The notes below the pieces were generated by a model. That model searched no databases, was not told where the DNA came from, and was given only the letters and a program-made list of their open reading frames with translations. From positions 7,225 to 71,224 of the forward strand of contig CAYFNE010000007.1 in the NCBI GenBank assembly GCA_964344355.1: a stretch of 64,000 nucleotides of DNA, given 5' to 3'. How positions within the stretch are numbered: position 1 is the stretch's first letter; each line of letters opens with the position of its first letter. The position numbers were made by a program, and so were the translations under genes. The DNA is from an uncultured Magnetococcales bacterium. Lineage in GTDB: Bacteria; Pseudomonadota; Magnetococcia; Magnetococcales; CAYFNE01. Below, piece after piece: positions 1 through 64,000 of the stretch.

Positions 1-50
1 GGGTTGGCCGAGGAGTGGCAGGAGGCGGCAAGGGAGGAGGGACCGTCGGC

Positions 51-1268
51 ATGAACCGGTTTCACTACACCGGCCGCCGCCACGGCCAGCGGGTGGTGGG
101 CGATCTGGAGGGGATCGATGCCGCCGACATCGCCCGGCAACTGCTCGATCGCCGTATCGAACCGCTGACCATCGTTCCCCACACCGGTCCCGCCACCGTT
201 GCCGATTGGCTGCATGGGCGTGGCGGTGGTTGGCCGGGGGTGGATGACCTGATCCTGTTCGCCCGGCAGATGTATGCCCTGATCAAGGCGGGGGTACCCA
301 TGACCCGGGCTTTTCAGGGCTTGATGGACGGGGCGGTCAATCCGCGCATGAAATCGGCCCTGGGGCGGATCGCCGCCGATCTGCAGGGGGGACGGAATCT
401 CTCCGCCGCCCTGGCCGAACATCCGCGTATTTTCGGCCGTCTGTTTCCCCGCATCATTCACATCGGTGAGGAGACCGGACGCCTGGAGGAGTCCTTTCGG
501 CAGCTCTCTCTTTATCTGGAGGTGGACAAGGAGAACCGCCGCCGTATCCGTGAGGCGATGCGGTATCCATTGTTTGTTCTTCTGGCCCTGTTCGCGGCCT
601 TGCTCGTCATCACCTGGTTCGTCATTCCCGCCTTTGCCGGACTGTTCGTCAAGTTTGGTTCCGATCTACCCATGATGACCCGCCTGCTGTTGGGCACCTC
701 CCGGTTCGTCCAGGAGCATGGGCCGGTTTTGTTGATGGGACTGTCATTGACGGTTTATGGTTTCGTCCTGTTCATCCGCCAGCCGGGGGGACGTCTGTGG
801 TGGGATGGGGTGCGGTTGCGGATCCCCTTGGTCGGTTCGATCGTGCATCATTCGACCCTGGCCCGTTTCGCCCGCGCCTTCGCCATGGGGTCCCGTTCCG
901 GTTTGACCGCCGTGCAAACCCTGACCGCCACCGCGGAGGCGGTGGACAATGTTTACCTGGAACGCCGCATTCGCCAAATGCGCGAAGGGGTGGAGCGGGG
1001 GGAGGGGTTGACCCGGTCGGCTCATGGCAGTGGTCTGTTGCCGCCGTTGATGTTGCAGATGATGGCGGTGGGCGAGGAGAGTGGTGATCTGGCCGGCATG
1101 ATGTCGGAGGTGGCCGACTTTTTGGAGCGGGAGGTGGCCTACGAAACCCGGGCATTGAGTGCGGCCATCGAGCCGATATTGATAACTTTTGTGGCAATAC
1201 TGGTATTGGTACTCGCGCTGGGCGTGTTTTTACCCCTGTGGGATCTCGGTTCCGCCGCCCTGCGTTGA
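51..1268 (+). CDS. Type II secretion / type IV pilus platform protein, GspF/PilC family (MshG-like)
   Basis: ORF track 15..1268. Start trimmed to ATG 51 (MNRFHYTGRR...), which has a GGAGG-rich stretch upstream. Polytopic protein with hydrophobic spans (YPLFVLLALFAALLVITWFVIPAF; PILITFVAILVLVLALGVFLPLWDL) and a GspF-like layout. A pilin operon follows directly. Confidence 0.9.
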   Translation: MNRFHYTGRRHGQRVVGDLEGIDAADIARQLLDRRIEPLTIVPHTGPATVADWLHGRGGGWPGVDDLILFARQMYALIKAGVPMTRAFQGLMDGAVNPRMKSALGRIAADLQGGRNLSAALAEHPRIFGRLFPRIIHIGEETGRLEESFRQLSLYLEVDKENRRRIREAMRYPLFVLLALFAALLVITWFVIPAFAGLFVKFGSDLPMMTRLLLGTSRFVQEHGPVLLMGLSLTVYGFVLFIRQPGGRLWWDGVRLRIPLVGSIVHHSTLARFARAFAMGSRSGLTAVQTLTATAEAVDNVYLERRIRQMREGVERGEGLTRSAHGSGLLPPLMLQMMAVGEESGDLAGMMSEVADFLEREVAYETRALSAAIEPILITFVAILVLVLALGVFLPLWDLGSAALR

Positions 1269-1423
1269 GAGATCGATCAAAAACTGAACAGTAAAGATGT
1301 AATAAATATCATGTAAGGCATTAATTTTTGGGTTATGATCTTGTTGTCCGGAAAAACCTACTGAATCCACCGCGATTGGAGTACAATCGTGAAATATAAT
1401 TAATTTGATTTGATCAATCGGGC

Positions 1424-1843
1424 ATGGGGGTTCGTATCTTGGTGATCGAAAATGAAAAACGAGGTATTGAGTGTCCGGATTCGGGTTTCACCCTGATCGA
1501 ACTGGTCATGGTGATCGTTATTCTGGGGGTGTTGGCGGCGGTGGCGGCCCCCCGGTTCAGCGATCTGAGCGTGGAGTCCGAAAGGGCGGCGGCGGACGGG
1601 GTGTATGCGGCGGTCCAGTCGGCGGCCGCCATCAACTTTGCCGCCGCCCGCGCCGGCAAAACCGGTCTCACCCCCATCACCACCGGCCTCACCCTGCTGG
1701 ATGCCATGGATGGAACCCCGGATGGCTGGAGTCCCAGCGGCGCCACTCTCACCCACACCGGCAAGGATGGCACGGTTTACACCATTACCATCGCCACCGG
1801 TGAAACCGCTTCCAACAAAGCCGATCTGACCAAAAACTGGTAA
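1424..1843 (+). CDS. Type IV (MSHA-like) major pilin with prepilin-type N-terminal cleavage/methylation motif
   Basis: Class III signal G|FTLIELVMVIVILGVLAAVAAPRF. 139 aa, with an AT-rich 155-nt region upstream. Leader length is uncertain: ATG 1424 or in-frame GTG 1442. Confidence 0.85.
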   Translation: MGVRILVIENEKRGIECPDSGFTLIELVMVIVILGVLAAVAAPRFSDLSVESERAAADGVYAAVQSAAAINFAAARAGKTGLTPITTGLTLLDAMDGTPDGWSPSGATLTHTGKDGTVYTITIATGETASNKADLTKNW

Positions 1844-1844
1844 A

Positions 1845-2282
1845 ATGGCGCCTGGCCTTTCCAACGACCGGACCGCCGGTTTTTCCCTGATCGAATTGAT
1901 CCTGGTGTTGTTGATCCTCGCCATCCTGGCGGTTGTGGCGGCGCCGCGTTGGCGGGGGGGTGCCCTCACCCTGGCGGCCGGGGCGGGACGGTTGATGCAG
2001 GATATCCGTTATGCGCGGGCCTTGGCCATGAGCCGGGGTGAGGCGTTTACGGTGTTGCGGATCGCCGAAGATGGTTATGAGATACAGGATGCCGACGGTG
2101 GGTTGTTCCCGGCGCAACCCAATCCGGTGTGGCTCAACGGTCTTTCGATCGCCCCTTTTTCGATCTCTTTTGATGAATGGGGTTCCCCCGGAGCGGTGGA
2201 TATCAATGTGAACATCAGCCGGGGAGGTGAAGATGCAACCCTGCGGGTGGTGGGTGTCACCGGCGCGGTAATCGGCTTATGA
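1845..2282 (+). CDS. Minor pilin / pseudopilin, GspH/FimT-like
   Basis: AGFSLIELILVLLILAILAVVAAPRW prepilin motif. RLMQDIRYARALAMSRGEAF resembles the GspH/FimT core. Starts 1 nt after the upstream stop. Confidence 0.8.
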   Translation: MAPGLSNDRTAGFSLIELILVLLILAILAVVAAPRWRGGALTLAAGAGRLMQDIRYARALAMSRGEAFTVLRIAEDGYEIQDADGGLFPAQPNPVWLNGLSIAPFSISFDEWGSPGAVDINVNISRGGEDATLRVVGVTGAVIGL

Positions 2283-2719
2283 CCCGGATATCCACCAGGC
2301 CGATGTCGTGGGGGTTCACCCTCGTCGAACTGATTTTTTTCATCGTTATCATCGGTATCATCGGGGCCGTCATGGGGCCGGTGTTCGGGCGGGCGTTCTC
2401 CAGTCTTCATATCATCGGTGATGGGGTACGGGGCCATTATCTGGCTCAGGAGCGTCTTGAAGAGATGTGTGCCGGAATGCGTGAAACGGATTCAGAAGAC
2501 TGGTTCCCCGGCATACGGGATGAGAGCGAGACCATCACTCTGGACGGCTCCCGGCTCGTTCGTATCGTCCAGGTCCAAGGGGCCGATTTGAATGGGGATG
2601 ATCTCGCTTGCACCGGACTGTCCTACAGTGGGGAGCCGTTCAAATGTGTGACGGTTACGGTGAAACATGCCGACACCGGCGAATTTCTCGGTGATGGACG
2701 CATGGTCCTGGCCCAATGA
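2279..2719 (+). CDS. Minor pilin-like protein (prepilin-type N-terminus)
   Basis: WGFTLVELIFFIVIIGIIGAVMGP motif. ATGA start/stop overlap with the upstream gene (2279-2282). Confidence 0.75.
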   Translation: MTRISTRPMSWGFTLVELIFFIVIIGIIGAVMGPVFGRAFSSLHIIGDGVRGHYLAQERLEEMCAGMRETDSEDWFPGIRDESETITLDGSRLVRIVQVQGADLNGDDLACTGLSYSGEPFKCVTVTVKHADTGEFLGDGRMVLAQ

Positions 2720-3213
2720 TTTGTTTTTCTTGTCGGCAGCGGGGTTTCACCCTGATGGAGATGGTGTTGACCCTGACCGTTCTCGCCATCATCGCCGGAG
2801 CGGGTGCCCGGATCATCGGCGCCGCTTTCAATGCCTGGATGGAAGCCCGGGCCATCGCGCCCCTGGCCACCCGTGGACAGTTGGCCATGGAGCGGATGAT
2901 CCGGGAACTGCGGGTCGGATCCTGTGCGACATTGACACAGCCGGAGGGGCCGATCACCATCCAGGTCCAAAACAGTCTGGGCGAGGTGCTGTTCCGGCAC
3001 GGTCAATCGCCGGTGGACGGTATTTACCGGCGGGAGGATGGTGGCGGCGATAAACTGTTGCTGGCGGGGGTGGCGGCGGCCGATGTGAACTTTTCCATTT
3101 CCACGTCCCGAAGGTGTCTGGTGACCATCCAGTTCGTGTTGACCGATACTTTCGTCGATGGCGGCAGCCTGCGTTATCCCCTGAGGACCGCGATTCATGT
3201 TCGGAAACCGTGA
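2716..3213 (+). CDS. Minor pilin-like protein (prepilin-type N-terminus)
   Basis: RGFTLMEMVLTLTVLAIIAGAGA motif. ATGA overlap with the upstream gene (2716-2719). Confidence 0.75.
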   Translation: MICFSCRQRGFTLMEMVLTLTVLAIIAGAGARIIGAAFNAWMEARAIAPLATRGQLAMERMIRELRVGSCATLTQPEGPITIQVQNSLGEVLFRHGQSPVDGIYRREDGGGDKLLLAGVAAADVNFSISTSRRCLVTIQFVLTDTFVDGGSLRYPLRTAIHVRKP

Positions 3214-3635
3214 TCGATTATAACGAACAAGAGGGTTTCCTGGTGCTCCTGGCGCTGATGGTGCTGGTGGTGGTTATGGCACTGGGGGTCGGCGTGGCGC
3301 ACATGTACCTGCGTGGTTCGGACGTCAGTGCCGAATTTTTGGACCGGGGGGAGTCGCAGGTTCCAAAAAATCTGGCGGAATTGGGTTTTCGGTTTGGCCG
3401 TTCCGAATTACGGAAAAAGGGTTGTGTCACTCCATCTCCGGCAACACGAACTTTGAACGTGTCCGGCCTCGGTACCGTGACGGTGGTTTTCACCAGCTTG
3501 GGCTCCGGCTATTTTCGGATCGTCTCCACCGGTTCAAATGGCGAAGAGCAGTCGAACCTGACCTGTGCGCTGTTCTGCTCCCCACCCCAGCACTGGGGTG
3601 GGGCGGATGATATCTCCGATGTCAGTTGCCAATAG
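3210..3635 (+). CDS. Pilus-associated membrane-anchored protein (PilX/GspK-like N-terminal anchor), function uncertain
   Basis: ORF track 3114..3635. I prefer the in-frame GTG at 3210, which forms a GTGA overlap with the upstream stop (3210-3213). N-terminal hydrophobic anchor EGFLVLLALMVLVVVMALGVGVA. Last gene of the pilin operon. Confidence 0.5.
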   Translation: MIDYNEQEGFLVLLALMVLVVVMALGVGVAHMYLRGSDVSAEFLDRGESQVPKNLAELGFRFGRSELRKKGCVTPSPATRTLNVSGLGTVTVVFTSLGSGYFRIVSTGSNGEEQSNLTCALFCSPPQHWGGADDISDVSCQ

Positions 3636-3836
3636 AAGGGATTGGCGGCGGGGGAAAAGGCTAATCGATTACATGATCCTTGGCGATCCGCATGAATAGA
3701 GCCGCGGTCGCCGCGCCAGTCATGTAGAGGAACTGACGCAAGCTGGATTGCAAACCGTTGAAACCGTGGCGGGTGGTCGTTTCAAGGTGGGCGATTTGTT
3801 CGGAAGAGGCCGGTGTTTCCTCCAGTTGATCCGATC

Positions 3837-6086
3837 TCATTTCGCCACCTTGATATCCAACTCCTCCCCCTTGCGTCCCAAAACCACCGTGCCACCGTGG
3901 CGGAGTTTGCCGAACAGCAGTTCGTCGGCCAGGGGTTGGCGAATTTTGTTTTTGATCAGCCGCTCCATGGGTCGGGCGCCATTTTTTCGGTCGTAGCCGT
4001 GTTCCGCCAGCCAATCGCGGGCCTCATCCGCGACCTCCAGGGAGACGTGCTGTTTTTCCAGGTCGGTCTCCAGGATCATCAAAAATTTGTCCACCACGCG
4101 GATGATGATCTCCGGCGGCAGGGCGGCGAAGGGGATGATGGCGTCGAGGCGGTTGCGGAATTCCGGGGAGAACAGTTTTTTGATCTCCTTCATCTCATCG
4201 CCCTGATGGTCCTGGGTGACGAAACCGACCGAGGCGCGGTCCACCTCCTGGGCGCCGGCGTTGGTGGTCATGATGAGAATGACATTGCGGAAGTTGGCCT
4301 TGCGGCCATTGTTGTCCGTCAGGCTGCCGTGATCCATCACCTGCAGCAACAGGTTGAACACATCGGGGTGGGCCTTTTCGATTTCGTCGAGCAGCAACAC
4401 CGCGTGGGGATTTTTCGTCACCCCCTCGGTGAGCAGCCCGGCCTGATCGAAACCGACGTAACCCGGCGGGGCGCCGATGAGGCGGGAGACGGTGTGGCGC
4501 TCCATGTACTCGCTCATGTCGAAGCGCAACAGTTCCACCGACAGTTCCCGGGCCAACTGCCGCGCCAACTCGGTCTTGCCGACGCCGGTGGGGCCGGAGA
4601 GCAGGAAACAGCCCATCGGCTTTTCCGGGTTGCCCAGTCCGGCCCGGGACAGCTTGATCGCCTGGCACACCTGCGCCAGGGCCTGATCCTGGCCGAACAG
4701 GGCCAGGCGCAGATTGTTTTCCAGGTGTTCCAATACTTCGCGGTCATCCTGGGAGACCGAGCGGGGGGGGATGCGGGCCATGCTGGCGACGACCGTTTCC
4801 ACCTCCTTGATGCCGATGGCTTTTTTGCGTTTTGAGGCGGTCAGCAACCGCATGGCGGCGCCGGCCTCGTCGATGACGTCGATGGCGGAGTCGGGATGTT
4901 TGCGGTCGGTGATGTGGCGGCCGGAGAGTTCGGCGGCGGTACGGATGGCCGGGCCGGTATAATGAATGTCGTGATGCTCCTCGTAGCGGCTTTTCAATCC
5001 TTTGAGAATTTTGACCGTCTCCTCCATGGAGGGTTCGGGCACGTCGATTTTTTGAAAACGGCGCGCCAGGGCGCGATCCTTTTCGAACACCCCCCGGAAC
5101 TCCTCATAGGTGGTGGAACCGATACACCGTATATCCCCGGCGGCCAGCAACGGTTTCAACAGGTTGGAGGCATCCATGGAGCCGGCGCTGGTGGAACCGG
5201 CGCCGATGACGGTGTGGATCTCATCGATGAACAGGATGGCGCCGGTCTGCTCCATCAACCGTTTCAGAACCCCCTTCAGGCGCGCTTCGAAATCGCCGCG
5301 ATATTTGGTGCCGGCCAGCAGGGAGCCCATGTCCAGGGAGTAGACGACGCTGTCGGCCAGGGGTTCCGGTACCTCACCGGCCTGGATTTTCAGGGCCACC
5401 CCTTCGGCGAGATGGGTTTTGCCGACGCCGGCCTCACCGACGAACAGCGGGTTGTTTTTTCGCCGCCGGCAGAGGATCTGGAAGGTGCGGGTCACCTCCT
5501 CTTCCCGGCCGATCAACGGATCGATCTTTCCTTGTGCCGCCTGTTCGTTGAGGTTGAGGGCGTATTGGGCCAGGGGATCGGCCTTGCTTTCACCGCGGTC
5601 GAGGGAACCACCGGTCCCGGCGGTCTCTTCCTCCGCGCGCTGGTCGTCGTTCAACTCGTCGGTGTGGTTGGAGATGGCGGTCTGCACGTCCAGGCGGTGG
5701 ATGTTTTGCCGTTCGAGGAAATGGACGGCGTGTGACTGTTTTTCGCCATACATGGCCGCCAACACGTAGGCGCCGGTGACGGTGGTGCGACCGGCGGCCT
5801 GCACCTGGTAGACGGCGCGTTGGATCACCCGTTGGAAACCGACGGTGGGGGTGATCTCCAGCAGGCCGTCCTCTTTTTCGGCGATCGGCACATGGGCGGC
5901 GAGATGGGTTTCCAGGTCCTTGGAAAGCCGTTTCAGGTTGCAACCGCAATCGAGGAGGATGGCGGTGACCTCGGGATTTTCGATCAGGGCCAGGAGCAGA
6001 TGTTCGACGGTGGCATATTGGTGCCGCCGCAGTTGGGCGCCGCGGATGGCTTTGTTCAGGGAGGATTCGAGCTGTTTACTGATCAT
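3837..6086 (-). CDS. clpA: ATP-dependent Clp protease ATP-binding subunit ClpA
   Basis: 749 aa. Clp N-domain followed by two AAA+ modules with Walker A GEAGVGKT and GPTGVGKT. Sits immediately downstream of clpS. Confidence 0.97.
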   Translation of the reverse strand: MISKQLESSLNKAIRGAQLRRHQYATVEHLLLALIENPEVTAILLDCGCNLKRLSKDLETHLAAHVPIAEKEDGLLEITPTVGFQRVIQRAVYQVQAAGRTTVTGAYVLAAMYGEKQSHAVHFLERQNIHRLDVQTAISNHTDELNDDQRAEEETAGTGGSLDRGESKADPLAQYALNLNEQAAQGKIDPLIGREEEVTRTFQILCRRRKNNPLFVGEAGVGKTHLAEGVALKIQAGEVPEPLADSVVYSLDMGSLLAGTKYRGDFEARLKGVLKRLMEQTGAILFIDEIHTVIGAGSTSAGSMDASNLLKPLLAAGDIRCIGSTTYEEFRGVFEKDRALARRFQKIDVPEPSMEETVKILKGLKSRYEEHHDIHYTGPAIRTAAELSGRHITDRKHPDSAIDVIDEAGAAMRLLTASKRKKAIGIKEVETVVASMARIPPRSVSQDDREVLEHLENNLRLALFGQDQALAQVCQAIKLSRAGLGNPEKPMGCFLLSGPTGVGKTELARQLARELSVELLRFDMSEYMERHTVSRLIGAPPGYVGFDQAGLLTEGVTKNPHAVLLLDEIEKAHPDVFNLLLQVMDHGSLTDNNGRKANFRNVILIMTTNAGAQEVDRASVGFVTQDHQGDEMKEIKKLFSPEFRNRLDAIIPFAALPPEIIIRVVDKFLMILETDLEKQHVSLEVADEARDWLAEHGYDRKNGARPMERLIKNKIRQPLADELLFGKLRHGGTVVLGRKGEELDIKVAK

Positions 6087-6095
6087 GGCGGAGAC

Positions 6096-6410
6096 TCAAT
6101 TTTTTTCCATTCGGCAGCGGAGCGGGTGGCCGTTTTCCCGGGCGTGGCGGTTGACCTGCATCACCTTGGTTTCGGCGATTTCCCGGGGATAGATGCCGCA
6201 GATGCCGGTGCCTTTTTGATGGACATTGAGCATCACCTGGGTGGCTTCCTCCTGGGTTTTGTTGAAAAAGCGCATCAGCAGGTTCACCACGAAATCCATC
6301 GGTGTGAAATCGTCGTTCAGTAGGACAACTTTGAAGAAGGGGGGTTCCTTCACGCGGTCGTCGGAACGGGAGAGCAATGAGGTGTCGCCGTGTGTATCTG
6401 AGTGTCCCAT
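6096..6410 (-). CDS. clpS: ATP-dependent Clp protease adaptor ClpS
   Basis: 104 aa. Core FFKVVLLNDDFTPMDFVVNLLMRFF...ATQVMLNVHQKGTGICGIYPREIAETK is typical ClpS. Canonical clpS-clpA arrangement. Confidence 0.95.
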   Translation of the reverse strand: MGHSDTHGDTSLLSRSDDRVKEPPFFKVVLLNDDFTPMDFVVNLLMRFFNKTQEEATQVMLNVHQKGTGICGIYPREIAETKVMQVNRHARENGHPLRCRMEKN

Positions 6411-6547
6411 GGTTTTGAAACCGGATAATGTGAAAGGGATCGATAATCGGAACCGTTGATCAATGGTATGATCATGTGGGGGAGTGAGTCTACCCGAAAG
6501 TTGCTTTCGTTCCGCTAATTATCGACTGTCAGGAAAAAAATGGACGG

Positions 6548-8236
6548 TTATTTTTCCGCCATGTTCCGCTCTCTGGCGCCGTCGAGCAGTTCCCGGGCGT
6601 TGCGGCGGGCGGCGGCGGTCACCCGGTTGCCGGCCAGCATGCGTGCCAGCTCCTCCTGGCGTTGGCCGTCATCCAGTTGATCGATGGTGATGCGTGGTCG
6701 ATCGTCGATGGTGGCTTTGGTCACTTTCAGATGGTTTTCCCCCCAGGCCGCCACTTGTGGCAGATGGGTGATGGCCAGCACCTGCCGGCCCCGGGCCACG
6801 CGCGCCAGCTTGGAACCGATGCCGGCCGCCACCCGGCCGCCGACGCCGACGTCCACTTCGTCGAAAATCAATGTCGAGAGGATCATCCGGTCGGCCAACA
6901 CCACCCGCAGGGCCAGGGTGATGCGGGAGAGTTCCCCGCCCGAAGCCACCTGTTTCAGGGGTTTCAAGGGTTCGCCGGGATTGGCGCTGACTTCGAAGGC
7001 GGCCTCTTCCGATCCCCGCGGCGAGGGGTCCCCGGGGCGCGGCTTCAGGGTGAGGGCGAACCGGGTGTTGGCCATGTGCAGGTCGCCCAACTGTTTTTCC
7101 ACCGCCCCGGTCAGCCGTTGGGCGGCTTTTTTGCGGCTGACGCTCAACTGTTTGGCCGCTTTTTCGTAAGCGGCGAGGGTTTCGCGCAGGTTTTCTTCCA
7201 GGCGCCGTTCATTTTCCCCGGCATGATCGATGGCATCGATCTCCTGGCGCCACTGCGCTTCCAGTTCCGGCAGTTGGTCCGCTTCGCGGTGATGTTTTCG
7301 GCACAGGCGGCGGATCAGGTCCAACCGTTCCTCCAATGTCTCCAGTTGCGCGGGATCGGTCTCCAACCCTTCCATATAGTGCCGGCACCGTTGCGCGGCA
7401 TCCTCCAGTTCGTAATGGAGCGACCGCACGCTCTCGGCGATGGGCAACAGGGCCGGGTCCAGTTCGGCGATCGATTCCAGAATGGCGGTCGCCTCCCCGG
7501 TAATGGCGCCGGCGGCCCGGGGTGACTCCTGGAGCAGTTCCCAGGCCTCCCGGGTCCCGTCGGCGAGACGGGTGGCATGGGCCAATCTGGAACGGCGGCC
7601 CTCCAGTTCGGCCATTTCACCGACGGTGACGCCGGCGCCGGTCAACTCTTCCAACTGAAAGGTGAGAAAGGCGTGCCGGTCGGCGGCATCCCGGGCCCGT
7701 TGGCGCAACGCGTCCAGTTCACCGCGCAACCGGCGCCATTTTTCCTGATGTTGCGTCACGGTGGCCAGGAGTTCGGGGTGGTCGGCGAAGGCGTCGAGGA
7801 TGGCCAGATGGCTGGCCGGGTCGAGCAGGGCCTGGTTGTCATGTTGACCGTGAACCTCCACCAGCAGGTCGCCCAGTTGCGACAGGGCCGACAGGGGAAT
7901 CTGTGTTTCGTTGATGAAGGCGCGGCTGGGACCGTTGCGGTTCAACACTCGGCGCAGGATCAACTCCGGGCTGTTCTCCTCCAGGGATTGCCGTTGCAGC
8001 CAGGGCCGGCAGGGGTGTTCGGTGGCCGGTTGAAAGGTGGCGGTGACCGTGGCCCGTTCAGCGCCGGTACGGATCAGGGCGCTGTCGGCCCGGGCCCCCA
8101 ACACCAGGGCCAGGGCGTCGATGAGGATCGACTTGCCCGCCCCGGTTTCGCCGCTGAGAATGGTCAGACCGCTGGTGAACTCCAGGTCCAGACGCTGGAT
8201 CAGGGCGATGTTTTCGATGGAGAGCCGTTGCAGCAT
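6548..8236 (-). CDS. recN: DNA repair protein RecN
   Basis: 562 aa. N-terminus MLQRLSIENIALIQRLDLEF...GETGAGKSILIDAL, a long coiled-coil middle, and C-terminal SGGELSRITLAL signature plus LIFDEVDVGVGG Walker B. Confidence 0.95.
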   Translation of the reverse strand: MLQRLSIENIALIQRLDLEFTSGLTILSGETGAGKSILIDALALVLGARADSALIRTGAERATVTATFQPATEHPCRPWLQRQSLEENSPELILRRVLNRNGPSRAFINETQIPLSALSQLGDLLVEVHGQHDNQALLDPASHLAILDAFADHPELLATVTQHQEKWRRLRGELDALRQRARDAADRHAFLTFQLEELTGAGVTVGEMAELEGRRSRLAHATRLADGTREAWELLQESPRAAGAITGEATAILESIAELDPALLPIAESVRSLHYELEDAAQRCRHYMEGLETDPAQLETLEERLDLIRRLCRKHHREADQLPELEAQWRQEIDAIDHAGENERRLEENLRETLAAYEKAAKQLSVSRKKAAQRLTGAVEKQLGDLHMANTRFALTLKPRPGDPSPRGSEEAAFEVSANPGEPLKPLKQVASGGELSRITLALRVVLADRMILSTLIFDEVDVGVGGRVAAGIGSKLARVARGRQVLAITHLPQVAAWGENHLKVTKATIDDRPRITIDQLDDGQRQEELARMLAGNRVTAAARRNARELLDGARERNMAEK

Positions 8237-8428
8237 GGGTCGTGTTCAATCGAATGGGGTGTCGGTACGGCGCACAGCCTAGCGTGACGCCGATGACCGC
8301 GCAAGCGGTGGGAGCGGTTGGGCGGTGTGGATAAGGCTTTTCAAGTGGGCGGGGGAGTGATTTAATGTTTGAATTGAAGTGGATCCCTTTTTCATTCCAA
8401 CCGTTCCGCAACCGCGCGGGGGCGTGCC

Positions 8429-9088
8429 ATGGCCGGTGAAGATTTCAAGAAAAACATTTTTGACCAGTTCGCCCGGGTGGGCAAGGCGTTGGCCAATGGT
8501 TCGCGGTTGGAGATCCTGGAGTTCCTGGCCCAGGGGACCTACACGGTCGAGGCCCTGGCCGAGGTGGCGCGTCTGTCGGTGGCCAACACCTCGCGCCATC
8601 TCCAGATCCTGCGTCAAGCCGGCCTGGTGGAGGGGGAACGTTCGGGCCAGCATGTGATCTATCGCCTGTCGGACCCGCTGGTGGTGGACCTGATGACCAC
8701 CTTGCGCACCCTGGCCGAGCGCCGTTTTGCCGAAGTGGACCGGTTGGTCCGCGATTATCTCACCATCCGCGATGCCCTGGAACCGGTGCCCTGGGAGGAG
8801 TTGCTGGAGCGGGTGCGCGCCGGCACGGTGACGGTGCTGGACGTGCGTCCGGAGGGCGAATATCGGGCCGGCCATCTGCCGCAGGCCGAAAACGTCCCCT
8901 TGAGACAACTGGAAGCGCGCATGGCCGGCCTGCCCCGGGATCGGGAGGTGATCGCCTATTGTCGCGGCCCATACTGTGTGTTGGCCTTCGAGGCTGTGGC
9001 CCGCTTACGAAAAAAAGGATTCAATGCCCGGCGCCTGCGGGACGGGTTTCCGGAGTGGCAACGGGCGGGACTGCCGGTGATTTCCTGA
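8429..9088 (+). CDS. ArsR-family transcriptional regulator fused to a rhodanese domain
   Basis: N-terminal winged HTH (RLEILEFLAQGTYTVEALAEVARLSVANTSRHLQILRQAGLV). C-terminal rhodanese (VLDVRPEGEYRAGHLP...IAYCRGPYC active-site loop). Confidence 0.9.
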   Translation: MAGEDFKKNIFDQFARVGKALANGSRLEILEFLAQGTYTVEALAEVARLSVANTSRHLQILRQAGLVEGERSGQHVIYRLSDPLVVDLMTTLRTLAERRFAEVDRLVRDYLTIRDALEPVPWEELLERVRAGTVTVLDVRPEGEYRAGHLPQAENVPLRQLEARMAGLPRDREVIAYCRGPYCVLAFEAVARLRKKGFNARRLRDGFPEWQRAGLPVIS

Positions 9089-9560
9089 TTTTCGGACAAA
9101 TGATGGGGAAAACGGGTCGAATGAAATGATTTTTGTCAATTTTTGGCGTTATTCGGCAAAAGGTTTCTCCATGATGAACGCAATATTTCGCGGGAATCGC
9201 CGATAAGGGGTGGCGGAAACCGGCTATGAATGGGTGGCCACCGGAAAACCTTTCGATGGTTTCGTTACGGGTGGCCCCGGGATGGCGGGGTCGTTCCGGT
9301 TCTCTGGTTGTCGATTCATTCGCGAAAAAAATAATTAGCATTGATGCTTAAGGGGTATTGCTTGAACATTTGTTTGTGGATAAAACAAATTATCGGTGAC
9401 ACGGCACGCCATTTGTTGCATGATGGCGGGCATGAATATCCGCTCCGGTTCAGCCGTTGCGGGGTGTTGTCGTCAGATCGGCACGATTGAGCGGATTTTT
9501 ATCCTTTGACCACCTGTTCGAATGGGCGGTTTTTTTGTGCTGGAATAAAAGATTTGTGAA

Positions 9561-10187
9561 ATGATTTTCAATGGTATTGACGGGAAAGGCGAAAAAGGGA
9601 ACATGAATGGTCTCGATACCTTCATGAACGGCGAGGAGCCGTCTCGTCAGTCAGCGGCATTGGCGGCGATTCTGGCCGCTCCCCAGTTTCCCGAGAGTGA
9701 TCTGGCCACCTTGCGGCGCATGGATCCGGACATTCCGTCAGACCTGGTTTTTTTGCGGCTCATGTCCACCAACGGATTGTTGCGCAACTGGTCGCCGGCC
9801 GCCAGTGCCTCCTGGGAGAGCCGTTGGGGATTGATCCTGCACGGATTGGCCGTCATGACCCGGGAACGGCGGGCCGCCCATGATCCCGACCTGCCGTTCG
9901 GCGCCGCCCTGATGCGGGCCGGATATGATGAAAACCGTCTCAACCGCCTTCTTCGGGCCAGGGGGGTGACCTTGCGGACCCTGTTGATGCAATCCTGGCA
10001 ATTCATGGCCCGGAAGGGGATATCGTTCGACTGGTCGACGGTGACGACCCTGATTTTGGCCGAGGATCACAACCCGGAACGGTTGGAACGGGCGCGCCAG
10101 GAGATCGCCCGGGACTATTATCGGGCCGACCACCAGGCCGGTCTGTCGGGGTCGCTTCCGGCAATGGATAACGGCAACCGGGGCTGA
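9561..10187 (+). CDS. Hypothetical protein, Cse2/CasB-like (type I-E Cascade small-subunit-like), orphan
   Basis: 208-aa ORF (or 194 aa from ATG 9603). The by-eye motif order parallels CasB/Cse2: LATLRRMDPDIPSDLVFLRL, PFGAALMRAGYDENRLNRLLRA, ISFDWSTVTTLIL, ARDYYRA. The confidence value is for the family call. That it is a real CDS is more likely, about 0.75. Confidence 0.5.
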   Translation: MIFNGIDGKGEKGNMNGLDTFMNGEEPSRQSAALAAILAAPQFPESDLATLRRMDPDIPSDLVFLRLMSTNGLLRNWSPAASASWESRWGLILHGLAVMTRERRAAHDPDLPFGAALMRAGYDENRLNRLLRARGVTLRTLLMQSWQFMARKGISFDWSTVTTLILAEDHNPERLERARQEIARDYYRADHQAGLSGSLPAMDNGNRG

Positions 10188-10375
10188 ACCCCGCTCCTTC
10201 CGCCGGTCCGGGGAAACCGTTTTGTTCCCGGGGTCATCGTCCCCTTTCCATGAACGCGCGATTGTGGATCGATGGTGTGGAAACCATACCGGACCACGAT
10301 CCGCCGCATCCCGTCTCTTTCCAGACATTTCCCGTCCTTCTCCCGGTCCGCGGTCGGGATAGCCGGCCTTTCGGG

Positions 10376-10391
10376 TGGCATGGAACCTGCT
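10376..10391 (+). promoter_or_regulatory. Candidate sigma-54 (-24/-12) promoter for the 10.6-20.3 kb operon
   Basis: TGGCATGgaacCTGCT versus consensus TGGCACG-N4-TTGCW, matching 10 of 12 specified positions. GG (10377-78) and GC (10389-90) have the canonical 12-nt register. Lies 179 nt upstream of ATG 10570. Confidence 0.5.
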
Positions 10392-10569
10392 TTGATTGTT
10401 TCCGTTCAACAATATGACCTTCCACCGGGGCGGTTCGGCAATATTTGCCCGGTTCCCCCCAGGAAATAGGTGCCCATCTCCCCAACAGGAAGGGGTTGGA
10501 ATATTTCAACGAGCCGCCGTGAAAAATACCGATACCGTACAAACCGATTCCAACCGTTCCCAAGGTGAA

Positions 10570-12573
10570 ATGCCGATCAAGGAGATGCTCAATCGGGCCA
10601 TCCACCTGCACCGCGAGGGAAACCCGCAGGAGGCGGTGCGGATTTATGATCAGTGTCTCTCCACCGGTAGCCAGGATGCCAATCTGCTCTATTTGCGCGG
10701 ATCGGCCGCCTTGGACCTCAGAAAACCTCAGGAGGCGGTCACTTTTCTCAGTGCCGCCGTGGCGAAACAACCCGGTGTGGTCACGTTTCAGGAGGCATTG
10801 GCCGCCGCCCTGTTGGCCAGTGGCAACCTGAATGCCGCCGCTCCCCGTTATGAGGAGGCCCTGCGGCTGGAACCCGAGAACGTTTCACTCCTGTTTCAAC
10901 TGGGATGCGTCCTGGTGGACCAGGGGAAAAACGAGGAAGCGGTCGAAAAACTGATCCTGGCGCTCAATCTCTTGAATCAAAGCCGGGATCCGATCAATCA
11001 ACGGCTCCGGGCCTTGGAGCCGAATCCCATCCGGATCGGCGCCTATAAAAAGTTGGCACAGATCAACGCCAAACTCGATAAACGGGTTTTTGAACAACAT
11101 TTTCTTCGGTTGCACAAACACCACGACCCCCGGGAAAAGGCGCCCAATGATTCCAGCTCCGTGGATATGCTCTTTTTGGATGCCAAAATGGCCCTGGAGA
11201 CCGCCCGAAAACAGAACCGCATTCAGCAGACGATTTATATCACCGCCTTGCAGGTTTGTTATTACCTGGGGGAGCCCATTGCCGATGCACCGGAAAATTT
11301 GATCTGCCTGCCGAGAAAAAAGTTGGCCGAATTTTTGACCACCACCCGGATACGGCGTCCGCGGGCGGTCTATTTCGATCCGGCGCGGCCCGATCAGGAG
11401 GCCATTGCCTGGAAAGTGGCCGAAATACTGGAATATATCTATCTGCTCAATCAAAAGACCGGAAACAATTATCTATTGCGAAATCGGGATCTTGAGCCGG
11501 TCCTCAAATCCGGCGAGCCGCTGCGTTTTTTTCTCGGGGCCTCGCGGCGGACGGTGGTGATGCAATACTGTTCGAGAAATCTGGCCAAGGCCCTGGAGCG
11601 GCAGGGTTGTCAGGTCAAATTTCTGATCGAGGAAAATGATCTGGAAGAGGTGGGCTTTCATACCGTCATGCAGGAATACCACGCCTTCAATCCCCACGCC
11701 GTGGTCAACATCAACCATCTCAACAATCTCTGGCTCCATCCCGACGTCTACAATATCACCTGGTGGCAGGATTTCATGCCGACCTTGACCGATCCCAAAC
11801 CCATGCCCTGGCGGGAGCGTGATATCGCCCTGGCCGCCGATCCGAATCTCATCCCCTATCTGGAAAAGACCGGCGCCAAGGATGTTCAGCGCCAGGAGTT
11901 TTGTGTGGATACCCATCTGTTCCGTAGCCGCACTCCCTGGCGGGAGCGTCGCAAGGTGGTGTTCATCGGCGGTTCCTATCTCCACCGTTTGAGCCGCTCT
12001 GCCGGTGAAATCGCAGTGATCCGGGGGGTTAATGAGAGAATGGAAGCCGGTGAACGGGTAACCCGGGAGTTTTTGCAGGAGATGGTTGATCGGTCCGGTC
12101 TGTCATTGCAACAAGGGTTCGAGTTGGGACCGGCCTTGACCTTTGTCGTACGTCAAACCGCCGTCGAATGGTCATGCCTGTTGGCCCCGGAAATGGGTCT
12201 GGAAGTGGAGGTGTATGGTCGGCTTTGGGAACAAAATCCCATTGTTAAACCCTATTTCAAGGGCGAACTGCCCCACGGCGAGGCGGTGGCCGAAGTCTAT
12301 GATCAGGCCAAATATGCCATTGCGGCCACCCCCTATGTGATCGATAGTCAACGGCTGTCGGAAATTTCCGCCTGCGGTGCGGTACCATTGATCTATGATT
12401 CCCGGCACCTGGCCCAAAAACCCCACTGGGACGAGGAGTGCCTGTGGTTTCACTCCCGGGAGACGTTCAAAGCCTGTTTGAACAAACGGCCGGTTAAGGA
12501 TCCCGGCATCATCGCCCGGACCCACTCCTATGATGCCTTCGCCCGGCGGATCCTGGAATGGGTGCGTCGATGA
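10570..12573 (+). CDS. TPR-repeat protein with C-terminal CgeB/GT1-like glycosyltransferase domain
   Basis: ORF track starts at TTG 10396. I prefer ATG 10570 (MPIKEMLNRAIHLHREGNPQEAVRIYDQCL, a typical TPR start) because the sigma-54-like element would place the transcription start near 10400. C-terminal half (RFFLGASRRTVVMQYCSRNLAKALERQGCQVKF...VVFIGGSY...PYVIDSQRLSEISACGAVPLIYD) looks like a CgeB-type glycosyltransferase. Confidence 0.75.
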   Translation: MPIKEMLNRAIHLHREGNPQEAVRIYDQCLSTGSQDANLLYLRGSAALDLRKPQEAVTFLSAAVAKQPGVVTFQEALAAALLASGNLNAAAPRYEEALRLEPENVSLLFQLGCVLVDQGKNEEAVEKLILALNLLNQSRDPINQRLRALEPNPIRIGAYKKLAQINAKLDKRVFEQHFLRLHKHHDPREKAPNDSSSVDMLFLDAKMALETARKQNRIQQTIYITALQVCYYLGEPIADAPENLICLPRKKLAEFLTTTRIRRPRAVYFDPARPDQEAIAWKVAEILEYIYLLNQKTGNNYLLRNRDLEPVLKSGEPLRFFLGASRRTVVMQYCSRNLAKALERQGCQVKFLIEENDLEEVGFHTVMQEYHAFNPHAVVNINHLNNLWLHPDVYNITWWQDFMPTLTDPKPMPWRERDIALAADPNLIPYLEKTGAKDVQRQEFCVDTHLFRSRTPWRERRKVVFIGGSYLHRLSRSAGEIAVIRGVNERMEAGERVTREFLQEMVDRSGLSLQQGFELGPALTFVVRQTAVEWSCLLAPEMGLEVEVYGRLWEQNPIVKPYFKGELPHGEAVAEVYDQAKYAIAATPYVIDSQRLSEISACGAVPLIYDSRHLAQKPHWDEECLWFHSRETFKACLNKRPVKDPGIIARTHSYDAFARRILEWVRR

Positions 12574-13544
12574 ACGCGCCCACCGGGGCGCTGGTCGGTC
12601 GACCCGCCGAGGATTTCGTTGAATCCTATCTGGGTTGGCCGTTGGCGACCCTGCTGAAATTTCCCAAATATATCACCCTGGAGGTGATCAACCGCTGCAA
12701 TGCCGCCTGCATCATGTGCGGCATCGATTTTTCCATCAAGGAAAAGGCGGTCTTGTCTCCGGAGTTGCTCGCACGTCTGGCCGACGAGTTGGGTGAATGG
12801 CGGGATCATGTGGAAAAGGTGATCATCGCCCTGGATGGCGAACCGCTGTTGGACAACCAGGTTCACGAAAAAGTCCGGGTGCTCAAACGGGCCGGCCTGA
12901 GACGGGTCAATGTCACCACCAACGCCAGCCTGCTCTCCCGGGATCGGGCCAGGGCGCTCATTGAAGCGGGTACCGATGAGATCTACATCACCATCGACTC
13001 CCTGAAAAAAGAGATTTACGAGTCCATCCGCAAAAAGCTCGATTTCGATACCGTCCATGGCAACACCATCGAACTGGTCAAGTTGCGTGATGAACTGGGC
13101 GCGGACCTGACCATTCGCGTCTTGATGGTGCAACAGGCCCTGAACCGGGAGGAGGGGGAGGCGTTCAAACGGTACTGGCGGGGAATTCTTTCCGACCGTG
13201 ACCAGATCGCCGTGCAAAGGGCTCACAACTGGGCCAGAAACGCCGATGTCATGACCTTCGGCGATGAACCGGAAATCAACAATATTCCCTGTATCTCCCT
13301 GTGGGGGACGTTGGGAATCCATGCCGATGGCCGGGTGGGGTTGTGCTGTATGGATACCACCTGTGTCCATCCATTGGGCGATTTGAATCACGACACCCTG
13401 GAGGACATCTGGAAATCCCCGGCGATGGCGCGTGCCCGCCGGTTGCATCTTCAGGGGAGACGGGCGGAAATCCCCATCTGTGACGGGTGTACGGTCTGGC
13501 GGGTGGCAAAACGGGAACTGGCTGATACGGGAGGGCCGGGATGA
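12558..13544 (+). CDS. Radical SAM enzyme with SPASM/twitch-type auxiliary cluster domain
   Basis: CxxxCxxC = CNAACIMC. C-terminal C-x13-G-x4-C (CISLWGTLGIHADGRVGLC) plus CDGC. Alternative start ATG 12570 forms an ATGA overlap with the upstream stop. Confidence 0.85.
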   Translation: MGASMNAPTGALVGRPAEDFVESYLGWPLATLLKFPKYITLEVINRCNAACIMCGIDFSIKEKAVLSPELLARLADELGEWRDHVEKVIIALDGEPLLDNQVHEKVRVLKRAGLRRVNVTTNASLLSRDRARALIEAGTDEIYITIDSLKKEIYESIRKKLDFDTVHGNTIELVKLRDELGADLTIRVLMVQQALNREEGEAFKRYWRGILSDRDQIAVQRAHNWARNADVMTFGDEPEINNIPCISLWGTLGIHADGRVGLCCMDTTCVHPLGDLNHDTLEDIWKSPAMARARRLHLQGRRAEIPICDGCTVWRVAKRELADTGGPG

Positions 13545-13568
13545 GTATCGCGCTCCGGGATCGGGACA

Positions 13569-15500
13569 ATGGCTGAACAACTCTACAAGGTGGATCACAT
13601 CATCGACGACGCCTTCGACAATGGGCCGTTCATGGACCATTGCCGGCAATTGCGGCGACGGTTCGCCCTGCGGCCCCGGGTGCTGTTGGTGCAGGTGCCG
13701 CAAATTCCCCTCAACACCTTTGACCCGGTCATCGCCCGTAAACGGGGGTACTACAATTTTCCCCCCACCGGTCTGCAATATCTCCATGAACGGGTCAACG
13801 ACCTGGGCCTGGAGGTGCGCATTCTCAATCTCAACCTGGAGATATTGAAACGGACCATCGACGATGAAACGTTTCACTTCAGTCGTTGGCTGGACATCCT
13901 GACGGCGGAGTTGGATGCCTTTCGACCATCGGTGGTCGGGGTTTCGTGCATGTTCGATGTCGGCATCGAACCGATGCTGGCCATCCTGGATCATCTGCGG
14001 CAACGGGACGATGCCGTGGTGGTGACCGGCGGTTTGATCGCCACTTATGAATGGCCCCATCTGTTCGAAGCCGGCCGTTGTCATTTCGCCGTCGCCGGCG
14101 AGGGGGAAAACAAATTTCGCTTTTTGCTCGCTTCCCTGTTCGAACTGCCCCGGGCCGAGGCGGTGGCCACGCCGGGAATTCATTTTCAGGGGACCGATGC
14201 GGTGTGCGAAACCCGGGGTCCGGTGGATGTGGTCAATTTCGATCTGAACCTGATCGCCAGTTATGACCAGGTGCGCATCGAAGAACATTGCCGTTACGGA
14301 TCCCTCAATCCCTTTGCCCGCATCGCCGGCATCGAAGACACCCCATTCGCGCCAATCCAGTTCCATCGCGGTTGTCGGGCCCTGTGTACCTTCTGCTCGG
14401 TGCATACCTTCATGGGCCGGGGGGTGCGCAATCGCCGGGTCGAAACGGTCTTCGAAGAGATGACCTTCCTGGTGGAACAGCGGGGCATCCGCCATTTTGA
14501 ATGGTTGGATGATGATCTGCTGTTCCGCAAGGAGGCGTTCAAGGATCTGTTGCGGCGGATGATCGCCAAAAACTGGGGAATCACCTGGTCGGCCAACAAT
14601 GGTTTGATCGCCGCCTCCATCGATGATGAACTGATGGCGTTGGTCCAGGATTCCGGCTGCATCGGCTTGAAGATCGGTTTTGAGACCGGCAACCCGGAAC
14701 TGTTGCGGCAGATCAAAAAACCGGGCGGTACCCTGGAAAAATTTCGTCACTGTTGCGCCGTCGTCAACCGTTATCCCAAGGTATTCACCGGCGCCAACCT
14801 GATCATCGGTTTTCCCGGCGAACGGTTCGAGCAGATCATGGACACCTTTCGCTTTTATCTGGAAAACCGCCTGGACTGGGGGGCCTTCAACGCCTGTCAG
14901 GCCATCCGGGGCGCCAGCGCCTTTGCCGAACATGGCGACTATTTCGAGTCGCAGATGAGTGGTGGCGGCAAAAACATCAAGAATTTCATTCCCGTTCGGG
15001 GTGATGCCAGCGGTCATCTGTTGAGTGGCGAAATGGTGCGGACCGGTCTGGATGTTTTCGACATCGACCCAAAATCCGAGCCCGGGGAGGAGCAGGTCAA
15101 GGAGATCTGGTTCACCTTCAATCTGGTGGCCAACTTCATGTTCAACCGCAACCTGAAGGTGGGCGCCCGGGTGGAAAAATTTATCGCCTGGGTGGAGATG
15201 GCCCAGGTACCCTACCCGGACAATCCATACATGTGCCTGTTTTTGGCCCTGGCCAGGCGGATTGCCGGCCGTGATGGCGTGGAACGGTTGCTGGACACCG
15301 CCCGCCGGGTTCTTGAAGGAAGCGGCTATTGGCGGCAGCGGTTCGCCGAGTTCGATCTCGACCGGGGGATGGCCGATTTTCCCGATGATGGTCGGTCGGC
15401 CCAGGCGCTGGTGGAGGGATTGTGCCGCAACGCCCAAAAACGCTTCGCCCACTGGTTCACCCTGGACCACCCGGCGGCCAACGATGGAGAGGGCCGATGA
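13569..15500 (+). CDS. B12-binding-domain radical SAM enzyme (class B-like)
   Basis: 643 aa. N-terminal Rossmann-like B12-binding-type region (RVLLVQVP...GLEVRILNLN...VVVTGGLIATY), then the radical SAM motif CRALCTFC. Confidence 0.85.
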   Translation: MAEQLYKVDHIIDDAFDNGPFMDHCRQLRRRFALRPRVLLVQVPQIPLNTFDPVIARKRGYYNFPPTGLQYLHERVNDLGLEVRILNLNLEILKRTIDDETFHFSRWLDILTAELDAFRPSVVGVSCMFDVGIEPMLAILDHLRQRDDAVVVTGGLIATYEWPHLFEAGRCHFAVAGEGENKFRFLLASLFELPRAEAVATPGIHFQGTDAVCETRGPVDVVNFDLNLIASYDQVRIEEHCRYGSLNPFARIAGIEDTPFAPIQFHRGCRALCTFCSVHTFMGRGVRNRRVETVFEEMTFLVEQRGIRHFEWLDDDLLFRKEAFKDLLRRMIAKNWGITWSANNGLIAASIDDELMALVQDSGCIGLKIGFETGNPELLRQIKKPGGTLEKFRHCCAVVNRYPKVFTGANLIIGFPGERFEQIMDTFRFYLENRLDWGAFNACQAIRGASAFAEHGDYFESQMSGGGKNIKNFIPVRGDASGHLLSGEMVRTGLDVFDIDPKSEPGEEQVKEIWFTFNLVANFMFNRNLKVGARVEKFIAWVEMAQVPYPDNPYMCLFLALARRIAGRDGVERLLDTARRVLEGSGYWRQRFAEFDLDRGMADFPDDGRSAQALVEGLCRNAQKRFAHWFTLDHPAANDGEGR

Positions 15501-16558
15501 GCAAGGCACCCAAGGTATTGATCGGCGGCGGCAAACTGGCTGCCAACCCGGACTATTTCAAGGCGTGGCGGCAGGGGAAAAATCCCGGTCCCCTGGTGGT
15601 GGAGGCGGGCATCGTCAATGGTTGCAACCACAACTGTCTGCACTGTGATTTTCAACAGTTCGAACCCTACGGCGACCGGAAAGGGTTCATTGACGCCGAT
15701 CTGTTTCAGACCTTTTTGCGGGATTTCGCCGGCATGGGCGGCATCGAGGTGTTTTTTGCCGGCAGCGGCGAACCCCTGCTGCATCCCAAATTCGCCGATT
15801 TCGTCAAACTGGCCAACGAACTCGGCTTGAGTTGCACCCTGAGCAGCAACGGCCAGATGCTCAACCGGAAAAATGCCGAAAAAATCCTGCCCTACCTGAA
15901 ATGGATCCGCTGTTCGGTCAATGGTGGTGACGCCAAAACCTATGCCGCCATCCATCGTTGCGGCGAAAAGGAGTTCGACCGTCTGGCGCGGAACCTGGAG
16001 ACGGCGATCAGGATACGCGATGCCGGCGGTCATGAGGCGCGGATCTCCATTCAATATATTTTGTACGATCTCAATTTCGATACCATCGCCGGGGTGGTGG
16101 ACCTGCATGAACGGGCCGGCACCGATCTGCTGGTGTTTCGCAACCGTCTGGACAAGGATGGCGGTAAAAACCGGCTGCCGGAAACGGTACTGCGGCGTTT
16201 GCGCCGGTTGGAGGTCGAACGGGATCGGGTGGAGGTGCGCTGGAACGATTTTCCCGATCAGCCCGATCTACCCACCTGGAGCCGCTGTTACGGACCCAAC
16301 TTTCGCATCAACCTCGACGCCTCGGGCAACATCATCCCCTGCGCCCGGGATTTTTATATCCCCAGTAAGGTGGGCAATATCAACACCGACCGTTTTCCGG
16401 ATATCTGGCGCTCGGAAAAACGGCGGCAGGTCTACCGTCAGATCACCAGTGGACGGGATATTCCCATCTGCGGCAAATGGTGCCAGGTCGCATTTGACAA
16501 CATCTATGTGCAGGGATGGCTGGACAGCCATCCCCTGGAGGAGATTCAACATGGCTGA
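15497..16558 (+). CDS. Radical SAM enzyme with SPASM/twitch-type auxiliary cluster domain (paralog-like to 12558..13544)
   Basis: ORF track 15422..16558. Start set to ATG 15497 (MSKAPKVLIGG), an ATGA overlap with the upstream stop. CNHNCLHC motif. C-terminal C-x13-G-x4-C (CYGPNFRINLDASGNIIPC) plus CGKWC. Confidence 0.85.
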   Translation: MSKAPKVLIGGGKLAANPDYFKAWRQGKNPGPLVVEAGIVNGCNHNCLHCDFQQFEPYGDRKGFIDADLFQTFLRDFAGMGGIEVFFAGSGEPLLHPKFADFVKLANELGLSCTLSSNGQMLNRKNAEKILPYLKWIRCSVNGGDAKTYAAIHRCGEKEFDRLARNLETAIRIRDAGGHEARISIQYILYDLNFDTIAGVVDLHERAGTDLLVFRNRLDKDGGKNRLPETVLRRLRRLEVERDRVEVRWNDFPDQPDLPTWSRCYGPNFRINLDASGNIIPCARDFYIPSKVGNINTDRFPDIWRSEKRRQVYRQITSGRDIPICGKWCQVAFDNIYVQGWLDSHPLEEIQHG

Positions 16559-17663
16559 ACCGGCTATCAACTGGTGGAACGTCGAAGTCGGCGAGGAGGC
16601 CGCGCCGCGCATCGTCGATGCCATCGCCAAGGGTCATATCAGTCAGGGGCCGGTTACCGCCGAGTTCGAGAGCGCCCTGGCCGCTTTGTTGAACGTGCCG
16701 TATGCCGTCTGTACCACCAGCGGTACCATGGCCTTGACCATCTCCCTGTTGGCCCTGGGTATCCAGCCCGGTGATGAAGTGATCATGCCCGACCGGACCT
16801 GGGTGGCCACCGCCAACGCCGCCCTGTTGCTCGGCGCCCGGGTGCGATTGGTGGATGTGCTGCCCGACGGTCCGCCGATCATGGATCATGACCGGATCGA
16901 AGCGGCCATCACCCCGAAAACCCGGGCGATTCTGCCGGTACACCTGAACGGGCGGGCTGTGGCCATGGAGCCGGTATTGACCATCGCCGAAAAACATGGG
17001 TTGGGGGTGGTCGAGGATGCCTGTCCCTCCATCTGTTCCCGCCATCGGGGTCGTTTCGTCGGTACCTTCGGTCGATTCGGCTGTTTTTCCCTGGGCATGG
17101 CCAAACTGCTGGGGACCGGACAGGGGGGGGTGATCGTTTGCCACGATGAGGCCGATTACACCCTGCTGACCCGCATCCGCAACCAGGGATTGAGCGGTTC
17201 GGCCATGAATGAACGGCATGATGTCCGCGGTGGCAACTTTAAATTTACCGATATTCAGGCCGCCCTGGGATTGGCGCAACTCGGTTTGTTGGACAAACGC
17301 ATCGAACATCAAAAGGCCATCCACCAACTCTATCTGGATGGTTTGCGGGGACTCGATGCCGTCACCTTCGTACCGGTGGATATCGAGGCCGGTGAAATAC
17401 CCTTGCGTGCCGATGCCATGAGTCCGGACCGCGACCGTTTCGTGCGCGAGATGGCCGATCGGGGTATCGCCATCGCTCCCCAGTCGCCCAATTTGAGTGA
17501 CTTTCCCTTCATCGCCGACGATGGTCGAACATTTGCCAACGCCAAACGGTTTTCCGATACCATGCTCACCCTGCCGTCGGGTCCCGATCAACCGTTGGTC
17601 AATGTGGAAAAAACGGTTGAAACCATCCGCGCCATCGATCCCCTGTTCAAACGCGCATCGTGA
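16551..17663 (+). CDS. DegT/DnrJ/EryC1/StrS-family PLP-dependent aminotransferase
   Basis: In-frame ATG 16551 (MAEPAINWW...) within ORF-track 15921..17663, with an 8-nt overlap onto the upstream gene. Motifs TTSGTMALTISLLALGIQPGDEVIMP and FSLGMAKLLGTGQGG (PLP-lysine region). Confidence 0.9.
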   Translation: MAEPAINWWNVEVGEEAAPRIVDAIAKGHISQGPVTAEFESALAALLNVPYAVCTTSGTMALTISLLALGIQPGDEVIMPDRTWVATANAALLLGARVRLVDVLPDGPPIMDHDRIEAAITPKTRAILPVHLNGRAVAMEPVLTIAEKHGLGVVEDACPSICSRHRGRFVGTFGRFGCFSLGMAKLLGTGQGGVIVCHDEADYTLLTRIRNQGLSGSAMNERHDVRGGNFKFTDIQAALGLAQLGLLDKRIEHQKAIHQLYLDGLRGLDAVTFVPVDIEAGEIPLRADAMSPDRDRFVREMADRGIAIAPQSPNLSDFPFIADDGRTFANAKRFSDTMLTLPSGPDQPLVNVEKTVETIRAIDPLFKRAS

Positions 17664-19138
17664 CCCTCACCGGTAAAGCCGATTTGTCGATCTGGGGAGC
17701 GTCGGAGGGGACCGCTCCCCTGATCGGCCATCTGCGCCAGGCCGGTTTCCAGATCGGCCATATCGTCTCCCACGAGCGGCGCTGGCAGCGGATCGAAGGT
17801 ATCCAGGTGGTGCCGCCGGAGGCCTACCGGGCCACCATCGATTCGACCATACCGCTGGTCATCGACACCGGCGCCGGGGAGTCCGCCGACGGCCGATCGT
17901 TCCTGGCCGTCCAGGAGCGGATCCGGGATCGCTGGGGGTTGAACGACGTACAGATTCTTCATCCGCTGTTTCTCGCCGATCATCTGTTCCCCCGTTTCGC
18001 CGGCAAGGCCGCCATCATCGGTTGCAACCGTTCCGGCAGCACCTTTTTGTTTCATCTGTGCAAGGCCGTTTTGGATCTGCATCCACAACCGCCGGCCGAA
18101 GGCCTCCAGCGATTTTTGCAAACCAGTGCCCGGGACCATCTGCAAACCGTCGATCAACTCCTCACCGGGGCCTTCCAGGGGGAGGGGGCCGGGGAGGGGG
18201 CTGGCTATTGCGCCCAGGGGGCCACTCGTTTCGGAGGCATGGATTTTTTTGGCGCCGCCGAAAACCGGTTTTTCTTTCTCGCTCCGTTTCCCTGCCGGCG
18301 TTATCTGTTCGACACCGTGCATCGCAGCTATTCGCTGTTGGACCGGTCCATCGTCCAACGGTTGTCCCGGTCCGGTTACGCGCTGTTGACGCCATTGAGA
18401 AATCCACTGGATATCATCGTTTCCAACGCCTTCGAGCTGGAATATGTGTTTTTCCACATGTTTCCGGGCGGCGCCCTCGATCGGGTCGAGTCCGGTGTTC
18501 GAGAGGCGTATGGGCGTCGTTTTCTCGCCGATCCGGCCTGGTTCGAACAGATGGCGCTGTATGTGAAAAGGAACATGGAGGCCTATCTGGAACTGGCCGA
18601 TCACACCACCGGCATTCGCTATGAGATGCTGTTGAGTGATCCGCGGACCGCCATGCGCCGCCTGGCGTCGGCCCTCGACCGGGATGATGATGATGAAACC
18701 CTGGCAGAGATCTGGAAACGCCATGCCTTCAAGCCGCTGGCCGCCTTCAAATCCCACTATTTCCGGCCCGGGGAGGGCAAGTGGAAACAGTATCTGGGCC
18801 GCGAACAGCTGCGTATTCTGGCCGATCTGGACTATGGGGATCTGCTTGATGCCCTGGAGTATCCGCTGGACCTGTCCGGCGGCGGCGCCGACCTGCCGCC
18901 ATTGCCGCCGGTCCCCGGGGCCGATATGGCGCTGATGTTGGCGGTGCGGGATGCCATCTTCAGCCTGCAGTTCGATACCCGGTGCAGCCAAAACCATCCG
19001 GCGGTCACCGTTCAGATGGCGAAACCGCCGCTGTCCGGGCTGGGTTTCAGTTCCAACGATGGCCAATTTTTCAACCGGTTCCAAAGATTGAAAAGCGACG
19101 GCGCCTTTCAGGATCTGTATCAGGCGTTGACCGTTTGA
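17660..19138 (+). CDS. Sulfotransferase-family protein with extra ~120-aa N-terminal domain
   Basis: GTG start forming a GTGA overlap with the upstream stop. PAPS 5'-phosphosulfate-binding-type loop AAIIGCNRSGSTFLFHL. C-terminal FRPGEGKWKQYL is typical of sulfotransferases. Confidence 0.75.
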   Translation: MTLTGKADLSIWGASEGTAPLIGHLRQAGFQIGHIVSHERRWQRIEGIQVVPPEAYRATIDSTIPLVIDTGAGESADGRSFLAVQERIRDRWGLNDVQILHPLFLADHLFPRFAGKAAIIGCNRSGSTFLFHLCKAVLDLHPQPPAEGLQRFLQTSARDHLQTVDQLLTGAFQGEGAGEGAGYCAQGATRFGGMDFFGAAENRFFFLAPFPCRRYLFDTVHRSYSLLDRSIVQRLSRSGYALLTPLRNPLDIIVSNAFELEYVFFHMFPGGALDRVESGVREAYGRRFLADPAWFEQMALYVKRNMEAYLELADHTTGIRYEMLLSDPRTAMRRLASALDRDDDDETLAEIWKRHAFKPLAAFKSHYFRPGEGKWKQYLGREQLRILADLDYGDLLDALEYPLDLSGGGADLPPLPPVPGADMALMLAVRDAIFSLQFDTRCSQNHPAVTVQMAKPPLSGLGFSSNDGQFFNRFQRLKSDGAFQDLYQALTV

Positions 19139-19174
19139 TCGATTCGTTTTTGGGTTTTATCAGAAAGGCCGACG

Positions 19175-20251
19175 ATGAACATCATCGATATTGCGGGAAT
19201 CAACTGCCCGGTTTGTGATTCCGAGGTCGATCTGTTCGAACTGCCGTATCCCATGTTTCGCCACATGGATCATGGTTTTCACCGGCCCGGGCCGAAACAT
19301 GTGGCACACTGTTTCGGTTGTGGTTTGATATTCCGGGTCGCCGGCAAAAAGGCCTTGCGGGAGATCGGCGAAATCTACCGTTCCTTCGAATATTCAGCCA
19401 CCGCCGCCAATTTTCATCTGGTCTCCCAGGGTTCCGAAACCGCCCTGCAGGCCCGCACCGTTTTGCGCCATGTTCAGCGACGCGGCGCGGTGTTGGATGT
19501 TGGCTGTTTTGATGGGCGACTGCTCGACGAGTTGCATCGGGCCGGGTTCGGTGACTGTTTTGGCGTCGATCTGCGCAAACATCACCTGTTGCCGGAGCAT
19601 GTCCGGTTTTTCCCGGACATCGGCCGGATCGGGCACACCTTCGATCTGGTGACCGCCACCGGTTCCATACAGTATCTGCCCGATTTGAATCTGTTTTTCC
19701 GTACTGTCGCCGGTCTGCTCAAGGAGGATGGGGTTCTGTTCATCCAGACCACCAACATTCATACCAAACCGCTGTCGATGGTTCTCGGTGATCTCTACTA
19801 CCATTTTTCGGCCGATATTTTACGGCGGATCGGCGCCCGCCATGGTTTCATCGGTCGTCTGTTGCAGCCGGATTGGAACACCCGGGATATCGTCATGCTG
19901 CTGAAAAAAGGAATCCCGGATTCCCTGCCACCGGTCCAGGATGATGTGCGTCTCTGTCTGGAAAGGATCAAAACCCTGCGTGGTCATCTCGATGGCATCG
20001 GCCAGGAAGAGACGATGGTGTTCGGCACCACCCTGGAGGCCAGTTTCGTGGAGCATTTCCTGGGCGGCAGAACGGTGGGATTCGTGGACGAGAACGAGAA
20101 CAAGAAAAATTTCAAGGACAAGCCGGTCATCCACCCCTCGGCGGTGGCCGAAGGGCGGGTGGTCCTGGTGCCCATGTTTGAAATCGGGCGGGAGTTGACC
20201 GCCCGCCTGAATCGGGAATATGCCGGTCGTTTCGTGAACATTGCGGAGTGA
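19175..20251 (+). CDS. SAM-dependent methyltransferase with N-terminal zinc ribbon (sugar C-methyltransferase-like architecture)
   Basis: CPVCDS...HCFGCG zinc ribbon, SAM motif I VLDVGCFDGRLLDEL, and an extra C-terminal domain as in NDP-hexose C-methyltransferases. Confidence 0.75.
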   Translation: MNIIDIAGINCPVCDSEVDLFELPYPMFRHMDHGFHRPGPKHVAHCFGCGLIFRVAGKKALREIGEIYRSFEYSATAANFHLVSQGSETALQARTVLRHVQRRGAVLDVGCFDGRLLDELHRAGFGDCFGVDLRKHHLLPEHVRFFPDIGRIGHTFDLVTATGSIQYLPDLNLFFRTVAGLLKEDGVLFIQTTNIHTKPLSMVLGDLYYHFSADILRRIGARHGFIGRLLQPDWNTRDIVMLLKKGIPDSLPPVQDDVRLCLERIKTLRGHLDGIGQEETMVFGTTLEASFVEHFLGGRTVGFVDENENKKNFKDKPVIHPSAVAEGRVVLVPMFEIGRELTARLNREYAGRFVNIAE

Positions 20252-20268
20252 TCCGTTCCCGACCGCGA

Positions 20269-20766
20269 TTACGGCCAGGCGGCCCGTTTCAAAAAGGCCG
20301 TCAACGCCGTCGGTTCCTCCGGTGACCATTCCGGGTAAAATCCTTCCGCCTTGCTGAAGGGGCCGGTGATGGTCTCGTGCAGGACCACCGGATCGGTTTC
20401 CGGGACACAGGCGTAACATTCTCCATGAGAGAGCCGGGTCAGGAACGGGCGGTTCCCTTGCCGTTCACCGAGGACGATGAGACGCCGGACGCTGCCGTCA
20501 TCGTTGAAAACCGGTACCCGCAGAACCCCTTCCAAAATCATGATGGAAACGCTCTTGTGACGATGACGGTGGGGACGGTCCAGGGAGCGCCGGGTGTGGA
20601 CGATGATCATCTCCTGGATGGGATCATCATGATCGGGATGCAGGCACAGTCGGGCCCGGCCCAACTCGGAGCTTCTGGCCACCTTTTTGATGTGCTCCAA
20701 CCGTTCCTGGTCGATCAGGGGCTGGGGTTGGGGGGTGAACAGCGCAACGGATGGAATGGTTGTCAT
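20269..20766 (-). CDS. WbuC-family cupin-fold protein
   Basis: 165 aa. GRARLCLHPDHDDPIQEMIIVHTRRSLDRPHRHRHKSVSIMILEG resembles the WbuC cupin found in glycan loci. ATGA overlap with the upstream gene (20763-20766). Confidence 0.7.
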   Translation of the reverse strand: MTTIPSVALFTPQPQPLIDQERLEHIKKVARSSELGRARLCLHPDHDDPIQEMIIVHTRRSLDRPHRHRHKSVSIMILEGVLRVPVFNDDGSVRRLIVLGERQGNRPFLTRLSHGECYACVPETDPVVLHETITGPFSKAEGFYPEWSPEEPTALTAFLKRAAWP

Positions 20767-23700
20767 GAAACGGCCCTGTGTTTCTCTGGTGATCCGGCCC
20801 CCCGCATTTGACGCAACAGGTTCAAATTGGGATGCTTCGAATCCAGGGATTCTATCATGAACAGGGCGGTTTCATAGGTTTTCATATCACCCGCCTGAAG
20901 AGCGGCCAGGGCCAGTATCGACAACAGTTCCGGATTGGTTACACCGAAGGCCACCCCTTTTTTCAACAGTTCCAAGGCTTCCCGTTCCTTCTTGAGGCTC
21001 ACCAGGATCTGTCCGAGTTGAATCCAGGCATCGATCTGGTGTTCATTCAGGTCGATCGCCTGGCGAAACGAGGTCATCGCTCCATTGAGGTCGCCGGCAT
21101 TCATGTGGGCGATGCCGAGTTGGGCATGGACCTCGGCGGCGTCGGGATGGTGTTTCAAGGCCTGCTTCAAGGTTCGCACGGCGGCGGTGGTGTTTTTCAG
21201 GCTGTTTTGCAGGGTGGCCAGGAACAGGGCCAGTTCGAGGTTTTCAGGGAACCGTTGCAGATGGTGCCGCAACTCGGATTCCGCCTTTTGCAGATGGCCG
21301 GTGCGGGTCAAATCGCTGGCTTGGGCGAGCAGGAGCCTGGCCACCAGGTCGGGGCTTTTTCCGAAACCGCACTCGGGTTTTTCAGGCAACAGGGGGACCT
21401 CTTTCCGGGTATCGTTGAACTGATCCCGCCAGGCTCGCCAGAGGATCTCCCGGATTTGCAACCATTCCTGCAGGGGATCTCCCGAGTCATGGGGCCAGGC
21501 TCGCCGCTCCATTTTCAGGCTGAAAAGCAGTGTTGGCAACATCAGGTGCCGCCATAGGCGCGCCCCGACCGGCGCTTTGTATCCCCAGGCCTTTCCTTTG
21601 GCCGCCAACAGCAATTTCAACCGTAGGCGGTCGAAGAGGGGGAGGTGTTTTTCATACCGCTCCTTGAGACTGACCGGGGAAAAGCCGGTTTGACGTTCGC
21701 TGCCGGTATAGGTGCGGTACCACCACTGTTTTCCATCGAAGGTGCTGTTGAGCAGGGAGTCGTTCCAGGAGAGACCGAGCCAGGAGGCGATCCGGCTCAT
21801 CGTTTCCCGGGGATTGGTTTTGAGATTTTCGAAGGTGACCGCCCGGGAACGGTGTGCATACTCCGGCAAGGTCGGGGGGCCGCCAAAAAAATGGTCGTTG
21901 AGCAACCAGGCCAGAATGTCTTGGGTAATGGCTGGTTTACCCGGTTTGACCAAGTGTTCGACATAGTGGGAAAAATGCGATCCCAGGGAGCGGATCGGCT
22001 GTCGCACGATATGGAGAAAGAGGGTATCGGGAAAATCGTGGGTCAACATCCGGCAACGATGCGGATTGACGTTGTGCATCTGGAAAAGGATCAACGGATT
22101 GGCCGGGGCCGTGCGTCCCAACGCTTCATGATAGGCCAGATGCACCGCCTGGAAAAATCGTTGGCGGTTTTGTTCTTCCTCCGGACCGAGATGGTCGAGC
22201 AGGGAACGGATGAACCGGACCGGGGAAACGCCGATGGGCTCGTTTTGATCGGGACCCATATGGGTAAAAGTTTCGCCGTTGGCGCCCGGGCAGGGGTTGC
22301 GGGTATCGAAAAACACTGAATAGAAGCGTATGAAGGAGACGATCCGTTGCTTGGGCGTCTCATCCTTTGTCTGCTCCCAAAAATCGAAAAATTTGGTGAA
22401 ATAGCCGGGTATGCTGAGCACGTCGGGGTGGGAATCGAGCAGGCTCTGCAAAAACAGCGTGCCGCTGTCGCCATAACAGACGATCGCCGCCACCCGTTCC
22501 GGCAGGATGACTTCCGGGTTTTTCCCGGTGTCCATCCGGTCCGTTGCGGAGGGGGACCGCTCTTTGAACAGGTTGAGGGTCGGGTGTTTGGGATGGAGCA
22601 GATCGATCATGAACCGGCCGATATCATAGGTCGGTCCATCATCGTTTTCCCGGGCGGCCAGGGTCAGGTGGATCCAGGCATCCAGATTGTCGACGCCATG
22701 CCGAACCGCCCGTTCCAGTTGTTCCTGGGCGGCCCTGTTTTGGCCCCGGCCAAGCAGAACCTGACCGAGGATGAGGTGCGCCTTGGTCTGGCAGGGATCG
22801 ATTTCGAGGGCTTTTTCACAGGCGGCGGCTGCGGCGACCGGGTCTTGTGGTAATTTTCCATCCTGGGACATGTGGATGGTTGCGCACATGACGTGGAGAT
22901 CGGCACTGTCGGCGGCGAGGGAGAGGGTGGTTTTCAGCGTTTCCAAAGCCGCCTTGGGACTGCCGACCGACAGGTAGAGCGTGGCCAACAACCGGGCCAG
23001 TTGGGGATTTTTGGAAAAGTGATGAAAATGGGGGGTGAGCGCGGATATGGCTTCCGTCCGGCGGTTCGCCGCCATCAATGGCTCGATCTGCTTGATCAGG
23101 CTGCTCACCACCTGATCGGAAGCCTGTTCGAAACCTCGGCCCGGTTGTTCCTCCAGCAACTTCAACTCCGGACGGGTTTCCCGGAACAGATCCTTCCAGG
23201 TCTGCCACAGGATCTGCCGGATGATGAACCAGTCGGCCAATGCGCGGTTACTGTAATTGGGCCAGGCCAGGGTTTCCATGCGGAAGGAGAACAGGAGGAA
23301 CGGAAACAACATCGTTCGGACCCACCGCCAGTTTTGCCAGGCGGATGTCGGATAGTTCCAGTACCGAAGTTTGGCCGACAGGAGAATTTTCAACCGCAGC
23401 CGGTCGAACGGGGTATAGTAGGTGTCATGTTTGCGCTTGAGGGCGGTATCGGAGAAGCCGGTGATCTCCTCTCCCTTTGCGGCCTTGAACCAATATTGCA
23501 AACCATCCAGGGTGCTTTCCAACAGACTGTCGTTCCAGGAGATACCCAACCAATTGCAGACCTTTCGCAGGGTTTCCCGGGGGTTTTTCTTGAGATCCTC
23601 GAGCCGTACCGCCCGGGAGCGATCCGTATAACCGGATAAAACCGGTTTTCCTCCCATTAGAATGGCGTTCATCACCCAGGCGAGGTTATCGGCAAAGATG

Positions 23701-24269
23701 GGTCTTTCATCGGAGTTGCTGCGGTAATGGGAGCCCAGGGACTGGATGGGGTCCCGAATCATGTGCAGAAAAAGGGTGTTTGGAAAATCGCGTACCAGTT
23801 CCCGGGCTCGGCCCGGATGGGGGTTGTGCAGGGAATAGACCAGGACAGGGTTTTCGATGGGGGGACGTCCCAGGGCTTCGTGATAGGCCAGATGCAGCGC
23901 CTGGAACAGAAGTTTGCGCGATACCCGGGGGGTATCGCCGAGCAATCGTTTCATCGCCGGGAAAAAGATCAGTGGATCGATGCCCAGTACCTGGTCCCGG
24001 TTCGGCCCGAGGTTGGTGAACTCCCCACCGACCGGGCACTTGTTTCGCGCATCGAAAAAGGCGGCGAAGTACCGGGTGAGCGCCCCGATCGCATCCTTGG
24101 ACGACAGCCCCTTGGCCTCGTCCCAGAATCGGCAGAAAAACGTTTCCAGATAACCGGGAAGGATCAACAGTTCAGGGTGACCATCCAACAGGCTGTGCAT
24201 GAAATAGGAGCCGCTACGGCCATAGAACATGATCGCAACCACCCGTTCCGGCAAGCTTGATGATGTCAT
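20763..24269 (-). CDS. Tandem-duplicated [sulfotransferase-like + TPR] protein, 1168 aa
   Basis: Two colinear ~583-aa modules, with LPERV at residues 6 and 589. Each has a P-loop-like sulfotransferase N-terminus (MFYGRSGSYFMHSLLDGHPELL / VCYGDSGTLFLQSLLDSHPDVL), a shared HLAYHEALGR, and C-terminal TPR repeats. Confidence 0.8.
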   Translation of the reverse strand: MTSSSLPERVVAIMFYGRSGSYFMHSLLDGHPELLILPGYLETFFCRFWDEAKGLSSKDAIGALTRYFAAFFDARNKCPVGGEFTNLGPNRDQVLGIDPLIFFPAMKRLLGDTPRVSRKLLFQALHLAYHEALGRPPIENPVLVYSLHNPHPGRARELVRDFPNTLFLHMIRDPIQSLGSHYRSNSDERPIFADNLAWVMNAILMGGKPVLSGYTDRSRAVRLEDLKKNPRETLRKVCNWLGISWNDSLLESTLDGLQYWFKAAKGEEITGFSDTALKRKHDTYYTPFDRLRLKILLSAKLRYWNYPTSAWQNWRWVRTMLFPFLLFSFRMETLAWPNYSNRALADWFIIRQILWQTWKDLFRETRPELKLLEEQPGRGFEQASDQVVSSLIKQIEPLMAANRRTEAISALTPHFHHFSKNPQLARLLATLYLSVGSPKAALETLKTTLSLAADSADLHVMCATIHMSQDGKLPQDPVAAAAACEKALEIDPCQTKAHLILGQVLLGRGQNRAAQEQLERAVRHGVDNLDAWIHLTLAARENDDGPTYDIGRFMIDLLHPKHPTLNLFKERSPSATDRMDTGKNPEVILPERVAAIVCYGDSGTLFLQSLLDSHPDVLSIPGYFTKFFDFWEQTKDETPKQRIVSFIRFYSVFFDTRNPCPGANGETFTHMGPDQNEPIGVSPVRFIRSLLDHLGPEEEQNRQRFFQAVHLAYHEALGRTAPANPLILFQMHNVNPHRCRMLTHDFPDTLFLHIVRQPIRSLGSHFSHYVEHLVKPGKPAITQDILAWLLNDHFFGGPPTLPEYAHRSRAVTFENLKTNPRETMSRIASWLGLSWNDSLLNSTFDGKQWWYRTYTGSERQTGFSPVSLKERYEKHLPLFDRLRLKLLLAAKGKAWGYKAPVGARLWRHLMLPTLLFSLKMERRAWPHDSGDPLQEWLQIREILWRAWRDQFNDTRKEVPLLPEKPECGFGKSPDLVARLLLAQASDLTRTGHLQKAESELRHHLQRFPENLELALFLATLQNSLKNTTAAVRTLKQALKHHPDAAEVHAQLGIAHMNAGDLNGAMTSFRQAIDLNEHQIDAWIQLGQILVSLKKEREALELLKKGVAFGVTNPELLSILALAALQAGDMKTYETALFMIESLDSKHPNLNLLRQMRGAGSPEKHRAVS

Positions 24270-24843
24270 TTTTTATGCTTTCTTTTGAACCAGAATCTCT
24301 GGTTTGTTTTCAGAAGTACGGAACACTCCCTTGCTTGGGCCAAGTATGGGGCGGTGAATGGGAGTGTCGGTTTTTCGACTATGGACAAAGGCTATCAATC
24401 AGGAAAATCTTGCAAAAATCAGACCGAATGAAAGGTTGGTACCGTTCAACGCCAATGGTCATTTTGTTTCTCCCCCGACCCAGGACTGAAATCGATCAAC
24501 TTCGTTGGTTTGCAACGGCATGGTTGTCAATTTCCTGGCTTTCCCGGTCGGTTTTAACGGGATGAAAGGGGTTTGATTTTTGCATGATGCGCTCCCGGAT
24601 ACGGTCCTGCGCAGGGCCGGTGGATCGTTGCGCCGCTGGTGGTTTCGTTGCGAACCCGGGGAAAAGCAGGGCTGGATAGGGGTGTGACATGTTTTCATTA
24701 ATGGTATATGTTCATAGCCATTGGTTGACACCCCGGCACTCCTTTGCCCGTTCCGGCAACGGAGACGGCAGTACATTATTTTATCGGACCAATTTTGGAT
24801 CAGCCACTTTGTGATCCTGTTTTCACGTACGAGGAATCAAACC

Positions 24844-25596
24844 ATGAAAACCCAATGGGAATACACCGATCTGGCGGATGCCTATCTGAAACGGCCCGAT
24901 TATTCGGATGAGGCCATTCAGGCCATGTTGAACCATTCCGGTCTGGACGATTCCGCCCATGTCTGTGATGTGGGGGCGGGTGTGGCGCATTTGACCATCA
25001 AGCTGGCCGAACAGGGTTTCCAGGTCGATGCGGTGGAACCCAACGATGCCATGCGCAGCAACGGTATCCGGCGCACGGAACGGTTCGCCAATATCAACTG
25101 GTTCGAAGGGACCGGCGAAGAGACCGGTCGTCCGGACAACGGTTATCATCTGGTGACCTTCGGTTCTTCGTTCAATGTTTGCGACCGGTCCAAGGCGTTG
25201 TTGGAGACCCGGCGCATCTTGAAACCGCGGGGCTGGTTCGCCTGCATGTGGAATCATCGCGATTTGAAGGACCCCATTCAAAAATCGATCGAGGGGATCA
25301 TCGCTTCGCAGATCGACGGTTATGATTATGGCAGCCGTCGTGAGGATCAAACGGAGGTGATCGATCAAAGCGGTCTGTTCGGCGAGGTGTTCAAGATCGA
25401 AGGGGCGGTTTCCCACCGACAGACCATTGCCGACTGTGTGGAGGCCTGGCGCTCCCACGCCACCCTGCAACGCCAGGCCGGCGACCATTTCGGCAGGATC
25501 GTCGACGAGATCGAAAAAATGTTGTTGGGATTGGACGAACCGAACATCATCATTCCCTATACCACCCGGCTGTGGATGGCGCAGTTGCGGGCGTAA
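24844..25596 (+). CDS. Class I SAM-dependent methyltransferase
   Basis: ORF track 24721..25596. Start set to ATG 24844 (MKTQWEYTDLADAYL), preceded by GAGGAA. Motif I VCDVGAGVAHLTIKLAEQGF. Post-I and motif II region ILKPRGWF. Confidence 0.85.
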   Translation: MKTQWEYTDLADAYLKRPDYSDEAIQAMLNHSGLDDSAHVCDVGAGVAHLTIKLAEQGFQVDAVEPNDAMRSNGIRRTERFANINWFEGTGEETGRPDNGYHLVTFGSSFNVCDRSKALLETRRILKPRGWFACMWNHRDLKDPIQKSIEGIIASQIDGYDYGSRREDQTEVIDQSGLFGEVFKIEGAVSHRQTIADCVEAWRSHATLQRQAGDHFGRIVDEIEKMLLGLDEPNIIIPYTTRLWMAQLRA

Positions 25597-25624
25597 CCAT
25601 CCGGCATCGGTTGGCCGGTTGGTT
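25595..25624. terminator. Hairpin filling the spacer between convergent genes (possible bidirectional terminator)
   Basis: AACCA-T-CCGGC atcggttg GCCGG-T-TGGTT: 10 bp of stem with one T.T mismatch. It occupies the 27-nt gap between the stops at 25596 and 25624. No clear U-tract. Confidence 0.35.
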
Positions 25625-26172
25625 CAGGGTTCGGCGTTCACCGCCCGGGGGGGATCCAGCCGTCGACGGGTTTCAAGAATCCGGTCGGCCTGCTCGGACG
25701 GTGATCGGCTGCCATCGTTGTCCAGAATCAGGTCCGGTCGTTTCGGCGCCTGGTAGGCCAAATCGACGCCCATGAGATTGTTCAACTCGCCATCGCGGTT
25801 TTTCTGATAGAGCCGTTTGGAATCGCGGGCGGTGAGGACTGCCATGGGCGCCCGGACATAGACCTCGAAATAGTCCCGGACATTGTCCCGGTTCCAGGCC
25901 TGCACCTCATGGAACAGGGAGATGGTGGCGCAGACCACATCGATCCCCTGATCGACCAGATAGTGGCAGAGCCGGGCATATTTCATGGCCAACCGCAATC
26001 GCTCCTCCGGCGAGTAGGAGCCGGAAACGGCGAACACCCGTCGCAGTTCATCGCCATCGAGCATGACCACATTCGGTTTTTCCGCCTTCAGGGCGGCATA
26101 CAGTTCTCGGCCGATGGTGGTCTTGCCGGCCCCGGAAAGACCGGTCAACCAAAACAAAGTCGCCATAACCAC
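25624..26172 (-). CDS. cysC: Adenylylsulfate (APS) kinase
   Basis: 182 aa. LFWLTGLSGAGKTTIGRELY...VVMLDGDELR...FEVYVRAP is typical CysC. Confidence 0.9.
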   Translation of the reverse strand: MVMATLFWLTGLSGAGKTTIGRELYAALKAEKPNVVMLDGDELRRVFAVSGSYSPEERLRLAMKYARLCHYLVDQGIDVVCATISLFHEVQAWNRDNVRDYFEVYVRAPMAVLTARDSKRLYQKNRDGELNNLMGVDLAYQAPKRPDLILDNDGSRSPSEQADRILETRRRLDPPRAVNAEP

Positions 26173-26175
26173 TCT

Positions 26176-26871
26176 TCATCCACAGTTGAAGAAAGTCCGC
26201 AGCAACCGGCCATCCGCCGCCTCGAACGGCCGGTTGCGCTCCGGATGCCACATGATGCCCAGCACGCGTCCATCGACCTGTTCCAGGGCTTCGATGGTGC
26301 CGTCCTCCGCCCGTGCCGAAACCCGGAACTCCCGGTGGTTCATCTCATTTAAGACATGGTTGTGATAGGAGTTCACCCCCGCCGGACGATCGAGGAGGGA
26401 TCGAAAATGCCCGGTCTCGTCGGCGATGAGTCGATGATTTTGCCCAACATGACCCGCCTTTCGTTTCACGAAGAATCCCAGCCGCCAAGCCAAAAACTGC
26501 ATGCCCCGGCAGACGCCCAACAGCGGCAATCCCCGCTCCCGGGCCAGTTCCAGCAGTTGGCCCTCCTGCTGATCCCGTTGCCGGGAGAGGGGGTCATCGT
26601 TCAATGCGCTCAGATCGTTGCCTCCGGAAAGAATGATGCCGACCGGTTGCAGGGTGTTCACATAATGAACCGCCTCCACCCCCGGCAACAGGGGTACCGG
26701 CAACAGGTCCAGTGAGGCCAGAAAAGCCCCCCAATTTTCATCCAGGCAGGCCCGTGTTTCCGGATAGGTGTCGTTTCCGACCAATCGTTGACTGATCAAT
26801 ACCGCTTTCAATTCAACACCATGACCGTTTTTTCGGAACAGTTCAGCTCCAGCAGGGAGGCGCGGCTCCAA
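26176..26871 (-). CDS. Class I glutamine amidotransferase-like / peptidase C26 (gamma-glutamyl hydrolase family)
   Basis: GVCRGMQFL nucleophile elbow and MWHPE motif. The ATG at 26871 would overlap the upstream gene by 64 nt. An in-frame TTG at 26811 (LKAVLISQRL...) gives a TTGA start/stop overlap and may be the true start. Confidence 0.8.
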   Translation of the reverse strand: MEPRLPAGAELFRKNGHGVELKAVLISQRLVGNDTYPETRACLDENWGAFLASLDLLPVPLLPGVEAVHYVNTLQPVGIILSGGNDLSALNDDPLSRQRDQQEGQLLELARERGLPLLGVCRGMQFLAWRLGFFVKRKAGHVGQNHRLIADETGHFRSLLDRPAGVNSYHNHVLNEMNHREFRVSARAEDGTIEALEQVDGRVLGIMWHPERNRPFEAADGRLLRTFFNCG

Positions 26872-29186
26872 TTATCGAAATATCGTTTGCCACAACCGAT
26901 CACCGATGGCAATCCCAGTTCGGCGGCGCGGATGGCCATGTGCGAGTTGCAACCGCCATACTGGGTGATCAAACCACCGATGTTGCGGCTGAAAATCCAG
27001 TCATAACCCGGGTCGGCACTGGATATGCAGACGATTTTTCCCTGTAGATCCGATTCCAACAGTTCCGGCTCGGTGACCGTCGCCCCCTGGACCCGGGAGA
27101 GGGTGATGAAGTTCGGTTCGCTGCCATTGAGGCAAAAATCGTAGATGTCTTCGGGGCGGAAGATCACCGGTGGCAGATCGATTGCCTGGGAGTGGTTGAA
27201 GGAACGCTTGTTGCGGGCGATGTTATCCCGCAACCGTTCTCCCAGGCCCTGTTCCCCGAGGCTGGCATAGAGGTCCAATACCACCTGAATGTCCAGATAG
27301 GAGAGTTCATCGGCGTTGAGGCCATGGGGTTGGCCGATCTCTTCGAGCAGGGAGAGCACGGCGCTCAAGTGTCGCGTGAAAACGAACTTGCCATATTCCC
27401 GGCCCTCGATGGCCCGGCGGATGAACGCCAGCAAATGGTCCACCGAGACATCCAAACCGTTGGTGACCAGCAGATGGGCGATGTGCTCACGCTGCGGTTG
27501 CGAAAAGGAGAACTCTTTTTCCGGATCGGAACCCTCGTTGGCGCCGATCCCGCCCGCACCCGGCTCGGTCAGGCTGGGAAAATATATCTCGAAGGCCTCA
27601 TCATAGCGTTTGGAGAGAATGTTGTAGGTGCCGGGCCGCAGATGCCCGTAACGAGCGAGAAAATCGGCCGTCGACAGGCCGCCGGTGCGCAACAGCCGCA
27701 CATCGTCGGCCAGGTCCCGGGAGACGGTTTTCAGGGTGCGCATGTAGGCCGACCGTTCCTCCTCGCTGCACACCCCCATGGCCACGAAGGCGTCCAAAAA
27801 CTGTACGGCGATGAAACCGGCCCGGGCCAGCCCGGCGAACGGCAGGGTGCCGTAGCGTTTGCAGTCCTCCATCAACCAGTAGAGTTTTTCCACCTGCGAC
27901 ATGGGGCCTTCCATCACCTCGCCATAGCGCCGTTCCAGATGCTCGACCTTGGCCAGATCGCGTTGAAAATGGCCATCCTTGGAGTGGATGATGCCGTTGG
28001 TGACCTTGAGCAGTCCAAACTTGATCCGGTCCAGTTCGTCCTCACTGAAACCGTGATCGAGCAGTTTTTTGATGCGTTGCCCCAGGCCGGGATAATAACA
28101 GGTGTAGAGAATTTTGAACTCCACCTTGTCATGGTCGCTGGGCTGGCGGGTGAAACGATCCAGATAATAATCCACCAGCTTGTAGGCCAGTTTGTCGTCG
28201 ATCTCTTTGGGGATGAAGGAGTTGAAGGTGACCCGCACATCGATGTAGGGCTTGCCGAACAACGCGATCAACAGCGGGAAACCGCGCATGTTGCGATAGC
28301 CGTAGTTGTCCCGTTGGTAGGCCCAGATGGAGTCGGTGATCAACTCCTTGTAGAGCGACAGCGCCAGGGGCCGGGGGTTGGTACCGATGATTTCGGCCGG
28401 GTTCCAGTCGGGCATGTTGCCGAGAATGGTGCGCGATCCCACCAGATCGGGGTGGGGCAGGTTGAGCTTTTCGATCCGACCGCGAATTTTGTTCAGATAT
28501 CCTTCCAGACGGTCGATCGGCACCGGGGGATGCTTGGAACCGACCACCATGGGCCGTACCTGCAACAGGTGCAGCCGGTCCTGGTCATCGACGGCGAACT
28601 CAATGTCCAGATGTTCAAAGGCGAACCGTTTTTCAAGCTCATCCGCCGTTTCGATCAACCGTTGCAACCACGGTTCGGGGATGGGAATTTCCGCCCGTTT
28701 GAACCGGACCCGGGTGGTGAACTCACTCATGCCCCCGGATGTCACGCCATCGGTGGAACCCAACTGATCATCATAACTGAGCACATAATAAGGAGACAGG
28801 GTGTCCAGGTCGCTGGTGAACAGCACCCCGGCCAGGCGGACCGGCTGGATCTGTTTTTGTACCAATACCTGGTGATTGGCGTCGCCGTCGCCATAGGAGG
28901 CGATGACCCGGTTGATGGCGGCGTGCAGACGTTCCATGTCATCGGTGGGGATGCCGAGCAGGGAGAGATACCGTCCCGCCTGGGAGGCGTTCACGCCATC
29001 CTCGCCCAGGGCGGAACTGCGCACGGCCACCTCCTGGCCGGCGAATTGCCGGTGGAGTTTTTTCAATACGATGCCGGGCGTCTCACGCCATTGACCGACG
29101 CTGAAACAGGCCAATGGTGGAATATCGGCAACCGTCAGTTTGCCTTCCAGTGACTGTAACGTCTCCGCCTTGCTGCCAAATTTCAT
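26808..29186 (-). CDS. PEP-synthase/PPDK-like dikinase (ATP-grasp PPDK_N domain + C-terminal phospho-His swivel domain, no PEP/pyruvate TIM barrel)
   Basis: ORF track 26808..29360. Start set to ATG 29186 (MKFGSKAETLQSLEGKL) with AGGAGG 6 nt upstream. C-terminal GGLITQYGGCNSHMAIRAAELGLPSVIG is the mobile-domain His motif. Confidence 0.85.
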   Translation of the reverse strand: MKFGSKAETLQSLEGKLTVADIPPLACFSVGQWRETPGIVLKKLHRQFAGQEVAVRSSALGEDGVNASQAGRYLSLLGIPTDDMERLHAAINRVIASYGDGDANHQVLVQKQIQPVRLAGVLFTSDLDTLSPYYVLSYDDQLGSTDGVTSGGMSEFTTRVRFKRAEIPIPEPWLQRLIETADELEKRFAFEHLDIEFAVDDQDRLHLLQVRPMVVGSKHPPVPIDRLEGYLNKIRGRIEKLNLPHPDLVGSRTILGNMPDWNPAEIIGTNPRPLALSLYKELITDSIWAYQRDNYGYRNMRGFPLLIALFGKPYIDVRVTFNSFIPKEIDDKLAYKLVDYYLDRFTRQPSDHDKVEFKILYTCYYPGLGQRIKKLLDHGFSEDELDRIKFGLLKVTNGIIHSKDGHFQRDLAKVEHLERRYGEVMEGPMSQVEKLYWLMEDCKRYGTLPFAGLARAGFIAVQFLDAFVAMGVCSEEERSAYMRTLKTVSRDLADDVRLLRTGGLSTADFLARYGHLRPGTYNILSKRYDEAFEIYFPSLTEPGAGGIGANEGSDPEKEFSFSQPQREHIAHLLVTNGLDVSVDHLLAFIRRAIEGREYGKFVFTRHLSAVLSLLEEIGQPHGLNADELSYLDIQVVLDLYASLGEQGLGERLRDNIARNKRSFNHSQAIDLPPVIFRPEDIYDFCLNGSEPNFITLSRVQGATVTEPELLESDLQGKIVCISSADPGYDWIFSRNIGGLITQYGGCNSHMAIRAAELGLPSVIGCGKRYFDNWSRASLLELNCSEKTVMVLN

Positions 29187-29306
29187 CCCGACCTCCTGGA
29201 ACGATTTGGACGGGTCGAGCGGATGTCCCATTCCCTTTGAACGGGATATCCACAAAACACCGTCAGATCCCCGTTTTTGCATCCGGGAATTGGATATTTC
29301 TGGAAA

Positions 29307-29322
29307 AGCAACTCCCGTGCCG
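29307..29322 (-). promoter_or_regulatory. Candidate sigma-54 (-24/-12) promoter for the dikinase-amidotransferase-cysC operon
   Basis: Minus strand reads cGGCACGggagTTGCt, matching 11 of 12 specified positions of TGGCACG-N4-TTGCW with exact GG-N10-GC spacing. About 120 nt upstream of ATG 29186. Confidence 0.6.
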
Positions 29323-29642
29323 TAATTTATAAAACTGTAAAAACAATAAGATGAAAACATTGTGTGCGGATTGGAACCAAGTGGTGGGCATTATTTTCCG
29401 GTTGGAAGGGGTGGGGGGACATTTCTGCCCCTGGCGGGGTGTCCGGGGCTGGACAATCCTTGAGGGGATTCGTTGGTGCGGCCGGAGCACGAAATAACCG
29501 GTGGGTGTCCGGTCCCTCTTTTTTTCTCCGGCCCAACATGGGACACTCTTCTTCCGGGGGATTCGGTTTTATGAGCCGGAGCCTATGATAATCAGTTGCT
29601 TCCGTGTCTCTCCCGGAGGCGAACGCCGTCAGCGATTGGCCC

Positions 29643-30887
29643 ATGGAATATCGTACATTCGGAAAAACCGGTAAAAAAATATCCGTCTTCACCCTGGGGG
29701 GCATGCGGTTTTTGCATGGCGATGGCTTGGTGGAGGAGGAATTACGGGAGGATAGCCTGGAAAATACCCATCAGGTCATCACCACCGCCTTTGCCGCCGG
29801 GTTCAATCTGATCGAGACCGCGCGGGGGTATGGCAAGAGTGAACGGTTGATCGGGCGAACCCTGCCACACCTTTCCCGGTCCCGGGATTCGTATCATGTG
29901 ATGACCAAGGCGCCACCGGTGGAAACGGCCGGGGAGATGCGTCGCATGTTGGAGACGTCCCTGGAACGGTTGGCCCTCGATCATGTGGATTTTTTCGCCG
30001 TGCATGGACTCAATCTGCCGGAACACCTGGAAACGGCCCGGCGACCCGGCGGTTACCTGGATGGGTTGCGGCGTGCCCGGGAGGAAGGGTTGATCGGCCA
30101 CATCGGTTTTTCCACTCACGGACCGTTGCCGGTGATCCTGGCGGCCATCGACAGCGATTTTTTCGAGTTCGTCAATCTTCACTATTATGCGTTCCGCCCC
30201 GGGCTGGAACCGGCGGTGAAAAGGGCGGCACAACAGGACATGGGGGTGTTGATCATCTCCCCGAATGACAAGGGCGGCCGGCTCTACGAGCCGCCGCGGC
30301 GGTTGGCGGAGTTGACCGCGCCGTTGCATCCGGTGCAATACAACGAACGATGGTTGCTGGCGCAACCGGAGGTTCACACCCTCAGCATCGGCATGAACCA
30401 GCCGGATCAATTACAGATTCATCTGGACAGCCTCGACCGCCCTTGTCCGGATGAGCGGGATGAAACGATCCATCAACGGTTGCAACGGGCCGCCGCCGCC
30501 TCTCCCACCCGGCACTGCGGGGTTTGCGCGGCCTGTCTGCCCTGTCCACGGGGCATCGAAATTCCCGAGGTATTGCGTCTCGAACATCTCAGCGCCACCT
30601 TCGACATGCGGTTTTTCGGGCGCTATCGCTACAGCCTGATGATTCCGGGCAACCATTGGGTACCCGGGGCCGCCGGCAACGCCTGCGACCGCTGCGGCGA
30701 CTGTCTGCCGCGATGCCCGGAAAATCTGGATATCCCCTCCCTGCTGTTCACTACCCACCGACGGCTGCGTTCGTTCAAAAAAAGTTTTATCGAAATAGCC
30801 GCCAAAATCCATCAGCGCATACCGCCAAGCTGGATCGACCGCTTGGCGCCGTTGATCGCCCTGTTGCGCCGTTGGTTGACCGGTTGA
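29643..30887 (+). CDS. Aldo/keto reductase with C-terminal Cys-rich (4Fe-4S ferredoxin-like) extension
   Basis: Start set to ATG 29643 (MEYRTFGKTGKKISVFTLGGMRF, a typical AKR N-terminus). C-terminal CGVCAACLPCP and CDRCGDCLPRCP motifs. Confidence 0.85.
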   Translation: MEYRTFGKTGKKISVFTLGGMRFLHGDGLVEEELREDSLENTHQVITTAFAAGFNLIETARGYGKSERLIGRTLPHLSRSRDSYHVMTKAPPVETAGEMRRMLETSLERLALDHVDFFAVHGLNLPEHLETARRPGGYLDGLRRAREEGLIGHIGFSTHGPLPVILAAIDSDFFEFVNLHYYAFRPGLEPAVKRAAQQDMGVLIISPNDKGGRLYEPPRRLAELTAPLHPVQYNERWLLAQPEVHTLSIGMNQPDQLQIHLDSLDRPCPDERDETIHQRLQRAAAASPTRHCGVCAACLPCPRGIEIPEVLRLEHLSATFDMRFFGRYRYSLMIPGNHWVPGAAGNACDRCGDCLPRCPENLDIPSLLFTTHRRLRSFKKSFIEIAAKIHQRIPPSWIDRLAPLIALLRRWLTG

Positions 30888-30903
30888 GGATCGATGGGGG
30901 TGT

Positions 30904-32667
30904 TCACCCCGGTCCATACCTCTGGATCAATGCCTGGTTGATGTGGAAAAACACCCCTTCCCAATCCTGGCGAATCGCCTGTCTGAACAGCCGCAGGCCG
31001 GGATACCAGACCGAATCGGAGCGGTCCAGCATCCAGCGCCAGTCCGGAACCTTTGGCAGCAACAGCCAGCAGGGCCTGTTCAGGGCCCCGGCCAGGTGGA
31101 CCACGGCCGTATCCACGGCAATGACCAGGTCCAGTTGGGTGAGGAGGGCGGCGGTATCGGCGAAATCGTCAACCCGTCCCCCCAGGTCCCGTTCCGGGCC
31201 GATGATTCGCAGCAGGCCGTCGGCATCGCCGCCGGGGTCGGGTTGAAGGGAATAAAAGGCCGCCTTTCGTGCATGCATCTCCACCAGGGCGGTGAACAAC
31301 TCCGGATGGATGGAACGTTGGCGGTCGTTTTTGTGTTCCGGCCGGCCGCGCCAGACCAAGCCGACCTTGAGCCGTTTTTCCGATTCGAAAAACCGGGCGA
31401 AACGGCGGATCCGCTCCGGATCGGCATGGAGATAGGGGACCCGGGCGGGAATCTCTTCGGGCCGGGGGGAAAAGAGGCCGGGCAGCGATCCCAGGGGGAT
31501 GAACCGTTGAAAGGTGGGATGGGGCTTGTTCTCCTCGCGCAGGACGTTCAGTCCCGGAATCGATTCGAACAGCGGTTGCAGGGGGGAGGAACACAAAATG
31601 GAAACCCGACCGCCCCGCTCCCGGACCAGCGGCGCATAACGGACATATTGAATGGCATCGCCGTATCCCTGTTCGGCCAATAACAGGATATGGTTTCCCC
31701 GTAGCGGTTCACCACGCCATTGCGCCTCCAACGGCGGTCGTTGCGGCAACTGCAACTCCGCCATCTCCCACCGGGCCTCCAGGCCGGGCCATCCCGCTTG
31801 GAAACGGCCGGACAGCAGGCGGATTTCCGCCAGCATCAACCGCGACCGGGCGGAGTCGGGATCGCGCTCGACGATCTTGACCAGGATCGATTCCGCCTCC
31901 CGGTAGCGTCCCTGTTCCCGCAGCAGATAGGCGAGATTGAAATCCGATTCGGGACGATGGGGTTCGAGGTCGATGGCCCGGCGCAGATGGATTTCCGCCT
32001 CTTCCATATGGCCGAGACGCGACAGACAGTAGGAGAGGTTGAAATGGGTCTGGGCATCGTCGGCATCCAACCGCAACGCCCGCTGCAAAAAAATGGCCGC
32101 CTCGCCGAATCGTTCCGCTTCCCAATGGATGGCGGCCAACTCCTGGAGGGCCTGAATGGGCCGTTTTTGCAGATGGATGGCGCGATGGAGGATGGAGGTG
32201 GCCCGCCACGGCTGGCCGGCATACCGCACCGCCCGGGCCTGGATCAACAACGCCGCCTCGTGTCCGGGCTGGTTGTCGAGAATGTGGGCGCTGAGTTGCA
32301 ATCCCGCTTCGGTTTCGCCCCTGGCGAACAGGACGTCGATTTTTTTTTCCAGCGCCCGGGGATGATCCGGGGAGCGGGCTAGGCAGACTTCGAGGATTTC
32401 GTGGGCCCGTTCCCGTTCGCGCAGGCAGATCAGGATTTCCACCAGGTCGATGGCCGCTTCTGGATCGGTCGCAAACAGGTTCCCGGCCCGTTGCAACGCC
32501 GCTTCGGCGGTCGCCGTCCTGCCGAGACGGTGTTTGACCAGTCCCAGAAAATAGTGGGCGGTTACCCGTTCCGGCTCCTGTTCGACCAGGGTTTCAAATC
32601 GCGCCTCGGCCGTTGGCAGATCGTTTCGGGCATAGGCGAGAATGGCGTTTTGCAGGGGATTGGACAT
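30904..32667 (-). CDS. TPR-repeat protein with C-terminal glycosyltransferase family 9 (heptosyltransferase)-like domain
   Basis: About 300 aa of TPR repeats, then a GT9-like region: GDAIQYVRYAPLVRERGGRVSILC...VGLVWRGRPEHKND...DFADTAALLTQLDLVIAVDTAVVHLAGALNRPCWLLLP. Confidence 0.8.
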   Translation of the reverse strand: MSNPLQNAILAYARNDLPTAEARFETLVEQEPERVTAHYFLGLVKHRLGRTATAEAALQRAGNLFATDPEAAIDLVEILICLRERERAHEILEVCLARSPDHPRALEKKIDVLFARGETEAGLQLSAHILDNQPGHEAALLIQARAVRYAGQPWRATSILHRAIHLQKRPIQALQELAAIHWEAERFGEAAIFLQRALRLDADDAQTHFNLSYCLSRLGHMEEAEIHLRRAIDLEPHRPESDFNLAYLLREQGRYREAESILVKIVERDPDSARSRLMLAEIRLLSGRFQAGWPGLEARWEMAELQLPQRPPLEAQWRGEPLRGNHILLLAEQGYGDAIQYVRYAPLVRERGGRVSILCSSPLQPLFESIPGLNVLREENKPHPTFQRFIPLGSLPGLFSPRPEEIPARVPYLHADPERIRRFARFFESEKRLKVGLVWRGRPEHKNDRQRSIHPELFTALVEMHARKAAFYSLQPDPGGDADGLLRIIGPERDLGGRVDDFADTAALLTQLDLVIAVDTAVVHLAGALNRPCWLLLPKVPDWRWMLDRSDSVWYPGLRLFRQAIRQDWEGVFFHINQALIQRYGPG

Positions 32668-32782
32668 ACCGGTTTCACGGGTTGCTGGTTCTGGGACATC
32701 CAGTTTATACGGGGCCGGGTCATCGGGTCCAAGGGGGAAATTGCGGCCACCCGAAACGCATGGCGCATGCTCTCTCCCCGTG

Positions 32783-34276
32783 TCAGACCGAGAATTCGTT
32801 CTTCGATCGTCTCGCCAACTCCCGGGCCTCCCGCCGCAATCGGTTGCGATCGATCTTGCCGTTGGCCAGCAAGGGCATCCGTTCGAGAATTTTCAAATGG
32901 TGGGGATGTTTGTATCGGGCCAGGATCGGATTCAGAAAGTCGCGCAGGGTTTCCAGTCGGCCATCCCTTTCCCGGGTGAAAGTGGCGACGAGGAAGGCGA
33001 AACCCACCTCTCCCCATTTTTCATCCGCAACCGCCACCACCACCGCCTGGCTGATATCGGCATGGCTGACCAGCTTTTTTTCCACTTCGCCGGGATAGAC
33101 GTTTTCACCGCCTGAGATGTACATCTCCTTTTTGCGGCCCACCACGTAAAAAAAACCGGCCGCATCCACCCGCACCAGATCGCCGGTGACGAACAGCCCT
33201 TCGCGGATCGACTGTCGGAACAGGGACTCTTCCCGCCAATAACCGGCGCACAGATGCGGACCGCCGATCCACAATTCACCGACCTCATCGACACCGACGG
33301 CGTTGCCGTTTTCATCCACCACCTTGACCCGGGAGTGGGCCATCGGTTTGCCGGTGGCATCGGGCCGTTCGAAGGCATCTTCGGTTTCGTGCAAAAAACA
33401 GTTGGGACCGACTTCGGTCAAGCCGAAACCCTGTTTGAAGGGAATGCCGCGCTGGTGAAAGGCCTGGATCAGGGGCGGGCTCAACGGTGCGCCGCCGGAG
33501 AGAAAAAAACGGATGCGGCTGAAATCGGTGCGGCTGAAATCGACGTGATCCCGGAGGGCCTGAAACATGGTCGGCACCCCCCAAAAGACGGTGATCCCCT
33601 CCCGGTCGATCGCCTTCAGGACCGAGCCGGGATCGAACCGCTCGAACAGGATCAGGGTACCACCGATGGAGAGGAGGGGCAGGGTGAAAACGTTGTAACC
33701 GCCGGTGTGGAAAAAGGGGGTGTTGGCGATGGAGATGTCCTCCGGTCTCAGGACATCCGAAGCGACGGTATGATGCATGTTGGCCATCAACATGCCGGCC
33801 TGCAACAAGACCCCTTTGGGTCGTCCGGTGGTGCCGGAGGTGAACAGCATCAACAACGGTTGATCATCGGTCACCGGCACCGGGGGTCGGGTTGTTTTCG
33901 GGGCTGGATCGAGGGAGTCGATCGATTGATAGACGGGGTGTGGGAAGGGGGCGGCCCCCTCACCGACAAAACAGGCCGGTTGCACCCGATCGATGATGTC
34001 GGCCAACTCGCCGGCGGCCAGACGGTGGTTGAGGGGGACGAAAATGGCGCCGATGCGGTTGCAGGCGAAAAACAGGGTCAGATGTTCCAGGCGGTTGGGG
34101 GCCAGAAAGGCGACCCGGTCGCCGGTGGTCACCCCCTGGCCCAGGAGCCAGCCCCGCCATTCTTCGCTTTCCCGGTGCAGATCGGCATAGGTCAGGCGCC
34201 GACCGGACCGGTCATCGACGATGGCGATTTTGCCGGCGGAGCTTTGGGCGAACACCTGGATGAAATCGCGCCACAT
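32783..34276 (-). CDS. AMP-dependent synthetase/ligase (acyl-CoA synthetase family)
   Basis: 497 aa. AMP-binding motif LFTSGTTGRPKGV, then YGLTE-like GFGLTEVG, and C-terminal GKIDR. Confidence 0.9.
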   Translation of the reverse strand: MWRDFIQVFAQSSAGKIAIVDDRSGRRLTYADLHRESEEWRGWLLGQGVTTGDRVAFLAPNRLEHLTLFFACNRIGAIFVPLNHRLAAGELADIIDRVQPACFVGEGAAPFPHPVYQSIDSLDPAPKTTRPPVPVTDDQPLLMLFTSGTTGRPKGVLLQAGMLMANMHHTVASDVLRPEDISIANTPFFHTGGYNVFTLPLLSIGGTLILFERFDPGSVLKAIDREGITVFWGVPTMFQALRDHVDFSRTDFSRIRFFLSGGAPLSPPLIQAFHQRGIPFKQGFGLTEVGPNCFLHETEDAFERPDATGKPMAHSRVKVVDENGNAVGVDEVGELWIGGPHLCAGYWREESLFRQSIREGLFVTGDLVRVDAAGFFYVVGRKKEMYISGGENVYPGEVEKKLVSHADISQAVVVAVADEKWGEVGFAFLVATFTRERDGRLETLRDFLNPILARYKHPHHLKILERMPLLANGKIDRNRLRREARELARRSKNEFSV

Positions 34277-34278
34277 GG

Positions 34279-35064
34279 TTATCCCAGGAACTCCTGGACC
34301 CGTTGGGCCAGCTCGGCCGGTTTTTCCAAAAAAAACAGATGATCGGTATCGGTAAAAATTTCCACGCGGGCCGCCGGAATTTTTTCCCCCAACAGATGGG
34401 CATTGGCCGCCGGCACCACGGTATCGGTATCTCCCGACAGGATCAGGGTTGGACAGCCGATCCGTTCCAGGTCCAGGGTCCGTTCCATGAAGGCGGTGAC
34501 CGCCCGATATTGCAACATCACCTGTGCCGGGTCCACCCGTTCACGCCGACGCTGGGCCAACACCCGCCGATGGATGTCGGGGTAACGGCTGCTGAACAGG
34601 GGAAAAATGGCCGTGGAGAGGGCCACTTCCGCCCGTTGTTCGGGGGGCATGGCATAGAGGGTCCGCACCTGTTTTTCCCCCAGGCCGGGAAAAATTTTTT
34701 TAAATTCCGCTCCGCCGGAACTGGTGCAGAGCAGGATCAACGCCGTCACCCGTTCCGGGGCGCGCAGGGTCAACAGTTGGGCGATGAACCCGCCCATGCT
34801 CAAACCGGCGACGGCAAAACGGTCCTGGCCGAGATCATCCATCACCGCCAGGGCGTCGTCGGCCAGCGCTTCCAGTCCATAGGGGGCGGCGGCCGGGGGG
34901 GAACGGCCCATGCCACGGTTGTCGGGCAGGATGAATCGATATCGGTCCTGCAACCGATCGGCCAGGGATTCGAACACCCAGTTGGAACTGCCGAATCCGG
35001 CCAGGCACAACAGCGACGGCCCCCGGCCGATGATATCGACGTGATTTTTGAACCGTTTTTTCAC
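34279..35064 (-). CDS. Alpha/beta-fold hydrolase
   Basis: GTG start. Nucleophile elbow GLSMGG. HGFGSS-like oxyanion region LAGFGSSNWVF. C-terminal DHLFFLE. Confidence 0.85.
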   Translation of the reverse strand: MKKRFKNHVDIIGRGPSLLCLAGFGSSNWVFESLADRLQDRYRFILPDNRGMGRSPPAAAPYGLEALADDALAVMDDLGQDRFAVAGLSMGGFIAQLLTLRAPERVTALILLCTSSGGAEFKKIFPGLGEKQVRTLYAMPPEQRAEVALSTAIFPLFSSRYPDIHRRVLAQRRRERVDPAQVMLQYRAVTAFMERTLDLERIGCPTLILSGDTDTVVPAANAHLLGEKIPAARVEIFTDTDHLFFLEKPAELAQRVQEFLG

Positions 35065-35267
35065 CGGGGACCCCGCCTGTCATGTTTTTCCCGAACTGTC
35101 CGCCTTTTCGACTGAAAATGGCGGTAAAGGGTGCCTGCACGGCCTCTTCGACACCCTGAAAAAATAGACGATTCGATTTACGACCGCAAAGTTCATCGTG
35201 AACGGAACAGCTGCCGACGGACCATCGTCGGGGCGGTCTTTACCTTGAATTGTTGGTGTTTTTTTCA

Positions 35268-35283
35268 AGCATTCCGAATGCCA
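35268..35283 (-). promoter_or_regulatory. Weak candidate sigma-54-type element upstream of the hydrolase-ligase-TPR/GT9 unit
   Basis: Minus strand reads TGGCATTcggaATGCT, matching 9 of 12 specified positions with correct GG-N10-GC spacing. It sits inside a perfect palindrome GCATTC-c-GAATGC, about 200 nt upstream of the GTG at 35064. Confidence 0.3.
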
Positions 35284-35416
35284 AAAAGGATTGAATGCCG
35301 GATCGGATTTCGTACCTTGTCCGTCTCGGCTCCCCTTGCAAAAGGGCTTCCGACCGCGGTTCAATCGATCGTTCACTGGCAATCGTCCTCTCCTCCGGGG
35401 AGGCTTGATCGGGAGA

Positions 35417-35980
35417 ATGTCCATGCGGGGCATCAAAAAAGGGGTATTGGTTTTTTTTCTCGTCGCCGGACTGTCGGGTCCAAACAGTGCCCGGGCCTTT
35501 TTCGGCGAGCTGTTCAGCGGTGGTCCCGGCGATGATTCGGAAGTGGTCCATATCGCCATCCAGGGTATCGATGAAAAACCGGGATACTATTGGCAGGGGG
35601 ATATCTTCGGGAGTCTCGACATCCATATCCCCCTGAAAAAGGATGGTGATTTCCAGACCGGTCCGCAAGGACGGTTCGTGGTCTATTATCCGGTCTGCAA
35701 ACAGTGGCGGCGGATCGAACCGAAAACGGCCACCGATGGGACCCCGGCGAAGCGACCGCACCCGGGGGTGAAAATGAAATGCGCCTATCGGTTGGTCGAA
35801 AAATTTTTCGCCGGTTTAAACGGCCGGGTTTACCACCTGTATGATCAAAACGGGGAAAAAGTATTCAATTACAGCTCGATGAGAGGTGAGATCAAAAAAA
35901 CACCCGTTTCGATCGGCAAAAGATTGCTCTCCAGATGGCGGGTCATTTCCAAACATGAATATCCGACCGATGGTTGGTGA
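35417..35980 (+). CDS. Hypothetical exported protein
   Basis: ORF track 35291..35980. Start set to ATG 35417 (GGGAGA upstream). N-terminus MSMRGIKKGVLVFFLVAGLSGPNSARA looks like a Sec signal peptide. No family recognised. Confidence 0.6.
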   Translation: MSMRGIKKGVLVFFLVAGLSGPNSARAFFGELFSGGPGDDSEVVHIAIQGIDEKPGYYWQGDIFGSLDIHIPLKKDGDFQTGPQGRFVVYYPVCKQWRRIEPKTATDGTPAKRPHPGVKMKCAYRLVEKFFAGLNGRVYHLYDQNGEKVFNYSSMRGEIKKTPVSIGKRLLSRWRVISKHEYPTDGW

Positions 35981-36002
35981 GGGACCGTTGGCCGGTCCGT
36001 TT

Positions 36003-36593
36003 TCACCCCTCTTGGCGCAACAGGTGATATCCCAACTCGTGCCGGCCCGAAGGGTGCGGCACCCGCATGGGTGGACCCTCCGGCCATTGCCAGTGTGAGT
36101 GGGGGAACAGGGTTTCCATGCGTTCCACCGCACAGTGGAACGGCGGTCCCCCGGGTTGGCCGGTCTGCATGAACAGGGCGAACAGGCCGCCACCCGGTTT
36201 CAACCAACGCCACAACCGATCGGCATAGTTTTCCCAACTGTCCGGATGCAGGGCGCACAGACTGGTCTGTTCATAGATATGGTCGAAGGGGTGGTCCGGT
36301 TCCCAGGTCAGCAGATCGGTTTGATGGATGGTGGCGGAAAGACCGTGTTGGGCCAGCAGACCGCGCAGGGCATCGACGGCGGTGCCGGTGATGTCGACGG
36401 CGGTGATCTGAAAACCGCGTTCCGCCAGGGTGGCGACCTCGTAGCCGCGGCCACAACCGGGGATCAACACGCGGCCGGGTCGCAAACCGCCCTTTTCCAA
36501 CCACGAAAACAGCGCCGGGCTGCTGGCGCCCCGATCCCAGCCGGTCTGGCCACTCCGATACCGCTCCTCCCAGGTTTCCCTTTGTTCGCTCAT
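36003..36593 (-). CDS. TPMT-family (thiopurine/halide-type) SAM-dependent methyltransferase
   Basis: WEERYRSGQTGWDRGASSPALFSWL...GRVLIPGCGRGYEVATLAERGFQITAVDI is TPMT-like. ATGA overlap with the upstream gene (36590-36593). Confidence 0.75.
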   Translation of the reverse strand: MSEQRETWEERYRSGQTGWDRGASSPALFSWLEKGGLRPGRVLIPGCGRGYEVATLAERGFQITAVDITGTAVDALRGLLAQHGLSATIHQTDLLTWEPDHPFDHIYEQTSLCALHPDSWENYADRLWRWLKPGGGLFALFMQTGQPGGPPFHCAVERMETLFPHSHWQWPEGPPMRVPHPSGRHELGYHLLRQEG

Positions 36594-36973
36594 TCGATCG
36601 TCAGCCGCATCCGCGACCAGGGATGGTCGGCGGCGGCCAGTTTTTCCGCCAGTCCCTCCTCCTGGAAACGGCCAAAGGCGGTGGAGTTGTCGAACAGGGT
36701 CAATTCACCCCGCTCCGGGTCCATCGAATACCGTCCGCCACCCAATACCCGCACGCCGGGGTCCTCCACCGCCAGCCGCTCCCGGGTCACCCATTGCCGG
36801 GGGATGGCTTCGGTGGCGCAAAACCAGTCCAGAATCTGGTTGTGAAAACGGTGTATCCCTTTGGTGGAAAACAGCCAATATTCATGTCCATTCCATTGCA
36901 CCTGAATGAATTTTCCCGTCGGTGCGGGCGCTGCCGCCACGGAGGGGTGGGTGATGATGTTCGCACCGTTCAT
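36590..36973 (-). CDS. Janus/Ocnus (PHPT1)-like protein, putative phosphohistidine phosphatase
   Basis: 127 aa. GKFIQVQW, HRFHNQILDWF and VLGGGRYSMDPERGELTLFDNSTAFGRF parallel human PHPT1 (recalled from memory): GVFKYVLIRV, AEYHADIYDKV and [28 protein letters not shown]. Confidence 0.55.
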   Translation of the reverse strand: MNGANIITHPSVAAAPAPTGKFIQVQWNGHEYWLFSTKGIHRFHNQILDWFCATEAIPRQWVTRERLAVEDPGVRVLGGGRYSMDPERGELTLFDNSTAFGRFQEEGLAEKLAAADHPWSRMRLTIE

Positions 36974-37264
36974 CGGGTCCGTTTTCTCCCAAGCCGTTGA
37001 TCCCGGTCCCGATCCTAGCTCTCCTGAGCGGCCAGGGCAATGAAGTGGCTTTTGTCAGGCTTTTCTGCTGACCGAATTAAACCGCGTCCATTTCGGGATT
37101 CGTAGTTTCTGCGACATCCGATCGTTTCGGAGCAAGCCGGTACGGCAGGGCGGGGTTACGTCCCCGCCGAATGGCTCAAGGATGTAATGGCGGGGACTTC
37201 GATTCCCGAGAAGGATGTGGTTTAATGCCTTCGGCGGGAAAAGTAACCTCATCTGGAAGAACGA

Positions 37265-38200
37265 ATGGCTAATCAAGACAGCAGCTGCAAGCAGATCTTC
37301 AGTTATCCCGATATGGTACGGGATCTGCTCGTTGGGTTCATCAAGGAAGATTGGATCGAACAACTGGATTACACCACTCTGGAGAAGGTTGGCGGCAGCT
37401 ATGTGACCGACGATCTTCGTGAACGGATGGATGATGTCATCTGGCGGGTCCGCTGGGGTCGGGAGTGGCTCTATGTCTATGTGATCCTGGAATTCCAGAC
37501 CACGGTGGATCGGTTCATGGCGGTACGCATGGATGTCTATGTGATGTTGCTCTACCAGGACCTGATCAAGTCCAATCAGATCGGCAAGGGAGAAAAATTA
37601 CCGCCCGTGCTGCCGGTTGTGCTATACAATGGGAAGGCGGAGTGGGCAGCGGCTCTGGATGTGGCGGACGTGATCCTCCCCGCTCCGGTCGGTCTGGGGC
37701 GCTACCGTCCGCGGATGCGGTATCTGCTCATCGACGAAAATCGCCTCGGACAAACGGACTTGATTCTGGACCGCAACCTGGCGGCAGCTCTGTTTCGGTT
37801 GGAAAGGAGCAGGACCCCCGAAGATGTCCGCACCGTGGTCCGGGAGTTGATCGACTGGTTGAAAGCGCCAGCGCAGACCGGATTGCGTCGAGCGTTCTCC
37901 GTGTGGCTTGGCCGGGTGCTGTTGCCCAGGAAGCTGCCCGGGCAGAAGGTGCCGGAAATTATGGATTTACAGGAGGTGGACGCCATGTTGGCCGAGACGG
38001 TGCAGGAATGGACAAAACAGTGGAAAGAGGAAGGACGCCAGGAGGAAGCTGCGTCATTTCTGCTGCGTCTGCTTCAACGGCGATTTGGATTCTTGCCTGC
38101 CGACCTCATTGAAAAGGTCCGGTCGGCAGATAGAGGTACCCTGGAAACATGGGGTTATCGGGTTTTGGACGCTCAAGCATTGGACGATATATTTGTGTGA
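37265..38200 (+). CDS. Rpn-family (YhgA-like) recombination-promoting nuclease, PD-(D/E)XK fold, with DUF4351-like C-terminus
   Basis: CKQIFSYPDMVRDLLVGFI...DDVIWRVRW...WLYVYVILEFQTTVDRFMAVRMDVYVMLLYQDL is typical of Rpn/transposase_31. The C-terminal FLLRLLQRRFGFLPADLIEKV is DUF4351-like. Confidence 0.8.
   Translation: MANQDSSCKQIFSYPDMVRDLLVGFIKEDWIEQLDYTTLEKVGGSYVTDDLRERMDDVIWRVRWGREWLYVYVILEFQTTVDRFMAVRMDVYVMLLYQDLIKSNQIGKGEKLPPVLPVVLYNGKAEWAAALDVADVILPAPVGLGRYRPRMRYLLIDENRLGQTDLILDRNLAAALFRLERSRTPEDVRTVVRELIDWLKAPAQTGLRRAFSVWLGRVLLPRKLPGQKVPEIMDLQEVDAMLAETVQEWTKQWKEEGRQEEAASFLLRLLQRRFGFLPADLIEKVRSADRGTLETWGYRVLDAQALDDIFV
37985..38200 (+). CDS. Possible intragenic small ORF (RpnS-like, 71 aa) translated in frame from within the Rpn gene
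   Basis: AGGAGG at 37971-37976, then an 8-nt spacer, then the in-frame ATG 37985. The product MLAETVQEWTKQWKEE... covers exactly the C-terminal domain. Confidence 0.35.
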   Translation: MLAETVQEWTKQWKEEGRQEEAASFLLRLLQRRFGFLPADLIEKVRSADRGTLETWGYRVLDAQALDDIFV

Positions 38201-38415
38201 TACCCGGTTTTTTCGCCTCACGAAATAGTGATTACAGAGGCTTGGCCCGCCAGCGGGATGAGGGAAAGGTTTCCCTGAAACCTGGTTGGGTTCACACAAC
38301 GATTTGCGGTGGTTGGAGCCCGAGCGGTCTACCTGTGGGACGCCCGATGGCCAACTGGTTTCGTGCGCCTGTCGGATGACTTGGAGAAATAATCCCTTTA
38401 ACTGGAAAACAAGGC

Positions 38416-40347
38416 ATGTTTGATGATCCCCACCAGGTTCTTGAGCGGGTTTTCGGTTTTCGAAAATTTCGTGACGGACAGAAGGCGGTGATCGACCGGC
38501 TTCTGGCGGGAAAACCGGTACTGGCGATTTTTCCGACCGGTGGCGGCAAGAGCCTTTGTTATCAATTGCCGGCCTTGCTGTTTGACGGTTTGACCCTGGT
38601 CATCTCGCCACTCATTGCCTTGATGAAGGACCAGATTGATTTCCTGGTCGGCCGCGGGGTGGCGGCGGCTCGCCTGGATTCGAGTTTGGACCTCGAACGG
38701 ACACGGGCGGTTTACCGGGATCTCGAAGCCGGACGGATCAAGCTTTTGTATATCTCTCCCGAACGTTTGGGGAATGAACGGTTTCTGCAATCGTTGCGTC
38801 GTTGGAAACTCTCTCTCCTGGCCATTGACGAGGTACATTGCGTCAGTGAATGGGGGCACAATTTTCGGCCGGACTACCTGAAGATCGCCACCCTGGCCCA
38901 ACTGTTGAACGTGACGCGTGTCCTGGGATTGACCGCAACGGCCACCCCAACGGTTGCCGGAGATATCGCCACAGCCTTCGGCATTCGGGCCGAGGATGTG
39001 GTTCAGACCGGTTTTTACCGTCCCAATCTCAATTTGATCGTAACCCCCGTTGCTGACGGAAAACGCCAGGAACATCTGTTGAAGCGTCTGCGCGAACGAC
39101 CGTCGGGGCCGACCATCGTCTATGTCACCCTGCAACGAACCGCCGAGGAGGTGGCGGCGTTTCTGGTGACCCATGATCTGGATGCCCATCCCTACCATGC
39201 CGGGATGAACAACGAGGAACGGCATGCGATTCAAGATGCCTTCATGGCTTCGGACCGAATGGTGGTGGTGGCGACCATCGCCTTCGGTATGGGCGTGGAC
39301 AAAGCCGACATCCGGGCGGTTTATCATTATAATCTTCCCAAGGGTCTGGAGGGATATGCCCAGGAGATCGGCCGGGCCGGACGGGATGGCCGTGAGTCGG
39401 TTTGCGAACTCCTGGCCTCGCCCGGGGATGTGGTGGTATTGGAGAATTTCATCTATGGCGATACGCCGACCAGGGAGGCGGTCACCACCATTTTGGCGGA
39501 TATTTTCGGTCGTGGCCCGACCTTTGACGTCTCCATCCATACATTGTCCAACCGGCATGATATCCGGCCGTTGGTGGTCAAGACCATTTTCGCCTATCTG
39601 GAGTTGGCGGGGGTGATCCGGTCCACGGGGCCTTTCTACACCGAGTTTCGTTTCCAACCACAAAAATCCTCTCGTGAGATCCTGGCCGGTTTCGATGCCG
39701 GGCGGGCCGAATTTTTGCGGCGTGTTTTTCAACAGGCGCAACGGGGTCGAACCTGGTTTTTTCTCGACGTGGATCGGGTCGGCCAGATCACCGGTCAGTC
39801 CAGGGAACGGATCGTGAATGCCCTGGATTACCTGGAACGGCGGGGAGACCTGATCCTGAAGGTTGGCGGTGTGCGGCAGGGCTATCGGTTGGTGGATGGT
39901 TCGCCGCTTGATTTGAACCATCTCAGGGAGATGTTGAATACCCGTTTTCAGCAACGGGAGGCCCAGGATATCGCCCGGGTACGAACCGTTCTGGAGTTCG
40001 CGGCCCATGATGGCTGTCTGACCCGGTTTCTCCTGGCCTATTTCGGTGAGCGGCGGGGGGAATGCGGTCATTGCGGTCATTGCCGGGGCGGGAAAGCGGG
40101 TAAATTGCCGGCCATCCGCCATCCTGCCTTGGGGAACGAGGCGGCGGAAATGCTCGGTCGGCTTCGGGACGAAGGACACCAGGCCCTGGCCACATCGCGT
40201 CAGTTGGCCCGTTTTCTGTGTGGCCTCTCTTCGCCAGCGACGACCCGGGCCCGATTGCGCCGACATCCACGATTCGGTATCTGGACCACGGTACCGTTTC
40301 ATCGGGTCCTGGCTTTCGTCGAACAGCGGCAACGGACCGTTCGCTGA
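38416..40347 (+). CDS. recQ: RecQ-family ATP-dependent DNA helicase
   Basis: FGFRKFRDGQKAVIDRLLAGKPVLAIFPTGGGKSLCYQLPA (motifs 0/I), DEVH box AIDEVHCVSEWGHNFRPDY, and a Zn-binding CGHCGHC region. Confidence 0.9.
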   Translation: MFDDPHQVLERVFGFRKFRDGQKAVIDRLLAGKPVLAIFPTGGGKSLCYQLPALLFDGLTLVISPLIALMKDQIDFLVGRGVAAARLDSSLDLERTRAVYRDLEAGRIKLLYISPERLGNERFLQSLRRWKLSLLAIDEVHCVSEWGHNFRPDYLKIATLAQLLNVTRVLGLTATATPTVAGDIATAFGIRAEDVVQTGFYRPNLNLIVTPVADGKRQEHLLKRLRERPSGPTIVYVTLQRTAEEVAAFLVTHDLDAHPYHAGMNNEERHAIQDAFMASDRMVVVATIAFGMGVDKADIRAVYHYNLPKGLEGYAQEIGRAGRDGRESVCELLASPGDVVVLENFIYGDTPTREAVTTILADIFGRGPTFDVSIHTLSNRHDIRPLVVKTIFAYLELAGVIRSTGPFYTEFRFQPQKSSREILAGFDAGRAEFLRRVFQQAQRGRTWFFLDVDRVGQITGQSRERIVNALDYLERRGDLILKVGGVRQGYRLVDGSPLDLNHLREMLNTRFQQREAQDIARVRTVLEFAAHDGCLTRFLLAYFGERRGECGHCGHCRGGKAGKLPAIRHPALGNEAAEMLGRLRDEGHQALATSRQLARFLCGLSSPATTRARLRRHPRFGIWTTVPFHRVLAFVEQRQRTVR

Positions 40348-40485
40348 ACCGGTCCGTTTGGTCAGAGGCGATCGAGAGAGACCTGGCACGGGCATTCGAA
40401 CCAGGGCTGAACCGGAGACCGCTGTTGACAACCCCCTGTTTCAGAAATTCAAGCACTTCCTGACGTCCTTCCATGGGTGGTGTGA

Positions 40486-43400
40486 TCATTTGCTCACCGG
40501 CGCCAGAAAAACGAAATCATTTCGGGAGTGCGGCCATTTTTCCAGAATGGTGGCCGCCAGCGGGCTGCCGGTTCGGCGTTGGTGATGTCGCAGGCGGATC
40601 TTCAATCGGTCGATTTCGACCGGGGTTGGATCCACGGGACGGACGCTGGCGGAAATCCGTTGCGAAACGTCGGCTCCCCCGGGGTTGTAAAAGATGGTGC
40701 GACCGCCGGTCATGCCGGCGCCGACCTCCCGGCCCGGCACCGACAGACAGATGGTCTCGCCACCGGTTTGGTACTCACTGAGAAAATCGTTGGCGCCATT
40801 GACGACGATGCGGCAACCGCTGTTGCGGATGGCGCACCGTTCGCCGACGAAGCCGGGTATATCGATCTCACCGCCGATGGCGCCATAACCGACCGTATTG
40901 CCGGCCATCACCTGCCGGTCGGCATCGCGGAGACCTCGGGGCGGGATCAACGTCAACCGGCCGCCGCTCATGGCCGAACCCGGGGCATCGTTGGTCAACC
41001 CCTCCAGGGTGATTGCCAATCCCGCCACACAACCGAACCCCAGTTTTTGCCCCCCATATCCGCGGGCGATGATGGCGATGGTTTCGCCTTCCGGATAACC
41101 ATCCGGCCAGCAACGGACCATCTCGCCGGCGATCATGGCCCCGAAGGAGAGATCAAAATTGTCCAGACGGATCTCCAGGCGGGTGCTCTCGCCTTGGCGG
41201 ATCACCGGCAACAGTTGATCGAGAACCTCGCGGTTCCGGCCCTGGGTCACCTCCTGGCGTTTGCAGATTTCAAACGGGGTTTTGCCGTTGGGCAACGGGG
41301 TTTGCGGCGGCTCCGCCACCCGTTTCAACAAAAAATCCAGGTTCAACCGCCGCAGGTGGGCCGCCCCGTCGGCCGGCTTCACCCGCAACAGATCGGTCCG
41401 ACCGGTGAGTTGATGCAACCGTTCCAACCCCAGGGCGCCGGTGATCCGGGCCGCATCGGCGGCCAGGGCCAGGAGATAGTTTTTGATCCGTTGGATGCGT
41501 TCCTCCAGGGTGGGCGGCGGTTGCCGCTCTTTTTTCGGCAGGCCGGAGATGGTTTCCGGACAGTCGCCGGTGTGACATTGGGCGCAGGCGATGCAGCCCA
41601 TGGCCACCATCAGCGTCGTCCCCAAGGAAAATTCGTCGGCCCCCAGGGCGGCATATTTGACCACATCGGCGCCGCTTTTGATGGAACTGGCTACCCGCAG
41701 TTTGACGAAACGGCGCAAACCGTGCCGCAACAGCGCTTGATGAACCTCCGCCAATCCGGTTTCCGCATAGTGGGCCGCATGTTCCCGGGAACTCTCCGGA
41801 GTGGCGGCGGTGCCACCGTCCAGACCATCGATTTCGATGATATCGGCAAACATTTTCGCCGCGCCGACCGAGATGACACCGACGCCATAACGGGCGGCGA
41901 TCTTCACCGATACCAGGGCGGTGGGATTGATGCTCTTCAGATCGTGGATCAACTGTTTGAGATCCTCGATGCTGTAGATGTCCTGATGGGTTTGTGGCGA
42001 AATCAGGGTGGTGCCCGGGGCGCAATGGCGGTTGCGGGCGATCACTTCATCCACTTTCACCCCCAACAATTGTCCCCCTTCGCCCGGTTTGGCCCCCTGG
42101 GCGATCTTGATCTGGATCTCCCGGGCATGGACCAGATAACGGGCCTCGACACCGAAACGTCCCGAGGCGACCTGTCGGATTTGGCTGGCGAAGCGGCTGC
42201 GATCGCGATCCTTCGATTCCCCGCCCTCGCCGGAGTTGCCGCGTCCGCCCAGGTCGTTGAAGGCCGCCGCCACCGCCCGGTGGGCCTCATCCTTCAGGGC
42301 GCCATGGGACATGGCGGCGCCAACGAAATAGCGGGCGACGATCTCCTCGGGGCTTTCGAGAACGGTACGGGCGCCGGAGGGGGGATAGCGGAAGTCGAGC
42401 AGGTGGAGAATTTTGAACGGTTCCCCGCGCTCCTCCTCGATCAGGGCCAGGGGCCGTGGATCACCATCGGCGGCGGCCTGTTCGATCCGTTTGCGCACCG
42501 GGTTCCAGAAGGTGGGTTCCTTGAGTTCCCCGGCCTTTTTGCGGCAATCATAAAATTCCAGCAGCTCGGCCAGGTTCCGGCCACCCAGGCCGTATACATC
42601 GGCCACCCCCAGGATCCCGAGGATGTCGGCGCCGAGGCCGAACGGCATGAACAGTTGTGAATCCCGATAGCCGGCGGTGGTGGTCACCCCCATTTTCGAC
42701 ATGATCTTCAACAACGCCTTGTCCAGCCCGGACTGCAGGTTGGCGCGCAAGGTTTCAACCGCCAGAGGGGCGGCGGCGTCGCGGTTTTTTTTCTCCAGCA
42801 GAAAGGCGTTGTCCCAGATCTGCTTGGGGAACAGGGCATTGGCTCCGAAGGCGATGTTGACCGCCAGATCGTGGGGTTGGCGCATGTCGCGGCATTTGAG
42901 GATCAGGGAGATTCGTTGCCGCAGGTGTTTTTCGATGAGCCGGTGGTGCAACCAGGCGCAGAGCAGGGGACCGGGCAGGGGCCAATGTCCATCGGGCAAT
43001 GCATCATCATGGAGAATGAACAGGGCGGCGCCGCCGGCGATCCCCTCCTGAATCCGCCGCAGGATTTCCGCCAGTTTCTGCCGGCAGTTGTGGGCCGCTT
43101 CCCGGCCGTCGTTTCCCTTGGGAAAGCCGATGGCGATGCGCATCGTCTCCGGCCGCTGTTCCAACCAGTGGATTTCCGCCACCCCCAGGGCCGGGCTGGT
43201 CAGGGCCAGGGCCTGATCCGAAGTGCGGTCGCCGAGAAGGGTGTTGAGGTCGAAAAATTTTTTTTCGCGGATGAAATCGACCGGCGGGTTGGTGATCTGG
43301 GCGAACTCCTGGAGGAAAAAATCATAGACCGCGGTGGGATTTTTCGAGAGTGCCGCCGCTGGTCTTGACTTACCCATGGCCACCGTCGGTTCATTGCCGG

Positions 43401-44826
43401 TGCCCATCAATATTTCGATGGCCCTTTGGTGCTGCCGGGTGAAACCGCTGCAGATATTGTCCCGTTCCACCCGCTGTTCATCGACCACGGGGGGCGACGG
43501 CGGGGTTTTCGGGGGATCGATGATGCGCAGGCGGTCCATGGCCGCCCGCAACGGTTCCCGACCGGCCAGATTTTCCCGCAAGGCATCGCTGTCGAAGGAG
43601 AGGCGGCCCCGGCCGTCCACCTGCAACAGTTGCCCCGAACCCAGTTTGCCGGTGGTCTCGATCTCTTCCGGCGTTGGTTGGAAGGCGCCCACCTCCGAGG
43701 CGATGAATACGGTGCCGTTGCGCAGACGGGTCCAGCGCAGGGGCCGCAAACCGATGCGATCCTCCTTGGCCACCAGCACCCGGCCATCGGTGGCCAGGAC
43801 ACCGCTCGGTCCCTCCCACTGGCCCAGGGTGCCGTGCCGGAATTTTTGCAGGCGATAATAGCGGACGATCTCCGGATCCGGACTTCCGGCGTCGGTGCGC
43901 CAGGCCGGGGGGATCATCATCGCCAGGGTCAGGGTCAAACTTTCCCCCTGGCGGTGGAACTGTTCCGCCACCCGGTCCAGGTCGGCGCTGTCACTGCCAC
44001 CGGGCATCAAAATATCGGTGACGCCGGGATCATCCTTGATCCGGCCTTCGATGTTGCGTACCGCATCGCGGTTGGCGGCGATGGAATTGATCTCACCGTT
44101 GTGCGCCAGCAGCCGGAAGGGTTGCGCCAGGGGCCAGTGTGGATAGGTGTTGGTGCTGAAGCGGCGGTGAAAAACGTAACACCGACTGTTCAGCGGGTTG
44201 GCCTCATCGTGGAAATCCCGGTAAAAGGTGGCGAACTGTTCGCCGGTGAGCATGCCCTTGTAGTTGAGCACCCGGCTGGAGAGGGAGGGGATGTGGGTGG
44301 TTTCATCGGGGAAAATTTTTTCGATCCGTTTCCGCGCCTGGAACAGGCGTCCCTCGAAGGTATCGCCATCCATGCCCGGTGGACGGGCCAGCAGCAGGTG
44401 CCGGATTCGGGGCCGGTTTTCCCGTGCCCGCACGCCCAGGCCGGCGGCCCGGACGTCCAGGGGAACGGTCCGCCAGCAGAGCACGGTCAATCCCTGGTGT
44501 TCCAGGACCTCGACGGCCCGTTTTTCCAGCATCTCGGCCTGCACCGCATCCCGCGGCAGGAAAAATACCCCGACCCCCAGGTTTTCGAACGGTTCGTCGG
44601 CCAGGCTCACCTCCGGCCGCCGTTCCCGAACCCACTGCCGGGCCGCTCGGGGCATGCGCATCAACACTCCGGCGCCGTCGCCGCTGACCCGACCCTCGGC
44701 GTCCAGCACCCCGGACCCCCGGTGTTCCATCCGTTTCAGGGCTTTGAGAATGGGGGCCACCGCCATGGTTTCCGGTGCGTACACCCCTCCGATGGCACAG
44801 GCATCGGGTTCAACGATCCGTGTCAT
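40486..44826 (-). CDS. gltB: Glutamate synthase large subunit
   Basis: ORF track extends to 44928. Start set to ATG 44826 (MTRIVEPDACAIGGV, with the amidotransferase Cys after a short propeptide). Class II GATase, central, FMN-binding and C-terminal GXGXG-type domains are recognisable along about 1446 aa. Confidence 0.92.
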   Translation of the reverse strand: MTRIVEPDACAIGGVYAPETMAVAPILKALKRMEHRGSGVLDAEGRVSGDGAGVLMRMPRAARQWVRERRPEVSLADEPFENLGVGVFFLPRDAVQAEMLEKRAVEVLEHQGLTVLCWRTVPLDVRAAGLGVRARENRPRIRHLLLARPPGMDGDTFEGRLFQARKRIEKIFPDETTHIPSLSSRVLNYKGMLTGEQFATFYRDFHDEANPLNSRCYVFHRRFSTNTYPHWPLAQPFRLLAHNGEINSIAANRDAVRNIEGRIKDDPGVTDILMPGGSDSADLDRVAEQFHRQGESLTLTLAMMIPPAWRTDAGSPDPEIVRYYRLQKFRHGTLGQWEGPSGVLATDGRVLVAKEDRIGLRPLRWTRLRNGTVFIASEVGAFQPTPEEIETTGKLGSGQLLQVDGRGRLSFDSDALRENLAGREPLRAAMDRLRIIDPPKTPPSPPVVDEQRVERDNICSGFTRQHQRAIEILMGTGNEPTVAMGKSRPAAALSKNPTAVYDFFLQEFAQITNPPVDFIREKKFFDLNTLLGDRTSDQALALTSPALGVAEIHWLEQRPETMRIAIGFPKGNDGREAAHNCRQKLAEILRRIQEGIAGGAALFILHDDALPDGHWPLPGPLLCAWLHHRLIEKHLRQRISLILKCRDMRQPHDLAVNIAFGANALFPKQIWDNAFLLEKKNRDAAAPLAVETLRANLQSGLDKALLKIMSKMGVTTTAGYRDSQLFMPFGLGADILGILGVADVYGLGGRNLAELLEFYDCRKKAGELKEPTFWNPVRKRIEQAAADGDPRPLALIEEERGEPFKILHLLDFRYPPSGARTVLESPEEIVARYFVGAAMSHGALKDEAHRAVAAAFNDLGGRGNSGEGGESKDRDRSRFASQIRQVASGRFGVEARYLVHAREIQIKIAQGAKPGEGGQLLGVKVDEVIARNRHCAPGTTLISPQTHQDIYSIEDLKQLIHDLKSINPTALVSVKIAARYGVGVISVGAAKMFADIIEIDGLDGGTAATPESSREHAAHYAETGLAEVHQALLRHGLRRFVKLRVASSIKSGADVVKYAALGADEFSLGTTLMVAMGCIACAQCHTGDCPETISGLPKKERQPPPTLEERIQRIKNYLLALAADAARITGALGLERLHQLTGRTDLLRVKPADGAAHLRRLNLDFLLKRVAEPPQTPLPNGKTPFEICKRQEVTQGRNREVLDQLLPVIRQGESTRLEIRLDNFDLSFGAMIAGEMVRCWPDGYPEGETIAIIARGYGGQKLGFGCVAGLAITLEGLTNDAPGSAMSGGRLTLIPPRGLRDADRQVMAGNTVGYGAIGGEIDIPGFVGERCAIRNSGCRIVVNGANDFLSEYQTGGETICLSVPGREVGAGMTGGRTIFYNPGGADVSQRISASVRPVDPTPVEIDRLKIRLRHHQRRTGSPLAATILEKWPHSRNDFVFLAPVSK

Positions 44827-45074
44827 TGTCGACGGCTCCCGGTAAAAGGGTTTTGGACGATCCGGCAACGATCGGCATGATTCGATTCCGGTCCCCTCAG
44901 GATGCGGCCTGTAAAGGGGTTGGATCAACTGAAATCGTTTTTCGTTCCTTATATTTTACCTGAACGGGTACCCGCCCCGGATCGGACAGGGGGTTCCGGC
45001 CGGTCCGTCGACGGCGGAGCGGGGGAGAGGGGATTCATCGGTATGGGGTTGAATCGGGACCGGAAGAGGGGGGA

Positions 45075-47447
45075 TCATGGTCGCACGGTCATTCTCAGTG
45101 TTTTTTCCGCCAGTGCGGCCTCTTCCATCAGCGACGGCAGCAGGTTTTCGGCCTTTTTGAACCGTTTGAAACGGCCGAGGATACCGAGTTTCAAGGCCAG
45201 TTCGGCCAGGGAGGCCATACCCAGTTGGTGGCTGGATCCTTTGAGACCGTTGGCTTCGATATACAGACTCCGGCCCTCTTTGCGGGCGATGGCCTCTTTC
45301 ATGGCCGTGAGCTGTCGTGGCAAATTTTCCAGGAAGGTTTCGACCACCTCCGTGGAAAAGTGATCCAAGGTCGGCAGCAAGGTTTGCAGGGAGTCGGCAA
45401 AGGGGCCGTCGGTCACCGGAACCGGCGGGGATTCGGTTCGTTCTTCTCCATGCAGCCAACGGTTGATCATGTTTTCAAACGTTTGCACCTCGATCGGCTT
45501 GGTCATGTAGTCATCCATGCCGGCCTCCAGACATTTTTCCCGATCCGATGCCATGCCCAGGGCGGTTACGGCCACCACCGGTGTTTTGGGGCGGGTTTTG
45601 CTCTTTTTTTCCATCTGTCGCAATCTCCGGCAGGCGTCGAAACCGTCCATCACCGGCATCAGGCAGTCCATCAAGACCAGATCGAAGGCATGCCCGTTCA
45701 ATTTTTCCAGGGCCTCCTGGCCATTGGTGGCCAACTCCGGTTCGATGCCCATTCGTTGCAGCAGGCGGGTGGTCAGCAGTCGGTTGACCGGGTTGTCCTC
45801 CACCACCATGACCTTGGCCGTTTTTGTCTGAATCACCCGCGGATCGATTTTTTGCACCCGGCTTTTTGCCGGTGCCCGGCCCGTACTCGTCAGCGGCAGT
45901 ATGAAATGAAAGGTGCTGCCCCGGCCCGGCTCGCTCTCCACCCAGATGCGTCCACGCATGATATCGATGAACCGTTTGCACAGGGCCAGTCCCATTCCGG
46001 TGCCGCCGAAATGACGGGAACTGGTGGAATCGACCTGGGTGAACGGGTCAAAAATGAGGGCCTGTTTATCCTCGGCTATGCCGATGCCGGTATCATGAAC
46101 CGAAAAATGCAGGGCGTGTACGTCGGAATAGTCGCGGGCGTGATCGACCTGTAGATGGACGGAACCCCGGTGGGTGAACTTGATGGCATTTCCCAGCAGG
46201 TTCAACAGTACCAGCCGCAAGCGCCGCACGTCACCTTTGAGGTACTCATCCAGACCGTCGGCGAGGCGGCGGGTCAGGGTCAACTCTTTTTGCCGGGCGC
46301 GGGGGGTCTGGATGCTGATCACGTTGTCGATGAGGGCCGGCAATGAAAACGAACGGTTTTCCGGCGGGGCTCCCGGCTCGGAACGGGAAAGCTCCAGAAT
46401 GTCATCGATCAATCCCAGCAGGGCGTGACTGGATTCCCCGAGGGTGGAAACATATTTGCCCTGCTCCAGGTCCAGTTCGGTGCTTTTCAGGAGCTCGGTC
46501 ATGCCGACGATGGCATTCATGGGCGTGCGGATTTCATGGCTCATGATGGCCAAAAATTCACTTTTCGTCCGGCTTCCGGCCTCGGCCAGCTCTTTGGCCA
46601 GGCGCAACTCCTCGGTTCGTTCCGCTACCAGTTCCTGCAGATGATCCCGGTGGCGGTGCAGCTCGGCCTCGACCCGTTTTTGCCGGGTGATGTCCCGTAT
46701 CAGTTCAAAAATGCGCAACGGCTGGTCCTGATCATCCCTGACCAGCCAGGCCCGAACCCGGGCGGGAAAGGTCGACCCGTCCTTTCGGCGATATCTTTTC
46801 TCCCTCAGACCGGTGCAGCCGTGCTGAAACAGGCGCTCATTGGTCGATTGGATCTCCACTTGCCGTTCCTCATCGCCCAGCAACCGTTGCCGCGGCAGGC
46901 TGCGGATTTCCTCCAGATCGTAACCGAGCATGTTGAGATAGGCGGGATTGGCATCTTCGATCCGGCCGTCGAGGTTGACATAGGCGATGCCATCCCGGCT
47001 GGTTTCGAACAGGCTGCGATGTTTCTCTTCGGAGGCCTTGATGATCGATTGGGCCTTTTTTCGTTCCAGGATCAACCGCACCAACTGCCGCATGACCGCC
47101 CAGTTGATCGGTTTGGTGACATACTCTTCGGCCCCGGCCTTGAAGGCCCGATCCACGGAGACATCATCTTCCAGGGCGGTCACCATGATGATCGGCAAAT
47201 CCTGGCCCCGGGGATGGTTTTTGATCGTTTCGCAAGCCTGGAACCCATCCATGTCCGGCATGATGGCATCCATCAGGATCAGATCGGGCAGATGTTTGCG
47301 GAACAGGGTCACGGCCTCTTCCCCGCCCGACGCCTCAATGACCTCGAAACCGCTGCCGTTCAGGAACTGCATCACCACTTCACGGCTGATTTCATCGTCA
47401 TCCACGACCAGGATGAGCGGGCGTTCGCGGCTGTTGGGGTTGCTCAT
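45075..47447 (-). CDS. Hybrid sensor histidine kinase: REC-PAS-HisKA-HATPase-REC-HPt
   Basis: ORF track extends to 47906. Start set to ATG 47447 ([19 protein letters not shown]). H-box [14 protein letters not shown]. HATPase motifs DTGIGI and GTGMGL. Second REC VMVVEDN...DCLMPVMDG. HPt KGSSHQLG. An in-frame ATG at 47653 is an alternative start. Confidence 0.88.
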
Positions 47448-48138
47448 GGGCGGTTCTTTTTCGGGTGAAAAGGGTGGGAGGTCGCCGATGGGGCATCCAA
47501 GCCGTTGTCGCACCGACCGGTCTTGAACAGGTTTCAAGTGGGCCGGTTGAAAATCCTCCTCTCGACCAGGGCGCCTTCCATGGTTGGCGCCGGGTGGTCG
47601 ATCGGGGTGTCGAAAAACCAGCGGCTGAAATGATTCGGTAATCACCTCCATGCAATTACCGAACCCAACCGTTTCGAGCTGAACCCGAAAACGGTTGCAC
47701 CGCGAATCACCCGTTGCCAACCCTCCCTGGTTGGCGCGAGGTGTCCGGAGATTTCGTGAACCACTCTCACCGTTCGGGCGCCGTGGGTGGAAGGTTCGCC
47801 GTGAACCGGGTTGGCCGTTTCGGCCGGTACCCCGGGGATCCCATGATTCCGATAAGAAGCTGCTGAAAAACCTTACGACAGCCTCTTGCGATCCATGGAT
47901 GGACAATCTTCAAGATAAGGCATGATCGGTTGCATGGGGTATCGCGTGGATGCTCGACAAAGTGTCACGCAGTATAATGGACGAGCGATAAGCTGGTAAA
48001 GGGCTCAGCGGCAGTGAAGGTGGGAATGGTGTGACGGTGTGTAACGAAAGTCAGATGATTTTTTTGCAAAGTCCAAAGATACATCATCCTGCACGGGTCA
48101 TTGTCGACCTCTTTTGATTTGATCGTATCTTATTGATT

Positions 48139-48759
48139 TTATTGGACCAGTCCCAGACGGACGGCATAGTTGGTCATTTCGGCCTTGGTGCGCATGCCGA
48201 GTTTTTCGCGCAATCGGGTTTTGTGGGTATTGACGGTGCTGGGGCTGATGTTCAAGGCCCGGGCGATCTCCTTGTCGGTGAGGCCGGCGGCGATGCGGGC
48301 CAGCACCTGCTGTTCGCGGCTGGAGAGCCTTTTACGGGGGCCGGCGCGATGGATCGCCTCGATCTTGTCGGCCAGCACGGGGCTGAGGAAGCGGCGGCCC
48401 GAGTGGATGGTCCGTACCGCCTGGATCAACTCTTCGAAGGTGTTTTCCTTGAGAATATGGCCCAGCGCTCCCGCCTCTTCGGCTTGCAGGACCAGGGCCG
48501 GATCGTTGTGGCTGGTGAGAATGGCCACCCGTACGTTGGGAAGTTCACGGTTGATGCGGGCGGTCAATTCGATGCCATCCATGCCGGGCATGGAGATATC
48601 GACGATGGCCACATCCACCGGACAATCGCGGATCCGTTGCCAGGCCTCCTGGCCGTCACCAACCTGACAAATCACCTCGATGTCCGGTTCGGCGTTCAAC
48701 AGTCCGGCGAGACCCTGGCGGAACAGGGCGTGATCATCGGCGAGAAAGATACGAATCAT
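48139..48759 (-). CDS. NarL/LuxR-family response regulator
   Basis: Start set to ATG 48759 (MIRIFLADDHALFRQG). REC ...VDISMPGMDG. C-terminal LuxR HTH LSSREQQVLARIAAGLTDKEIARALNISPSTVNTHK. Confidence 0.9.
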   Translation of the reverse strand: MIRIFLADDHALFRQGLAGLLNAEPDIEVICQVGDGQEAWQRIRDCPVDVAIVDISMPGMDGIELTARINRELPNVRVAILTSHNDPALVLQAEEAGALGHILKENTFEELIQAVRTIHSGRRFLSPVLADKIEAIHRAGPRKRLSSREQQVLARIAAGLTDKEIARALNISPSTVNTHKTRLREKLGMRTKAEMTNYAVRLGLVQ

Positions 48760-49002
48760 GTCCGTTCGATCGAATTGGCGGTTGAGGATGGCCGTTCCGG
48801 GTCTGTTTTTATTGTTTTGGGGGTTCTTCCGCAACCGTGGCGAAGACCCGGAACCCGAGGCCGGATCTTCGCACGATTGGACGGTTTCGCCAAGGTTGGT
48901 TCAAAGGGTATCGATATTCCCGATGTCCGGGAAGGGTCATTCGTTCGGGGTGCGGTTCGGATCCCGGGTTTGCCGATGGTGGAAAAACAGGTTCACGAAC
49001 GT

Positions 49003-49911
49003 CTACAGCACGGTACCCCGCACCTGGTTCCTGCCACTGCTCTTCGACAGGTAGAGCATCCGGTCGGCGGTCTCCAGCAGGGGTTCGGGGGTCGAACCCC
49101 TGGTCGGGGTCATCGTTGCATAGCCGATGCTGGTGGTGACGACATCGGCGGAGGTGGAACCGGCATGGGGGATGCGCAACGCCTCGACCCGTTCGCGCAA
49201 GTTTTGGGCGAGGATTTCGGTGCCCTTGCAATCCACATGGTAAAGGATGAGGGCGAACTCTTCGCCACCGATGCGGGCCAGGAAATCGGACGGTCGGCGG
49301 ATTCCCCCTTTCAAGGCCTGGGCGACCCGTTTCAAACAGTCATCGCCACGGGCATGACCGTATTGATCATTGAACCGTTTGAAATGGTCGATATCCAGCA
49401 TGATCAGGGACAGGCCGGTTTTTTCCCGCATCGAGCGCCGCCACTCCCGGTCCAGGGTTTCATCGAAATGACGGCGGTTGGATATGCCGGTCAGGCCATC
49501 CGTAACCACCAACCGTTCCAACTCCTCCAGTTTGCGTTTGTAGGTCAGGTGCAGGTGAATCCGCGCCCGTATCTCCCCGGGACTCAGGGAACGGTCGATA
49601 TAATCGGTCACGCCGGTCTTGGCGGAAAAACAGTCATCGTTGGAGTGTCCCGTGGAGACCAGGAGCACCAGGGGTGTGTTTTTCCAGGACGGTTTGGAGT
49701 TCAAGTGACGATGCATTTTTTGAATGTCCATATCGGCCACGGCCACATCCAGGAATATCAGGTCTGGTTGGTTTTTTTCGGCGATTTCCAGGGCTTCCGA
49801 ACCGTTGGTGGCGACGATGACGTCATGATGATCGATCAAGGGGATTGAAATTTGATCGATCTGTTCGGGAATGGTATCGACCACCAGGATCGTTGGTTTT
49901 TTGCCGTTCAT
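49003..49911 (-). CDS. Response regulator-diguanylate cyclase (REC-GGDEF, GGEEF active site, RxxD I-site)
   Basis: REC TILVVDT...LDVAVADMD (atypical). GGDEF domain with RRPSDFLARIGGEEFALIL. Confidence 0.88.
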   Translation of the reverse strand: MNGKKPTILVVDTIPEQIDQISIPLIDHHDVIVATNGSEALEIAEKNQPDLIFLDVAVADMDIQKMHRHLNSKPSWKNTPLVLLVSTGHSNDDCFSAKTGVTDYIDRSLSPGEIRARIHLHLTYKRKLEELERLVVTDGLTGISNRRHFDETLDREWRRSMREKTGLSLIMLDIDHFKRFNDQYGHARGDDCLKRVAQALKGGIRRPSDFLARIGGEEFALILYHVDCKGTEILAQNLRERVEALRIPHAGSTSADVVTTSIGYATMTPTRGSTPEPLLETADRMLYLSKSSGRNQVRGTVL

Positions 49912-49974
49912 GTCCTGAGCCTTTCATTGCTGTCGTTGTCGTTCTTATTCGGATAATGCCCGTTTCACCTTCGC

Positions 49975-52900
49975 TCAGGCGGCATATTGCATGAGCTGGA
50001 CGGGTTGCGGTTTCAGGTGGGCCTTGACCCGATCGACCATGCCGGGCTCACCCGCCGGGCTGTTGGATCGCGGCGTCATGGTGCTGAAAACCTCCGACAA
50101 ACCACGCACCTCCAACACCAGGTTGCGGGAAGCGATTTCCAGGTCCTGCAACAGTCGGAGATGTTCATCCCGGCAGTTCTCCCGTTCCTGCTCGAACCGA
50201 TCGAGCCGGGATTGAATGTCATTTCCCTGTTTGCTGGCCTGGCCGAGAAGTTCGTTGATCCTGCGGTTGGTCAACGCGTTGTCCCGGGGTGGGAAACCGC
50301 CTTTCCGAACGAGGGTCCGGCGGCGCATGTTTTGTGAAATCACCTGGCGCTGGATTTCACTGCAGGCATTCTGAAGGGCATACACCCGCTGGTTGATCGC
50401 CAGGTTGGTTTGCCGTTCGATGTGCTGGATCTCTGCGAGCGTGTCGGCGAATTTGCTTTCCAGCTTTCGTAACCGTTCGACGATGATCGGCTGGCCGCTT
50501 TTGCCCTTGTGGATTTGACGGCTGATCTGATCGAGGTCCAAACCGTCGACGCCGGTGTAGAGAATGGTCCGGACCTGATCGAGATGCTGAAAGGCCGCCA
50601 ATACCTCGTTGAAATCCCGGACGATGCGGCGATACCGTTTTTCGAGGGTACGGATCCGGCCCACCTTGTTCACTCCCAACAACTCCGGCAACCGTTGGGC
50701 GATGTCCAGCAGGGGGAGAAGGCTGTTTTTTTCCAGGTTCGGCAGGTCGGTCCGATGAATCCGCACGGCCTCGGAACCGAAGGCGCGAATCATTTTTTTC
50801 AGTTCGTCATCATCGCCGGTCAATGAATCCAGGCCGCGTAACCAACTGCGGCGGGTGTGTTTGAAATCCGAAAACGGTTCCATGAAGGTTTTTTGGAACA
50901 GGTACCCACTCACCCGTTTCATCCAGGAGGGTGCGACCGGGGTGAATGCCGGCCAACCGAGAAAAACGCCCAGGGTCACCGTTTTGGGATTTTTCCTGCG
51001 GTTCTTCCGAAGGTTGTCGATGTCCCGGGCGCCATTGTTGCCATCATGGTATAGCGCGTTGATCATCAGGGGGGTCGCCTCACCGGTCTGAAGGGTGGTG
51101 TTGAATGCCGATGGCTCCATGCCATGGGCGATGTGGAAATCCCGGGCGAACCGGACCTGGTTCCACATCTGTCCGCGTTCGATATCCCGGAAATGGGCGC
51201 GGAAAGTGGGAACCGTCAAGACATGTTCGGAATCCAGGCCGGGGATGATGCTGTGCAGGAGCCGCCGCAGATGAACCTCTCGGTTGTTGGAAAAAAGGTG
51301 CAGTGTCCGTATGCGATCGATACATCCCTCCATGTCGGCGATGCGAACGGTGAGGAACAGGCTCCGGAACCAGGTGACGGTCCGAACCAGGGCGGAGCGG
51401 TCCTTGCGGTCCCGCAGGATCGGCCGGATATCCTCCAGCATCCGGTAGAAGGCATCCTGCAGGCAGCGCCGGTTGGGCATCGCCACCTCCGGCAGCATCC
51501 TGCGCAGTTCCGGATTTTTGAAATAGTCCTCACTGCGATTGATGAAGGCGGTCTCCCACTCCAACACATCGCCCAGGGCGGTGATCACCGTCTGCCGGTC
51601 CTCGATGCCCAACCGGGCGGTGCGGCGGGCCAGGAGCAGCACGTCGGCCAGGTCCATGCCGGCGGCCAGGGCCAACACCGTCATCAGGATCAAATGGGCC
51701 CAGATGGGTCCGTACTGGTTGGTGAAAAACCGTTTCAGGTCTTCCATGCTCCGGTGGCTGGCCCGGGGAATGGCATGGCGTTTGAGCGCCTCGATGGCGG
51801 AAATTTCCGGGGCGATGGTGATCTCGATGTAATAGTTGTTGAAACGGGCGCCGCCGGCCTTGTCCACCTGTTCGAGGATGTCCACATACCGGGAAACCAA
51901 CCCCTGGAGTTCCTTCATGATCCGGTCATAGTTCACCCGGTGCCGTTCCATCTCCCGGACCACCCGTTCCACCACCTTGTTCACCTGATAGTGTTCCAGA
52001 AAGAAGATGCGGTTGATGCCCGGGAAGAGGGTGTTTTTATCCAAAAGGTTTTTTTCCATCTCATTGAAATGATGACGCGCCCGGGATGTGGTCTGATCAA
52101 GACTTTTCTTGTGTTCGAGGGCGAGTTTTTCCAGTTTGTCGGCCACTGGAACCGAGAGGTCGATGCCGGAGCTGCTCAACATGTAGTCCACCTGTCTGGC
52201 CAGGGGGCCATTGCCGAAGGTGTGGCGAACGTCGCGGCTGCCCGGTTCATAACCGCCGTAGATAATGAACTTCTTTCCCCAAAACCGGGGTCCCGGATAG
52301 GCGATGTTGCTGGAAGCCCGACCTTCCCGTTCATCCTTGGGCAGGGCGTAATAGCGCGCCAAAATGGTCTCGATGGTCCCTTCCAGTTGCGCGTGCAGAC
52401 CATACAGGGAGTCCATGTCTCCCGATGCCACCGCCTTGGAGGAGCCGATGGCGGCGTTGACCTGGTGGCGAATGTCCTCGACCTGCCGGCTCAACTCCAT
52501 CTGTTTGGAAAAGAGGGTGACGAAACCGTCATAGTTGGTCTTGATCGAAACCGCCATCAGCACCGCTGCCAGGGCCGTCCAGCGCGGGTGGCGCATGAAG
52601 GTGTTGCGGATCCCTTTGAGCACCCCGCCGGATTCGGCGATGTTGCGGAACACCCGTCCCTTGAAGTCGAGGATTGCCGAAGAGAACAGGACACCGACGG
52701 CGAAGGAGAGGAGGGTTCGGGCGAGCTCCCCCTCTTCCCCGAGAAAGGGTTGGCCGAACAACGCTTTTCCGAAAGGGGTTTGAACCAGTTCGTTCATTCC
52801 CCAGGCGGTGGTGACGGTCGATCCGCAAAAAAGGAGGGCCACCAGGGGCGGTTTGGCCGAGGAGAACAGTTTGGAAACGGTTTCGGACAGGCGATGCCGG

Positions 52901-53364
52901 AACTGGGGATAGGGATGGGGCTCGGTCCAGATCTCGCGGAAGGTCGGATGAAGGATCGATGGCCGGGGCAACTGATCGAGGACATCGGCATGGATGGCCT
53001 GAAACCGTTGTTCGATCTTTTTCAAACTGTCGCGGAACAGGTGGCGTGCCAACTTGTGCAGCGGATCGTTGTCTAAACGGGATTCATCGCCGATCTCAAC
53101 GGCCTTTTTAAAGGTGTTCATGTGGCTCGTGAACGGTTTTCCGGTCGGTGCCTTGCCGGCGTCGTGACCAATGTCCCGGTTTGAGCCGGGGCCCTGCATC
53201 ATCGGTTGTTGAACGTTTTTCGAATACCAGTGGACGATTTTACGGATGGTCACATTCAAACCACCCTCGCCGATTTCGCTGGCCGAGTTCCAACCAGTTT
53301 GCAGAACGGTCAGCGCTTTTTTGCCGTAGTACTCAAAAAAGGGGTTTTTGTGCGACTTTTTCAT
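49975..53364 (-). CDS. Large hypothetical membrane/coiled-coil protein (1129 aa), no family recognised
   Basis: Uninterrupted 1129-aa ORF. Hydrophobic spans: PPLVALLFCGSTVTTAWGM, LLSFAVGVLFSSAILDF, WTALAAVLMAVSIKTNY, IWAHLILMTVLALAAGMDLADVLLLA. Long heptad-like charged stretches. No P-loop or other catalytic motif seen. Confidence 0.75.
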   Translation of the reverse strand: MKKSHKNPFFEYYGKKALTVLQTGWNSASEIGEGGLNVTIRKIVHWYSKNVQQPMMQGPGSNRDIGHDAGKAPTGKPFTSHMNTFKKAVEIGDESRLDNDPLHKLARHLFRDSLKKIEQRFQAIHADVLDQLPRPSILHPTFREIWTEPHPYPQFRHRLSETVSKLFSSAKPPLVALLFCGSTVTTAWGMNELVQTPFGKALFGQPFLGEEGELARTLLSFAVGVLFSSAILDFKGRVFRNIAESGGVLKGIRNTFMRHPRWTALAAVLMAVSIKTNYDGFVTLFSKQMELSRQVEDIRHQVNAAIGSSKAVASGDMDSLYGLHAQLEGTIETILARYYALPKDEREGRASSNIAYPGPRFWGKKFIIYGGYEPGSRDVRHTFGNGPLARQVDYMLSSSGIDLSVPVADKLEKLALEHKKSLDQTTSRARHHFNEMEKNLLDKNTLFPGINRIFFLEHYQVNKVVERVVREMERHRVNYDRIMKELQGLVSRYVDILEQVDKAGGARFNNYYIEITIAPEISAIEALKRHAIPRASHRSMEDLKRFFTNQYGPIWAHLILMTVLALAAGMDLADVLLLARRTARLGIEDRQTVITALGDVLEWETAFINRSEDYFKNPELRRMLPEVAMPNRRCLQDAFYRMLEDIRPILRDRKDRSALVRTVTWFRSLFLTVRIADMEGCIDRIRTLHLFSNNREVHLRRLLHSIIPGLDSEHVLTVPTFRAHFRDIERGQMWNQVRFARDFHIAHGMEPSAFNTTLQTGEATPLMINALYHDGNNGARDIDNLRKNRRKNPKTVTLGVFLGWPAFTPVAPSWMKRVSGYLFQKTFMEPFSDFKHTRRSWLRGLDSLTGDDDELKKMIRAFGSEAVRIHRTDLPNLEKNSLLPLLDIAQRLPELLGVNKVGRIRTLEKRYRRIVRDFNEVLAAFQHLDQVRTILYTGVDGLDLDQISRQIHKGKSGQPIIVERLRKLESKFADTLAEIQHIERQTNLAINQRVYALQNACSEIQRQVISQNMRRRTLVRKGGFPPRDNALTNRRINELLGQASKQGNDIQSRLDRFEQERENCRDEHLRLLQDLEIASRNLVLEVRGLSEVFSTMTPRSNSPAGEPGMVDRVKAHLKPQPVQLMQYAA

Positions 53365-53423
53365 TGTTTCTTCCTTTCACCCGTTGTCCGGTTCCGGTTG
53401 CCGATTCCCGGCGTGGCGGTTGA

Positions 53424-53672
53424 TCATCCATTCAAAAGGGGGTTGGTCGTTTCCCGATTGACGCCACCCGTGAGCAGCCGGCAGACGGCGGCGAACAAAA
53501 TCAGGTGAGCGGTGTGGCGGGCCAGGGTGTCTAGGTGATGGTCCCGTTGATTTTTTGGTGTTTTCATGGTGGTTTCCGTCAGATGGACCGGGATCGGCGT
53601 TACTGGAGCCGTTATCGCGGTGGCCGGTGTCCGGCGGGGATCGATGTGGGTCCCGTCGCTCGTTCCGTTCAT
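53424..53672 (-). CDS. Hypothetical small protein (82 aa) translationally coupled to the DnaJ-like gene
   Basis: ATGA start/stop overlap with the upstream gene (53669-53672). C-terminal hydrophobic stretch AHLILFAAVCRLLTGGV. No similarity to CbpM recognised. Confidence 0.4.
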   Translation of the reverse strand: MNGTSDGTHIDPRRTPATAITAPVTPIPVHLTETTMKTPKNQRDHHLDTLARHTAHLILFAAVCRLLTGGVNRETTNPLLNG

Positions 53673-54673
53673 GATGCGGCTCCCATCTCGCAGTGGTGCT
53701 GGGCGGTCGTTCGTTCGGGTTGCCAGTTGGTGGTCGGCATGGCGCCCGGTTTTCCTTTCATCCAGCGGGACAACTCCTCACGGGTATCCGAGCTCAGTTC
53801 CGGCAGGATCACTTTCAAGGTGATGATTTGCCGGCCGGGGTCGGCCCCCGGCAAACCATGTCCTTTCAAGATCAATTTTTTGCCGCTGTGGCTGTGCGGG
53901 GGAATTTTGATCTTGACCGGACCGCCGAGGGTCGGAACCGTGACCGTGGCTCCGAACACCGCCTCCCACAGGTTGATTGAAAGTTCGACATGGCTGTCAC
54001 GTCCATCGAGATGAAACAGATCGTGGGGGCGGATGTGGATGGTGAAATAGAGATTTTCCATCGGCGCCCCGCCGGAGGTGGGTTTGCGCCGCAGATGGAT
54101 GGTCTGCCCCTCGATCACCCCGGGCGGAATTTCAACCCGTATCCGCGCCACTTTTTTTCGAGTCCGGGTGTAGATGGCGAACTGTTTATGGCAACCGTTG
54201 AACGCCTCTTCCAGGGTGATGTCGAGGCGGTGGGCCTTGGCCAGGGAGAGGGGCGGGGGGAACCAGGAAGCGCCGCCGTGGCCATTGTGATAGTGGTTCG
54301 TCGGTTGCTGGTCGTTGCCGGGGTCATCGTCCCGGCTCCTGAACAGAAAACCATCCAGGGGTTCACCGAACCCTCCGGCGGTGGAGCCGGGTCGGGGTTC
54401 GTTCCCCTCTTCGTGGAAGGTCGAAGCACCCGGGGTTGGCGCCGGTTTGACCCAGCTGCGGAAGGCCCGGTCGTAAATGGCCCGTTTTTTGGGGTTTTTG
54501 AGCGTTTCATAGGCTTCGTTCAGCTCTTTGAAACGGGCCTCGCTGCCCGGGGCGCGATTGACGTCCGGGTGGCTTTGCAACGCCAACTGGCGAAACCGTT
54601 TTTTGATTTCGTCGATGCCCGCGGTGATCTCGACACCGAGAATTCGATAGTAATCCTTGTAACTCCTGTCCAT
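53669..54673 (-). CDS. DnaJ-class co-chaperone without zinc finger (CbpA-like)
   Basis: ORF track extends to 54790. Start set to ATG 54673 (MDRSYKDYYRILGV). J-domain with HPD (ALQSHPDVN), no Cys-rich zinc-finger region after the J-domain, and C-terminal DnaJ_C-like beta domains. Confidence 0.88.
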   Translation of the reverse strand: MDRSYKDYYRILGVEITAGIDEIKKRFRQLALQSHPDVNRAPGSEARFKELNEAYETLKNPKKRAIYDRAFRSWVKPAPTPGASTFHEEGNEPRPGSTAGGFGEPLDGFLFRSRDDDPGNDQQPTNHYHNGHGGASWFPPPLSLAKAHRLDITLEEAFNGCHKQFAIYTRTRKKVARIRVEIPPGVIEGQTIHLRRKPTSGGAPMENLYFTIHIRPHDLFHLDGRDSHVELSINLWEAVFGATVTVPTLGGPVKIKIPPHSHSGKKLILKGHGLPGADPGRQIITLKVILPELSSDTREELSRWMKGKPGAMPTTNWQPERTTAQHHCEMGAAS

Positions 54674-54977
54674 GATGGCACCTGTGGTTTGAGTGTTTAA
54701 GGAAACCATCCGCTTGTCCCGGTTGTGGGTCGGGAGCCGCCGCCAATGGATCCGCTTGATTACCGAATCCATAGTCAGGAAACGTGCCATAGATGAAAGG
54801 TCTGTTTTTTGTATTTAAAAACAATGCATTGAAAAGATCGGCCGTTTGCTGGCGAGCTACGGGAGGGAGGTTGCAAAATGAGCGGGGAAAAGGGGAAACG
54901 ACCGGGTTTATTGCCGTTTCAAGCGTAATATCAATAAGTTGTATCGTTTGGTCGGAATTGTCACCGGTCGCAATTCG

Positions 54978-56414
54978 CTACCGGCCTCTCTTTTTGTCTT
55001 CGGCGCCGATACGACGCATGAGGGTGTGGCGGGAGATGCCGATCAGGGCGGCGGCGGCCCGCTGATTGCCGTCCACACGCCGGAGCGCCTCCTGGATCAA
55101 CAAGCGGGTGGTTTTTTCCACGGTCGGCAGGGGGTCGGGCAGGGTTTGAAACGGGTTGGCATCGGTGTCATCGACAGCGGGGGAAACACTCTCTTCACCG
55201 GTGTTGCTGCGGTGCCGGATGACCTTTTTGAAGGAGTCCGTGGAGAGCACGCCGGCGGTGTGCCGGGCCACGGCATCCGTGACCAAGGCGTGCAGCTCCC
55301 GGATGTTCCCGGGAAAGGCGTAGGATTTGAGCCACTGGAACAGTTCCGGCGGTGGGGTGGGCACCTTTTTGTCGAGGGAGGCGGCCGCCTCTTCGAGGAA
55401 ATATCGAACCAGCAGGGGAATATCCTCCTTGCGCTCGCGCAGGGCCGGCAACCGCACCTGGTGGGAGGAGAGGCGATAGAACAGATCGGGACGGAACGTA
55501 CCGGCATTCATGCGTTCCTCCAGGTCCCGGTGGGTGGCGCAAACCACCCGGGCATCGGTGGTTTGGGAGAGGTCCGAACCCAGGGGATGATATTTTCGTT
55601 CTTGCAGCAAGCGCAGCAATTTGACCTGGGAAGCGTGTTCCAGGTCGCCGATTTCATCGAGAAACAGGGTGCCCCCCTCGGCCTGGGCCACCATTCCCTT
55701 TCGATTTTGATCGGCGCCGGAAAAGGCCCCTTTGCGATGGCCGAACAGGGTATCGGAAAACATGTTGTCGTCGATGCCGGCCACATTGACCGCCACCAGT
55801 TCCCCCTGGCGGCCACTGGCCTTGTGGATGGCCTGTACCAGCAACTCCTTGCCGACGCCGGTTTCGCCGGTCACCAGGATCGGATCCTTGGAATGGGCCA
55901 CGGCTTCGATATATTTGAAAATGGCCCGCATCTCCCCGTTCCGGGTCAAAATGTGCGAAAAGGCCTCGGGGTTTTGCAACCCTTCGGCCAGCAAGGAGCC
56001 TTTCAAAGCCCGGATCTCCCGTTCCATGGCCCGGCGCTCCAACGCCCGTTCGATGCAGGAGAGAAATCGGGTCTCCTCGACCGGTTTCACCAGATAGTCG
56101 AAGGCCCCGTCGTGCATGCACTGGACGGCTGTTTCCACATTGTCGACGGCGGTCATCATGATGACCGGGATATCGGGGAATCTGTTTTTGATTTCCGGCA
56201 ACAGCTTGTGCCCGGGCAGTTCCGGCATCAGGACGTCCAACACCACGACGCCAACCCCACTCTTTTCCAAAAAGGGCAGCAACTCCCGCCCCCTTTGAAA
56301 GGTTTTGACCGGACCGAAACCGTGGGTACGCAACAGCACCCGCGAGGTCATCAAAATATCGGCTTCATCATCGACCAGGACGATCGGCAGCTGGTTGGCA
56401 TCGTTGTGTGACAT
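54978..56414 (-). CDS. Sigma-54-dependent response regulator (NtrC family)
   Basis: ORF track extends to 56618. Start set to ATG 56414 ([21 protein letters not shown]). AAA+ Walker [15 protein letters not shown] (GAFTGA-type sigma-54 contact loop). C-terminal [20 protein letters not shown]. Confidence 0.92.
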
Positions 56415-56451
56415 GATTGATCCCGTGTTGGCGTTGTCACCGGACCGGCCG

Positions 56452-58566
56452 TCATCGACCGACGGTGGGGCTGATTCCTTTCGTCGGTTCCACCTCGTGG
56501 CCCAGGGGCAGGATGACCTCGACCGTGGTGCCGCGCCCCTCCAGGGAGTCCAACCGCATGCGGCCGCCATGCTCCTTGATGATGGTATTGGTGATCGACA
56601 GTCCCAATCCGACCCCATCGCTGTTTTGGCGGGTGGTGAAAAAGGGGCGTTTCACCTTGTTGAGATTTTCCCTTGGAATACCGACCCCTTCATCCCGCAC
56701 CACCACGCGGATGGTTTCGTTGGGTCCATCGATTTCGCAGGTGACGGAAACGCCCTTTTTCCGGTTGGCGAGGGATTGCAGGGCGTTGTGGAACAGATTG
56801 ATCCAGACCTGCTCGATCTGTTGCGGGTTTCCGGAGATGAAGAGGGGTGGGCCGCTGAAGTCGGGCAGGTCGAAATGGTCGGTATGGCGGACGATCTCGT
56901 TTTGCAGGATGGCGACGGCGGACTGCAGGGATTCAAAAATGTTGACCGGCTGGTCCAGCCGTTCTTCATCCTTGCGCCCGGAACGTTTGATGTGGGCGAC
57001 GATGTTTTTGATGCGGTCGGAGTTGTTGCGGATGATGGCCAGCAGGTCCCGGGTGGTCTCATCGGCCTCATCGAGTGGCATGCCGGCCAGGGCAAGGGGG
57101 CCGTTCTGCCGCTGGCTCTCTTCCAGGACCGGCTGAACATCTTCCCAGATGCGTATCAAAGAGGAGGCGGCGAATCGCAAACTGTTGTTCGGGTTGTTGA
57201 TTTCATGGGCGACACTGGCGGCCAGCACGCCGATGGAGGCCAGACGCGAGGTGTGGATGGCCTGCATCCGCAAGGAACGTTTTTCGGTGATGTCGGTGGC
57301 GATGACCAGGGCCTGGGGGCTGTCCCCTTCCCGGGGTTGCAGGGGGGCGAGACGAAACTCCCACCAGGATTCGTCGTCTCCGGTGCTGATGAACCCCTCC
57401 ACGTCACCCTTTTCGAACACCTGTTCCAGTTGAGTTCGATAACGGTTGTGCAGCGCCTTCGGGAAAAGGGTTAAAAAAGAGTCACCCGGCTGGATGTTGG
57501 CGAAAGGGGCCGGGGCGGTGCGATTGAGGAACACGATTTTGCCGGTGCGATCCAGGACCATGAGATGATCGGGGGTGTTTTCGAACAGGTTGCGCAGTTT
57601 TTCCTCGGAAGCCCGCAACGCCTGCTCGGCGGCCTTTCGGGCGGAAATGTCCCGGACCGTGCCCATGAACAGTTTTTTGTTCGCCAGCGGCACCTCCGAA
57701 ACCGACAGCTCCAGGGGAACCGCTGAACCATCCTTGCGAACGCCGGTGGTTTCGATGGTTCGTCCCAAAAAGTTCGGCGTGTCCGGTTTCAGGAGTTGTT
57801 CGAAAGGATTTTCCGGGTCGGTCGGCGATGAGGGGCGGGGCATCAACCGCCACGCTTCGGTGCCGATCAACTCGTCGGGGGCATAGGCGAAAATTTTTTC
57901 CAGCCCCGGGTTGACCGACTCTATTCGTCCGGAGGTATTGATGGTGATGATGCCATCGACGGCCATTTCAAAAATGGCCTTGAGTTGGGAGTTGCTGGCG
58001 ATGAGCTGTTTTTCCGCCTGTTTACGTTCATTCACCTCCTGCTGGAGGGAGCGGTTCAGGGTTTTCAACTCGCCCGAGCGCATCTCCACCAGCTCTTCCA
58101 GATGGCTGGTGAAATGGTGCAACTCCAGGCGCTGACGGCGCAGCATGATCTGGGTGTTGACCCGGGCCCGTACCACATAGGGCTTGGCCGGTTTGGTGAT
58201 GAAATCGACCGCCCCCATTTCCAGGGCCCGCGCTTCATCCACCGGCCGGCCGCTGGCGGTCAAAAAGATGATCGGTATGTCGCAGGCCAATTGCGTTCGT
58301 TTCAAACGGCCGCATACTTCGAAACCATCCATCCCCGGCATCATGATGTCCAGCAGGATCAGGTCCGGCGGTTGCGATGCGGCCAGATCGAGCGCATCGG
58401 GGCCATTGGTGGCGATGACGAGATCGTAGTCGTCGCCGAGGATGTTTCCCAGGACTTCGATGTTTCCCGGCAGATCATCGACGATCAAAATGCGCGCCCG
58501 TTCACCGTTGTCCGATTCCGGCCATTCCGACAGCCGTTTTGAAAACAGTCGTTCCAGGGAGGACAT
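56452..58566 (-). CDS. REC-PAS-PAS-HisKA-HATPase sensor histidine kinase (soluble)
   Basis: ORF track extends to 58635. Start set to ATG 58566 (MSSLERLF...). REC ILIVDDLP...DIMMPGMDG. H-box VAHEINNPNN. HATPase motifs DEGVGI and GVGLGLS. Confidence 0.88.
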   Translation of the reverse strand: MSSLERLFSKRLSEWPESDNGERARILIVDDLPGNIEVLGNILGDDYDLVIATNGPDALDLAASQPPDLILLDIMMPGMDGFEVCGRLKRTQLACDIPIIFLTASGRPVDEARALEMGAVDFITKPAKPYVVRARVNTQIMLRRQRLELHHFTSHLEELVEMRSGELKTLNRSLQQEVNERKQAEKQLIASNSQLKAIFEMAVDGIITINTSGRIESVNPGLEKIFAYAPDELIGTEAWRLMPRPSSPTDPENPFEQLLKPDTPNFLGRTIETTGVRKDGSAVPLELSVSEVPLANKKLFMGTVRDISARKAAEQALRASEEKLRNLFENTPDHLMVLDRTGKIVFLNRTAPAPFANIQPGDSFLTLFPKALHNRYRTQLEQVFEKGDVEGFISTGDDESWWEFRLAPLQPREGDSPQALVIATDITEKRSLRMQAIHTSRLASIGVLAASVAHEINNPNNSLRFAASSLIRIWEDVQPVLEESQRQNGPLALAGMPLDEADETTRDLLAIIRNNSDRIKNIVAHIKRSGRKDEERLDQPVNIFESLQSAVAILQNEIVRHTDHFDLPDFSGPPLFISGNPQQIEQVWINLFHNALQSLANRKKGVSVTCEIDGPNETIRVVVRDEGVGIPRENLNKVKRPFFTTRQNSDGVGLGLSITNTIIKEHGGRMRLDSLEGRGTTVEVILPLGHEVEPTKGISPTVGR

Positions 58567-58604
58567 GGTCAACAAGGGCTCCGGTTCGGGTGGGAAGGGG
58601 GGGG

Positions 58605-59528
58605 TCACAGTTGGATTCCCATGGTTTGATCGCACCCTTTTCCCCGCGCCTCGTCCAACATTCTGTGGGCGGATTTGATGATGGTCCGGACTTTGTTTTT
58701 CAGGCTGGGGATGATGGAAGCGAAACCGATGCTGATGGTGACGTGACCGTTGGCTTCCGAGTTGGGGAAAGGTATGTTCAGATAGTTGACGCAGGTGGAT
58801 AATTTGTCCGCCATGATACCGGCCTGCTCAAAATTCAACTGGGGCAGGATGGCGATGAATTCATCATCCGCATATCGGGCCAGGAGGTCGGTGGGGCGGC
58901 GCAGATGGGCGCCGACGGCCATGGCGACCCGTTTCAAACAGTCGTCTCCCGCCACCCGGCCACAGTGATCGTTGTAGGCCCTGAACCGGTCGACATCCAA
59001 CACGATCAGGGTGAGCCAGGAGTCCTCCCGCCGGCTTCGTCGCCACTCCCGGTCGAGAAACTCCTCGAAATAAATTCGATTGTAGGCACTCGTCAATGGA
59101 TCGGTGCGGACCATTTTTTCGAGGGCATGGCGCTGACGCCTGTTTTCCAGATGCATTCGGACCCTGACCTTGAGTATGGCCGGCCGGAAAGGGCGGGTGA
59201 TATAATCGACCGCTCCCATCTCCAATCCTTTCCTTTCATCGATTTCACTGTCGCGGATGGTGACGAAAATGATCGGGATTTCGCGGGTTTTGGTGTTGGA
59301 TTGCAGACGGCGGCAGGTTTCGTAACCATCCATTCCCGGCATGCTGATGTCCAACAGGATGAGCTCCGGCTGGTGTCTTTGTGCCGTGTCCAGCGCATCG
59401 AGACCATTGGTGGCCACCACCAGCTCGTACTCGTCGCCCAATATCGAAGCCAACAGATCGATGTTGGAGAGCACATCATCGACCAGAAGGATCCGTGGTG
59501 TGGATTTTTCAATCATCATCCGTGTCAT
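58605..59528 (-). CDS. REC-GGDEF response regulator with degenerate active site (ADDEF) and retained RxxD I-site
   Basis: REC RILLVDDVL...LDISMPGMDG. GGDEF domain reads LRRPTDLLARYADDEFIAIL. ATGA overlap with the upstream kinase (59525-59528). Confidence 0.88.
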   Translation of the reverse strand: MTRMMIEKSTPRILLVDDVLSNIDLLASILGDEYELVVATNGLDALDTAQRHQPELILLDISMPGMDGYETCRRLQSNTKTREIPIIFVTIRDSEIDERKGLEMGAVDYITRPFRPAILKVRVRMHLENRRQRHALEKMVRTDPLTSAYNRIYFEEFLDREWRRSRREDSWLTLIVLDVDRFRAYNDHCGRVAGDDCLKRVAMAVGAHLRRPTDLLARYADDEFIAILPQLNFEQAGIMADKLSTCVNYLNIPFPNSEANGHVTISIGFASIIPSLKNKVRTIIKSAHRMLDEARGKGCDQTMGIQL

Positions 59529-62500
59529 CCCCGTGATACGCCAAAAACAGTGGCCAAAGTTTTCAAATGAATTTTTGCGTTGCGAAAATCGTAGCGTCCC
59601 AGGCAGCTTTCCAGTCGTTCGGTGGTTTCCCGTATTTCAGGGTTGGTCAGCAGCGGGGAAATTCGCGCGAAGACCATTTTTGATTTATAGTTTTGACGCT
59701 CCACCAGTTCGGTCAGTTCCTGGATGGCTGCCTTGATGTCCGTGGTGCCGATTTTTCCCCGGTCCGTCTCATCATCTTCGGGGATGGTGGTTCGTTTTTT
59801 GATCTGCAAACCATCAATCGTCTTCACGGTTTCCTGAAGGGTCTTTTCGAATTCCGTTATCAGAGCGGGAAAGTCGTCCGTCTCCTTCTCTTCGAGGGCC
59901 TCTTCGAGACGGGCGGCGCTGTCGCGCAGCCGAACGGCGGAGACGGCGGCGGCAACCCCTTTTATGGTATGCACCAGATGGTGGGCCCCTTTCAATCCGT
60001 TCGGGTCACGGTTTTGCATGATCTTACGGATTTTCCGGGCGCCATCGGCATAATCCCGTCTCAACTCCAGGAGGAGATTTTTCAGCAGCCACACCTTCCC
60101 GCCCAATCGTTCCAGGGCTTCGGCGATCTGAAAACCGGGCAGGTCCAGCGGCAACTCCGAAGGGGGTGACGGACCGGCTGGTTTGACGGCCGATGTCGTG
60201 GGCGGGGGAATGGCTTTTTGTTTTCTCTCGGGCAGCCACTGGGCCAATACTTCATAGAGGGTCTGTCTCCGGACCGGTTTGGAGATGTGGTCGTTCATCC
60301 CCACATCCAGGCACCGTTGCCGATATCCCTCGACGGCGTGAGCGGTCATGGCGATGATCGGCAGTTTCTGGAACCGGTTGTCCGAGCGGATGCGGCGGGT
60401 GGTTTCGAATCCACCCATTCCCGGCATCTGGATATCCATCAGGACCAGATCAAAGGTGCTCCGTTCCAGAATGGTCAGGGCCTCTTCCCCGTTGTTGGCG
60501 GTCTCGACCCAGATGCCCACGTCCTGGATGATCTCTGTTGCCACCACCTGATTGATCATGTTGTCCTCGACCAGCAGGATGCGCGCTCCACCCACCTCGC
60601 GGGTGATTTTTTCATAATCGATGAAAACCTTGGACGGTTGATAAATGGGGGCGATGGTCTTGTCGAACACTTCGACGATCGAGTCAAAAATTTGGGAAAT
60701 GGTGGCCGGCTTTGAAACGAAACCATCCACCCCGGCCTCCCGGGCACGGGATTTGATGCCTTCCTCCAGTCCAAAGGGGATCAATTGAATGATTTTCGGG
60801 GGGTCATGCTTGGTGGAATGTTTGTTGAGGGCATCCTTGATCAGCAGGGCCGTCTCCTCGCCATCCATGCCCGGCATCAACCAATCCACCAGCACCAGCT
60901 GGAAGGGGCGTTCCTTTTCCAGGGATTGACGATAGGTCAACAGGGCCCGTTCACCGGAGTTGACCCCCTGGACATCCAGATTGAGCACCCGCATCAGGTC
61001 CTGGAAGGCGGTCAGGTTGGCGGTGTTGTCGTCCACCACCAGGGTGCGTATCCGTTGCAGGTCGTCGGGGAGCATCAGGTCTCTCTTCTCCCGTTCCATT
61101 CGTCGAATGAACGGAATGGTGAATGAAAAGGTGCTGCCTGAGTTCGGCCTGCTCTCCACCCGGATTGAGCCGCCCATCATTTCCACCAGCCGTTTGGAGA
61201 TGACCAGTCCCAACCCCGTGCCCTGGTTGTCCTGGGTGTCCATCTCCAGTCGATCGAAAGGTTGGAACAGTCGTTCCATCTTTTCCGGGGCGATGCCGAT
61301 GCCGGTATCGCGGACCCGGATATTCAGTTCGACCCGCTCCTCGGTCATGTTCGTTGGATGCACCCCCAGCTCGATCTCGCCGGCGGAGGTGAACTTGATG
61401 GCATTGCCGATCAGGTTCATCAGGATCTGCTCGAAACGAAAACTGTCGCCGGTCACCGTCAGGTTGTGGGCTTCCGCGATGTGGAGGATGAATTCGATGT
61501 TTTTTTCCACCAGCTTCGGCCGGAACAACTCCACCATGTTGTCCAGGACGTCGCGGAGATGAAATTCAATTTTCGTCAGTTCCAACCGGTCCGCTTCAAT
61601 TTTCGACAGGTCCAGAATGTCATTGATGATGCGCAAAAGGGTATTGGAGGCGCTGACCACTTTCGTCAGATGGTCCCGGGCCTTGGCCGGCAGGTCGGTG
61701 CGCAGGGCCATGTCGGTCAACCCCATGATGGCGTTGAGCGGCGTGCGGATCTCATGACTCATCCTGGCCAGGAACTGGCTCTTGGTGCGGTTGGCGGTTT
61801 CGGCGGCCACCTTGTCCCGTTGCCAGCTTTCGATCTGGCTGCGTTCAATCAATGTCGCCAGGGTGTTGGCGATGGCGAGGAGAAACTCCTCGTGGACGGG
61901 ATCGTGTTGATAGTCGGTTTTTATGTAGAGGCTCAACACCCCCAGCAACTGCTCTCCGGAACGGATCGGGACACAGTAGTGGCCATGGGGCGGGGTGTTG
62001 TCATGCCGGACCACATGTTGCGGGTCCTTGTCGAAAGCCAAAATCACCTTGTTGCTCAAGGCCGCCTGGCCACAGAGGCAGTAGCCGAAAGGGATGTCCG
62101 CGCAGGGGGCGGTCCAGGACTCCTCGCTGCCGGTCCAGGCGACACAGGTCAGTTTTTTGGCCGTATTGTCGGCCAGGAAAATGCTGCCGAAATCCTTCAG
62201 GAACCCCCAGGGTATCGAAATGATCAATTTCAGGGATTCATTGAGCTGTTCTTCAAGGGGTTTGGCTTCCAGGGCGATGCCCAGCAAACGGATGATGATA
62301 TTTTGCGTTTGCAGGGTTTGTCCCTCTTTTTCCTGGGCCCGCCTCCGGTCTTCGATCTCCTTCTCCAACAGTTTGGTTTTGATGTAGATCCGTCGTTCCA
62401 GGTCGGTATCGATCTTGGCCAACCGCTCTTCCACGAGAATTTGTTCCGAGGCATCCACACAACTGCCCGAGTAACCCAAAAATTCCCAGTCGCGATTGAA

Positions 62501-63589
62501 GAAGGGCACGCCGGTTTCGTGCATCCAACGATAGGAGCCGTCCCGGGCCTGCAGCCGGTATTTGCAGGAGTACCGTTCCCGCTCGCTGAAAGCCTTGGCG
62601 ATCTCCGCTTCGAGTTTTTCCAGGTCGCCGGGGTGAATGCTCGTTTTCCAGCCGCCGTCCATTTCACTTTCCATGACGTTGCCGGTGTAATCCAACCAAC
62701 ATTTATTGAAAAAATATCGATTGGCATTGGCATCGCAGAGCCAGATCAGGTTTGGGATCGAATCGGCGTGTATTCGGAACCGGCTGGTCTGATCGGTGGC
62801 CGTCAACTCCCACTTGACCGGGTTGACGAAGGTGAAGGTGGTTACGGAGGCCCGGCCCATGATGTTGGTGGTGGTGGAGATGCAGCACTGGGTGTAAATT
62901 TTTTTCCCCTGGGCGTTGATCAGGTAGAATTCATAGATCCGTTTGTCTTTTCTGGGGATCCAGTCCAGGGCGCTTTTCAGGGGTTTGTGGTCCTCCTCGG
63001 AGACCAGATCAAAGGGTATTTTGCCGATCAAACTCCGACGCGGGGTACCCAGGACCCCACAGATGATATCATTGGCGTCGAAAATTTGATGGTTGTTGGA
63101 ATCCATCAACACATAGCCCTGTTTTTCGGCGTGGAGTATATCGGCGCAGGTTTCAAACTTTTCCGACTGTCTGCGTCTTCTGACGAAGGAGGAGGCGTGG
63201 TAGCGCAGGCGGGCGACCATCTCCACCTTGTCCGGAAGTTTGATCAGGTAGTTGCTGGCGCCATAGGCGAACCCTTCAGCCCGGGTGAAGGGGTCCTCCT
63301 CCGTGGTCAGGATGATAATGGGCAGGGCTTCCGTCAGACGGCTGTTGCGGAACATCTGCAACAGGACCATGCCATCGATATGGGGCATGTTCAGGTCCAG
63401 CAGGATGACGACGGGGCGAACCTTCAACACCGCCTGCATGGCGTTTTCCGGTTGCTGACAGTAGTGAAGCTCCAGGTCAGGGGCGTCACGAAGAATTCTT
63501 CGGATCAACTTTTCGGTCAGAGGTTGATCATCGATGAGCAGGATTCGATAGACCTCGGGAGTTTGATTGTCCATACCAAGTTTTCCCAA
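59525..63589 (-). CDS. Large hybrid histidine kinase: REC-PAS-GAF-HisKA-HATPase-REC-REC-HPt (1354 aa)
   Basis: REC RILLIDDQP...LDLNMPHIDG. H-box [14 protein letters not shown]. HATPase motifs DTGIGI and GTGLGL. Two further REC domains (TLVVDDN...DWLMPGMDG; ILLVEDN...DIQMPGMGG). HPt HLVHTIKGVAAAV. Confidence 0.9.
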   Translation of the reverse strand: MGKLGMDNQTPEVYRILLIDDQPLTEKLIRRILRDAPDLELHYCQQPENAMQAVLKVRPVVILLDLNMPHIDGMVLLQMFRNSRLTEALPIIILTTEEDPFTRAEGFAYGASNYLIKLPDKVEMVARLRYHASSFVRRRRQSEKFETCADILHAEKQGYVLMDSNNHQIFDANDIICGVLGTPRRSLIGKIPFDLVSEEDHKPLKSALDWIPRKDKRIYEFYLINAQGKKIYTQCCISTTTNIMGRASVTTFTFVNPVKWELTATDQTSRFRIHADSIPNLIWLCDANANRYFFNKCWLDYTGNVMESEMDGGWKTSIHPGDLEKLEAEIAKAFSERERYSCKYRLQARDGSYRWMHETGVPFFNRDWEFLGYSGSCVDASEQILVEERLAKIDTDLERRIYIKTKLLEKEIEDRRRAQEKEGQTLQTQNIIIRLLGIALEAKPLEEQLNESLKLIISIPWGFLKDFGSIFLADNTAKKLTCVAWTGSEESWTAPCADIPFGYCLCGQAALSNKVILAFDKDPQHVVRHDNTPPHGHYCVPIRSGEQLLGVLSLYIKTDYQHDPVHEEFLLAIANTLATLIERSQIESWQRDKVAAETANRTKSQFLARMSHEIRTPLNAIMGLTDMALRTDLPAKARDHLTKVVSASNTLLRIINDILDLSKIEADRLELTKIEFHLRDVLDNMVELFRPKLVEKNIEFILHIAEAHNLTVTGDSFRFEQILMNLIGNAIKFTSAGEIELGVHPTNMTEERVELNIRVRDTGIGIAPEKMERLFQPFDRLEMDTQDNQGTGLGLVISKRLVEMMGGSIRVESRPNSGSTFSFTIPFIRRMEREKRDLMLPDDLQRIRTLVVDDNTANLTAFQDLMRVLNLDVQGVNSGERALLTYRQSLEKERPFQLVLVDWLMPGMDGEETALLIKDALNKHSTKHDPPKIIQLIPFGLEEGIKSRAREAGVDGFVSKPATISQIFDSIVEVFDKTIAPIYQPSKVFIDYEKITREVGGARILLVEDNMINQVVATEIIQDVGIWVETANNGEEALTILERSTFDLVLMDIQMPGMGGFETTRRIRSDNRFQKLPIIAMTAHAVEGYRQRCLDVGMNDHISKPVRRQTLYEVLAQWLPERKQKAIPPPTTSAVKPAGPSPPSELPLDLPGFQIAEALERLGGKVWLLKNLLLELRRDYADGARKIRKIMQNRDPNGLKGAHHLVHTIKGVAAAVSAVRLRDSAARLEEALEEKETDDFPALITEFEKTLQETVKTIDGLQIKKRTTIPEDDETDRGKIGTTDIKAAIQELTELVERQNYKSKMVFARISPLLTNPEIRETTERLESCLGRYDFRNAKIHLKTLATVFGVSRG

Positions 63590-64000
63590 TCATTTATGGC
63601 TGGGCGGCATGTGGTCGACACCGGTTGAAATGGATGGAGCTTGACATTTTTTGTCGGTTCGATACCAGTATTTCCACGTATCCTGTTGTTCGGCCATTTC
63701 ATCTGCTGCTAATAAAATAATGTATCATTCCTATTGAAGGGGGGCTTGAATTTCCCAGTGAAGAACTGACGGAAAAAAAGATATTCTGCCAAAGTGTTTT
63801 TTTCTTTGCCAAGTATCCAAATCGGGGAGCCGGCATGATTTGACCGTGGCTGAAGAGAAATGAACGGGTGTGGAAAAAACAGGGATCAACGAATTTCGAA
63901 TAATTTGTCAAACTGCATGATATTCAAAACCTTTTTGACTGGATCATTGCTGTTGGAAAGGACCACTCTTGCGCCAATTTTCGTGGCCCATGCCCGCAGA

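What the first reader, a model, noticed from the sequence alone, without database searches (positions are those of the whole stretch)
9561..10187. Orphan Cse2/CasB-like gene with no Cascade, cas1/2/3 or CRISPR array nearby
Seen: a ~200-aa ORF flanked by unusually long non-coding stretches (472 nt upstream, 382 nt downstream). Its motif order follows type I-E small subunits as I recall them. Examples are LATLRRMDPDIPSDLVFLRL (E. coli CasB: AQIRRVSEPDELRDIPAFYRL) and PFGAALMRAGYDENRLNRLLRA (SLGRALANSGRINERRIFQLIRA). Others are ISFDWSTVTTLIL (VLDWPLMARMLTWW) and a C-terminal ARDYYRA (T. thermophilus Cse2: WAREYYG). Nothing else cas-like occurs in the 9 kb upstream or 54 kb downstream. Known: Cse2/Cas11 normally functions only as a dimer inside Cascade. 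Inference: this is either a remnant of a lost I-E locus or a domesticated nucleic-acid-binding small subunit with a new partner. The reference sequences are from memory, so the family call needs confirmation.
Basis: partly seen in the sequence, partly recalled or inferred. Interest (0 to 1): 0.6.

Follow-up and report, generated by a model that had tools for sequence, protein, structure and literature searches.

The report
Stand-alone CRISPR Cascade small-subunit gene (cse2)
This is a genuine, intact gene for the small subunit (Cse2/CasB/Cas11e) of a type I-E CRISPR complex, sitting alone in a Magnetococcales chromosome with no other CRISPR parts in about 71 kb; it is most likely a stranded leftover and not a new system.

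Summary
The ORF at 9561-10187 (+) exists. It is a Cse2/CasB (Cas11e) protein by three profile libraries (PADLOC Cas11e E=1.7e-37; Pfam and NCBIfam above their curated cut-offs). A confident AlphaFold model (pLDDT 88) has only Cse2/CasB chains as its top 18 PDB matches. No other cas gene, array or solitary repeat occurs from the contig end 16.8 kb upstream to 54 kb downstream. The nearest relatives (42-48% identical) sit in canonical cas3-cse1-cse2-cas7-cas5-cas6e-cas1-cas2 loci with arrays.

The gene is a singleton: nothing at 50% identity or more among 1.84 billion cluster representatives, and no ortholog in 185,579 species genomes. It is absent beside RecN in other Magnetococcales, where that side of RecN is variable. 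The lineage is poorly sampled, so this absence is weak evidence.

The gene is not visibly decaying. The frame is intact, synonymous codon usage matches the host, indels fall in loops, and conserved-site retention is normal for its phylogenetic distance.

Best reading: a stranded but still intact I-E small subunit with no CRISPR role in cis. Selection for a trans-acting or new role is not excluded. The rest of the genome could not be checked. Interest is modest.

The parts
9561..10187 (+). Longest ORF (208 aa) encoding the Cse2/CasB (Cas11e) homolog; stop codon at 10185-10187
   Evidence: called as a 208-aa gene with PF09485 on the parent contig
9603..10187 (+). Probable true CDS from Met15 (194 aa). 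The start is chosen because 119 homologs (194-212 aa) begin at this alignment position. RBS evidence is uninformative because host genes here mostly lack Shine-Dalgarno motifs.
   Evidence: AlphaFold model of this 194-aa form has pLDDT 88.2, pTM 0.83
9089..9602 (.). Upstream non-coding flank, 514 nt, GC 46.7%, 7-8 stops in every + frame. No Cas-profile or tblastn hit. Two weak sigma-70-like sites (9308-9335, 9396-9424) and a weak hairpin plus T-run (9514-9540).
10188..10518 (.). Downstream non-coding flank, 331 nt, GC 58.9%. No coding signal in any frame and no cas7 remnant.
10189..10218 (+). CCCCGC-N14-CGGGGAAACC motif 2 nt after the stop, loosely like a I-E repeat stem plus 3' handle. Probably chance.
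8429..9088 (+). Context only: upstream neighbour, ArsR-type HTH plus rhodanese protein
10519..12573 (+). Context only: downstream neighbour, a TPR plus glycosyltransferase-like protein. It is the first gene of a ~25-kb radical-SAM / sulfotransferase / methyltransferase island.
6548..8236 (-). Context only: RecN. It was used to identify the host (Magnetococcales) and to compare synteny.

Best explanation
The gene is a bona fide, full-length type I-E small-subunit gene (cse2/casB/cas11e) resident in a Magnetococcales chromosome. It is stranded outside any cas operon, in a variable region on the 5' side of recN. It is most likely the surviving piece of a type I-E system whose other genes and array are gone from this location, or a piece that was moved or transferred on its own.

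Its product should fold as a normal Cse2 helical bundle. The known job of Cse2 (background knowledge) is to sit as a dimer along the Cas7 backbone of Cascade and stabilise the R-loop by holding the displaced DNA strand. That job needs Cas7, Cas5, Cas8e and crRNA, none of which is encoded within reach. In cis it therefore has no CRISPR function. If expressed, it would be a free small helical protein with, at most, weak non-specific nucleic-acid binding.

Shown: family, fold, intactness, isolation, singleton status. Inferred: the origin from a lost or relocated I-E locus and the lack of a present function.
For: Family and fold.

Nearest relatives (42-48% identity) lie in complete I-E operons. 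There cse1 overlaps the cse2 start by 4 nt, cas7 follows after 43 nt, and 29-nt-repeat arrays are present. This shows where such a gene normally lives.

No other cas gene, array or solitary repeat from 16.8 kb upstream to 54 kb downstream.

Singleton:
- Cluster of one sequence.
- Nothing above 48% identity among 5.8 billion clusters.
- Only itself at E<=1e-30 among 1.84 billion representatives.
- No ortholog in 185,579 species genomes or in JGI metagenomes.

Relatives keep RecN-ClpS-ClpA but have unrelated or mobile DNA on the other side of RecN: integrase and phage genes in L009, a tRNA-like sequence and AT-rich DNA in L012, and no Cse2 in any of them.

No neighbouring gene of unknown function could serve as a partner.

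It is not an assembly artefact. The same arrangement appears in the ENA assembly and in Logan assemblies of two different runs, and a 99-kb NCBI contig also carries the exact protein.
Against: The gene shows none of the marks of decay:
- The 194-208 codon frame is intact. The indels relative to the nearest clade are in-frame and fall in predicted loops.
- The synonymous codon score is 0.376 against host genes at 0.403 +/- 0.105. Cas genes of the nearest relatives score -0.13 to 0.14 on the same table.
- It keeps 40 of 42 conserved hydrophobic positions, the top of the control range of 33-40.
- Its 23 of 78 conserved-site changes are what its distance predicts (27.0 expected, z=-1.1).

An internal operon gene left whole, with both neighbours gone without trace and a 46.7%-GC flank abutting its start, is not what a simple deletion scar looks like.

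Under neutrality, only about 90 substitutions (15.5% of sites) are compatible with a 5% chance of no stop codon, counting stop-creating point changes only. So the stranding would have to be fairly recent.

Absence of orthologs is weak evidence because the lineage is poorly sampled. The nearest RecN relatives are 70% and 64% identical on 2.9- and 5.3-kb contigs, and all others are 58% or less.
Confidence: 0.45

Rival explanations
1. Domesticated solo Cas11e. The gene is kept by selection for a Cascade-independent role, for example as a small nucleic-acid-binding or scaffolding protein with a new, unlinked partner.
For: The frame is intact, synonymous codon usage matches the host, and the in-frame coding signal is strong (0.352 against -0.61 and -0.46 off-frame). 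Retention of the hydrophobic core is the best among distance-matched controls, and every near-universal basic residue is kept (R38, R39, R112, R165). There is no excess loss at conserved sites. The flanks look like mature intergenic DNA, not ex-cas sequence, and the upstream region is AT-rich.
Against: No ortholog exists anywhere, so there is no evidence of conservation. Relatives have nothing like it at this site. No adjacent candidate partner exists, and the neighbours are an ArsR-rhodanese regulator and a glycan-modification island. The reviews and classification read here describe no stand-alone Cas11e. Retention of conserved basic positions is slightly low: 9 of 15 against a control median of 11, which is within range.
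Confidence: 0.25
2. Trans-acting subunit. The genome carries a type I-E (or related) Cascade on another contig, and this gene supplies or supplements its small subunit.
For: The protein looks like a fully competent Cse2. Only about 71 kb of a multi-megabase genome was inspected. The gene's host-like codon usage suggests long residence alongside the host's other genes.
Against: Both related loci examined carry cse2 inside the operon, translationally coupled to cse1. None of the top 120 Cse2 hits is named as Magnetococcales; the two organism names given are Chloroflexota. No I-E repeat or array is in the window. In E. coli, Cas11 is reported to be dispensable for silencing and plasmid interference (PMC12235044, title and abstract), so a distant spare copy is not obviously needed.
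Confidence: 0.2
3. Not a real feature: a chance ORF in GC-rich DNA, a mis-assembled chimera, or a false family call.
For: The window has 149 ORFs of 120 aa or more, many of them spurious. An overlapping antisense ORF of 224 aa exists at 9738-10412.
Against: Profile E-values reach 1.7e-37 with end-to-end coverage and the fold match is specific. The codon signal favours this frame and not the antisense ORF, which scores -0.002. The identical arrangement appears in independent assemblies.
Confidence: 0.02

Closest known systems
Cse2/CasB (Cas11e), small subunit of type I-E Cascade (Pfam PF09485, TIGR02548; structures 4h79, 2zca, 3wa8; E. coli Cascade 4tvx, 4u7u, 5h9f)
   Same: Same family by curated profile thresholds, same length (about 195 aa) and the same all-helical fold (TM 0.5-0.76). 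It keeps every column that is invariant across the whole 120-sequence alignment of its nearest clade (21 columns), including the LRRMDP and RLNRL motifs.
   Different: It is encoded alone. There is no cse1 overlapping its start, no cas7, cas5 or cas6e after it, no cas3/1/2 and no array. It is only 38-48% identical to any other sequence known. It has two loop deletions and one loop insertion relative to the nearest clade.
Canonical type I-E loci of the nearest relatives (L003, L004; the two named clade members are Chloroflexota)
   Same: The cse2 genes are homologous (E about 1e-36 by tblastn).
   Different: Those loci have the full eight-gene operon and arrays of 55-78 or more repeats (GGTTCCCCCGCACACGCGGGGATAGACC). 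Their cas genes use codons unlike this host's.
Derived Cas11 arrangements in the literature: I-E3 (PD-(D/E)xK nuclease fused to Cas11), the type IV-B Cas11 filament, and Cas11 made by internal translation of cas8
   Same: These show that small subunits can be rearranged, fused or used differently (PMC12669027; PMC8730458; bioRxiv 10.1101/2020.04.18.045682 listed).
   Different: All of those remain inside a cas locus with Cas7 and Cas5 partners. Here there is no fusion domain and no locus.

Membership tests
Cse2/CasB (Cas11e) protein family | Significant match to the curated family profiles over the whole domain | tested here: met
   PF09485: 40.7 bits against cut-off 24.6, profile 1-137/137. 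TIGR02548: 45.8 against 28.5. PADLOC Cas11e: E=1.7e-37, profile 8-155/156.
Cse2/CasB (Cas11e) protein family | All-alpha Cse2 fold | tested here: met
   AlphaFold2 model with pLDDT 88.2 and pTM 0.83, ten helices. Foldseek against PDB: the top 18 hits are all Cse2/CasB, probability 1.00, TM 0.49-0.76, then a break to probability 0.12 or less.
Cse2/CasB (Cas11e) protein family | Retention of family-conserved residues at the level expected for a real member | tested here: met
   It keeps 21 of the 25 columns that are invariant among the other 119 clade members. It changes 23 of 78 columns conserved at 90% or more, against 17-34 in 17 distance-matched Cse2 controls (z=-1.1). Hydrophobic positions kept: 40 of 42. 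Basic positions kept: 9 of 15.
Type I-E CRISPR-Cas system (as a working locus) | Adjacent Cascade genes cas8e/cse1, cas7, cas5 and cas6e | tested here: not met
   tblastn with two sets of I-E proteins hits only cse2. Six-frame translations of both flanks give 0 PADLOC hits at E<=10. All neighbours are annotated as non-cas.
Type I-E CRISPR-Cas system (as a working locus) | cas3 and the cas1-cas2 adaptation module | tested here: not met
   The only SF2 helicase (38416-40347) is RecQ-type with a RecQ zinc-binding domain. Its best PADLOC hits are DpdF and PsyrT, it shows no HD-domain hit, and it lies 28 kb away.
Type I-E CRISPR-Cas system (as a working locus) | CRISPR array of ~29-nt I-E repeats | tested here: not met
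   TRF, Rfam and spaced direct repeats find nothing. The nearest-clade repeat has no match with fewer than 9 mismatches, which is chance level.
Type I-E CRISPR-Cas system (as a working locus) | A I-E locus elsewhere in the same genome | not testable with these tools
   Only the parent contig (96.5-99 kb) can be reached. The genome is not among the species representatives scanned. About 25 kb of the contig to the right of the window was not seen, because look-ups failed.
Domesticated (exapted) solo Cas protein | The solo arrangement is conserved across related genomes | tested here: not met
   No ortholog in any collection. The RecN neighbourhoods of five relatives lack it. Caveat: the lineage is poorly sampled.
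Domesticated (exapted) solo Cas protein | Evidence of purifying selection or expression | tested here: inconclusive
   The intact frame, host-like codon usage and normal conservation profile are compatible with selection but do not prove it. No orthologs are available for dN/dS, and no expression data exist. Promoter-like sites are at chance level (2 found, 1.0 expected).
Decaying pseudogene or relic | Frame disruption, truncation, or excess loss at conserved sites | tested here: not met
   Full-length and in frame. Not an outlier once distance is controlled for.

The most novel reading that the evidence does not exclude
A type I-E small subunit has been retained on its own under selection in a Magnetococcales lineage and works outside Cascade, for instance as a free nucleic-acid-binding helical protein with an unlinked partner. 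This would be the first exapted stand-alone Cas11e.
Probability: 0.2. Interest if true: 0.65.

Novelty: new member of a known kind. Interest (0 to 1): 0.33.

Why it matters
Small subunits (Cas11) are regarded as pure structural parts of Cascade-type complexes. An intact, host-adapted copy with no complex in sight is either a snapshot of how CRISPR loci are dismantled or a first hint that Cas11e can be reused alone.

The present evidence cannot tell these apart. The gene is unique to one poorly sampled lineage, so its general significance is limited. It is a cheap target for follow-up by scanning the complete MAG and computing pN/pS from the source reads.

In practice, it shows that a single Cse2 hit should not be taken as evidence that a genome has a type I-E system.

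Tried and rejected
1. 'The orphan is decaying.' It changes 23 of 78 columns conserved in its nearest clade, where members average 2 and reach at most 13. I first read this as relaxed constraint. I rejected that after a control: Cse2 representatives from other sub-clades at the same distance change 17-34 of those columns (regression expectation 27.0, z=-1.1). The apparent loss of arginines (9 of 15 basic positions kept) is also within the control range of 7-14. Net charge (0) is normal for the clade (0.9 +/- 2.7).

2. Cas remnants in the flanks. tblastn with Cse1, Cas7 and other Cas proteins from L003 and L004 and six-frame translations against PADLOC find nothing. Power is limited for short, frameshifted fragments at about 40% identity.

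3. Solitary CRISPR repeat. The post-stop motif at 10189-10218 is unique in the window (0.07 expected). But I defined the pattern after seeing the sequence. Unbiased tests are negative, and the hairpin is not predicted to form.

4. Structured RNA in the flanks. Rfam finds nothing, and the fold z-score of the upstream flank is -1.57.

5. Mobile-element origin or anti-CRISPR decoy. There are no relatives in IMG/VR or in phage records. One plasmid hit is an annotated casB in Salinibacter. No integrase lies next to the gene.

6. Synteny via the ArsR-rhodanese neighbour. The 80 loci returned are all unrelated organisms with no Cse2, RecN or TPR-glycosyltransferase nearby.

7. Sequence-only searches of PDB with the protein or with the clade profile miss all solved Cse2 structures. 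Fold comparison was needed.

8. The first AlphaFold run, with 27 sequences, was poor (pLDDT 59.6) and was discarded.

9. My error: for minus-strand ORFs I trimmed the start codon instead of the stop codon. Context look-ups 25, 26 and 75 therefore failed, and the contig beyond the window's right end was not inspected. The domain scans and the RecN search are unaffected.

10. Start-site choice by RBS is uninformative, because host genes here mostly lack Shine-Dalgarno motifs.

Full report
**1. What is there.**
An ORF of this size means little in this 59%-GC window, which has 149 ORFs of 120 aa or more, including a 224-aa antisense ORF across the same place. The evidence that it is a gene comes from homology and codon statistics.

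- In-frame codon log-likelihood is 0.352 per codon. Host genes average 0.460 +/- 0.088, the two off-frames score -0.61 and -0.46, and the antisense ORF scores -0.002.
- The N-termini of 119 homologs (194-212 aa) align with Met15, so the true start is probably 9603, giving 194 aa. Ribosome-binding sites cannot decide this, because most host genes here lack one.

**2. Family.**
The call made from memory is correct.

- Pfam CRISPR_Cse2 scores 40.7 bits (cut-off 24.6) over the full profile.
- The NCBIfam casB_cse2 equivalog scores 45.8 bits (cut-off 28.5).
- PADLOC Cas11e gives E=1.7e-37 over positions 8-155 of 156.

Sequence searches of PDB with the protein or with a clade profile found no Cse2, so I compared folds. 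A first AlphaFold model from 27 sequences was poor (pLDDT 59.6). A second model from 120 sequences was confident (pLDDT 88.2, pTM 0.83, ten helices). Foldseek against PDB returned Cse2/CasB chains as its top 18 matches: T. fusca 4h79, 5u07, 5u0a and 6c66; E. coli Cascade 4u7u, 5cd4, 4tvx and 5h9f; M. ruber 3wa8; T. thermophilus 2zca and 4h7a. All had probability 1.00 and TM 0.49-0.76. Everything below them had probability 0.12 or less.

**3. Is it alone?**
Within what can be seen, yes.

- No tandem or spaced repeats resemble an array, and there is no Rfam hit.
- The 16 Cas proteins of two related I-E loci were searched against the whole window by tblastn. Only cse2 hit (E=7e-37); nothing else reached E<0.01.
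- Gene content was taken from the precomputed Pfam labels on the parent contig and from my own Pfam and PADLOC scans. The window holds:
  - a secretin and type II secretion / type IV pilus genes, then ClpA/ClpS, RecN and an ArsR-rhodanese regulator;
  - [cse2];
  - a roughly 25-kb island of TPR-glycosyltransferase, radical-SAM, sulfotransferase, APS-kinase and methyltransferase genes;
  - a YhgA-like transposase, a RecQ-type helicase, glutamate synthase, many two-component and GGDEF proteins, a sigma-54 activator and DnaJ.
- The contig ends 16.8 kb upstream of the gene with no cas gene.
- About 25 kb of the contig beyond the window's right end was not inspected. My look-ups failed because of a coordinate slip on minus-strand ORFs.
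- The arrangement is not an assembly artefact. It recurs in the ENA assembly and in Logan assemblies of two separate runs, and a 99-kb NCBI contig also carries the exact protein.

**4. Relatives and their homes.**
The protein is a cluster of one.

- The word-indexed search of 5.8 billion clusters found 242 relatives, and by alignment none is more than 48% identical.
- The exhaustive HMMER scan of 1.84 billion representatives found only the protein itself at E<=1e-30, and the next hit was 7e-29.
- The two nearest relatives examined sit in textbook loci: cas3-cse1-cse2-cas7-cas5-cas6e-cas1-cas2. There cse1 overlaps the cse2 start by 4 nt, cas7 starts 43 nt after cse2, and long arrays of the repeat GGTTCCCCCGCACACGCGGGGATAGACC follow.
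- No close copy exists in 185,579 species genomes, JGI metagenomes, IMG/VR or phage records. The single plasmid hit is an annotated casB.

**5. Host and synteny.**
RecN places the contig in Magnetococcales. It is 55-58% identical to named Magnetococcus and Magnetococcales MAGs. The closest relatives, at 70% and 64%, are on contigs of 2.9 and 5.3 kb.

In five relatives RecN-ClpS-ClpA is conserved, but the other side of RecN differs each time. One has an integrase and phage genes, one has sensor kinases, and one has a tRNA-like sequence followed by AT-rich DNA. None has Cse2 or the ArsR-rhodanese gene.

So the gene lies at a synteny breakpoint in a variable region. The lineage is so thinly sampled that the lack of orthologs says little about selection.

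**6. Decaying or maintained?**
I first found that the orphan departs from the consensus at 23 of 78 columns conserved at 90% or more in its nearest clade. Clade members average 2 and reach at most 13. Six of the departures are at conserved arginine columns, five substitutions and one gap. That looked like relaxed constraint.

The proper control removed the effect. Cse2 representatives of other sub-clades that are equally distant from that clade depart at 17-34 of the same columns. The regression expectation for the orphan is 27.0, so z=-1.1.

Other measures also look normal:
- It keeps a hydrophobic residue at 40 of 42 conserved hydrophobic columns (controls 33-40).
- It keeps a basic residue at 9 of 15 conserved basic columns (controls 7-14, median 11). 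This includes all four near-universal ones: R38, R39, R112 and R165.
- Net charge is normal.
- The two deletions and one insertion relative to the clade fall in predicted loops.
- The synonymous codon score is 0.376 against host genes at 0.403 +/- 0.105. The cas genes of the nearest relatives score -0.13 to 0.14 on the same table. So this is not merely GC-richness, and it implies long residence in this or a similar genome.
- 3.3% of possible point substitutions would create a stop. Counting stop-creating point changes only, a neutral copy has a 5% chance of remaining open after about 90 substitutions, or 15.5% of sites.

**7. Flanks.**
- Upstream (9089-9602) is 46.7% GC with 7-8 stops in each forward frame.
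- Downstream (10188-10518) is 58.9% GC with no coding signal.
- Both values lie inside the window's intergenic range of 0.536 +/- 0.075. Several other gaps in my gene list are 451-938 nt, some of which may hold uncalled small ORFs. The flanks are therefore not exceptional.
- Neither flank matches any Cas profile in six frames.
- Promoter-like and terminator-like matches are near chance, and no structured RNA is evident.
- A motif 2 nt after the stop (CCCCGC-N14-CGGGGAAACC) recalls a I-E repeat. It fails unbiased tests, so I treat it as chance.

**8. Interpretation.**
What is shown: this is a real, intact, host-adapted Cas11e gene with no Cascade, adaptation genes or array within about 71 kb. 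It has no known orthologs and sits in a variable region.

What is inferred: Cse2 is known only as a dimer on the Cas7 backbone that stabilises the R-loop (background knowledge). All related genes examined lie inside I-E operons. The most economical reading is therefore that this copy was stranded by loss or rearrangement of a I-E locus, or by transfer of a fragment, and has no CRISPR role in cis (confidence 0.45).

Against a simple relic:
- The gene is whole.
- Both neighbours are gone without trace.
- The upstream flank is not ex-cas DNA.
- Nothing indicates decay.

These points keep two rivals alive: a domesticated solo protein (0.25), and a subunit acting in trans with a Cascade on another contig (0.20). 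The literature held here describes Cas11 fusions and odd uses only inside cas loci. It also reports that E. coli Cas11 is dispensable for some Cascade functions (PMC12235044). I found no report of a stand-alone Cas11e.

**9. Verdict.**
The evolutionary reading is unresolved. The gene is a new, divergent member of a known family in an unusual but not demonstrably functional context, and interest is modest. The decisive checks are a cas and array scan of the complete MAG and pN/pS from the source reads.

Noticed in passing
window 10189-10218 (+): CCCCGCTCCTTCCGCCGGTCCGGGGAAACC begins 2 nt after the cse2 stop. It loosely resembles a I-E repeat stem plus 3' handle, with a 14-nt loop instead of 4. 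It is unique in the window (0.07 expected), but the pattern was defined post hoc. Unbiased alignment to the real repeat and folding are both negative.
   Followed up: partly
window 38416-40347 (+) and 37265-38200 (+): A RecQ-family helicase (DEAD, Helicase_C, RecQ_Zn_bind) scores very high on the PADLOC DpdF (1e-137) and PsyrT (8e-107) models. It sits directly downstream of a YhgA-like Transposase_31 / DUF4351 gene. This may be a small defence or mobile module.
   Followed up: no
window 49975-53364 (-): A 1128-aa ORF with good codon-position GC signal has no Pfam hit at E<=1e-5 and no PADLOC hit.
   Followed up: no
window about 10519-36593: A ~25-kb island of TPR-glycosyltransferase, three radical-SAM (B12-binding and SPASM), aminotransferase, TPR-sulfotransferase, APS kinase, PEP-utilising, AMP-binding and several methyltransferase genes. 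It is probably a sulfated-glycan or protein-glycosylation cluster.
   Followed up: no
L012:1-620, L009:1-8000: In Magnetococcales relatives the 5' side of recN carries a tRNA-like sequence followed by AT-rich DNA (L012), or an integrase plus phage genes including a terminase (L009). This suggests an integration hot spot at the position where the orphan lies. The tRNA was read by eye and not run through ARAGORN.
   Followed up: partly
window 9308-9540 (+): Two weak sigma-70-like sites (9308-9335, 9396-9424) are followed by a weak hairpin plus T7 run (9514-9540), all inside the upstream flank. This could be a small transcript or the cse2 leader. The counts are near chance.
   Followed up: no
proteins P0253, P0263, P0273, P0294, P0303, P0311, P0395: Several relatives carry the Cse2 domain at the C-terminus of 600-813-aa proteins, presumably Cse1-Cse2 fusions. 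Others carry it after 100-190-aa N-terminal extensions. Their contexts were not examined.
   Followed up: no
L004:4007-4264: Upstream of cas3 in a related I-E locus there is a cluster of five ~34-nt direct repeats spaced 39-42 nt apart, plus a second tandem pair. This may be a regulatory or iteron-like element.
   Followed up: no

What the first reader, a model, noticed from the sequence alone, without database searches (positions are those of the whole stretch)
10376..35283. ~25-kb sigma-54-linked island of TPR-tethered glycosyl-/sulfotransferases, radical-SAM enzymes and a private PAPS supply: candidate protein-directed sulfo-glycosylation system
Seen: every gene from 10.4 to 35.3 kb looks like a soluble tailoring enzyme. 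They are a TPR+CgeB-like GT, three radical-SAM enzymes, a DegT aminotransferase, a sulfotransferase (CNRSGST loop), a Zn-ribbon methyltransferase, a WbuC cupin and a 1168-aa double [sulfotransferase+TPR] protein. They continue with a class I methyltransferase, an APS kinase, a C26 amidotransferase, a PEP-synthase-like dikinase, an AKR-ferredoxin, a TPR+GT9-like protein, an acyl-AMP ligase and an alpha/beta hydrolase. I see no Wzx/Wzy/ABC exporter, no polyprenyl-phosphate priming transferase, no nonulosonic-acid synthase and no obvious membrane protein. Three transcription-unit heads carry GG-N10-GC sigma-54-type elements (10376, 29322, 35283). Known: TPR+glycosyltransferase fusions act on protein substrates (Caulobacter FlmG on flagellin, OGT/SPY enzymes). 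Sulfotransferases need PAPS from APS kinase. Sigma-54 controls flagellar and pilus regulons in many proteobacteria. Inference: this is a cytoplasmic pathway that builds and attaches a heavily tailored glycan to a protein. The tailoring would include amination, C-/O-methylation, sulfation and possibly phosphorylation or acylation. Flagellin, pilin or an S-layer protein would be the likely target, rather than an LPS/capsule locus. Sulfated protein glycans are barely documented in bacteria.
Basis: partly seen in the sequence, partly recalled or inferred. Interest (0 to 1): 0.8.

Follow-up and report, generated by a model that had tools for sequence, protein, structure and literature searches.

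The report
Phosphoramidate, not sulfate, glycan-tailoring island
This 25-kb block of soluble tailoring enzymes is real, but its supposed "sulfate supply" matches the pathway that makes the rare phosphoramidate (P-N) donor of the Campylobacter capsule, and its "sulfotransferases" probably transfer that group onto a glycan, possibly one carried by flagellin.

Summary
The gene inventory is confirmed. From 10.5 to 35.1 kb there are 17 soluble enzymes and no transporter, priming transferase or membrane protein.

The interpretation needs one large correction. The [quoted passage not shown] trio, together with the methyltransferase at 24844-25596, matches Campylobacter jejuni Cj1415/Cj1417/Cj1418/Cj1419-20. 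[quoted passage not shown] No ATP sulfurylase is present. The cytidylyltransferase step (Cj1416) is missing from the window.

Sulfotransferase-fold genes of the window's subfamily abut this cassette in about 25 of 81 genomes fetched by the glutamine kinase. The cassette also adjoins 5 of the 7 nearest sulfotransferase homologues. They are therefore the best candidates for phosphoramidyl transferases. This is an inference, not a demonstration.

The closest syntenic islands (L093, L015, L090) lie beside flagellin, Maf or FlhB-like genes, so a protein (flagellin) glycan target is plausible. No acceptor gene lies in the parts of the contig I could read.

Sigma-54-like sites do sit upstream of three island operons.

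Verdict: a new variant of a known system, with a testable new hypothesis for the transfer step.

The parts
10376..10391 (+). Sigma-54-like -24/-12 element TGGCATGGAACCTGCT, 128 nt upstream of the first operon
   Evidence: 2 mismatches to TGGCAC-N5-TTGCW; function not tested
10519..12573 (+). TPR + CgeB-like (Glyco_trans_1_2) glycosyltransferase, 684 aa
   Evidence: TPR families; PF13524 E=3.4e-6. Start taken. The C-terminal 495 aa score 298 and 310 bits against TPR-less GTs in L093 and L090, and 168 bits in L015, all next to the cassette
12558..13544 (+). Radical SAM / SPASM enzyme
   Evidence: PF04055 66.9 bits, PF13186 49.5 bits; no specific NCBIfam equivalog
13569..15500 (+). B12-binding radical SAM enzyme (probable methylase)
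   Evidence: The best NCBIfam hits are PhpK/Sden_1168 P-methyltransferase families, but far below their cutoffs
15422..16558 (+). Radical SAM / SPASM enzyme (likely start near 15497)
   Evidence: homologues lie next to the cassette in L093 (110 bits), L091 and L016
16551..17663 (+). DegT/PseC/LegC-like sugar aminotransferase, 370 aa
   Evidence: PF01041 268 bits; LegC and PseC families ~180 bits, below cutoff; gene call
17660..19138 (+). Sulfotransferase-fold protein (492 aa), loop CNRSGST, RNP...S motif; candidate phosphoramidyl transferase
   Evidence: 132 bits on the profile of cassette-adjacent ST-like proteins
19175..20251 (+). SAM methyltransferase with N-terminal Cys motif
   Evidence: relatives in L093 (55 bits) and L007
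20269..20766 (-). WbuC-family cupin
   Evidence: TIGR04366, 100.8 bits, cutoff 42
20763..24269 (-). Tandem-duplicated [sulfotransferase fold + TPR] x2, 1168 aa. Module 1 has YGRSGSYF/RDPIQSLGS. Module 2 has YGDSGTLF/RQPIRSLGS
   Evidence: (D3 repeat, 1752-nt spacing). The nearest relatives are single-module 588-595 aa proteins of Magnetococcales
24844..25596 (+). Cassette methyltransferase, homologue of Cj1419/Cj1420
   Evidence: 40% and 33% identity to the Cj1419- and Cj1420-like ORFs of L084/L085; present in 63 of 81 cassette loci
25624..26166 (-). APS-kinase-fold kinase of the cassette subfamily; probable CDP-amidate 3'-kinase (Cj1415 type)
   Evidence: NF004041 194 bits above cutoff; TIGR00455 apsK below cutoff. 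The same pattern holds in 10/10 cassette-linked kinases. It is fused to the glutamine kinase in many genomes
26176..26811 (-). Class I amidotransferase-fold hydrolase; probable gamma-glutamyl-CDP-amidate hydrolase (Cj1417 type)
   Evidence: best NCBIfam hit NF045546, 139 bits, below cutoff 250; 36% identity to the Cj1417-like ORF; Cys121/His209/Glu211 conserved
26808..29186 (-). L-glutamine kinase homologue (Cj1418 type), 792 aa
   Evidence: NF004508, 939 bits, cutoff 501; relatives named glutamine kinase; 40% identity over 797 aa to the Cj1418-like ORF; swivel-domain His749 invariant
29307..29322 (-). Sigma-54-like element CGGCACGGGAGTTGCT, 121 nt upstream of the glutamine kinase operon
   Evidence: the only 1-mismatch match in the window
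29643..30887 (+). Aldo/keto reductase fused to a 4Fe-4S domain
   Evidence: role unknown; a related AKR occurs in L021
30904..32667 (-). TPR (1-290) + GT9-like GT-B domain, 587 aa; FlmG-like architecture
   Evidence: (FlmG 596 aa, TPR 1-313, GT 309-596); AF2 model good for the TPR part only
32783..34276 (-). AMP-forming acyl-CoA/acyl-AMP ligase
34279..35064 (-). Alpha/beta-fold hydrolase
35268..35283 (-). Sigma-54-like element TGGCATTCGGAATGCT, 204 nt upstream of the hydrolase-ligase-TPR/GT9 operon

Best explanation
The island is a cytoplasmic glycan-tailoring locus whose central chemistry is phosphoramidate transfer, not sulfation.

Proposed steps:
1. [quoted passage not shown] This is shown for Cj1418 and inferred here by homology.
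2. A cytidylyltransferase makes CDP-glutamine. This enzyme is not encoded in the window.
3. The C26-fold hydrolase releases CDP-amidate.
4. The APS-kinase-fold enzyme adds a 3'-phosphate. The product is 3'-phospho-CDP-amidate, an isostere of PAPS.
5. The sulfotransferase-fold proteins (the 492-aa protein and the duplicated 1168-aa TPR fusion) then transfer the phosphoramidyl group to a hydroxyl of the acceptor. This step is my inference.
6. The Cj1419/20-like methyltransferase may O-methylate the product. This is inferred and is unproven even in C. jejuni.

The first operon (three radical SAM enzymes, DegT aminotransferase, methyltransferase, CgeB-like GT) builds or extends the modified sugar. 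The TPR domains fused to two glycosyltransferases and to the transferase most likely dock the enzymes on a protein acceptor. By comparison with the closest islands elsewhere, that acceptor is most likely flagellin. Transcription of three of the operons is probably sigma-54 dependent.
For: Cassette identity:
- NF004508 939 bits, NF045546 as best hit, and NF004041 above its cutoff.
- 40%, 36% and 40% identity to the Cj1418-, Cj1417- and Cj1419-like ORFs. These ORFs come from loci recovered with a published cj1420 primer, and the loci reproduce the NCTC 11168 gene order.
- Catalytic His, Cys-His-Glu triad and P-loop are conserved.

Cassette as a unit:
- In 81 loci from many phyla, kinase 71, hydrolase 70, cytidylyltransferase 72 and methyltransferase 63 co-occur with the glutamine kinase. 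The kinase is often fused to the glutamine kinase.

Link between the sulfotransferase fold and the cassette:
- 34 of 81 loci carry an ST-like gene.
- 32 of 37 such genes lie within 2 kb of the cassette, and about 25 abut it.
- Conversely, 5 of the 7 nearest homologues of the window's ST module have the glutamine kinase cassette adjacent, and 6 of 7 have the kinase adjacent.
- DUF2972 transferases of the Cj1421/22 type occur in only one of the 81 loci, so another transferase family is needed elsewhere.

Protein (flagellin) target:
- L093, L015 and L090 combine the best matches to the window's CgeB-like GT, ST, kinase, methyltransferase, glutamine kinase, radical SAM and DegT with flagellin, Maf or FlhB-like genes.
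- Flagellin-family genes lie within 10 kb in 7 of 81 cassette loci.
- The FlmG precedent shows TPR-mediated flagellin binding.
Against: - No Cj1416-type cytidylyltransferase is found anywhere in the 64-kb window, either with a profile of 70 homologues or with a Campylobacter probe. The pathway as encoded here is incomplete unless that gene lies elsewhere.
- No enzyme of the ST-like family has been shown to use the phosphoramidate donor.
- The proven MeOPN transferases Cj1421/22 carry only DUF2972. They show no significant profile similarity to the ST family. Only an RDPI motif aligns, P about 0.1.
- The nearest full-length ST+TPR homologue (Magnetococcus, L088) has no cassette within 10 kb. 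One further relative (the P0404 locus) has only the kinase.
- TPR fusions of the transferase or the GTs were seen in none of the 81 cassette loci.
- No flagellar, pilin-glycosylation or nonulosonic acid gene lies in the island or in the readable contig flanks.
- The second ST module has Asp in place of the P-loop Arg and may be inactive.
Confidence: 0.6

Rival explanations
1. A private APS kinase supplies PAPS, and the sulfotransferase-domain proteins sulfate a protein-linked glycan.
For: Pfam assigns APS_kinase (117 bits) and Sulfotransfer_1/_3. The ST domains keep the P-loop and RxP...S motifs used for PAPS binding. The best solved relative is protein-tyrosine sulfotransferase TPST2, at a weak 22 bits. 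One relative locus (P0404) has the kinase and ST without a glutamine kinase within 10 kb.
Against: No ATP sulfurylase is in the window. The kinase is co-operonic with the glutamine kinase and the CDP-amidate hydrolase homologues. It falls in the subfamily shared by 10/10 cassette-linked kinases, and below the apsK equivalog cutoff. The kinase is present in 71 of 81 cassette loci whether or not an ST gene is present, and is often fused to the glutamine kinase.
Confidence: 0.12
2. The same phosphoramidate chemistry, but the acceptor is a polysaccharide (capsule, LPS or exopolysaccharide), as in C. jejuni. Polymerisation and export genes would lie elsewhere in the genome, and the TPR domains would serve enzyme-enzyme assembly.
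For: The only experimentally established use of the pathway is decoration of the capsule. The nearest neighbours of cassette+ST loci are generic sugar-nucleotide and GT2 genes. 18 of 81 loci hold a protein with six or more hydrophobic segments. L092 carries GT1/GT2 and Asn-synthase genes and no flagellar gene.
Against: The island has no membrane protein, priming transferase or exporter. The loci that share the most genes with the island (L093, L015, L090) are flagellar. Three enzymes carry TPR domains, and the FlmG precedent shows that such domains can bind the protein substrate.
Confidence: 0.22
3. The island makes a small molecule or modified peptide, such as a phosphoramidate natural product or a RiPP, rather than a cell-surface glycan.
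For: There are two SPASM radical SAM enzymes, a B12 radical SAM, an acyl-AMP ligase, a thioesterase-like hydrolase and an AKR-ferredoxin. Nothing in the island exports or anchors a glycan.
Against: No precursor-peptide candidate was found in the intergenic gaps. There are no NRPS/PKS, cyclase or exporter genes. The same radical SAM + DegT + cassette combination recurs inside nonulosonic-acid and flagellin islands.
Confidence: 0.05

Closest known systems
Campylobacter jejuni MeOPN locus (Cj1415-Cj1422; Taylor and Raushel 2017-2019, McNally 2007)
   Same: Homologues of the glutamine kinase Cj1418 (40% identity), the hydrolase Cj1417 (36%), the APS-kinase-fold Cj1415 class and the Cj1419/20 methyltransferases (40% and 33%). 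They are clustered and partly co-operonic.
   Different: There is no Cj1416 cytidylyltransferase in the window. There is no DUF2972 (Cj1421/22) transferase; three sulfotransferase-fold domains are present instead. The island is not inside a kps capsule locus. Several enzymes carry TPR fusions, and the promoters are sigma-54-like.
PAPS-dependent sulfotransferases (Sulfotransfer_1/_3; TPST2, CurM ST)
   Same: The fold family, the P-loop (G/N-R-S-G-S) and the RxP...S motif.
   Different: Similarity to any solved sulfotransferase is very weak (22 bits or less). There is genomic linkage to the phosphoramidate-donor cassette, not to ATP sulfurylase. The donor is predicted to be 3'-phospho-CDP-amidate.
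FlmG flagellin glycosyltransferase of Caulobacter and Brevundimonas
   Same: The plan is an N-terminal TPR of about 300 aa plus a C-terminal GT-B domain, 587 versus 596 aa. Both are soluble and cytoplasmic.
   Different: Sequence homology to FlmG could not be tested. No flagellin or Pse/Leg genes lie nearby. The GT domain matches GT9 only marginally.
Maf-type flagellin glycosylation islands (Campylobacter, Aeromonas, Clostridium)
   Same: The nearest syntenic relatives L093 and L015 are such islands. They contain the same CgeB-like GT, ST, cassette, radical SAM and DegT genes.
   Different: The window has no Maf, no flagellin, and no NeuB/PseI or CMP-sugar synthetase.

Membership tests
MeOPN-type phosphoramidate donor pathway (Cj1415-Cj1418) | L-glutamine kinase: PPDK_N ATP-grasp plus PEP-utilizers swivel domain with catalytic His | tested here: met
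   NF004508 939 bits (cutoff 501); 40% identity over 797 aa to the Cj1418-like ORF; His749 invariant in 24 homologues
MeOPN-type phosphoramidate donor pathway (Cj1415-Cj1418) | gamma-glutamyl-CDP-amidate hydrolase (class I amidotransferase fold, Cys-His-Glu) | tested here: met
   The best NCBIfam hit is NF045546, but at 139 bits against a cutoff of 250. 36% identity to the Cj1417-like ORF. The triad is conserved. The gene overlaps the glutamine kinase gene by 4 nt
MeOPN-type phosphoramidate donor pathway (Cj1415-Cj1418) | CTP:phosphoglutamine cytidylyltransferase (Cj1416) | tested here: not met
   No hit in any frame of the window with a 70-sequence profile (best E=2.4) or with the Cj1416-like probe. 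The gene is present in 72 of 81 other loci
MeOPN-type phosphoramidate donor pathway (Cj1415-Cj1418) | APS-kinase-fold CDP-amidate 3'-kinase linked to the cassette | tested here: met
   It lies in the same operon. NF004041 scores 194 bits, above its cutoff, while apsK TIGR00455 falls below its cutoff. The pattern is identical in 10/10 cassette-linked kinases. A direct comparison with Cj1415 itself was not possible
MeOPN-type phosphoramidate donor pathway (Cj1415-Cj1418) | DUF2972 MeOPN transferase (Cj1421/Cj1422) | tested here: not met
   The Cj1421/22-like ORFs of L084 hit DUF2972 only. There is no homologue in the window or in 80 of 81 loci
MeOPN-type phosphoramidate donor pathway (Cj1415-Cj1418) | Product: P-N bonded (methyl) phosphoramidate on a glycan | not testable with these tools
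   Needs 31P NMR or mass spectrometry
PAPS-dependent sulfation system | Sulfotransferase fold with 5'-PSB and 3'-PB motifs | tested here: met
   PF13469 92 bits and PF00685; motifs located; TPST2 alignment
PAPS-dependent sulfation system | PAPS supply: ATP sulfurylase plus a bona fide APS kinase | tested here: not met
   No sulfurylase family was hit among the window proteins scanned. The kinase is of the cassette subfamily
FlmG-class flagellin glycosyltransferase | N-terminal TPR flagellin-binding domain plus C-terminal GT-B domain, about 600 aa | tested here: met
   587 aa, TPR 1-290, weak GT9 match at 502-532, compared with FlmG
FlmG-class flagellin glycosylation system | Sequence homology to FlmG, and linkage to flagellin and Pse/Leg genes | tested here: inconclusive
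   No FlmG sequence was available. No flagellin or NeuB/PseI gene is in the window or in the readable flanks. The GT domain model was too poor for a fold search
Sigma-54-dependent promoter | GG-N10-GC (-24/-12) element upstream of the transcription unit | tested here: met
   Three sites with 1-2 mismatches, 121-204 nt upstream of operon starts. RpoN dependence and an activator-binding site were not testable

The most novel reading that the evidence does not exclude
A divergent branch of the sulfotransferase fold is the general phosphoramidyl transferase that uses 3'-phospho-CDP-amidate. It replaces the Campylobacter-specific DUF2972 enzymes in most bacteria. MeOPN-like P-N decorations would then be widespread on flagellin (and other protein) glycans across many phyla. 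In this organism the transferase has been duplicated and fused to TPR domains, so that it acts directly on the protein-bound glycan, or on the protein itself.
Probability: 0.4. Interest if true: 0.8.

Novelty: new variant of a known kind. Interest (0 to 1): 0.65.

Why it matters
Phosphoramidate (P-N) decorations are described in the papers I read as rare in nature, and the glutamine kinase as C. jejuni-specific. The transfer step had still not been reconstituted in vitro in 2025.

In this analysis the donor cassette turns up in at least 594 species genomes of many phyla. It is recurrently welded to a sulfotransferase-fold gene, and in several lineages it lies inside flagellin glycosylation islands.

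If the sulfotransferase-fold proteins are the transferases, three things follow:
- It would explain how the PAPS-like donor is used.
- Hundreds of genes annotated as 'sulfotransferase' or 'APS kinase' would need re-annotation.
- Soluble enzymes, and cultured organisms that carry the module, would become available for testing. Examples are Anaerotruncus colihominis DSM 17241, Cohnella boryungensis and Catenovulum agarivorans DS-2.

It would also warn against inferring sulfation from domain names alone.

Tried and rejected
1. I searched homologues with the Campylobacterales ST-like protein of L027 to reach Cj1421/22. Only 3 hits came back, none from Campylobacter.
2. A Campylobacterota glutamine kinase profile did not bring C. 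jejuni into the top 120 hits. I then recovered Campylobacter-type loci with a published cj1420 primer.
3. Direct and profile comparison of Cj1421/22-like proteins with the ST family gave no significant similarity. Only the RDPI motif aligned. Homology between the two transferase families remains unproven.
4. The AF2 model of the TPR+GT9 protein had pLDDT below 50 in the GT domain, so I ran no fold search.
5. PDB sequence searches of the cassette enzymes and the TPR fusions returned only generic APS kinases, GATases, PEP synthases and TPR proteins.
6. I looked for marks of a mobile island. There are no tRNA genes, no Rfam hits and no flanking direct repeats. Only a YhgA/Rpn-type transposase gene lies at 37265-38200.
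7. I looked for a precursor peptide in the 24270-24843 gap and found none convincing.
8. My first gene call at 38398-40431(-) was wrong. The real gene there is RecQ at 38416-40347(+).
9. The organism could not be named. All window proteins looked up are singletons at 90% identity, without source names. The project accession occurs in no paper held.

Full report
**1. Observation**

I mapped genes by codon-position GC content and scanned every candidate against Pfam and NCBIfam.

- The plus-strand operon runs from 10519 to 20251. In order it encodes TPR + CgeB-like GT, radical SAM-SPASM, B12 radical SAM, radical SAM-SPASM, DegT aminotransferase, a 492-aa sulfotransferase-fold protein and a methyltransferase.
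- A minus-strand pair follows: the 1168-aa double sulfotransferase+TPR protein and a WbuC cupin.
- Then a methyltransferase on the plus strand.
- Then a minus-strand operon: PEP-synthase-like protein, C26 amidotransferase, APS-kinase fold.
- Then an AKR-ferredoxin on the plus strand.
- Then a minus-strand operon: alpha/beta hydrolase, acyl-AMP ligase, TPR+GT9-like protein.

No protein in the island has more than one marginal hydrophobic segment. No exporter, priming transferase or nonulosonic acid synthase family was hit. The 1168-aa protein is an internal duplication whose halves are 42% identical over 576 aa.

**2. Sigma-54 elements**

- The three elements exist: TGGCATGGAACCTGCT, CGGCACGGGAGTTGCT and TGGCATTCGGAATGCT.
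- Across the window the motif is no more frequent than in shuffled sequence (28 against 29.7).
- Four of the seven transcription-unit heads between 9.5 and 35.3 kb have a site within 300 nt upstream in the right orientation. None of the 16 heads elsewhere does.
- A sigma-54 activator gene lies 20 kb away, at 54978-56618.
- Sigma-54 control is therefore plausible but untested.

**3. The key reinterpretation**

- NCBIfam placed the 'dikinase' in NF004508 at 939 bits. It gave gamma-glutamyl-CDP-amidate hydrolase as the best family for the C26 protein. It put the kinase in subfamily NF004041 rather than in the apsK equivalog.
- These are the enzymes of the C. jejuni pathway to the O-methyl phosphoramidate capsule decoration:
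  - Cj1418, glutamine kinase.
  - Cj1416, cytidylyltransferase.
  - Cj1417, CDP-amidate hydrolase.
  - Cj1415, CDP-amidate kinase. Its product, 3'-phospho-CDP-amidate, resembles PAPS.
  - The pathway is summarised. The PAPS analogy rests on my own knowledge of Taylor and Raushel 2018, which is not held in the library.
- Homologues about 50% identical to the window protein are named 'glutamine kinase' by JGI. One is fused to an APS_kinase domain.
- A cj1420 primer printed in PMC3907429 retrieved two metagenome loci.
  - L084 reproduces the NCTC 11168 order Cj1425 to Cj1419, with ORFs of 625 and 612 aa at the positions of Cj1422 and Cj1421.
  - L085 carries Cj1420, 1419, 1418, 1417 and 1416 types.
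- The window proteins are 40% (797 aa), 36% and 40%/33% identical to the Cj1418-, Cj1417- and Cj1419/20-like ORFs.
- The swivel histidine, the Cys-His-Glu triad and the kinase P-loop are conserved.
- Ten of ten cassette-linked kinases from ten taxa show the same NF004041-over-apsK pattern as the window kinase.
- No ATP sulfurylase is in the window. 'Private PAPS supply' is therefore not supported.

**4. A gap**

The cytidylyltransferase is absent from all six frames of the window. It is present in 72 of 81 other loci. Either it lies elsewhere in the genome or the pathway is incomplete here.

**5. The cassette elsewhere**

A scan of one genome per species found at least 594 genomes with a glutamine kinase relative, and 80 loci were fetched. 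One further locus (L003) came from an earlier contig look-up. In these 81 loci the kinase, hydrolase, cytidylyltransferase and methyltransferase nearly always accompany the glutamine kinase. The kinase is frequently fused to the glutamine kinase.

**6. The sulfotransferase fold and the cassette**

- A profile of ST-like proteins finds them in 34 of 81 loci.
- 32 of the 37 genes are within 2 kb of the cassette, and about 25 abut it.
- Pfam scores for many of them are weak or sub-threshold. This is a divergent branch of the fold.
- In the reverse direction, a full HMMER search with one ST+TPR module found 897 clusters at E<=1e-10. The nearest are single-module ST+TPR proteins of Magnetococcales.
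- Of the seven nearest homologues whose contigs I could read, five have the glutamine kinase cassette adjacent (L089, L090, L091, L092, L093). One has only the kinase. One (L088, Magnetococcus) has neither, and lies next to a PKMT-type protein lysine methyltransferase and a CgeB-like GT.
- DUF2972 proteins of the Cj1421/22 type occur in only one of the 81 loci, Helicobacter aurati.
- My inference is that the ST-fold proteins are the phosphoramidyl transferases outside Campylobacter. This fits the PAPS-like donor, but it has not been shown.
- I could not show homology between Cj1421/22 and the ST fold. By eye, both Cj proteins have a strand-loop segment and an RDPI...K-S/H motif at a plausible spacing.
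- No paper in the library mentions sulfotransferases together with Cj1421, MeOPN or CDP-amidate.

**7. The acceptor**

- The loci that share the most genes with the window are flagellar.
  - L093 has a giant flagellin, then a Maf fused to TPR, then DegT, PglD-like, PtmE-like and CMP-sugar synthetase genes. It then has a CgeB-like GT (298 bits to the window GT), SIS, epimerase, ST (240 bits), kinase, methyltransferase (340 bits), glutamine kinase (818 bits), hydrolase and cytidylyltransferase. It ends with a radical SAM (110 bits), transketolase, RmlD and a relative of the 358-aa methyltransferase.
  - L015 (Arcobacteraceae) has three flagellins, Maf and SIS. An operon follows with the CgeB-like GT, the cassette, three radical SAM enzymes, a Sulfotransfer_3 protein and DegT.
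  - L090 (Desulfobulbaceae) has a FlhB-like gene, the cassette, ST, DegT, a radical SAM and three CgeB-like GTs (310 bits).
- Flagellin-family genes lie within 10 kb in 7 of 81 cassette loci. In three Oscillospiraceae loci the flagellin gene heads the same-strand cluster.
- FlmG shows that a TPR domain fused to a GT-B domain can bind flagellin. The window's 587-aa protein has that plan.
- Against this, the window and the roughly 17 kb of contig beyond it hold no flagellar gene. What lies there is a T2SS/MSHA-like pilus cluster 7-17 kb to the left, housekeeping genes, and signalling genes to the right.
- None of the 81 GLNK-centred cassette loci has TPR-fused versions. The ST+TPR fusion does recur beside the cassette in the Magnetococcales locus L089.
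- Other cassette loci look polysaccharide-like.

**8. Verdict**

It is wrong in chemistry: phosphoramidate rather than sulfate. The finding is a new variant of the MeOPN system. It carries a testable hypothesis for the unresolved transfer step.

Noticed in passing
window 9561-10187 (+): An orphan Cse2/CasB-like gene (TIGR02548, 45.8 bits, cutoff 28.5) lies directly upstream of the island, with no other cas genes in the window. It is also preceded by a sigma-54-like site at 9402-9417.
   Followed up: partly
window 15-3635 and L086 1-10931: A type II secretion / MSHA-like pilus cluster lies 7-17 kb left of the island. It has a secretin, a SPOR/TPR protein, an MshEN-type ATPase, a platform protein and five N-methyl pseudopilins. 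These pilins are the only candidate protein acceptors on the contig.
   Followed up: partly
window 37265-38200 (+): A YhgA/Rpn-family (Transposase_31 + DUF4351) gene lies 2 kb right of the island, after a TPMT methyltransferase and two small genes without Pfam matches. It may mark the edge of an acquired region. No flanking repeats were found.
   Followed up: partly
window 49975-53364 (-): An 1129-aa protein without any Pfam match sits among response-regulator and GGDEF genes.
   Followed up: no
window 13569-15500 (+): The best NCBIfam matches of the B12 radical SAM enzyme are P-methyltransferase families (PhpK, Sden_1168). They are far below cutoff. This is suggestive beside a phosphorus-transfer pathway, but it is not evidence.
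   Followed up: no
window 20766-22517 (-), second module of the 1168-aa protein: The P-loop Arg is replaced by Asp (YGDSGTLF), and RDP by RQP. This module may be catalytically dead or may use a different donor.
   Followed up: partly
L085 5729-8256: In a Campylobacter-type locus, a cytidylyltransferase-PEP mutase fusion and a TPP decarboxylase follow the Cj1416-like gene. Phosphonate and phosphoramidate pathways lie side by side, as was also noted for Borg elements.
   Followed up: no
L091 16272-17054 and L092 8448-9242: An inositol-monophosphatase-family gene is inserted between the hydrolase and the cytidylyltransferase in two cassettes. It could recycle the 3',5'-bisphosphate nucleotide by-product, as CysQ does for PAP.
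   Followed up: no
L088 8444-10012: In Magnetococcus, the nearest ST+TPR homologue is followed by a PKMT-type protein lysine methyltransferase. This hints that this ST+TPR lineage acts on proteins.
   Followed up: no
L077 8595-9963: Helicobacter aurati has an orphan glutamine kinase preceded by a DUF2972 gene split over two frames. This may be a phase-variable or decayed MeOPN transferase.
   Followed up: no
L093 1-303 and L030/L059/L063 starts: Unusually long flagellin-family genes (513 to 1289 aa) adjoin the cassette in several loci.
   Followed up: no

Follow-up and report, generated by a model that had tools for sequence, protein, structure and literature searches.

Two radical SAM modules joined in one operon of a putative glycan-decoration island in an uncultured Magnetococcales bacterium

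Most radical SAM enzymes that carry a SPASM or twitch domain mature a ribosomal peptide or a protein cofactor. For BtrN, the 2-deoxy-scyllo-inosamine dehydrogenase of butirosin biosynthesis, oxidation of a substrate radical via an auxiliary [4Fe-4S] cluster has been proposed, and DesII, a deaminating lyase that partners DesI in the desosamine pathway, and BlsE, a decarboxylase of the blasticidin S pathway, act on nucleotide- or nucleoside-linked sugars. Twitch radical SAM epimerases work on aminoglycoside and oligosaccharide sugars, with a cysteine as hydrogen donor in those of the NeoN type, and the cupin fold also often serves sugar epimerases. The class B radical SAM enzymes characterised so far are mostly methylases, and radical SAM enzymes with a B12 domain that do not methylate exist as well (BchE, HpnJ and OxsB).

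The stretch of DNA analysed here (the window, 64,000 nucleotides from an uncultured, magnetotactic-type Magnetococcales bacterium) holds at about 10.5-35 kb what is probably an island of roughly 25 kb for glycan decoration. Within it, three radical SAM genes, termed RS1, RS2 and RS3, stand head to tail in one operon, followed by a gene for a DegT aminotransferase. The plus-strand genes of this region are:

10519..12573, plus strand: TPR protein with a C-terminal glycosyltransferase-like part, 684 aa (Pfam; gene call)
12570..13544, plus strand: RS1, twitch-domain radical SAM enzyme with one predicted four-cysteine auxiliary cluster, 324 aa (Pfam, homologs, AF2, Foldseek)
13569..15500, plus strand: RS2, radical SAM enzyme with a B12-binding domain, class B architecture, 643 aa (Pfam, homologs, PDB)
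15497..16558, plus strand: RS3, twitch-domain radical SAM enzyme with one predicted four-cysteine auxiliary cluster, 353 aa (Pfam, homologs, AF2, Foldseek)
16551..17663, plus strand: DegT/DnrJ/EryC1-type PLP sugar aminotransferase, 370 aa (Pfam DegT_DnrJ_EryC1, 270 bits)
17660..19138, plus strand: sulfotransferase-domain protein, 492 aa (Pfam Sulfotransfer_1, 35.8 bits; Sulfotransfer_3, 35.4 bits)
19175..20251, plus strand: SAM-dependent methyltransferase, 358 aa, final plus-strand gene of the operon (Pfam Methyltransf_23, 49 bits)

The motifs NRCNAACIMCG, RGCRALCTFCS and NGCNHNCLHCD, read in the translations of RS1 (12570-13544), RS2 (13569-15500) and RS3 (15497-16558), bear out a preliminary description of this DNA that had noted three consecutive CxxxCxxC proteins. 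The start/stop overlaps that it listed are also present in the sequence, namely ATGA between the upstream gene and RS1 (12570-12573), ATGA between RS2 and RS3 (15497-15500), and the 8-nt overlap ATGGCTGA between RS3 and DegT (16551-16558), and a GTGA overlap missing from that list joins the DegT and sulfotransferase genes (17660-17663). These overlaps do not chain all three enzymes, however, as had been claimed; they occur at three of the four junctions from the upstream gene to DegT, and at RS1/RS2 the stop codon (TGA, 13542-13544) and the RS2 ATG (13569) are separated by a 24-nt spacer. Overlaps of 4 and 8 nt are the usual arrangement in bacterial operons and are nothing special by themselves. 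The same gene boundaries were obtained from an independent gene caller run on the source contig. An opposite-strand ORF of 993 aa (12528-15509) is unsupported and was rejected as a high-GC artefact.

RS1 and RS3 match the Pfam families Radical_SAM (67 and 64.6 bits, respectively) and SPASM (49.5 and 36.2 bits). Cysteines C43/C47/C50 and C241/C259/C304/C307 are invariant in 34 homologs of RS1, as are C43/C47/C50 and C264/C282/C325/C329 in the homologs of RS3, giving auxiliary spacings of C-x17-C-x44-C-x2-C and C-x17-C-x42-C-x3-C. The auxiliary-cluster cysteines suspected earlier are thus conserved in the families of both outer enzymes, including the further Cys pair (C304/C307 and C325/C329), with one correction of spacing, from C-x13-G-x4-C to C-x12-G-x4-C (C241/G254/C259 in RS1, C264/G277/C282 in RS3). 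Having exactly four extra invariant cysteines, each enzyme is predicted to carry a single auxiliary cluster in a twitch domain of the BtrN type rather than a full SPASM domain, and of the former label "twitch/SPASM" it is the twitch part that stands. Similarly, the two had been called paralogs, and they do resemble each other (E = 8e-12), but they share only 24% identity and fall in separate orthologous groups. No invariant cysteine besides the seven cluster ligands was found in the homologs of either enzyme; at C260 of RS1, several homologs have S, T or G instead.

The AF2 model of RS1 (pLDDT 94.1) has BtrN as its best Foldseek match (4m7t, E = 8e-13, TM 0.76 on the BtrN length), and that of RS3 (pLDDT 92.5) has DesII (8hzv, E = 1e-13) and BlsE (1.9e-13), BlsE also being the best PDB sequence match of RS3 (2e-8). 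BtrN is matched by sequence from both enzymes, and in a phmmer alignment C259, C304 and C307 of RS1 pair with three BtrN cysteines that we take to be ligands of its cluster. These nearest solved folds, at 16-18% identity, agree with the earlier proposal of BtrN-like sugar or cyclitol enzymes. Identity to characterised enzymes is 13-18% in the structural alignments, and the RiPP maturases SuiB and SkfB score almost level with the sugar enzymes. No NCBIfam model reached its cutoff for RS1, RS2 or RS3; RS3 matches TIGR04426 (rSAM_desII) weakly (E = 8e-7). The close family of RS3 is narrow and almost restricted to Magnetococcales.

The B12-binding-type N-domain previously described in the middle enzyme was recovered by Pfam (47 bits, residues 61-184), along with Radical_SAM (68 bits). 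RS2 belongs to a family spread over many phyla, which is similar over its full length at around 50% identity and has a family-specific C-terminal region of ~190 residues that includes invariant Trp and Asn residues. In the PDB, TsrM (6wte, E = 6e-10) is the best relative of RS2 over the full length, and the NCBIfam matches of RS2 are all far under the cutoffs (at most 95 bits, against 360-775), with the P-methyltransferase families PhpK and Sden_1168 scoring highest. BchE (81 bits), HpnJ (71 bits) and, weakly, OxsB are matched about as well as the methyltransferases, and these scores do not discriminate between a methylating and a non-methylating class.

The DegT protein has its best NCBIfam matches in LegC and PseC, both under cutoff, and reaches 146 bits with TIGR04427 (PLP_DesI), under the cutoff of 650. 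The Schiff-base lysine is kept and aligns with the lysines of 7b0m and perosamine synthetase. There is no SDR, 4,6-dehydratase or NTP-transferase among the annotations of the island, so that DegT must obtain its keto-sugar in some other way.

In the product of the gene upstream of RS1, Pfam finds TPR at residues ~65-200 and Glyco_trans_1_2 at 601-696 (27.5 bits, cutoff 25), numbered on a 725-aa ORF from 10396, and its orthologs (35-50% identity) adjoin RS1-RS2 in loci L011-L013, L031 and L035. Beyond the operon, the island contains:

20269..20766, minus strand: WbuC-family cupin, DUF6016 (NCBIfam TIGR04366, 100.9 bits, cutoff 42)
20763..24269, minus strand: protein of 1168 aa with two sulfotransferase matches and TPR (Pfam Sulfotransfer_3 in two stretches, 92 bits; many TPR families)
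24844..25596, plus strand: UbiE-type methyltransferase, 250 aa, adjoining the phosphoramidate-like cassette (Pfam; NCBIfam matches weak)
25624..29186, minus strand: three-gene phosphoramidate-like cassette (NCBIfam), made up of the next three genes
25624-26166, minus strand: APS-kinase-like gene (NF004041, 194 bits, cutoff 127)
26176-26811, minus strand: class I amidotransferase or hydrolase (NF045546, gamma-glutamyl-CDP-amidate hydrolase, 139 bits, below the cutoff of 250)
26808-29186, minus strand: PEP-utilising-enzyme-type kinase (NF004508, 936 bits, cutoff 501)
30904..32667, minus strand: TPR protein with a marginal family-9 (heptosyltransferase) match, 587 aa (Pfam Glyco_transf_9, 23.3 bits, cutoff 22; TIGR02193, E = 8e-5)

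By its profile matches, the cassette appears to resemble the Campylobacter O-methyl-phosphoramidate donor pathway (PMC6429109), and the same cassette gene pair, with an NTP-transferase, adjoins RS1-RS2 in L007, L026 and L037.

Comparison of homologous loci reveals that the trio, profiled as the unit that had been proposed, is not a conserved one, but two modules juxtaposed in one operon here, RS1-RS2(-cupin) and RS3-DegT. Module A, comprising RS1, RS2 and a WbuC-type cupin, recurs across many phyla. Where RS2 identity is at least 45%, 22 loci could be evaluated; an RS1 ortholog lies directly beside the RS2 ortholog in 16 of them, and 17 have a cupin homolog no more than 4 kb from RS2. Among 43 loci whose RS2 homologs are more distant, RS1-RS2 adjacency was seen only once. 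The cupin is fused to the RS1 ortholog in P0202 and L093, and RS1 is fused to a GT2 glycosyltransferase in P0233; in the window this usual third partner has moved to the opposite strand. Module B, RS3 and DegT, is found almost only in Magnetococcales, and the two genes co-vary, being adjacent in L031 (63/70% identity), L089 (46/51%) and L090 (38/44%) and ~3 kb apart in L091 (38/44%), which upholds the idea of a DegT partner. A hexapeptide acetyltransferase gene comes next after the pair in L090 and L031, and in L089 the pair is 5 kb from two flagellin genes.

All of the related neighbourhoods examined are devoted to sugar modification, with HldE/GmhA-like enzymes, split transketolase, methyltransferases, acetyltransferases and glycosyltransferases. 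Among 84 RS2-family loci, which are also rich in further radical SAM genes, there is a 220-aa methyltransferase in 58, an HldE-like kinase/adenylyltransferase in 27, a split transketolase in 27-41 and an SIS isomerase in 19. None of these four accompanying genes is present in the window. The product suggested by this context is a glycoconjugate, and not a metabolite of the aminoglycoside kind.

The best explanation, to which a probability of about 0.55 is given, is that these are sugar-tailoring enzymes of a glycan-decoration island, encoded by two modules in one operon. The most likely task of RS1-RS3 and DegT is to modify, with no need for oxygen, an unusual amino sugar destined for a surface or flagellar glycan, and a plausible course is to oxidise, transaminate and C-methylate the sugar. 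We infer each catalytic step, dehydrogenation and C-methylation included, as well as the substrate and acceptor. Each twitch enzyme would cleave SAM at its CxxxCxxC cluster, and the 5'-deoxyadenosyl radical would take a hydrogen off an activated sugar at a carbinol carbon, after which the single auxiliary [4Fe-4S] cluster could accept an electron from the substrate radical to give a keto-sugar. In module B, DegT would transaminate the ketone to an amine, which may then be decorated by the product of the following gene (a sulfotransferase here, an acetyltransferase in L031 and L090). In module A, the cupin may epimerise or isomerise the keto-sugar, and RS2 would put a methyl on an unactivated carbon via methylcobalamin. 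Finally, the TPR-fused transferases of the island could pass the finished sugar to a protein or surface glycan, with flagellin as a candidate acceptor, Magnetococcus flagellins having been reported as highly glycosylated (PMC7175107). Several points count against this explanation. DesII, the top fold match of RS3, is not a dehydrogenase but a lyase; in the fold comparisons identity to characterised enzymes is low and RiPP maturases are nearly equal in score; none of the three enzymes reaches an NCBIfam cutoff; the scores of RS2 do not set methylating B12-domain enzymes apart from the others; the window lacks a flagellin gene and the four genes that accompany module A elsewhere; and the cupin stands on the opposite strand.

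RS3 and DegT could instead act in the DesI/DesII order, in which case the aminotransferase would first make a 4-amino sugar and the radical SAM enzyme would then expel ammonia in a radical 1,2-shift or elimination; the outcome would be a deoxy-keto sugar, and so C-deoxygenation in place of amination. On fold grounds this logic suits the pair about equally well, DesII being the best Foldseek match of RS3, and the weak rSAM_desII match and the PLP_DesI match of DegT lean the same way. However, RS3 keeps four invariant extra cysteines, while DesII has, to our knowledge, no auxiliary cluster; DegT scores better against LegC, PseC and perosamine-type transaminases; and in L031 and L090 an N-acetyltransferase comes after the pair, implying that the amine is kept. 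These points make this order unlikely. A similarly improbable alternative is radical epimerisation by RS1, RS3 or both, after the manner of NeoN (mentioned in PMC10991966), HygY and AviX12, in which a sugar stereocentre would be inverted without oxidation and the ketone for DegT would be made elsewhere. The tight linkage of RS1 to the cupin would suit epimerisation, but neither family has a spare invariant cysteine as hydrogen donor, C260 of RS1 being variable, and nothing else in the island is an obvious candidate for oxidising the DegT substrate.

A reading that deserves somewhat more credit, though still doubtful, is that RS2 is not a methyltransferase but catalyses a cobalamin-based sugar rearrangement or cyclisation (ring contraction of the HpnJ/OxsB type) or heptose-extending C-C bond formation. 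This would account for HpnJ, BchE and OxsB matches on a par with those to methyltransferases, for the family-specific C-terminal region, and for related clusters already full of ordinary methyltransferases, plus transketolase-like C2-transfer enzymes; the general rule among class B enzymes, TsrM as the best solved relative and the top-scoring P-methyltransferase families speak for methylation instead. That the trio matures a RiPP or protein cofactor is very improbable. The fold matches do include SuiB, SkfB, CteB and anSME (E = 1e-9 to 1e-13), and the weak NCBIfam matches include peptide maturases, but none of 20 small intergenic ORFs at 8.2-21 kb was matched in 79 related loci, so no conserved small peptide gene emerged and the earlier argument from a missing precursor peptide gains weight. 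Neither an RRE nor a PqqD-like domain was detected with Pfam, the auxiliary cysteines number four and not seven, and the examined neighbourhoods and the fusions to a sugar-type cupin and a GT2 glycosyltransferase are all sugar-related.

Sugar tailoring in a glycoconjugate island, the preferred reading, brings together uncharacterised enzyme families and chemistry of a known kind. Like BtrN, RS1 and RS3 combine a radical SAM core with a twitch domain predicted to hold one auxiliary [4Fe-4S] cluster, with four auxiliary cysteines, arranged in BtrN as C...C...CxxC, and the DegT-type partner in BtrN/BtrS resembles the trio with its aminotransferase. They share 16-17% identity with BtrN, however, and are 55-85 residues longer; RS1 is conserved together with a cupin and a B12-type radical SAM enzyme instead of an aminotransferase; and the surrounding genes belong to a glycoconjugate island and not to an aminoglycoside cluster, with nothing to suggest a cyclitol substrate or to support the cyclitol product once considered. 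RS2 shares with GenK, Fom3, TsrM and PhpK an N-terminal B12-binding Rossmann domain and a radical SAM core with CxxxCxxC, but differs in its conserved extra C-terminal region, in the obligatory pairing of its subfamily with a twitch radical SAM enzyme, and in approaching no family cutoff. DesII and BlsE, the two best structural neighbours of RS3 (16-18% identity), are likewise close in substrate type, and DesII in its DegT-family partner, whereas the four auxiliary cysteines conserved in RS3 suggest redox chemistry. The 10519..12573 product has the N-terminal TPR and C-terminal glycosyltransferase layout of Caulobacter FlmG, a flagellin glycosyltransferase of two-part architecture (PMC7591256), a likeness of architecture only. 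The window differs from flagellin glycosylation islands in having neither pseudaminic or legionaminic acid synthase genes nor a flagellin gene, yet in Magnetococcus sp. THC-1 the RS3-DegT cluster lies beside two flagellin and two Glyco_trans_1_2 genes.

The radical SAM proteins RS1, RS2 and RS3, described previously as a translationally coupled trio feeding a DegT aminotransferase, are not a conserved unit but belong to two separate modules, RS1-RS2 (with a cupin) and RS3-DegT, which are joined here in one operon. The earlier finding needs correcting mainly on this point. Gene boundaries were taken from an independent gene caller on the 96.5-kb metagenome contig that contains the window (ENA ERZ930068, k127_22931) and compared with a reading of the ORF list, and both gene sets agree across the operon. 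The closest relatives of the proteins in the window come from Magnetococcales metagenome-assembled genomes.

Gene calls across the operon and its flanks (positions in the window)
10519-12573, plus strand, TPR + glycosyltransferase-like protein
12570-13544, plus strand, RS1
13569-15500, plus strand, RS2
15497-16558, plus strand, RS3
16551-17663, plus strand, DegT aminotransferase
17660-19138, plus strand, sulfotransferase-domain protein
19175-20251, plus strand, methyltransferase
20269-20766, minus strand, cupin (WbuC/DUF6016)

The overlaps said to chain these genes are present at 12570 (ATGA), 15497 (ATGA) and 16551-58 (ATGGCTGA), but RS1 and RS2 are separated by a 24-nt spacer; an additional overlap, GTGA at 17660, had not been listed. 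Gene overlaps of such kind are an ordinary feature of bacterial operons. A 993-aa ORF antisense to RS1 and RS2 (12528-15509, minus strand) was rejected as a high-G+C artefact, homology being all on the plus strand, and no RNA elements were detected in the window by Rfam at gathering thresholds. The island of glycan-decoration genes around the operon extends to position ∼35 kb of the window, with more transferases, a phosphoramidate-like cassette, an aldo-keto reductase, an acyl-CoA ligase and a thioesterase, and a transposase lies beyond it at 37.3 kb. The aldo-keto reductase (29643-30887, plus strand) has a C-terminal segment resembling a 4Fe-4S dicluster ferredoxin (weak matches to Fer4_9 and Fer4_17). 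A solitary Cas11e/Cse2 homolog (9561-10187, plus strand; PADLOC PDLC01583, 126.8 bits; TIGR02548, 45.8 against a cutoff of 28.5) has an ArsR/rhodanese regulator gene on one side and the glycan island on the other, no other cas genes being annotated in the whole window. Further along, a 1129-aa protein (49975-53364, minus strand) without a Pfam match on record sits among response-regulator, GGDEF and histidine-kinase genes.

Radical SAM enzymes use a CxxxCxxC motif in a partial TIM barrel to bind a SAM-cleaving [4Fe-4S] cluster. The three such motifs noted previously are present; the middle protein also has the B12-binding domain, both outer proteins match the SPASM model, and the aminotransferase has the DegT domain. 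All three proteins belong to the superfamily (PF04055, 64.6–68.4 bits against a gathering threshold of 29.5), and the motif cysteines are invariant in the 34–35 homologs aligned per family. The auxiliary-cluster cysteines, whose variation among homologs would by its own account have counted against the preliminary description, are also kept in both outer enzymes. The RS1 family (34 sequences, down to 30% identity) has invariant C43, C47 and C50 plus C241, C259, C304 and C307, and the RS3 family (35 sequences, down to 22% identity) has C43, C47 and C50 plus C264, C282, C325 and C329, with no further invariant cysteine in either alignment. With the invariant glycine of the twitch site (G254 in RS1, G277 in RS3), the four auxiliary cysteines form a single site of the pattern C-x12-G-x4-C, with CxxC or CxxxC after it.

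A SPASM domain is characterized by a seven-cysteine motif (C-x9-15-G-x4-C...C-x2-C-x5-C-x3-C...C) and two auxiliary [4Fe-4S] clusters, whereas twitch is a shortened SPASM domain with just one auxiliary [4Fe-4S] cluster, held by four cysteines. Despite matches to the Pfam SPASM model (49.5 bits for RS1, 36.2 bits for RS3), a full SPASM or anSME-type class was rejected for the outer enzymes, previously labelled SPASM as well as twitch, since only four auxiliary cysteines are invariant per family rather than seven. From their sequences they class as twitch (BtrN-like) proteins with a predicted auxiliary cluster, and residues 250-314 of RS1 align to the twitch region of BtrN. Their description as paralogs holds only loosely, the identity between them being just 24%.

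RS2 has the architecture of class B enzymes, with a B12-binding domain at residues 61-184 (PF02310, 47 bits against 32.1) and the Radical_SAM domain at 264-429. Membership of the DegT/DnrJ/EryC1 family is clear for the aminotransferase (PF01041, 270 bits). Dehydratase members of this family lack the PLP Schiff-base lysine, which in the DegT protein lies in FSLGMAKLL and aligns with FSFNGNKII of 7b0m and FSFFGNKII of perosamine synthetase (3bn1). The protein is closest in kind to LegC, PseC and perosamine-type transaminases, although it reaches no NCBIfam equivalog cutoff. RS1, RS2 and RS3 stay far below the cutoffs of all NCBIfam models, and neither these three nor the partner genes of related loci match a specific NCBIfam or Pfam family above threshold.

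The two modules differ in how widely they are distributed. RS2 belongs to a large family that is full-length at ∼50% identity, found in Magnetococcales, Omnitrophota, Sedimentisphaerales, Planctomycetota, Dehalococcoidia, Rhodospirillales, Gallionellales and Humidesulfovibrio. Where RS2 is at least 45% identical (22 evaluable loci), an RS1 ortholog is directly adjacent on the same strand in 16, a DUF6016 protein lies within 4 kb in 17 and a DegT gene within 6 kb in 10, whereas RS1 is present in just one of the 43 loci with more distant RS2 homologs. The RS2 search gave 307 genome hits in all, and distant homologs are encoded by the cultivable strains Paramagnetospirillum caucaseum SO-1, Tistlia consotensis and Rhodopseudomonas pentothenatexigens (L077, L078 and L088). 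The DUF6016 cupin belongs to the WbuC family (TIGR04366, 100.9 bits against a cutoff of 42); in the window it is encoded 5 kb downstream on the opposite strand, and in one lineage it is fused to RS1 as a 503-aa protein located between DegT and the RS2 ortholog (P0202; locus L093, 10001-11512). Another RS1 relative forms a 543-aa fusion with a family-2 glycosyltransferase (P0233).

The RS3 family, on the other hand, is small: when 1.84 billion representatives were scanned exhaustively with HMMER, about nine clusters at ≥35% identity were found, nearly all of them from Magnetococcales. Magnetococcus strains have RS3 homologs as well. Close RS3 orthologs were found in only a handful of loci, and in none of the four contexts first examined. 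RS3 homologs lie directly upstream of a DegT orthologous to that of the window, and both identities drop in step, from 63% (RS3) and 70% (DegT) in L031 to 46% and 51% in L089 and 38% and 44% in L090, the two genes being adjacent in each; L091 has the same 38% and 44%, with toxin-antitoxin genes inserted between them. Both modules occur in L031, another Magnetococcales genome, in a different order and with a separate DegT for each.

Gene neighbourhoods of related loci are uniformly sugar-related. Among 84 loci with RS2-family genes, an HldE-like heptose kinase/adenylyltransferase is nearby in 27, a GmhA-type SIS isomerase in 19, a split transketolase in 27–41, a 220-aa methyltransferase in 58 and additional radical SAM proteins of 355–358 aa in 35–46, and other neighbours include TylC3-type C-methyltransferases, dTDP-sugar isomerases, SDR epimerases, a heptosyltransferase, sulfotransferases and ABC exporters. 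All of these partner proteins score below the curated NCBIfam thresholds, and no HldE, SIS isomerase, transketolase, 220-aa methyltransferase or flagellin genes were found within the 64-kb window. Many of the loci, across many phyla (L009, L018, L019, L055, L090 and L093 among others), share a larger conserved cluster comprising a reversed-order HldE-like gene, SIS isomerase, 355-aa radical SAM protein, split transketolase, 220-aa methyltransferase, 358-aa radical SAM protein, DegT, cupin, RS1 and RS2, some with four to six radical SAM genes, and no publication on this cluster was found. RS2-family homologs with 36–38% identity also occur in DPANN bins (L045 and L049; Nanoarchaeota and Woesearchaeota MAGs), with DegT and HldE-like genes nearby in L049. 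Literature searches covering DUF6016, radical SAM enzymes (cobalamin-type ones included) in relation to flagellin and its glycosylation or to heptose and transketolase, and twitch dehydrogenases with aminotransferases and sugars gave no description of the module, and the WbuC literature found was concerned just with the position of wbuC beside blaCTX-M.

The gene of a RiPP radical SAM maturase lies beside one for a precursor peptide, and the enzyme usually starts with a peptide-binding domain of the RRE/PqqD type. Neither was seen here: 20 small ORFs (20–90 aa) from the non-genic space of 8.2–21 kb gave no matches in 79 related loci, and no RRE/PqqD-like domain was matched in Pfam. As no small ORF near the trio is kept and the neighbourhoods are all sugar-related, membership of the RiPP maturases was rejected, in agreement with the earlier view that such a role is less likely.

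In the favoured mechanism, the twitch enzymes RS1 and RS3 would act as radical dehydrogenases on an activated sugar, with the 5'-deoxyadenosyl radical taking a hydrogen and the electron leaving via the auxiliary cluster. The ketone formed by RS3 would be transaminated by DegT, while the product of RS1 would pass to the cupin and RS2, most simply for C-methylation via methylcobalamin. Dehydrogenase activity (a two-electron, BtrN- or anSME-like conversion of carbinol to carbonyl) is inferred on three grounds, namely the auxiliary cluster, the pairing with an aminotransferase and the lack of any annotated 4,6-dehydratase or other oxidase in the island. Epimerisation is a live rival, but neither outer family has an invariant hydrogen-donor cysteine of the epimerase type, which further supports an oxidase role. 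DesII-type deamination is also a live rival; a hexapeptide acetyltransferase follows RS3-DegT in L090 and L031, as would be expected if the amine were kept and acylated, and a sulfotransferase takes that position in the window. For RS2, a non-methylating B12 reaction is a live rival to C-methylation. RS2 reaches none of the class B methyltransferase equivalog cutoffs (PhpK, HpnR, GenK-like, TsrM and others), the best being the PhpK-family TIGR04479 with 95 bits against a cutoff of 600 and the rest lower.

The earlier reading of oxygen-independent sugar chemistry is reasonable and partly supported, but a glycoconjugate sugar is a more likely product than the cyclitol proposed alongside it. More broadly, RS1, RS2 and the WbuC cupin, with or without DegT, may form the core of a widespread, undescribed, radical-SAM-rich and oxygen-independent pathway to a heavily modified heptose-derived sugar for flagellin or surface glycosylation. 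The modifications would include amination, C-methylation and possibly chain extension, and twitch dehydrogenases would stand in for the NAD-dependent 4,6-dehydratases and oxidases used in classical routes to deoxy-amino sugars. This reading is tentative, with a probability of roughly 0.3. It would apply to Magnetococcales, Omnitrophota, Planctomycetota, Dehalococcoidia, Desulfovibrionales and Rhodospirillales, with more distant RS2 relatives in DPANN archaea.

With regard to the acceptor, the TPR-glycosyltransferase-like protein at 10519-12573 has the same layout as FlmG, a likeness of architecture, and two further TPR proteins are encoded in the island.

Further TPR proteins of the island (positions in the window)
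20763-24269, minus strand, TPR + two sulfotransferase matches
30904-32667, minus strand, TPR + marginal GT9 heptosyltransferase match

The TPR domain of FlmG binds flagellin (PMC7591256), and by analogy this suggests that a protein substrate may be recognised here via the TPR repeats. Magnetococcus flagellins are highly glycosylated (PMC7175107), and in Magnetococcus sp. THC-1 two Glyco_trans_1_2 genes adjoin the RS3-DegT pair, with two flagellin genes 5 kb away from it. Based on the TPR-transferase architecture and this single flagellin-adjacent locus, the leading guess for the acceptor in the window is a protein glycan, possibly on flagellin.

Three adjacent genes (25624-29186, minus strand), with a methyltransferase alongside (24844-25596, plus strand), resemble the Campylobacter O-methyl-phosphoramidate (MeOPN) donor pathway, for which the enzymes sought were L-glutamine kinase, CTP:phosphoglutamine cytidylyltransferase, gamma-glutamyl-CDP-amidate hydrolase and CDP-amidate kinase. 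The cassette encodes a PEP-utilising-enzyme-type kinase (NF004508, which we take to be Cj1418; 936 bits against 501), an APS-kinase-like protein (NF004041, 194 bits against 127) and a class I amidotransferase best matching gamma-glutamyl-CDP-amidate hydrolase (139 bits, under the cutoff of 250), while no cytidylyltransferase was found in the window. Kinase and hydrolase genes with an NTP-transferase adjoin RS1-RS2 in L007, L026 and L037. The donor 3'-phospho-CDP-amidate resembles PAPS, and on that likeness it may be speculated that the many "sulfotransferase" domains of the island transfer phosphoramidate.

To our knowledge, nearly all known cases of sugar tailoring by radical SAM enzymes come from antibiotic pathways such as those of butirosin, gentamicin, desosamine and blasticidin. 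Enzymes of these types occur here as conserved modules in islands for glycan decoration, in many lineages of uncultured bacteria, several known to be anaerobic or microaerophilic. If the chemistry is as proposed, amino and C-methyl surface sugars would be made by an oxygen- and NAD-independent route, and genomes could usefully be searched for the RS1-RS2-cupin module as a marker of modified sugars of a new class. The two twitch families and the B12 radical SAM family, all three new, have clear partner genes and are thus tractable for reconstitution. The importance is moderate, as the chemistry extends known types and nothing here contradicts current understanding.

AlphaFold models of RS1 and RS3 are confident (pLDDT 94.1 and 92.5). 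Foldseek searches against the PDB placed BtrN first for RS1 (E = 8e-13), followed by BlsE, SuiB, SkfB, DesII and MoaA, and DesII first for RS3 (1e-13), followed by BlsE, SkfB and SuiB; sequence searches of the PDB returned BtrN, MoaA and BlsE at E = 1e-5 to 2e-8, and identity to the nearest solved structures is 13–18%. RS2 is remote from all solved B12 radical SAM enzymes, its best full-length match being TsrM (E = 6e-10). RS1 and RS3 share just 16–17% identity with BtrN (sequence E about 1e-6), and no gene for 2-deoxy-scyllo-inosose synthase or any other aminoglycoside gene appears in the annotation of the window or of those related loci that have one; given this low identity and gene context, a BtrN equivalog (2-deoxy-scyllo-inosamine dehydrogenase) was rejected. 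By structure and sequence, the closest solved relatives of RS1 and RS3 are sugar or cyclitol enzymes, although peptide maturases rank close behind and fold alone does not settle the substrate class. The trio probably represents an uncharacterised form of the sugar chemistry already known for radical SAM enzymes.
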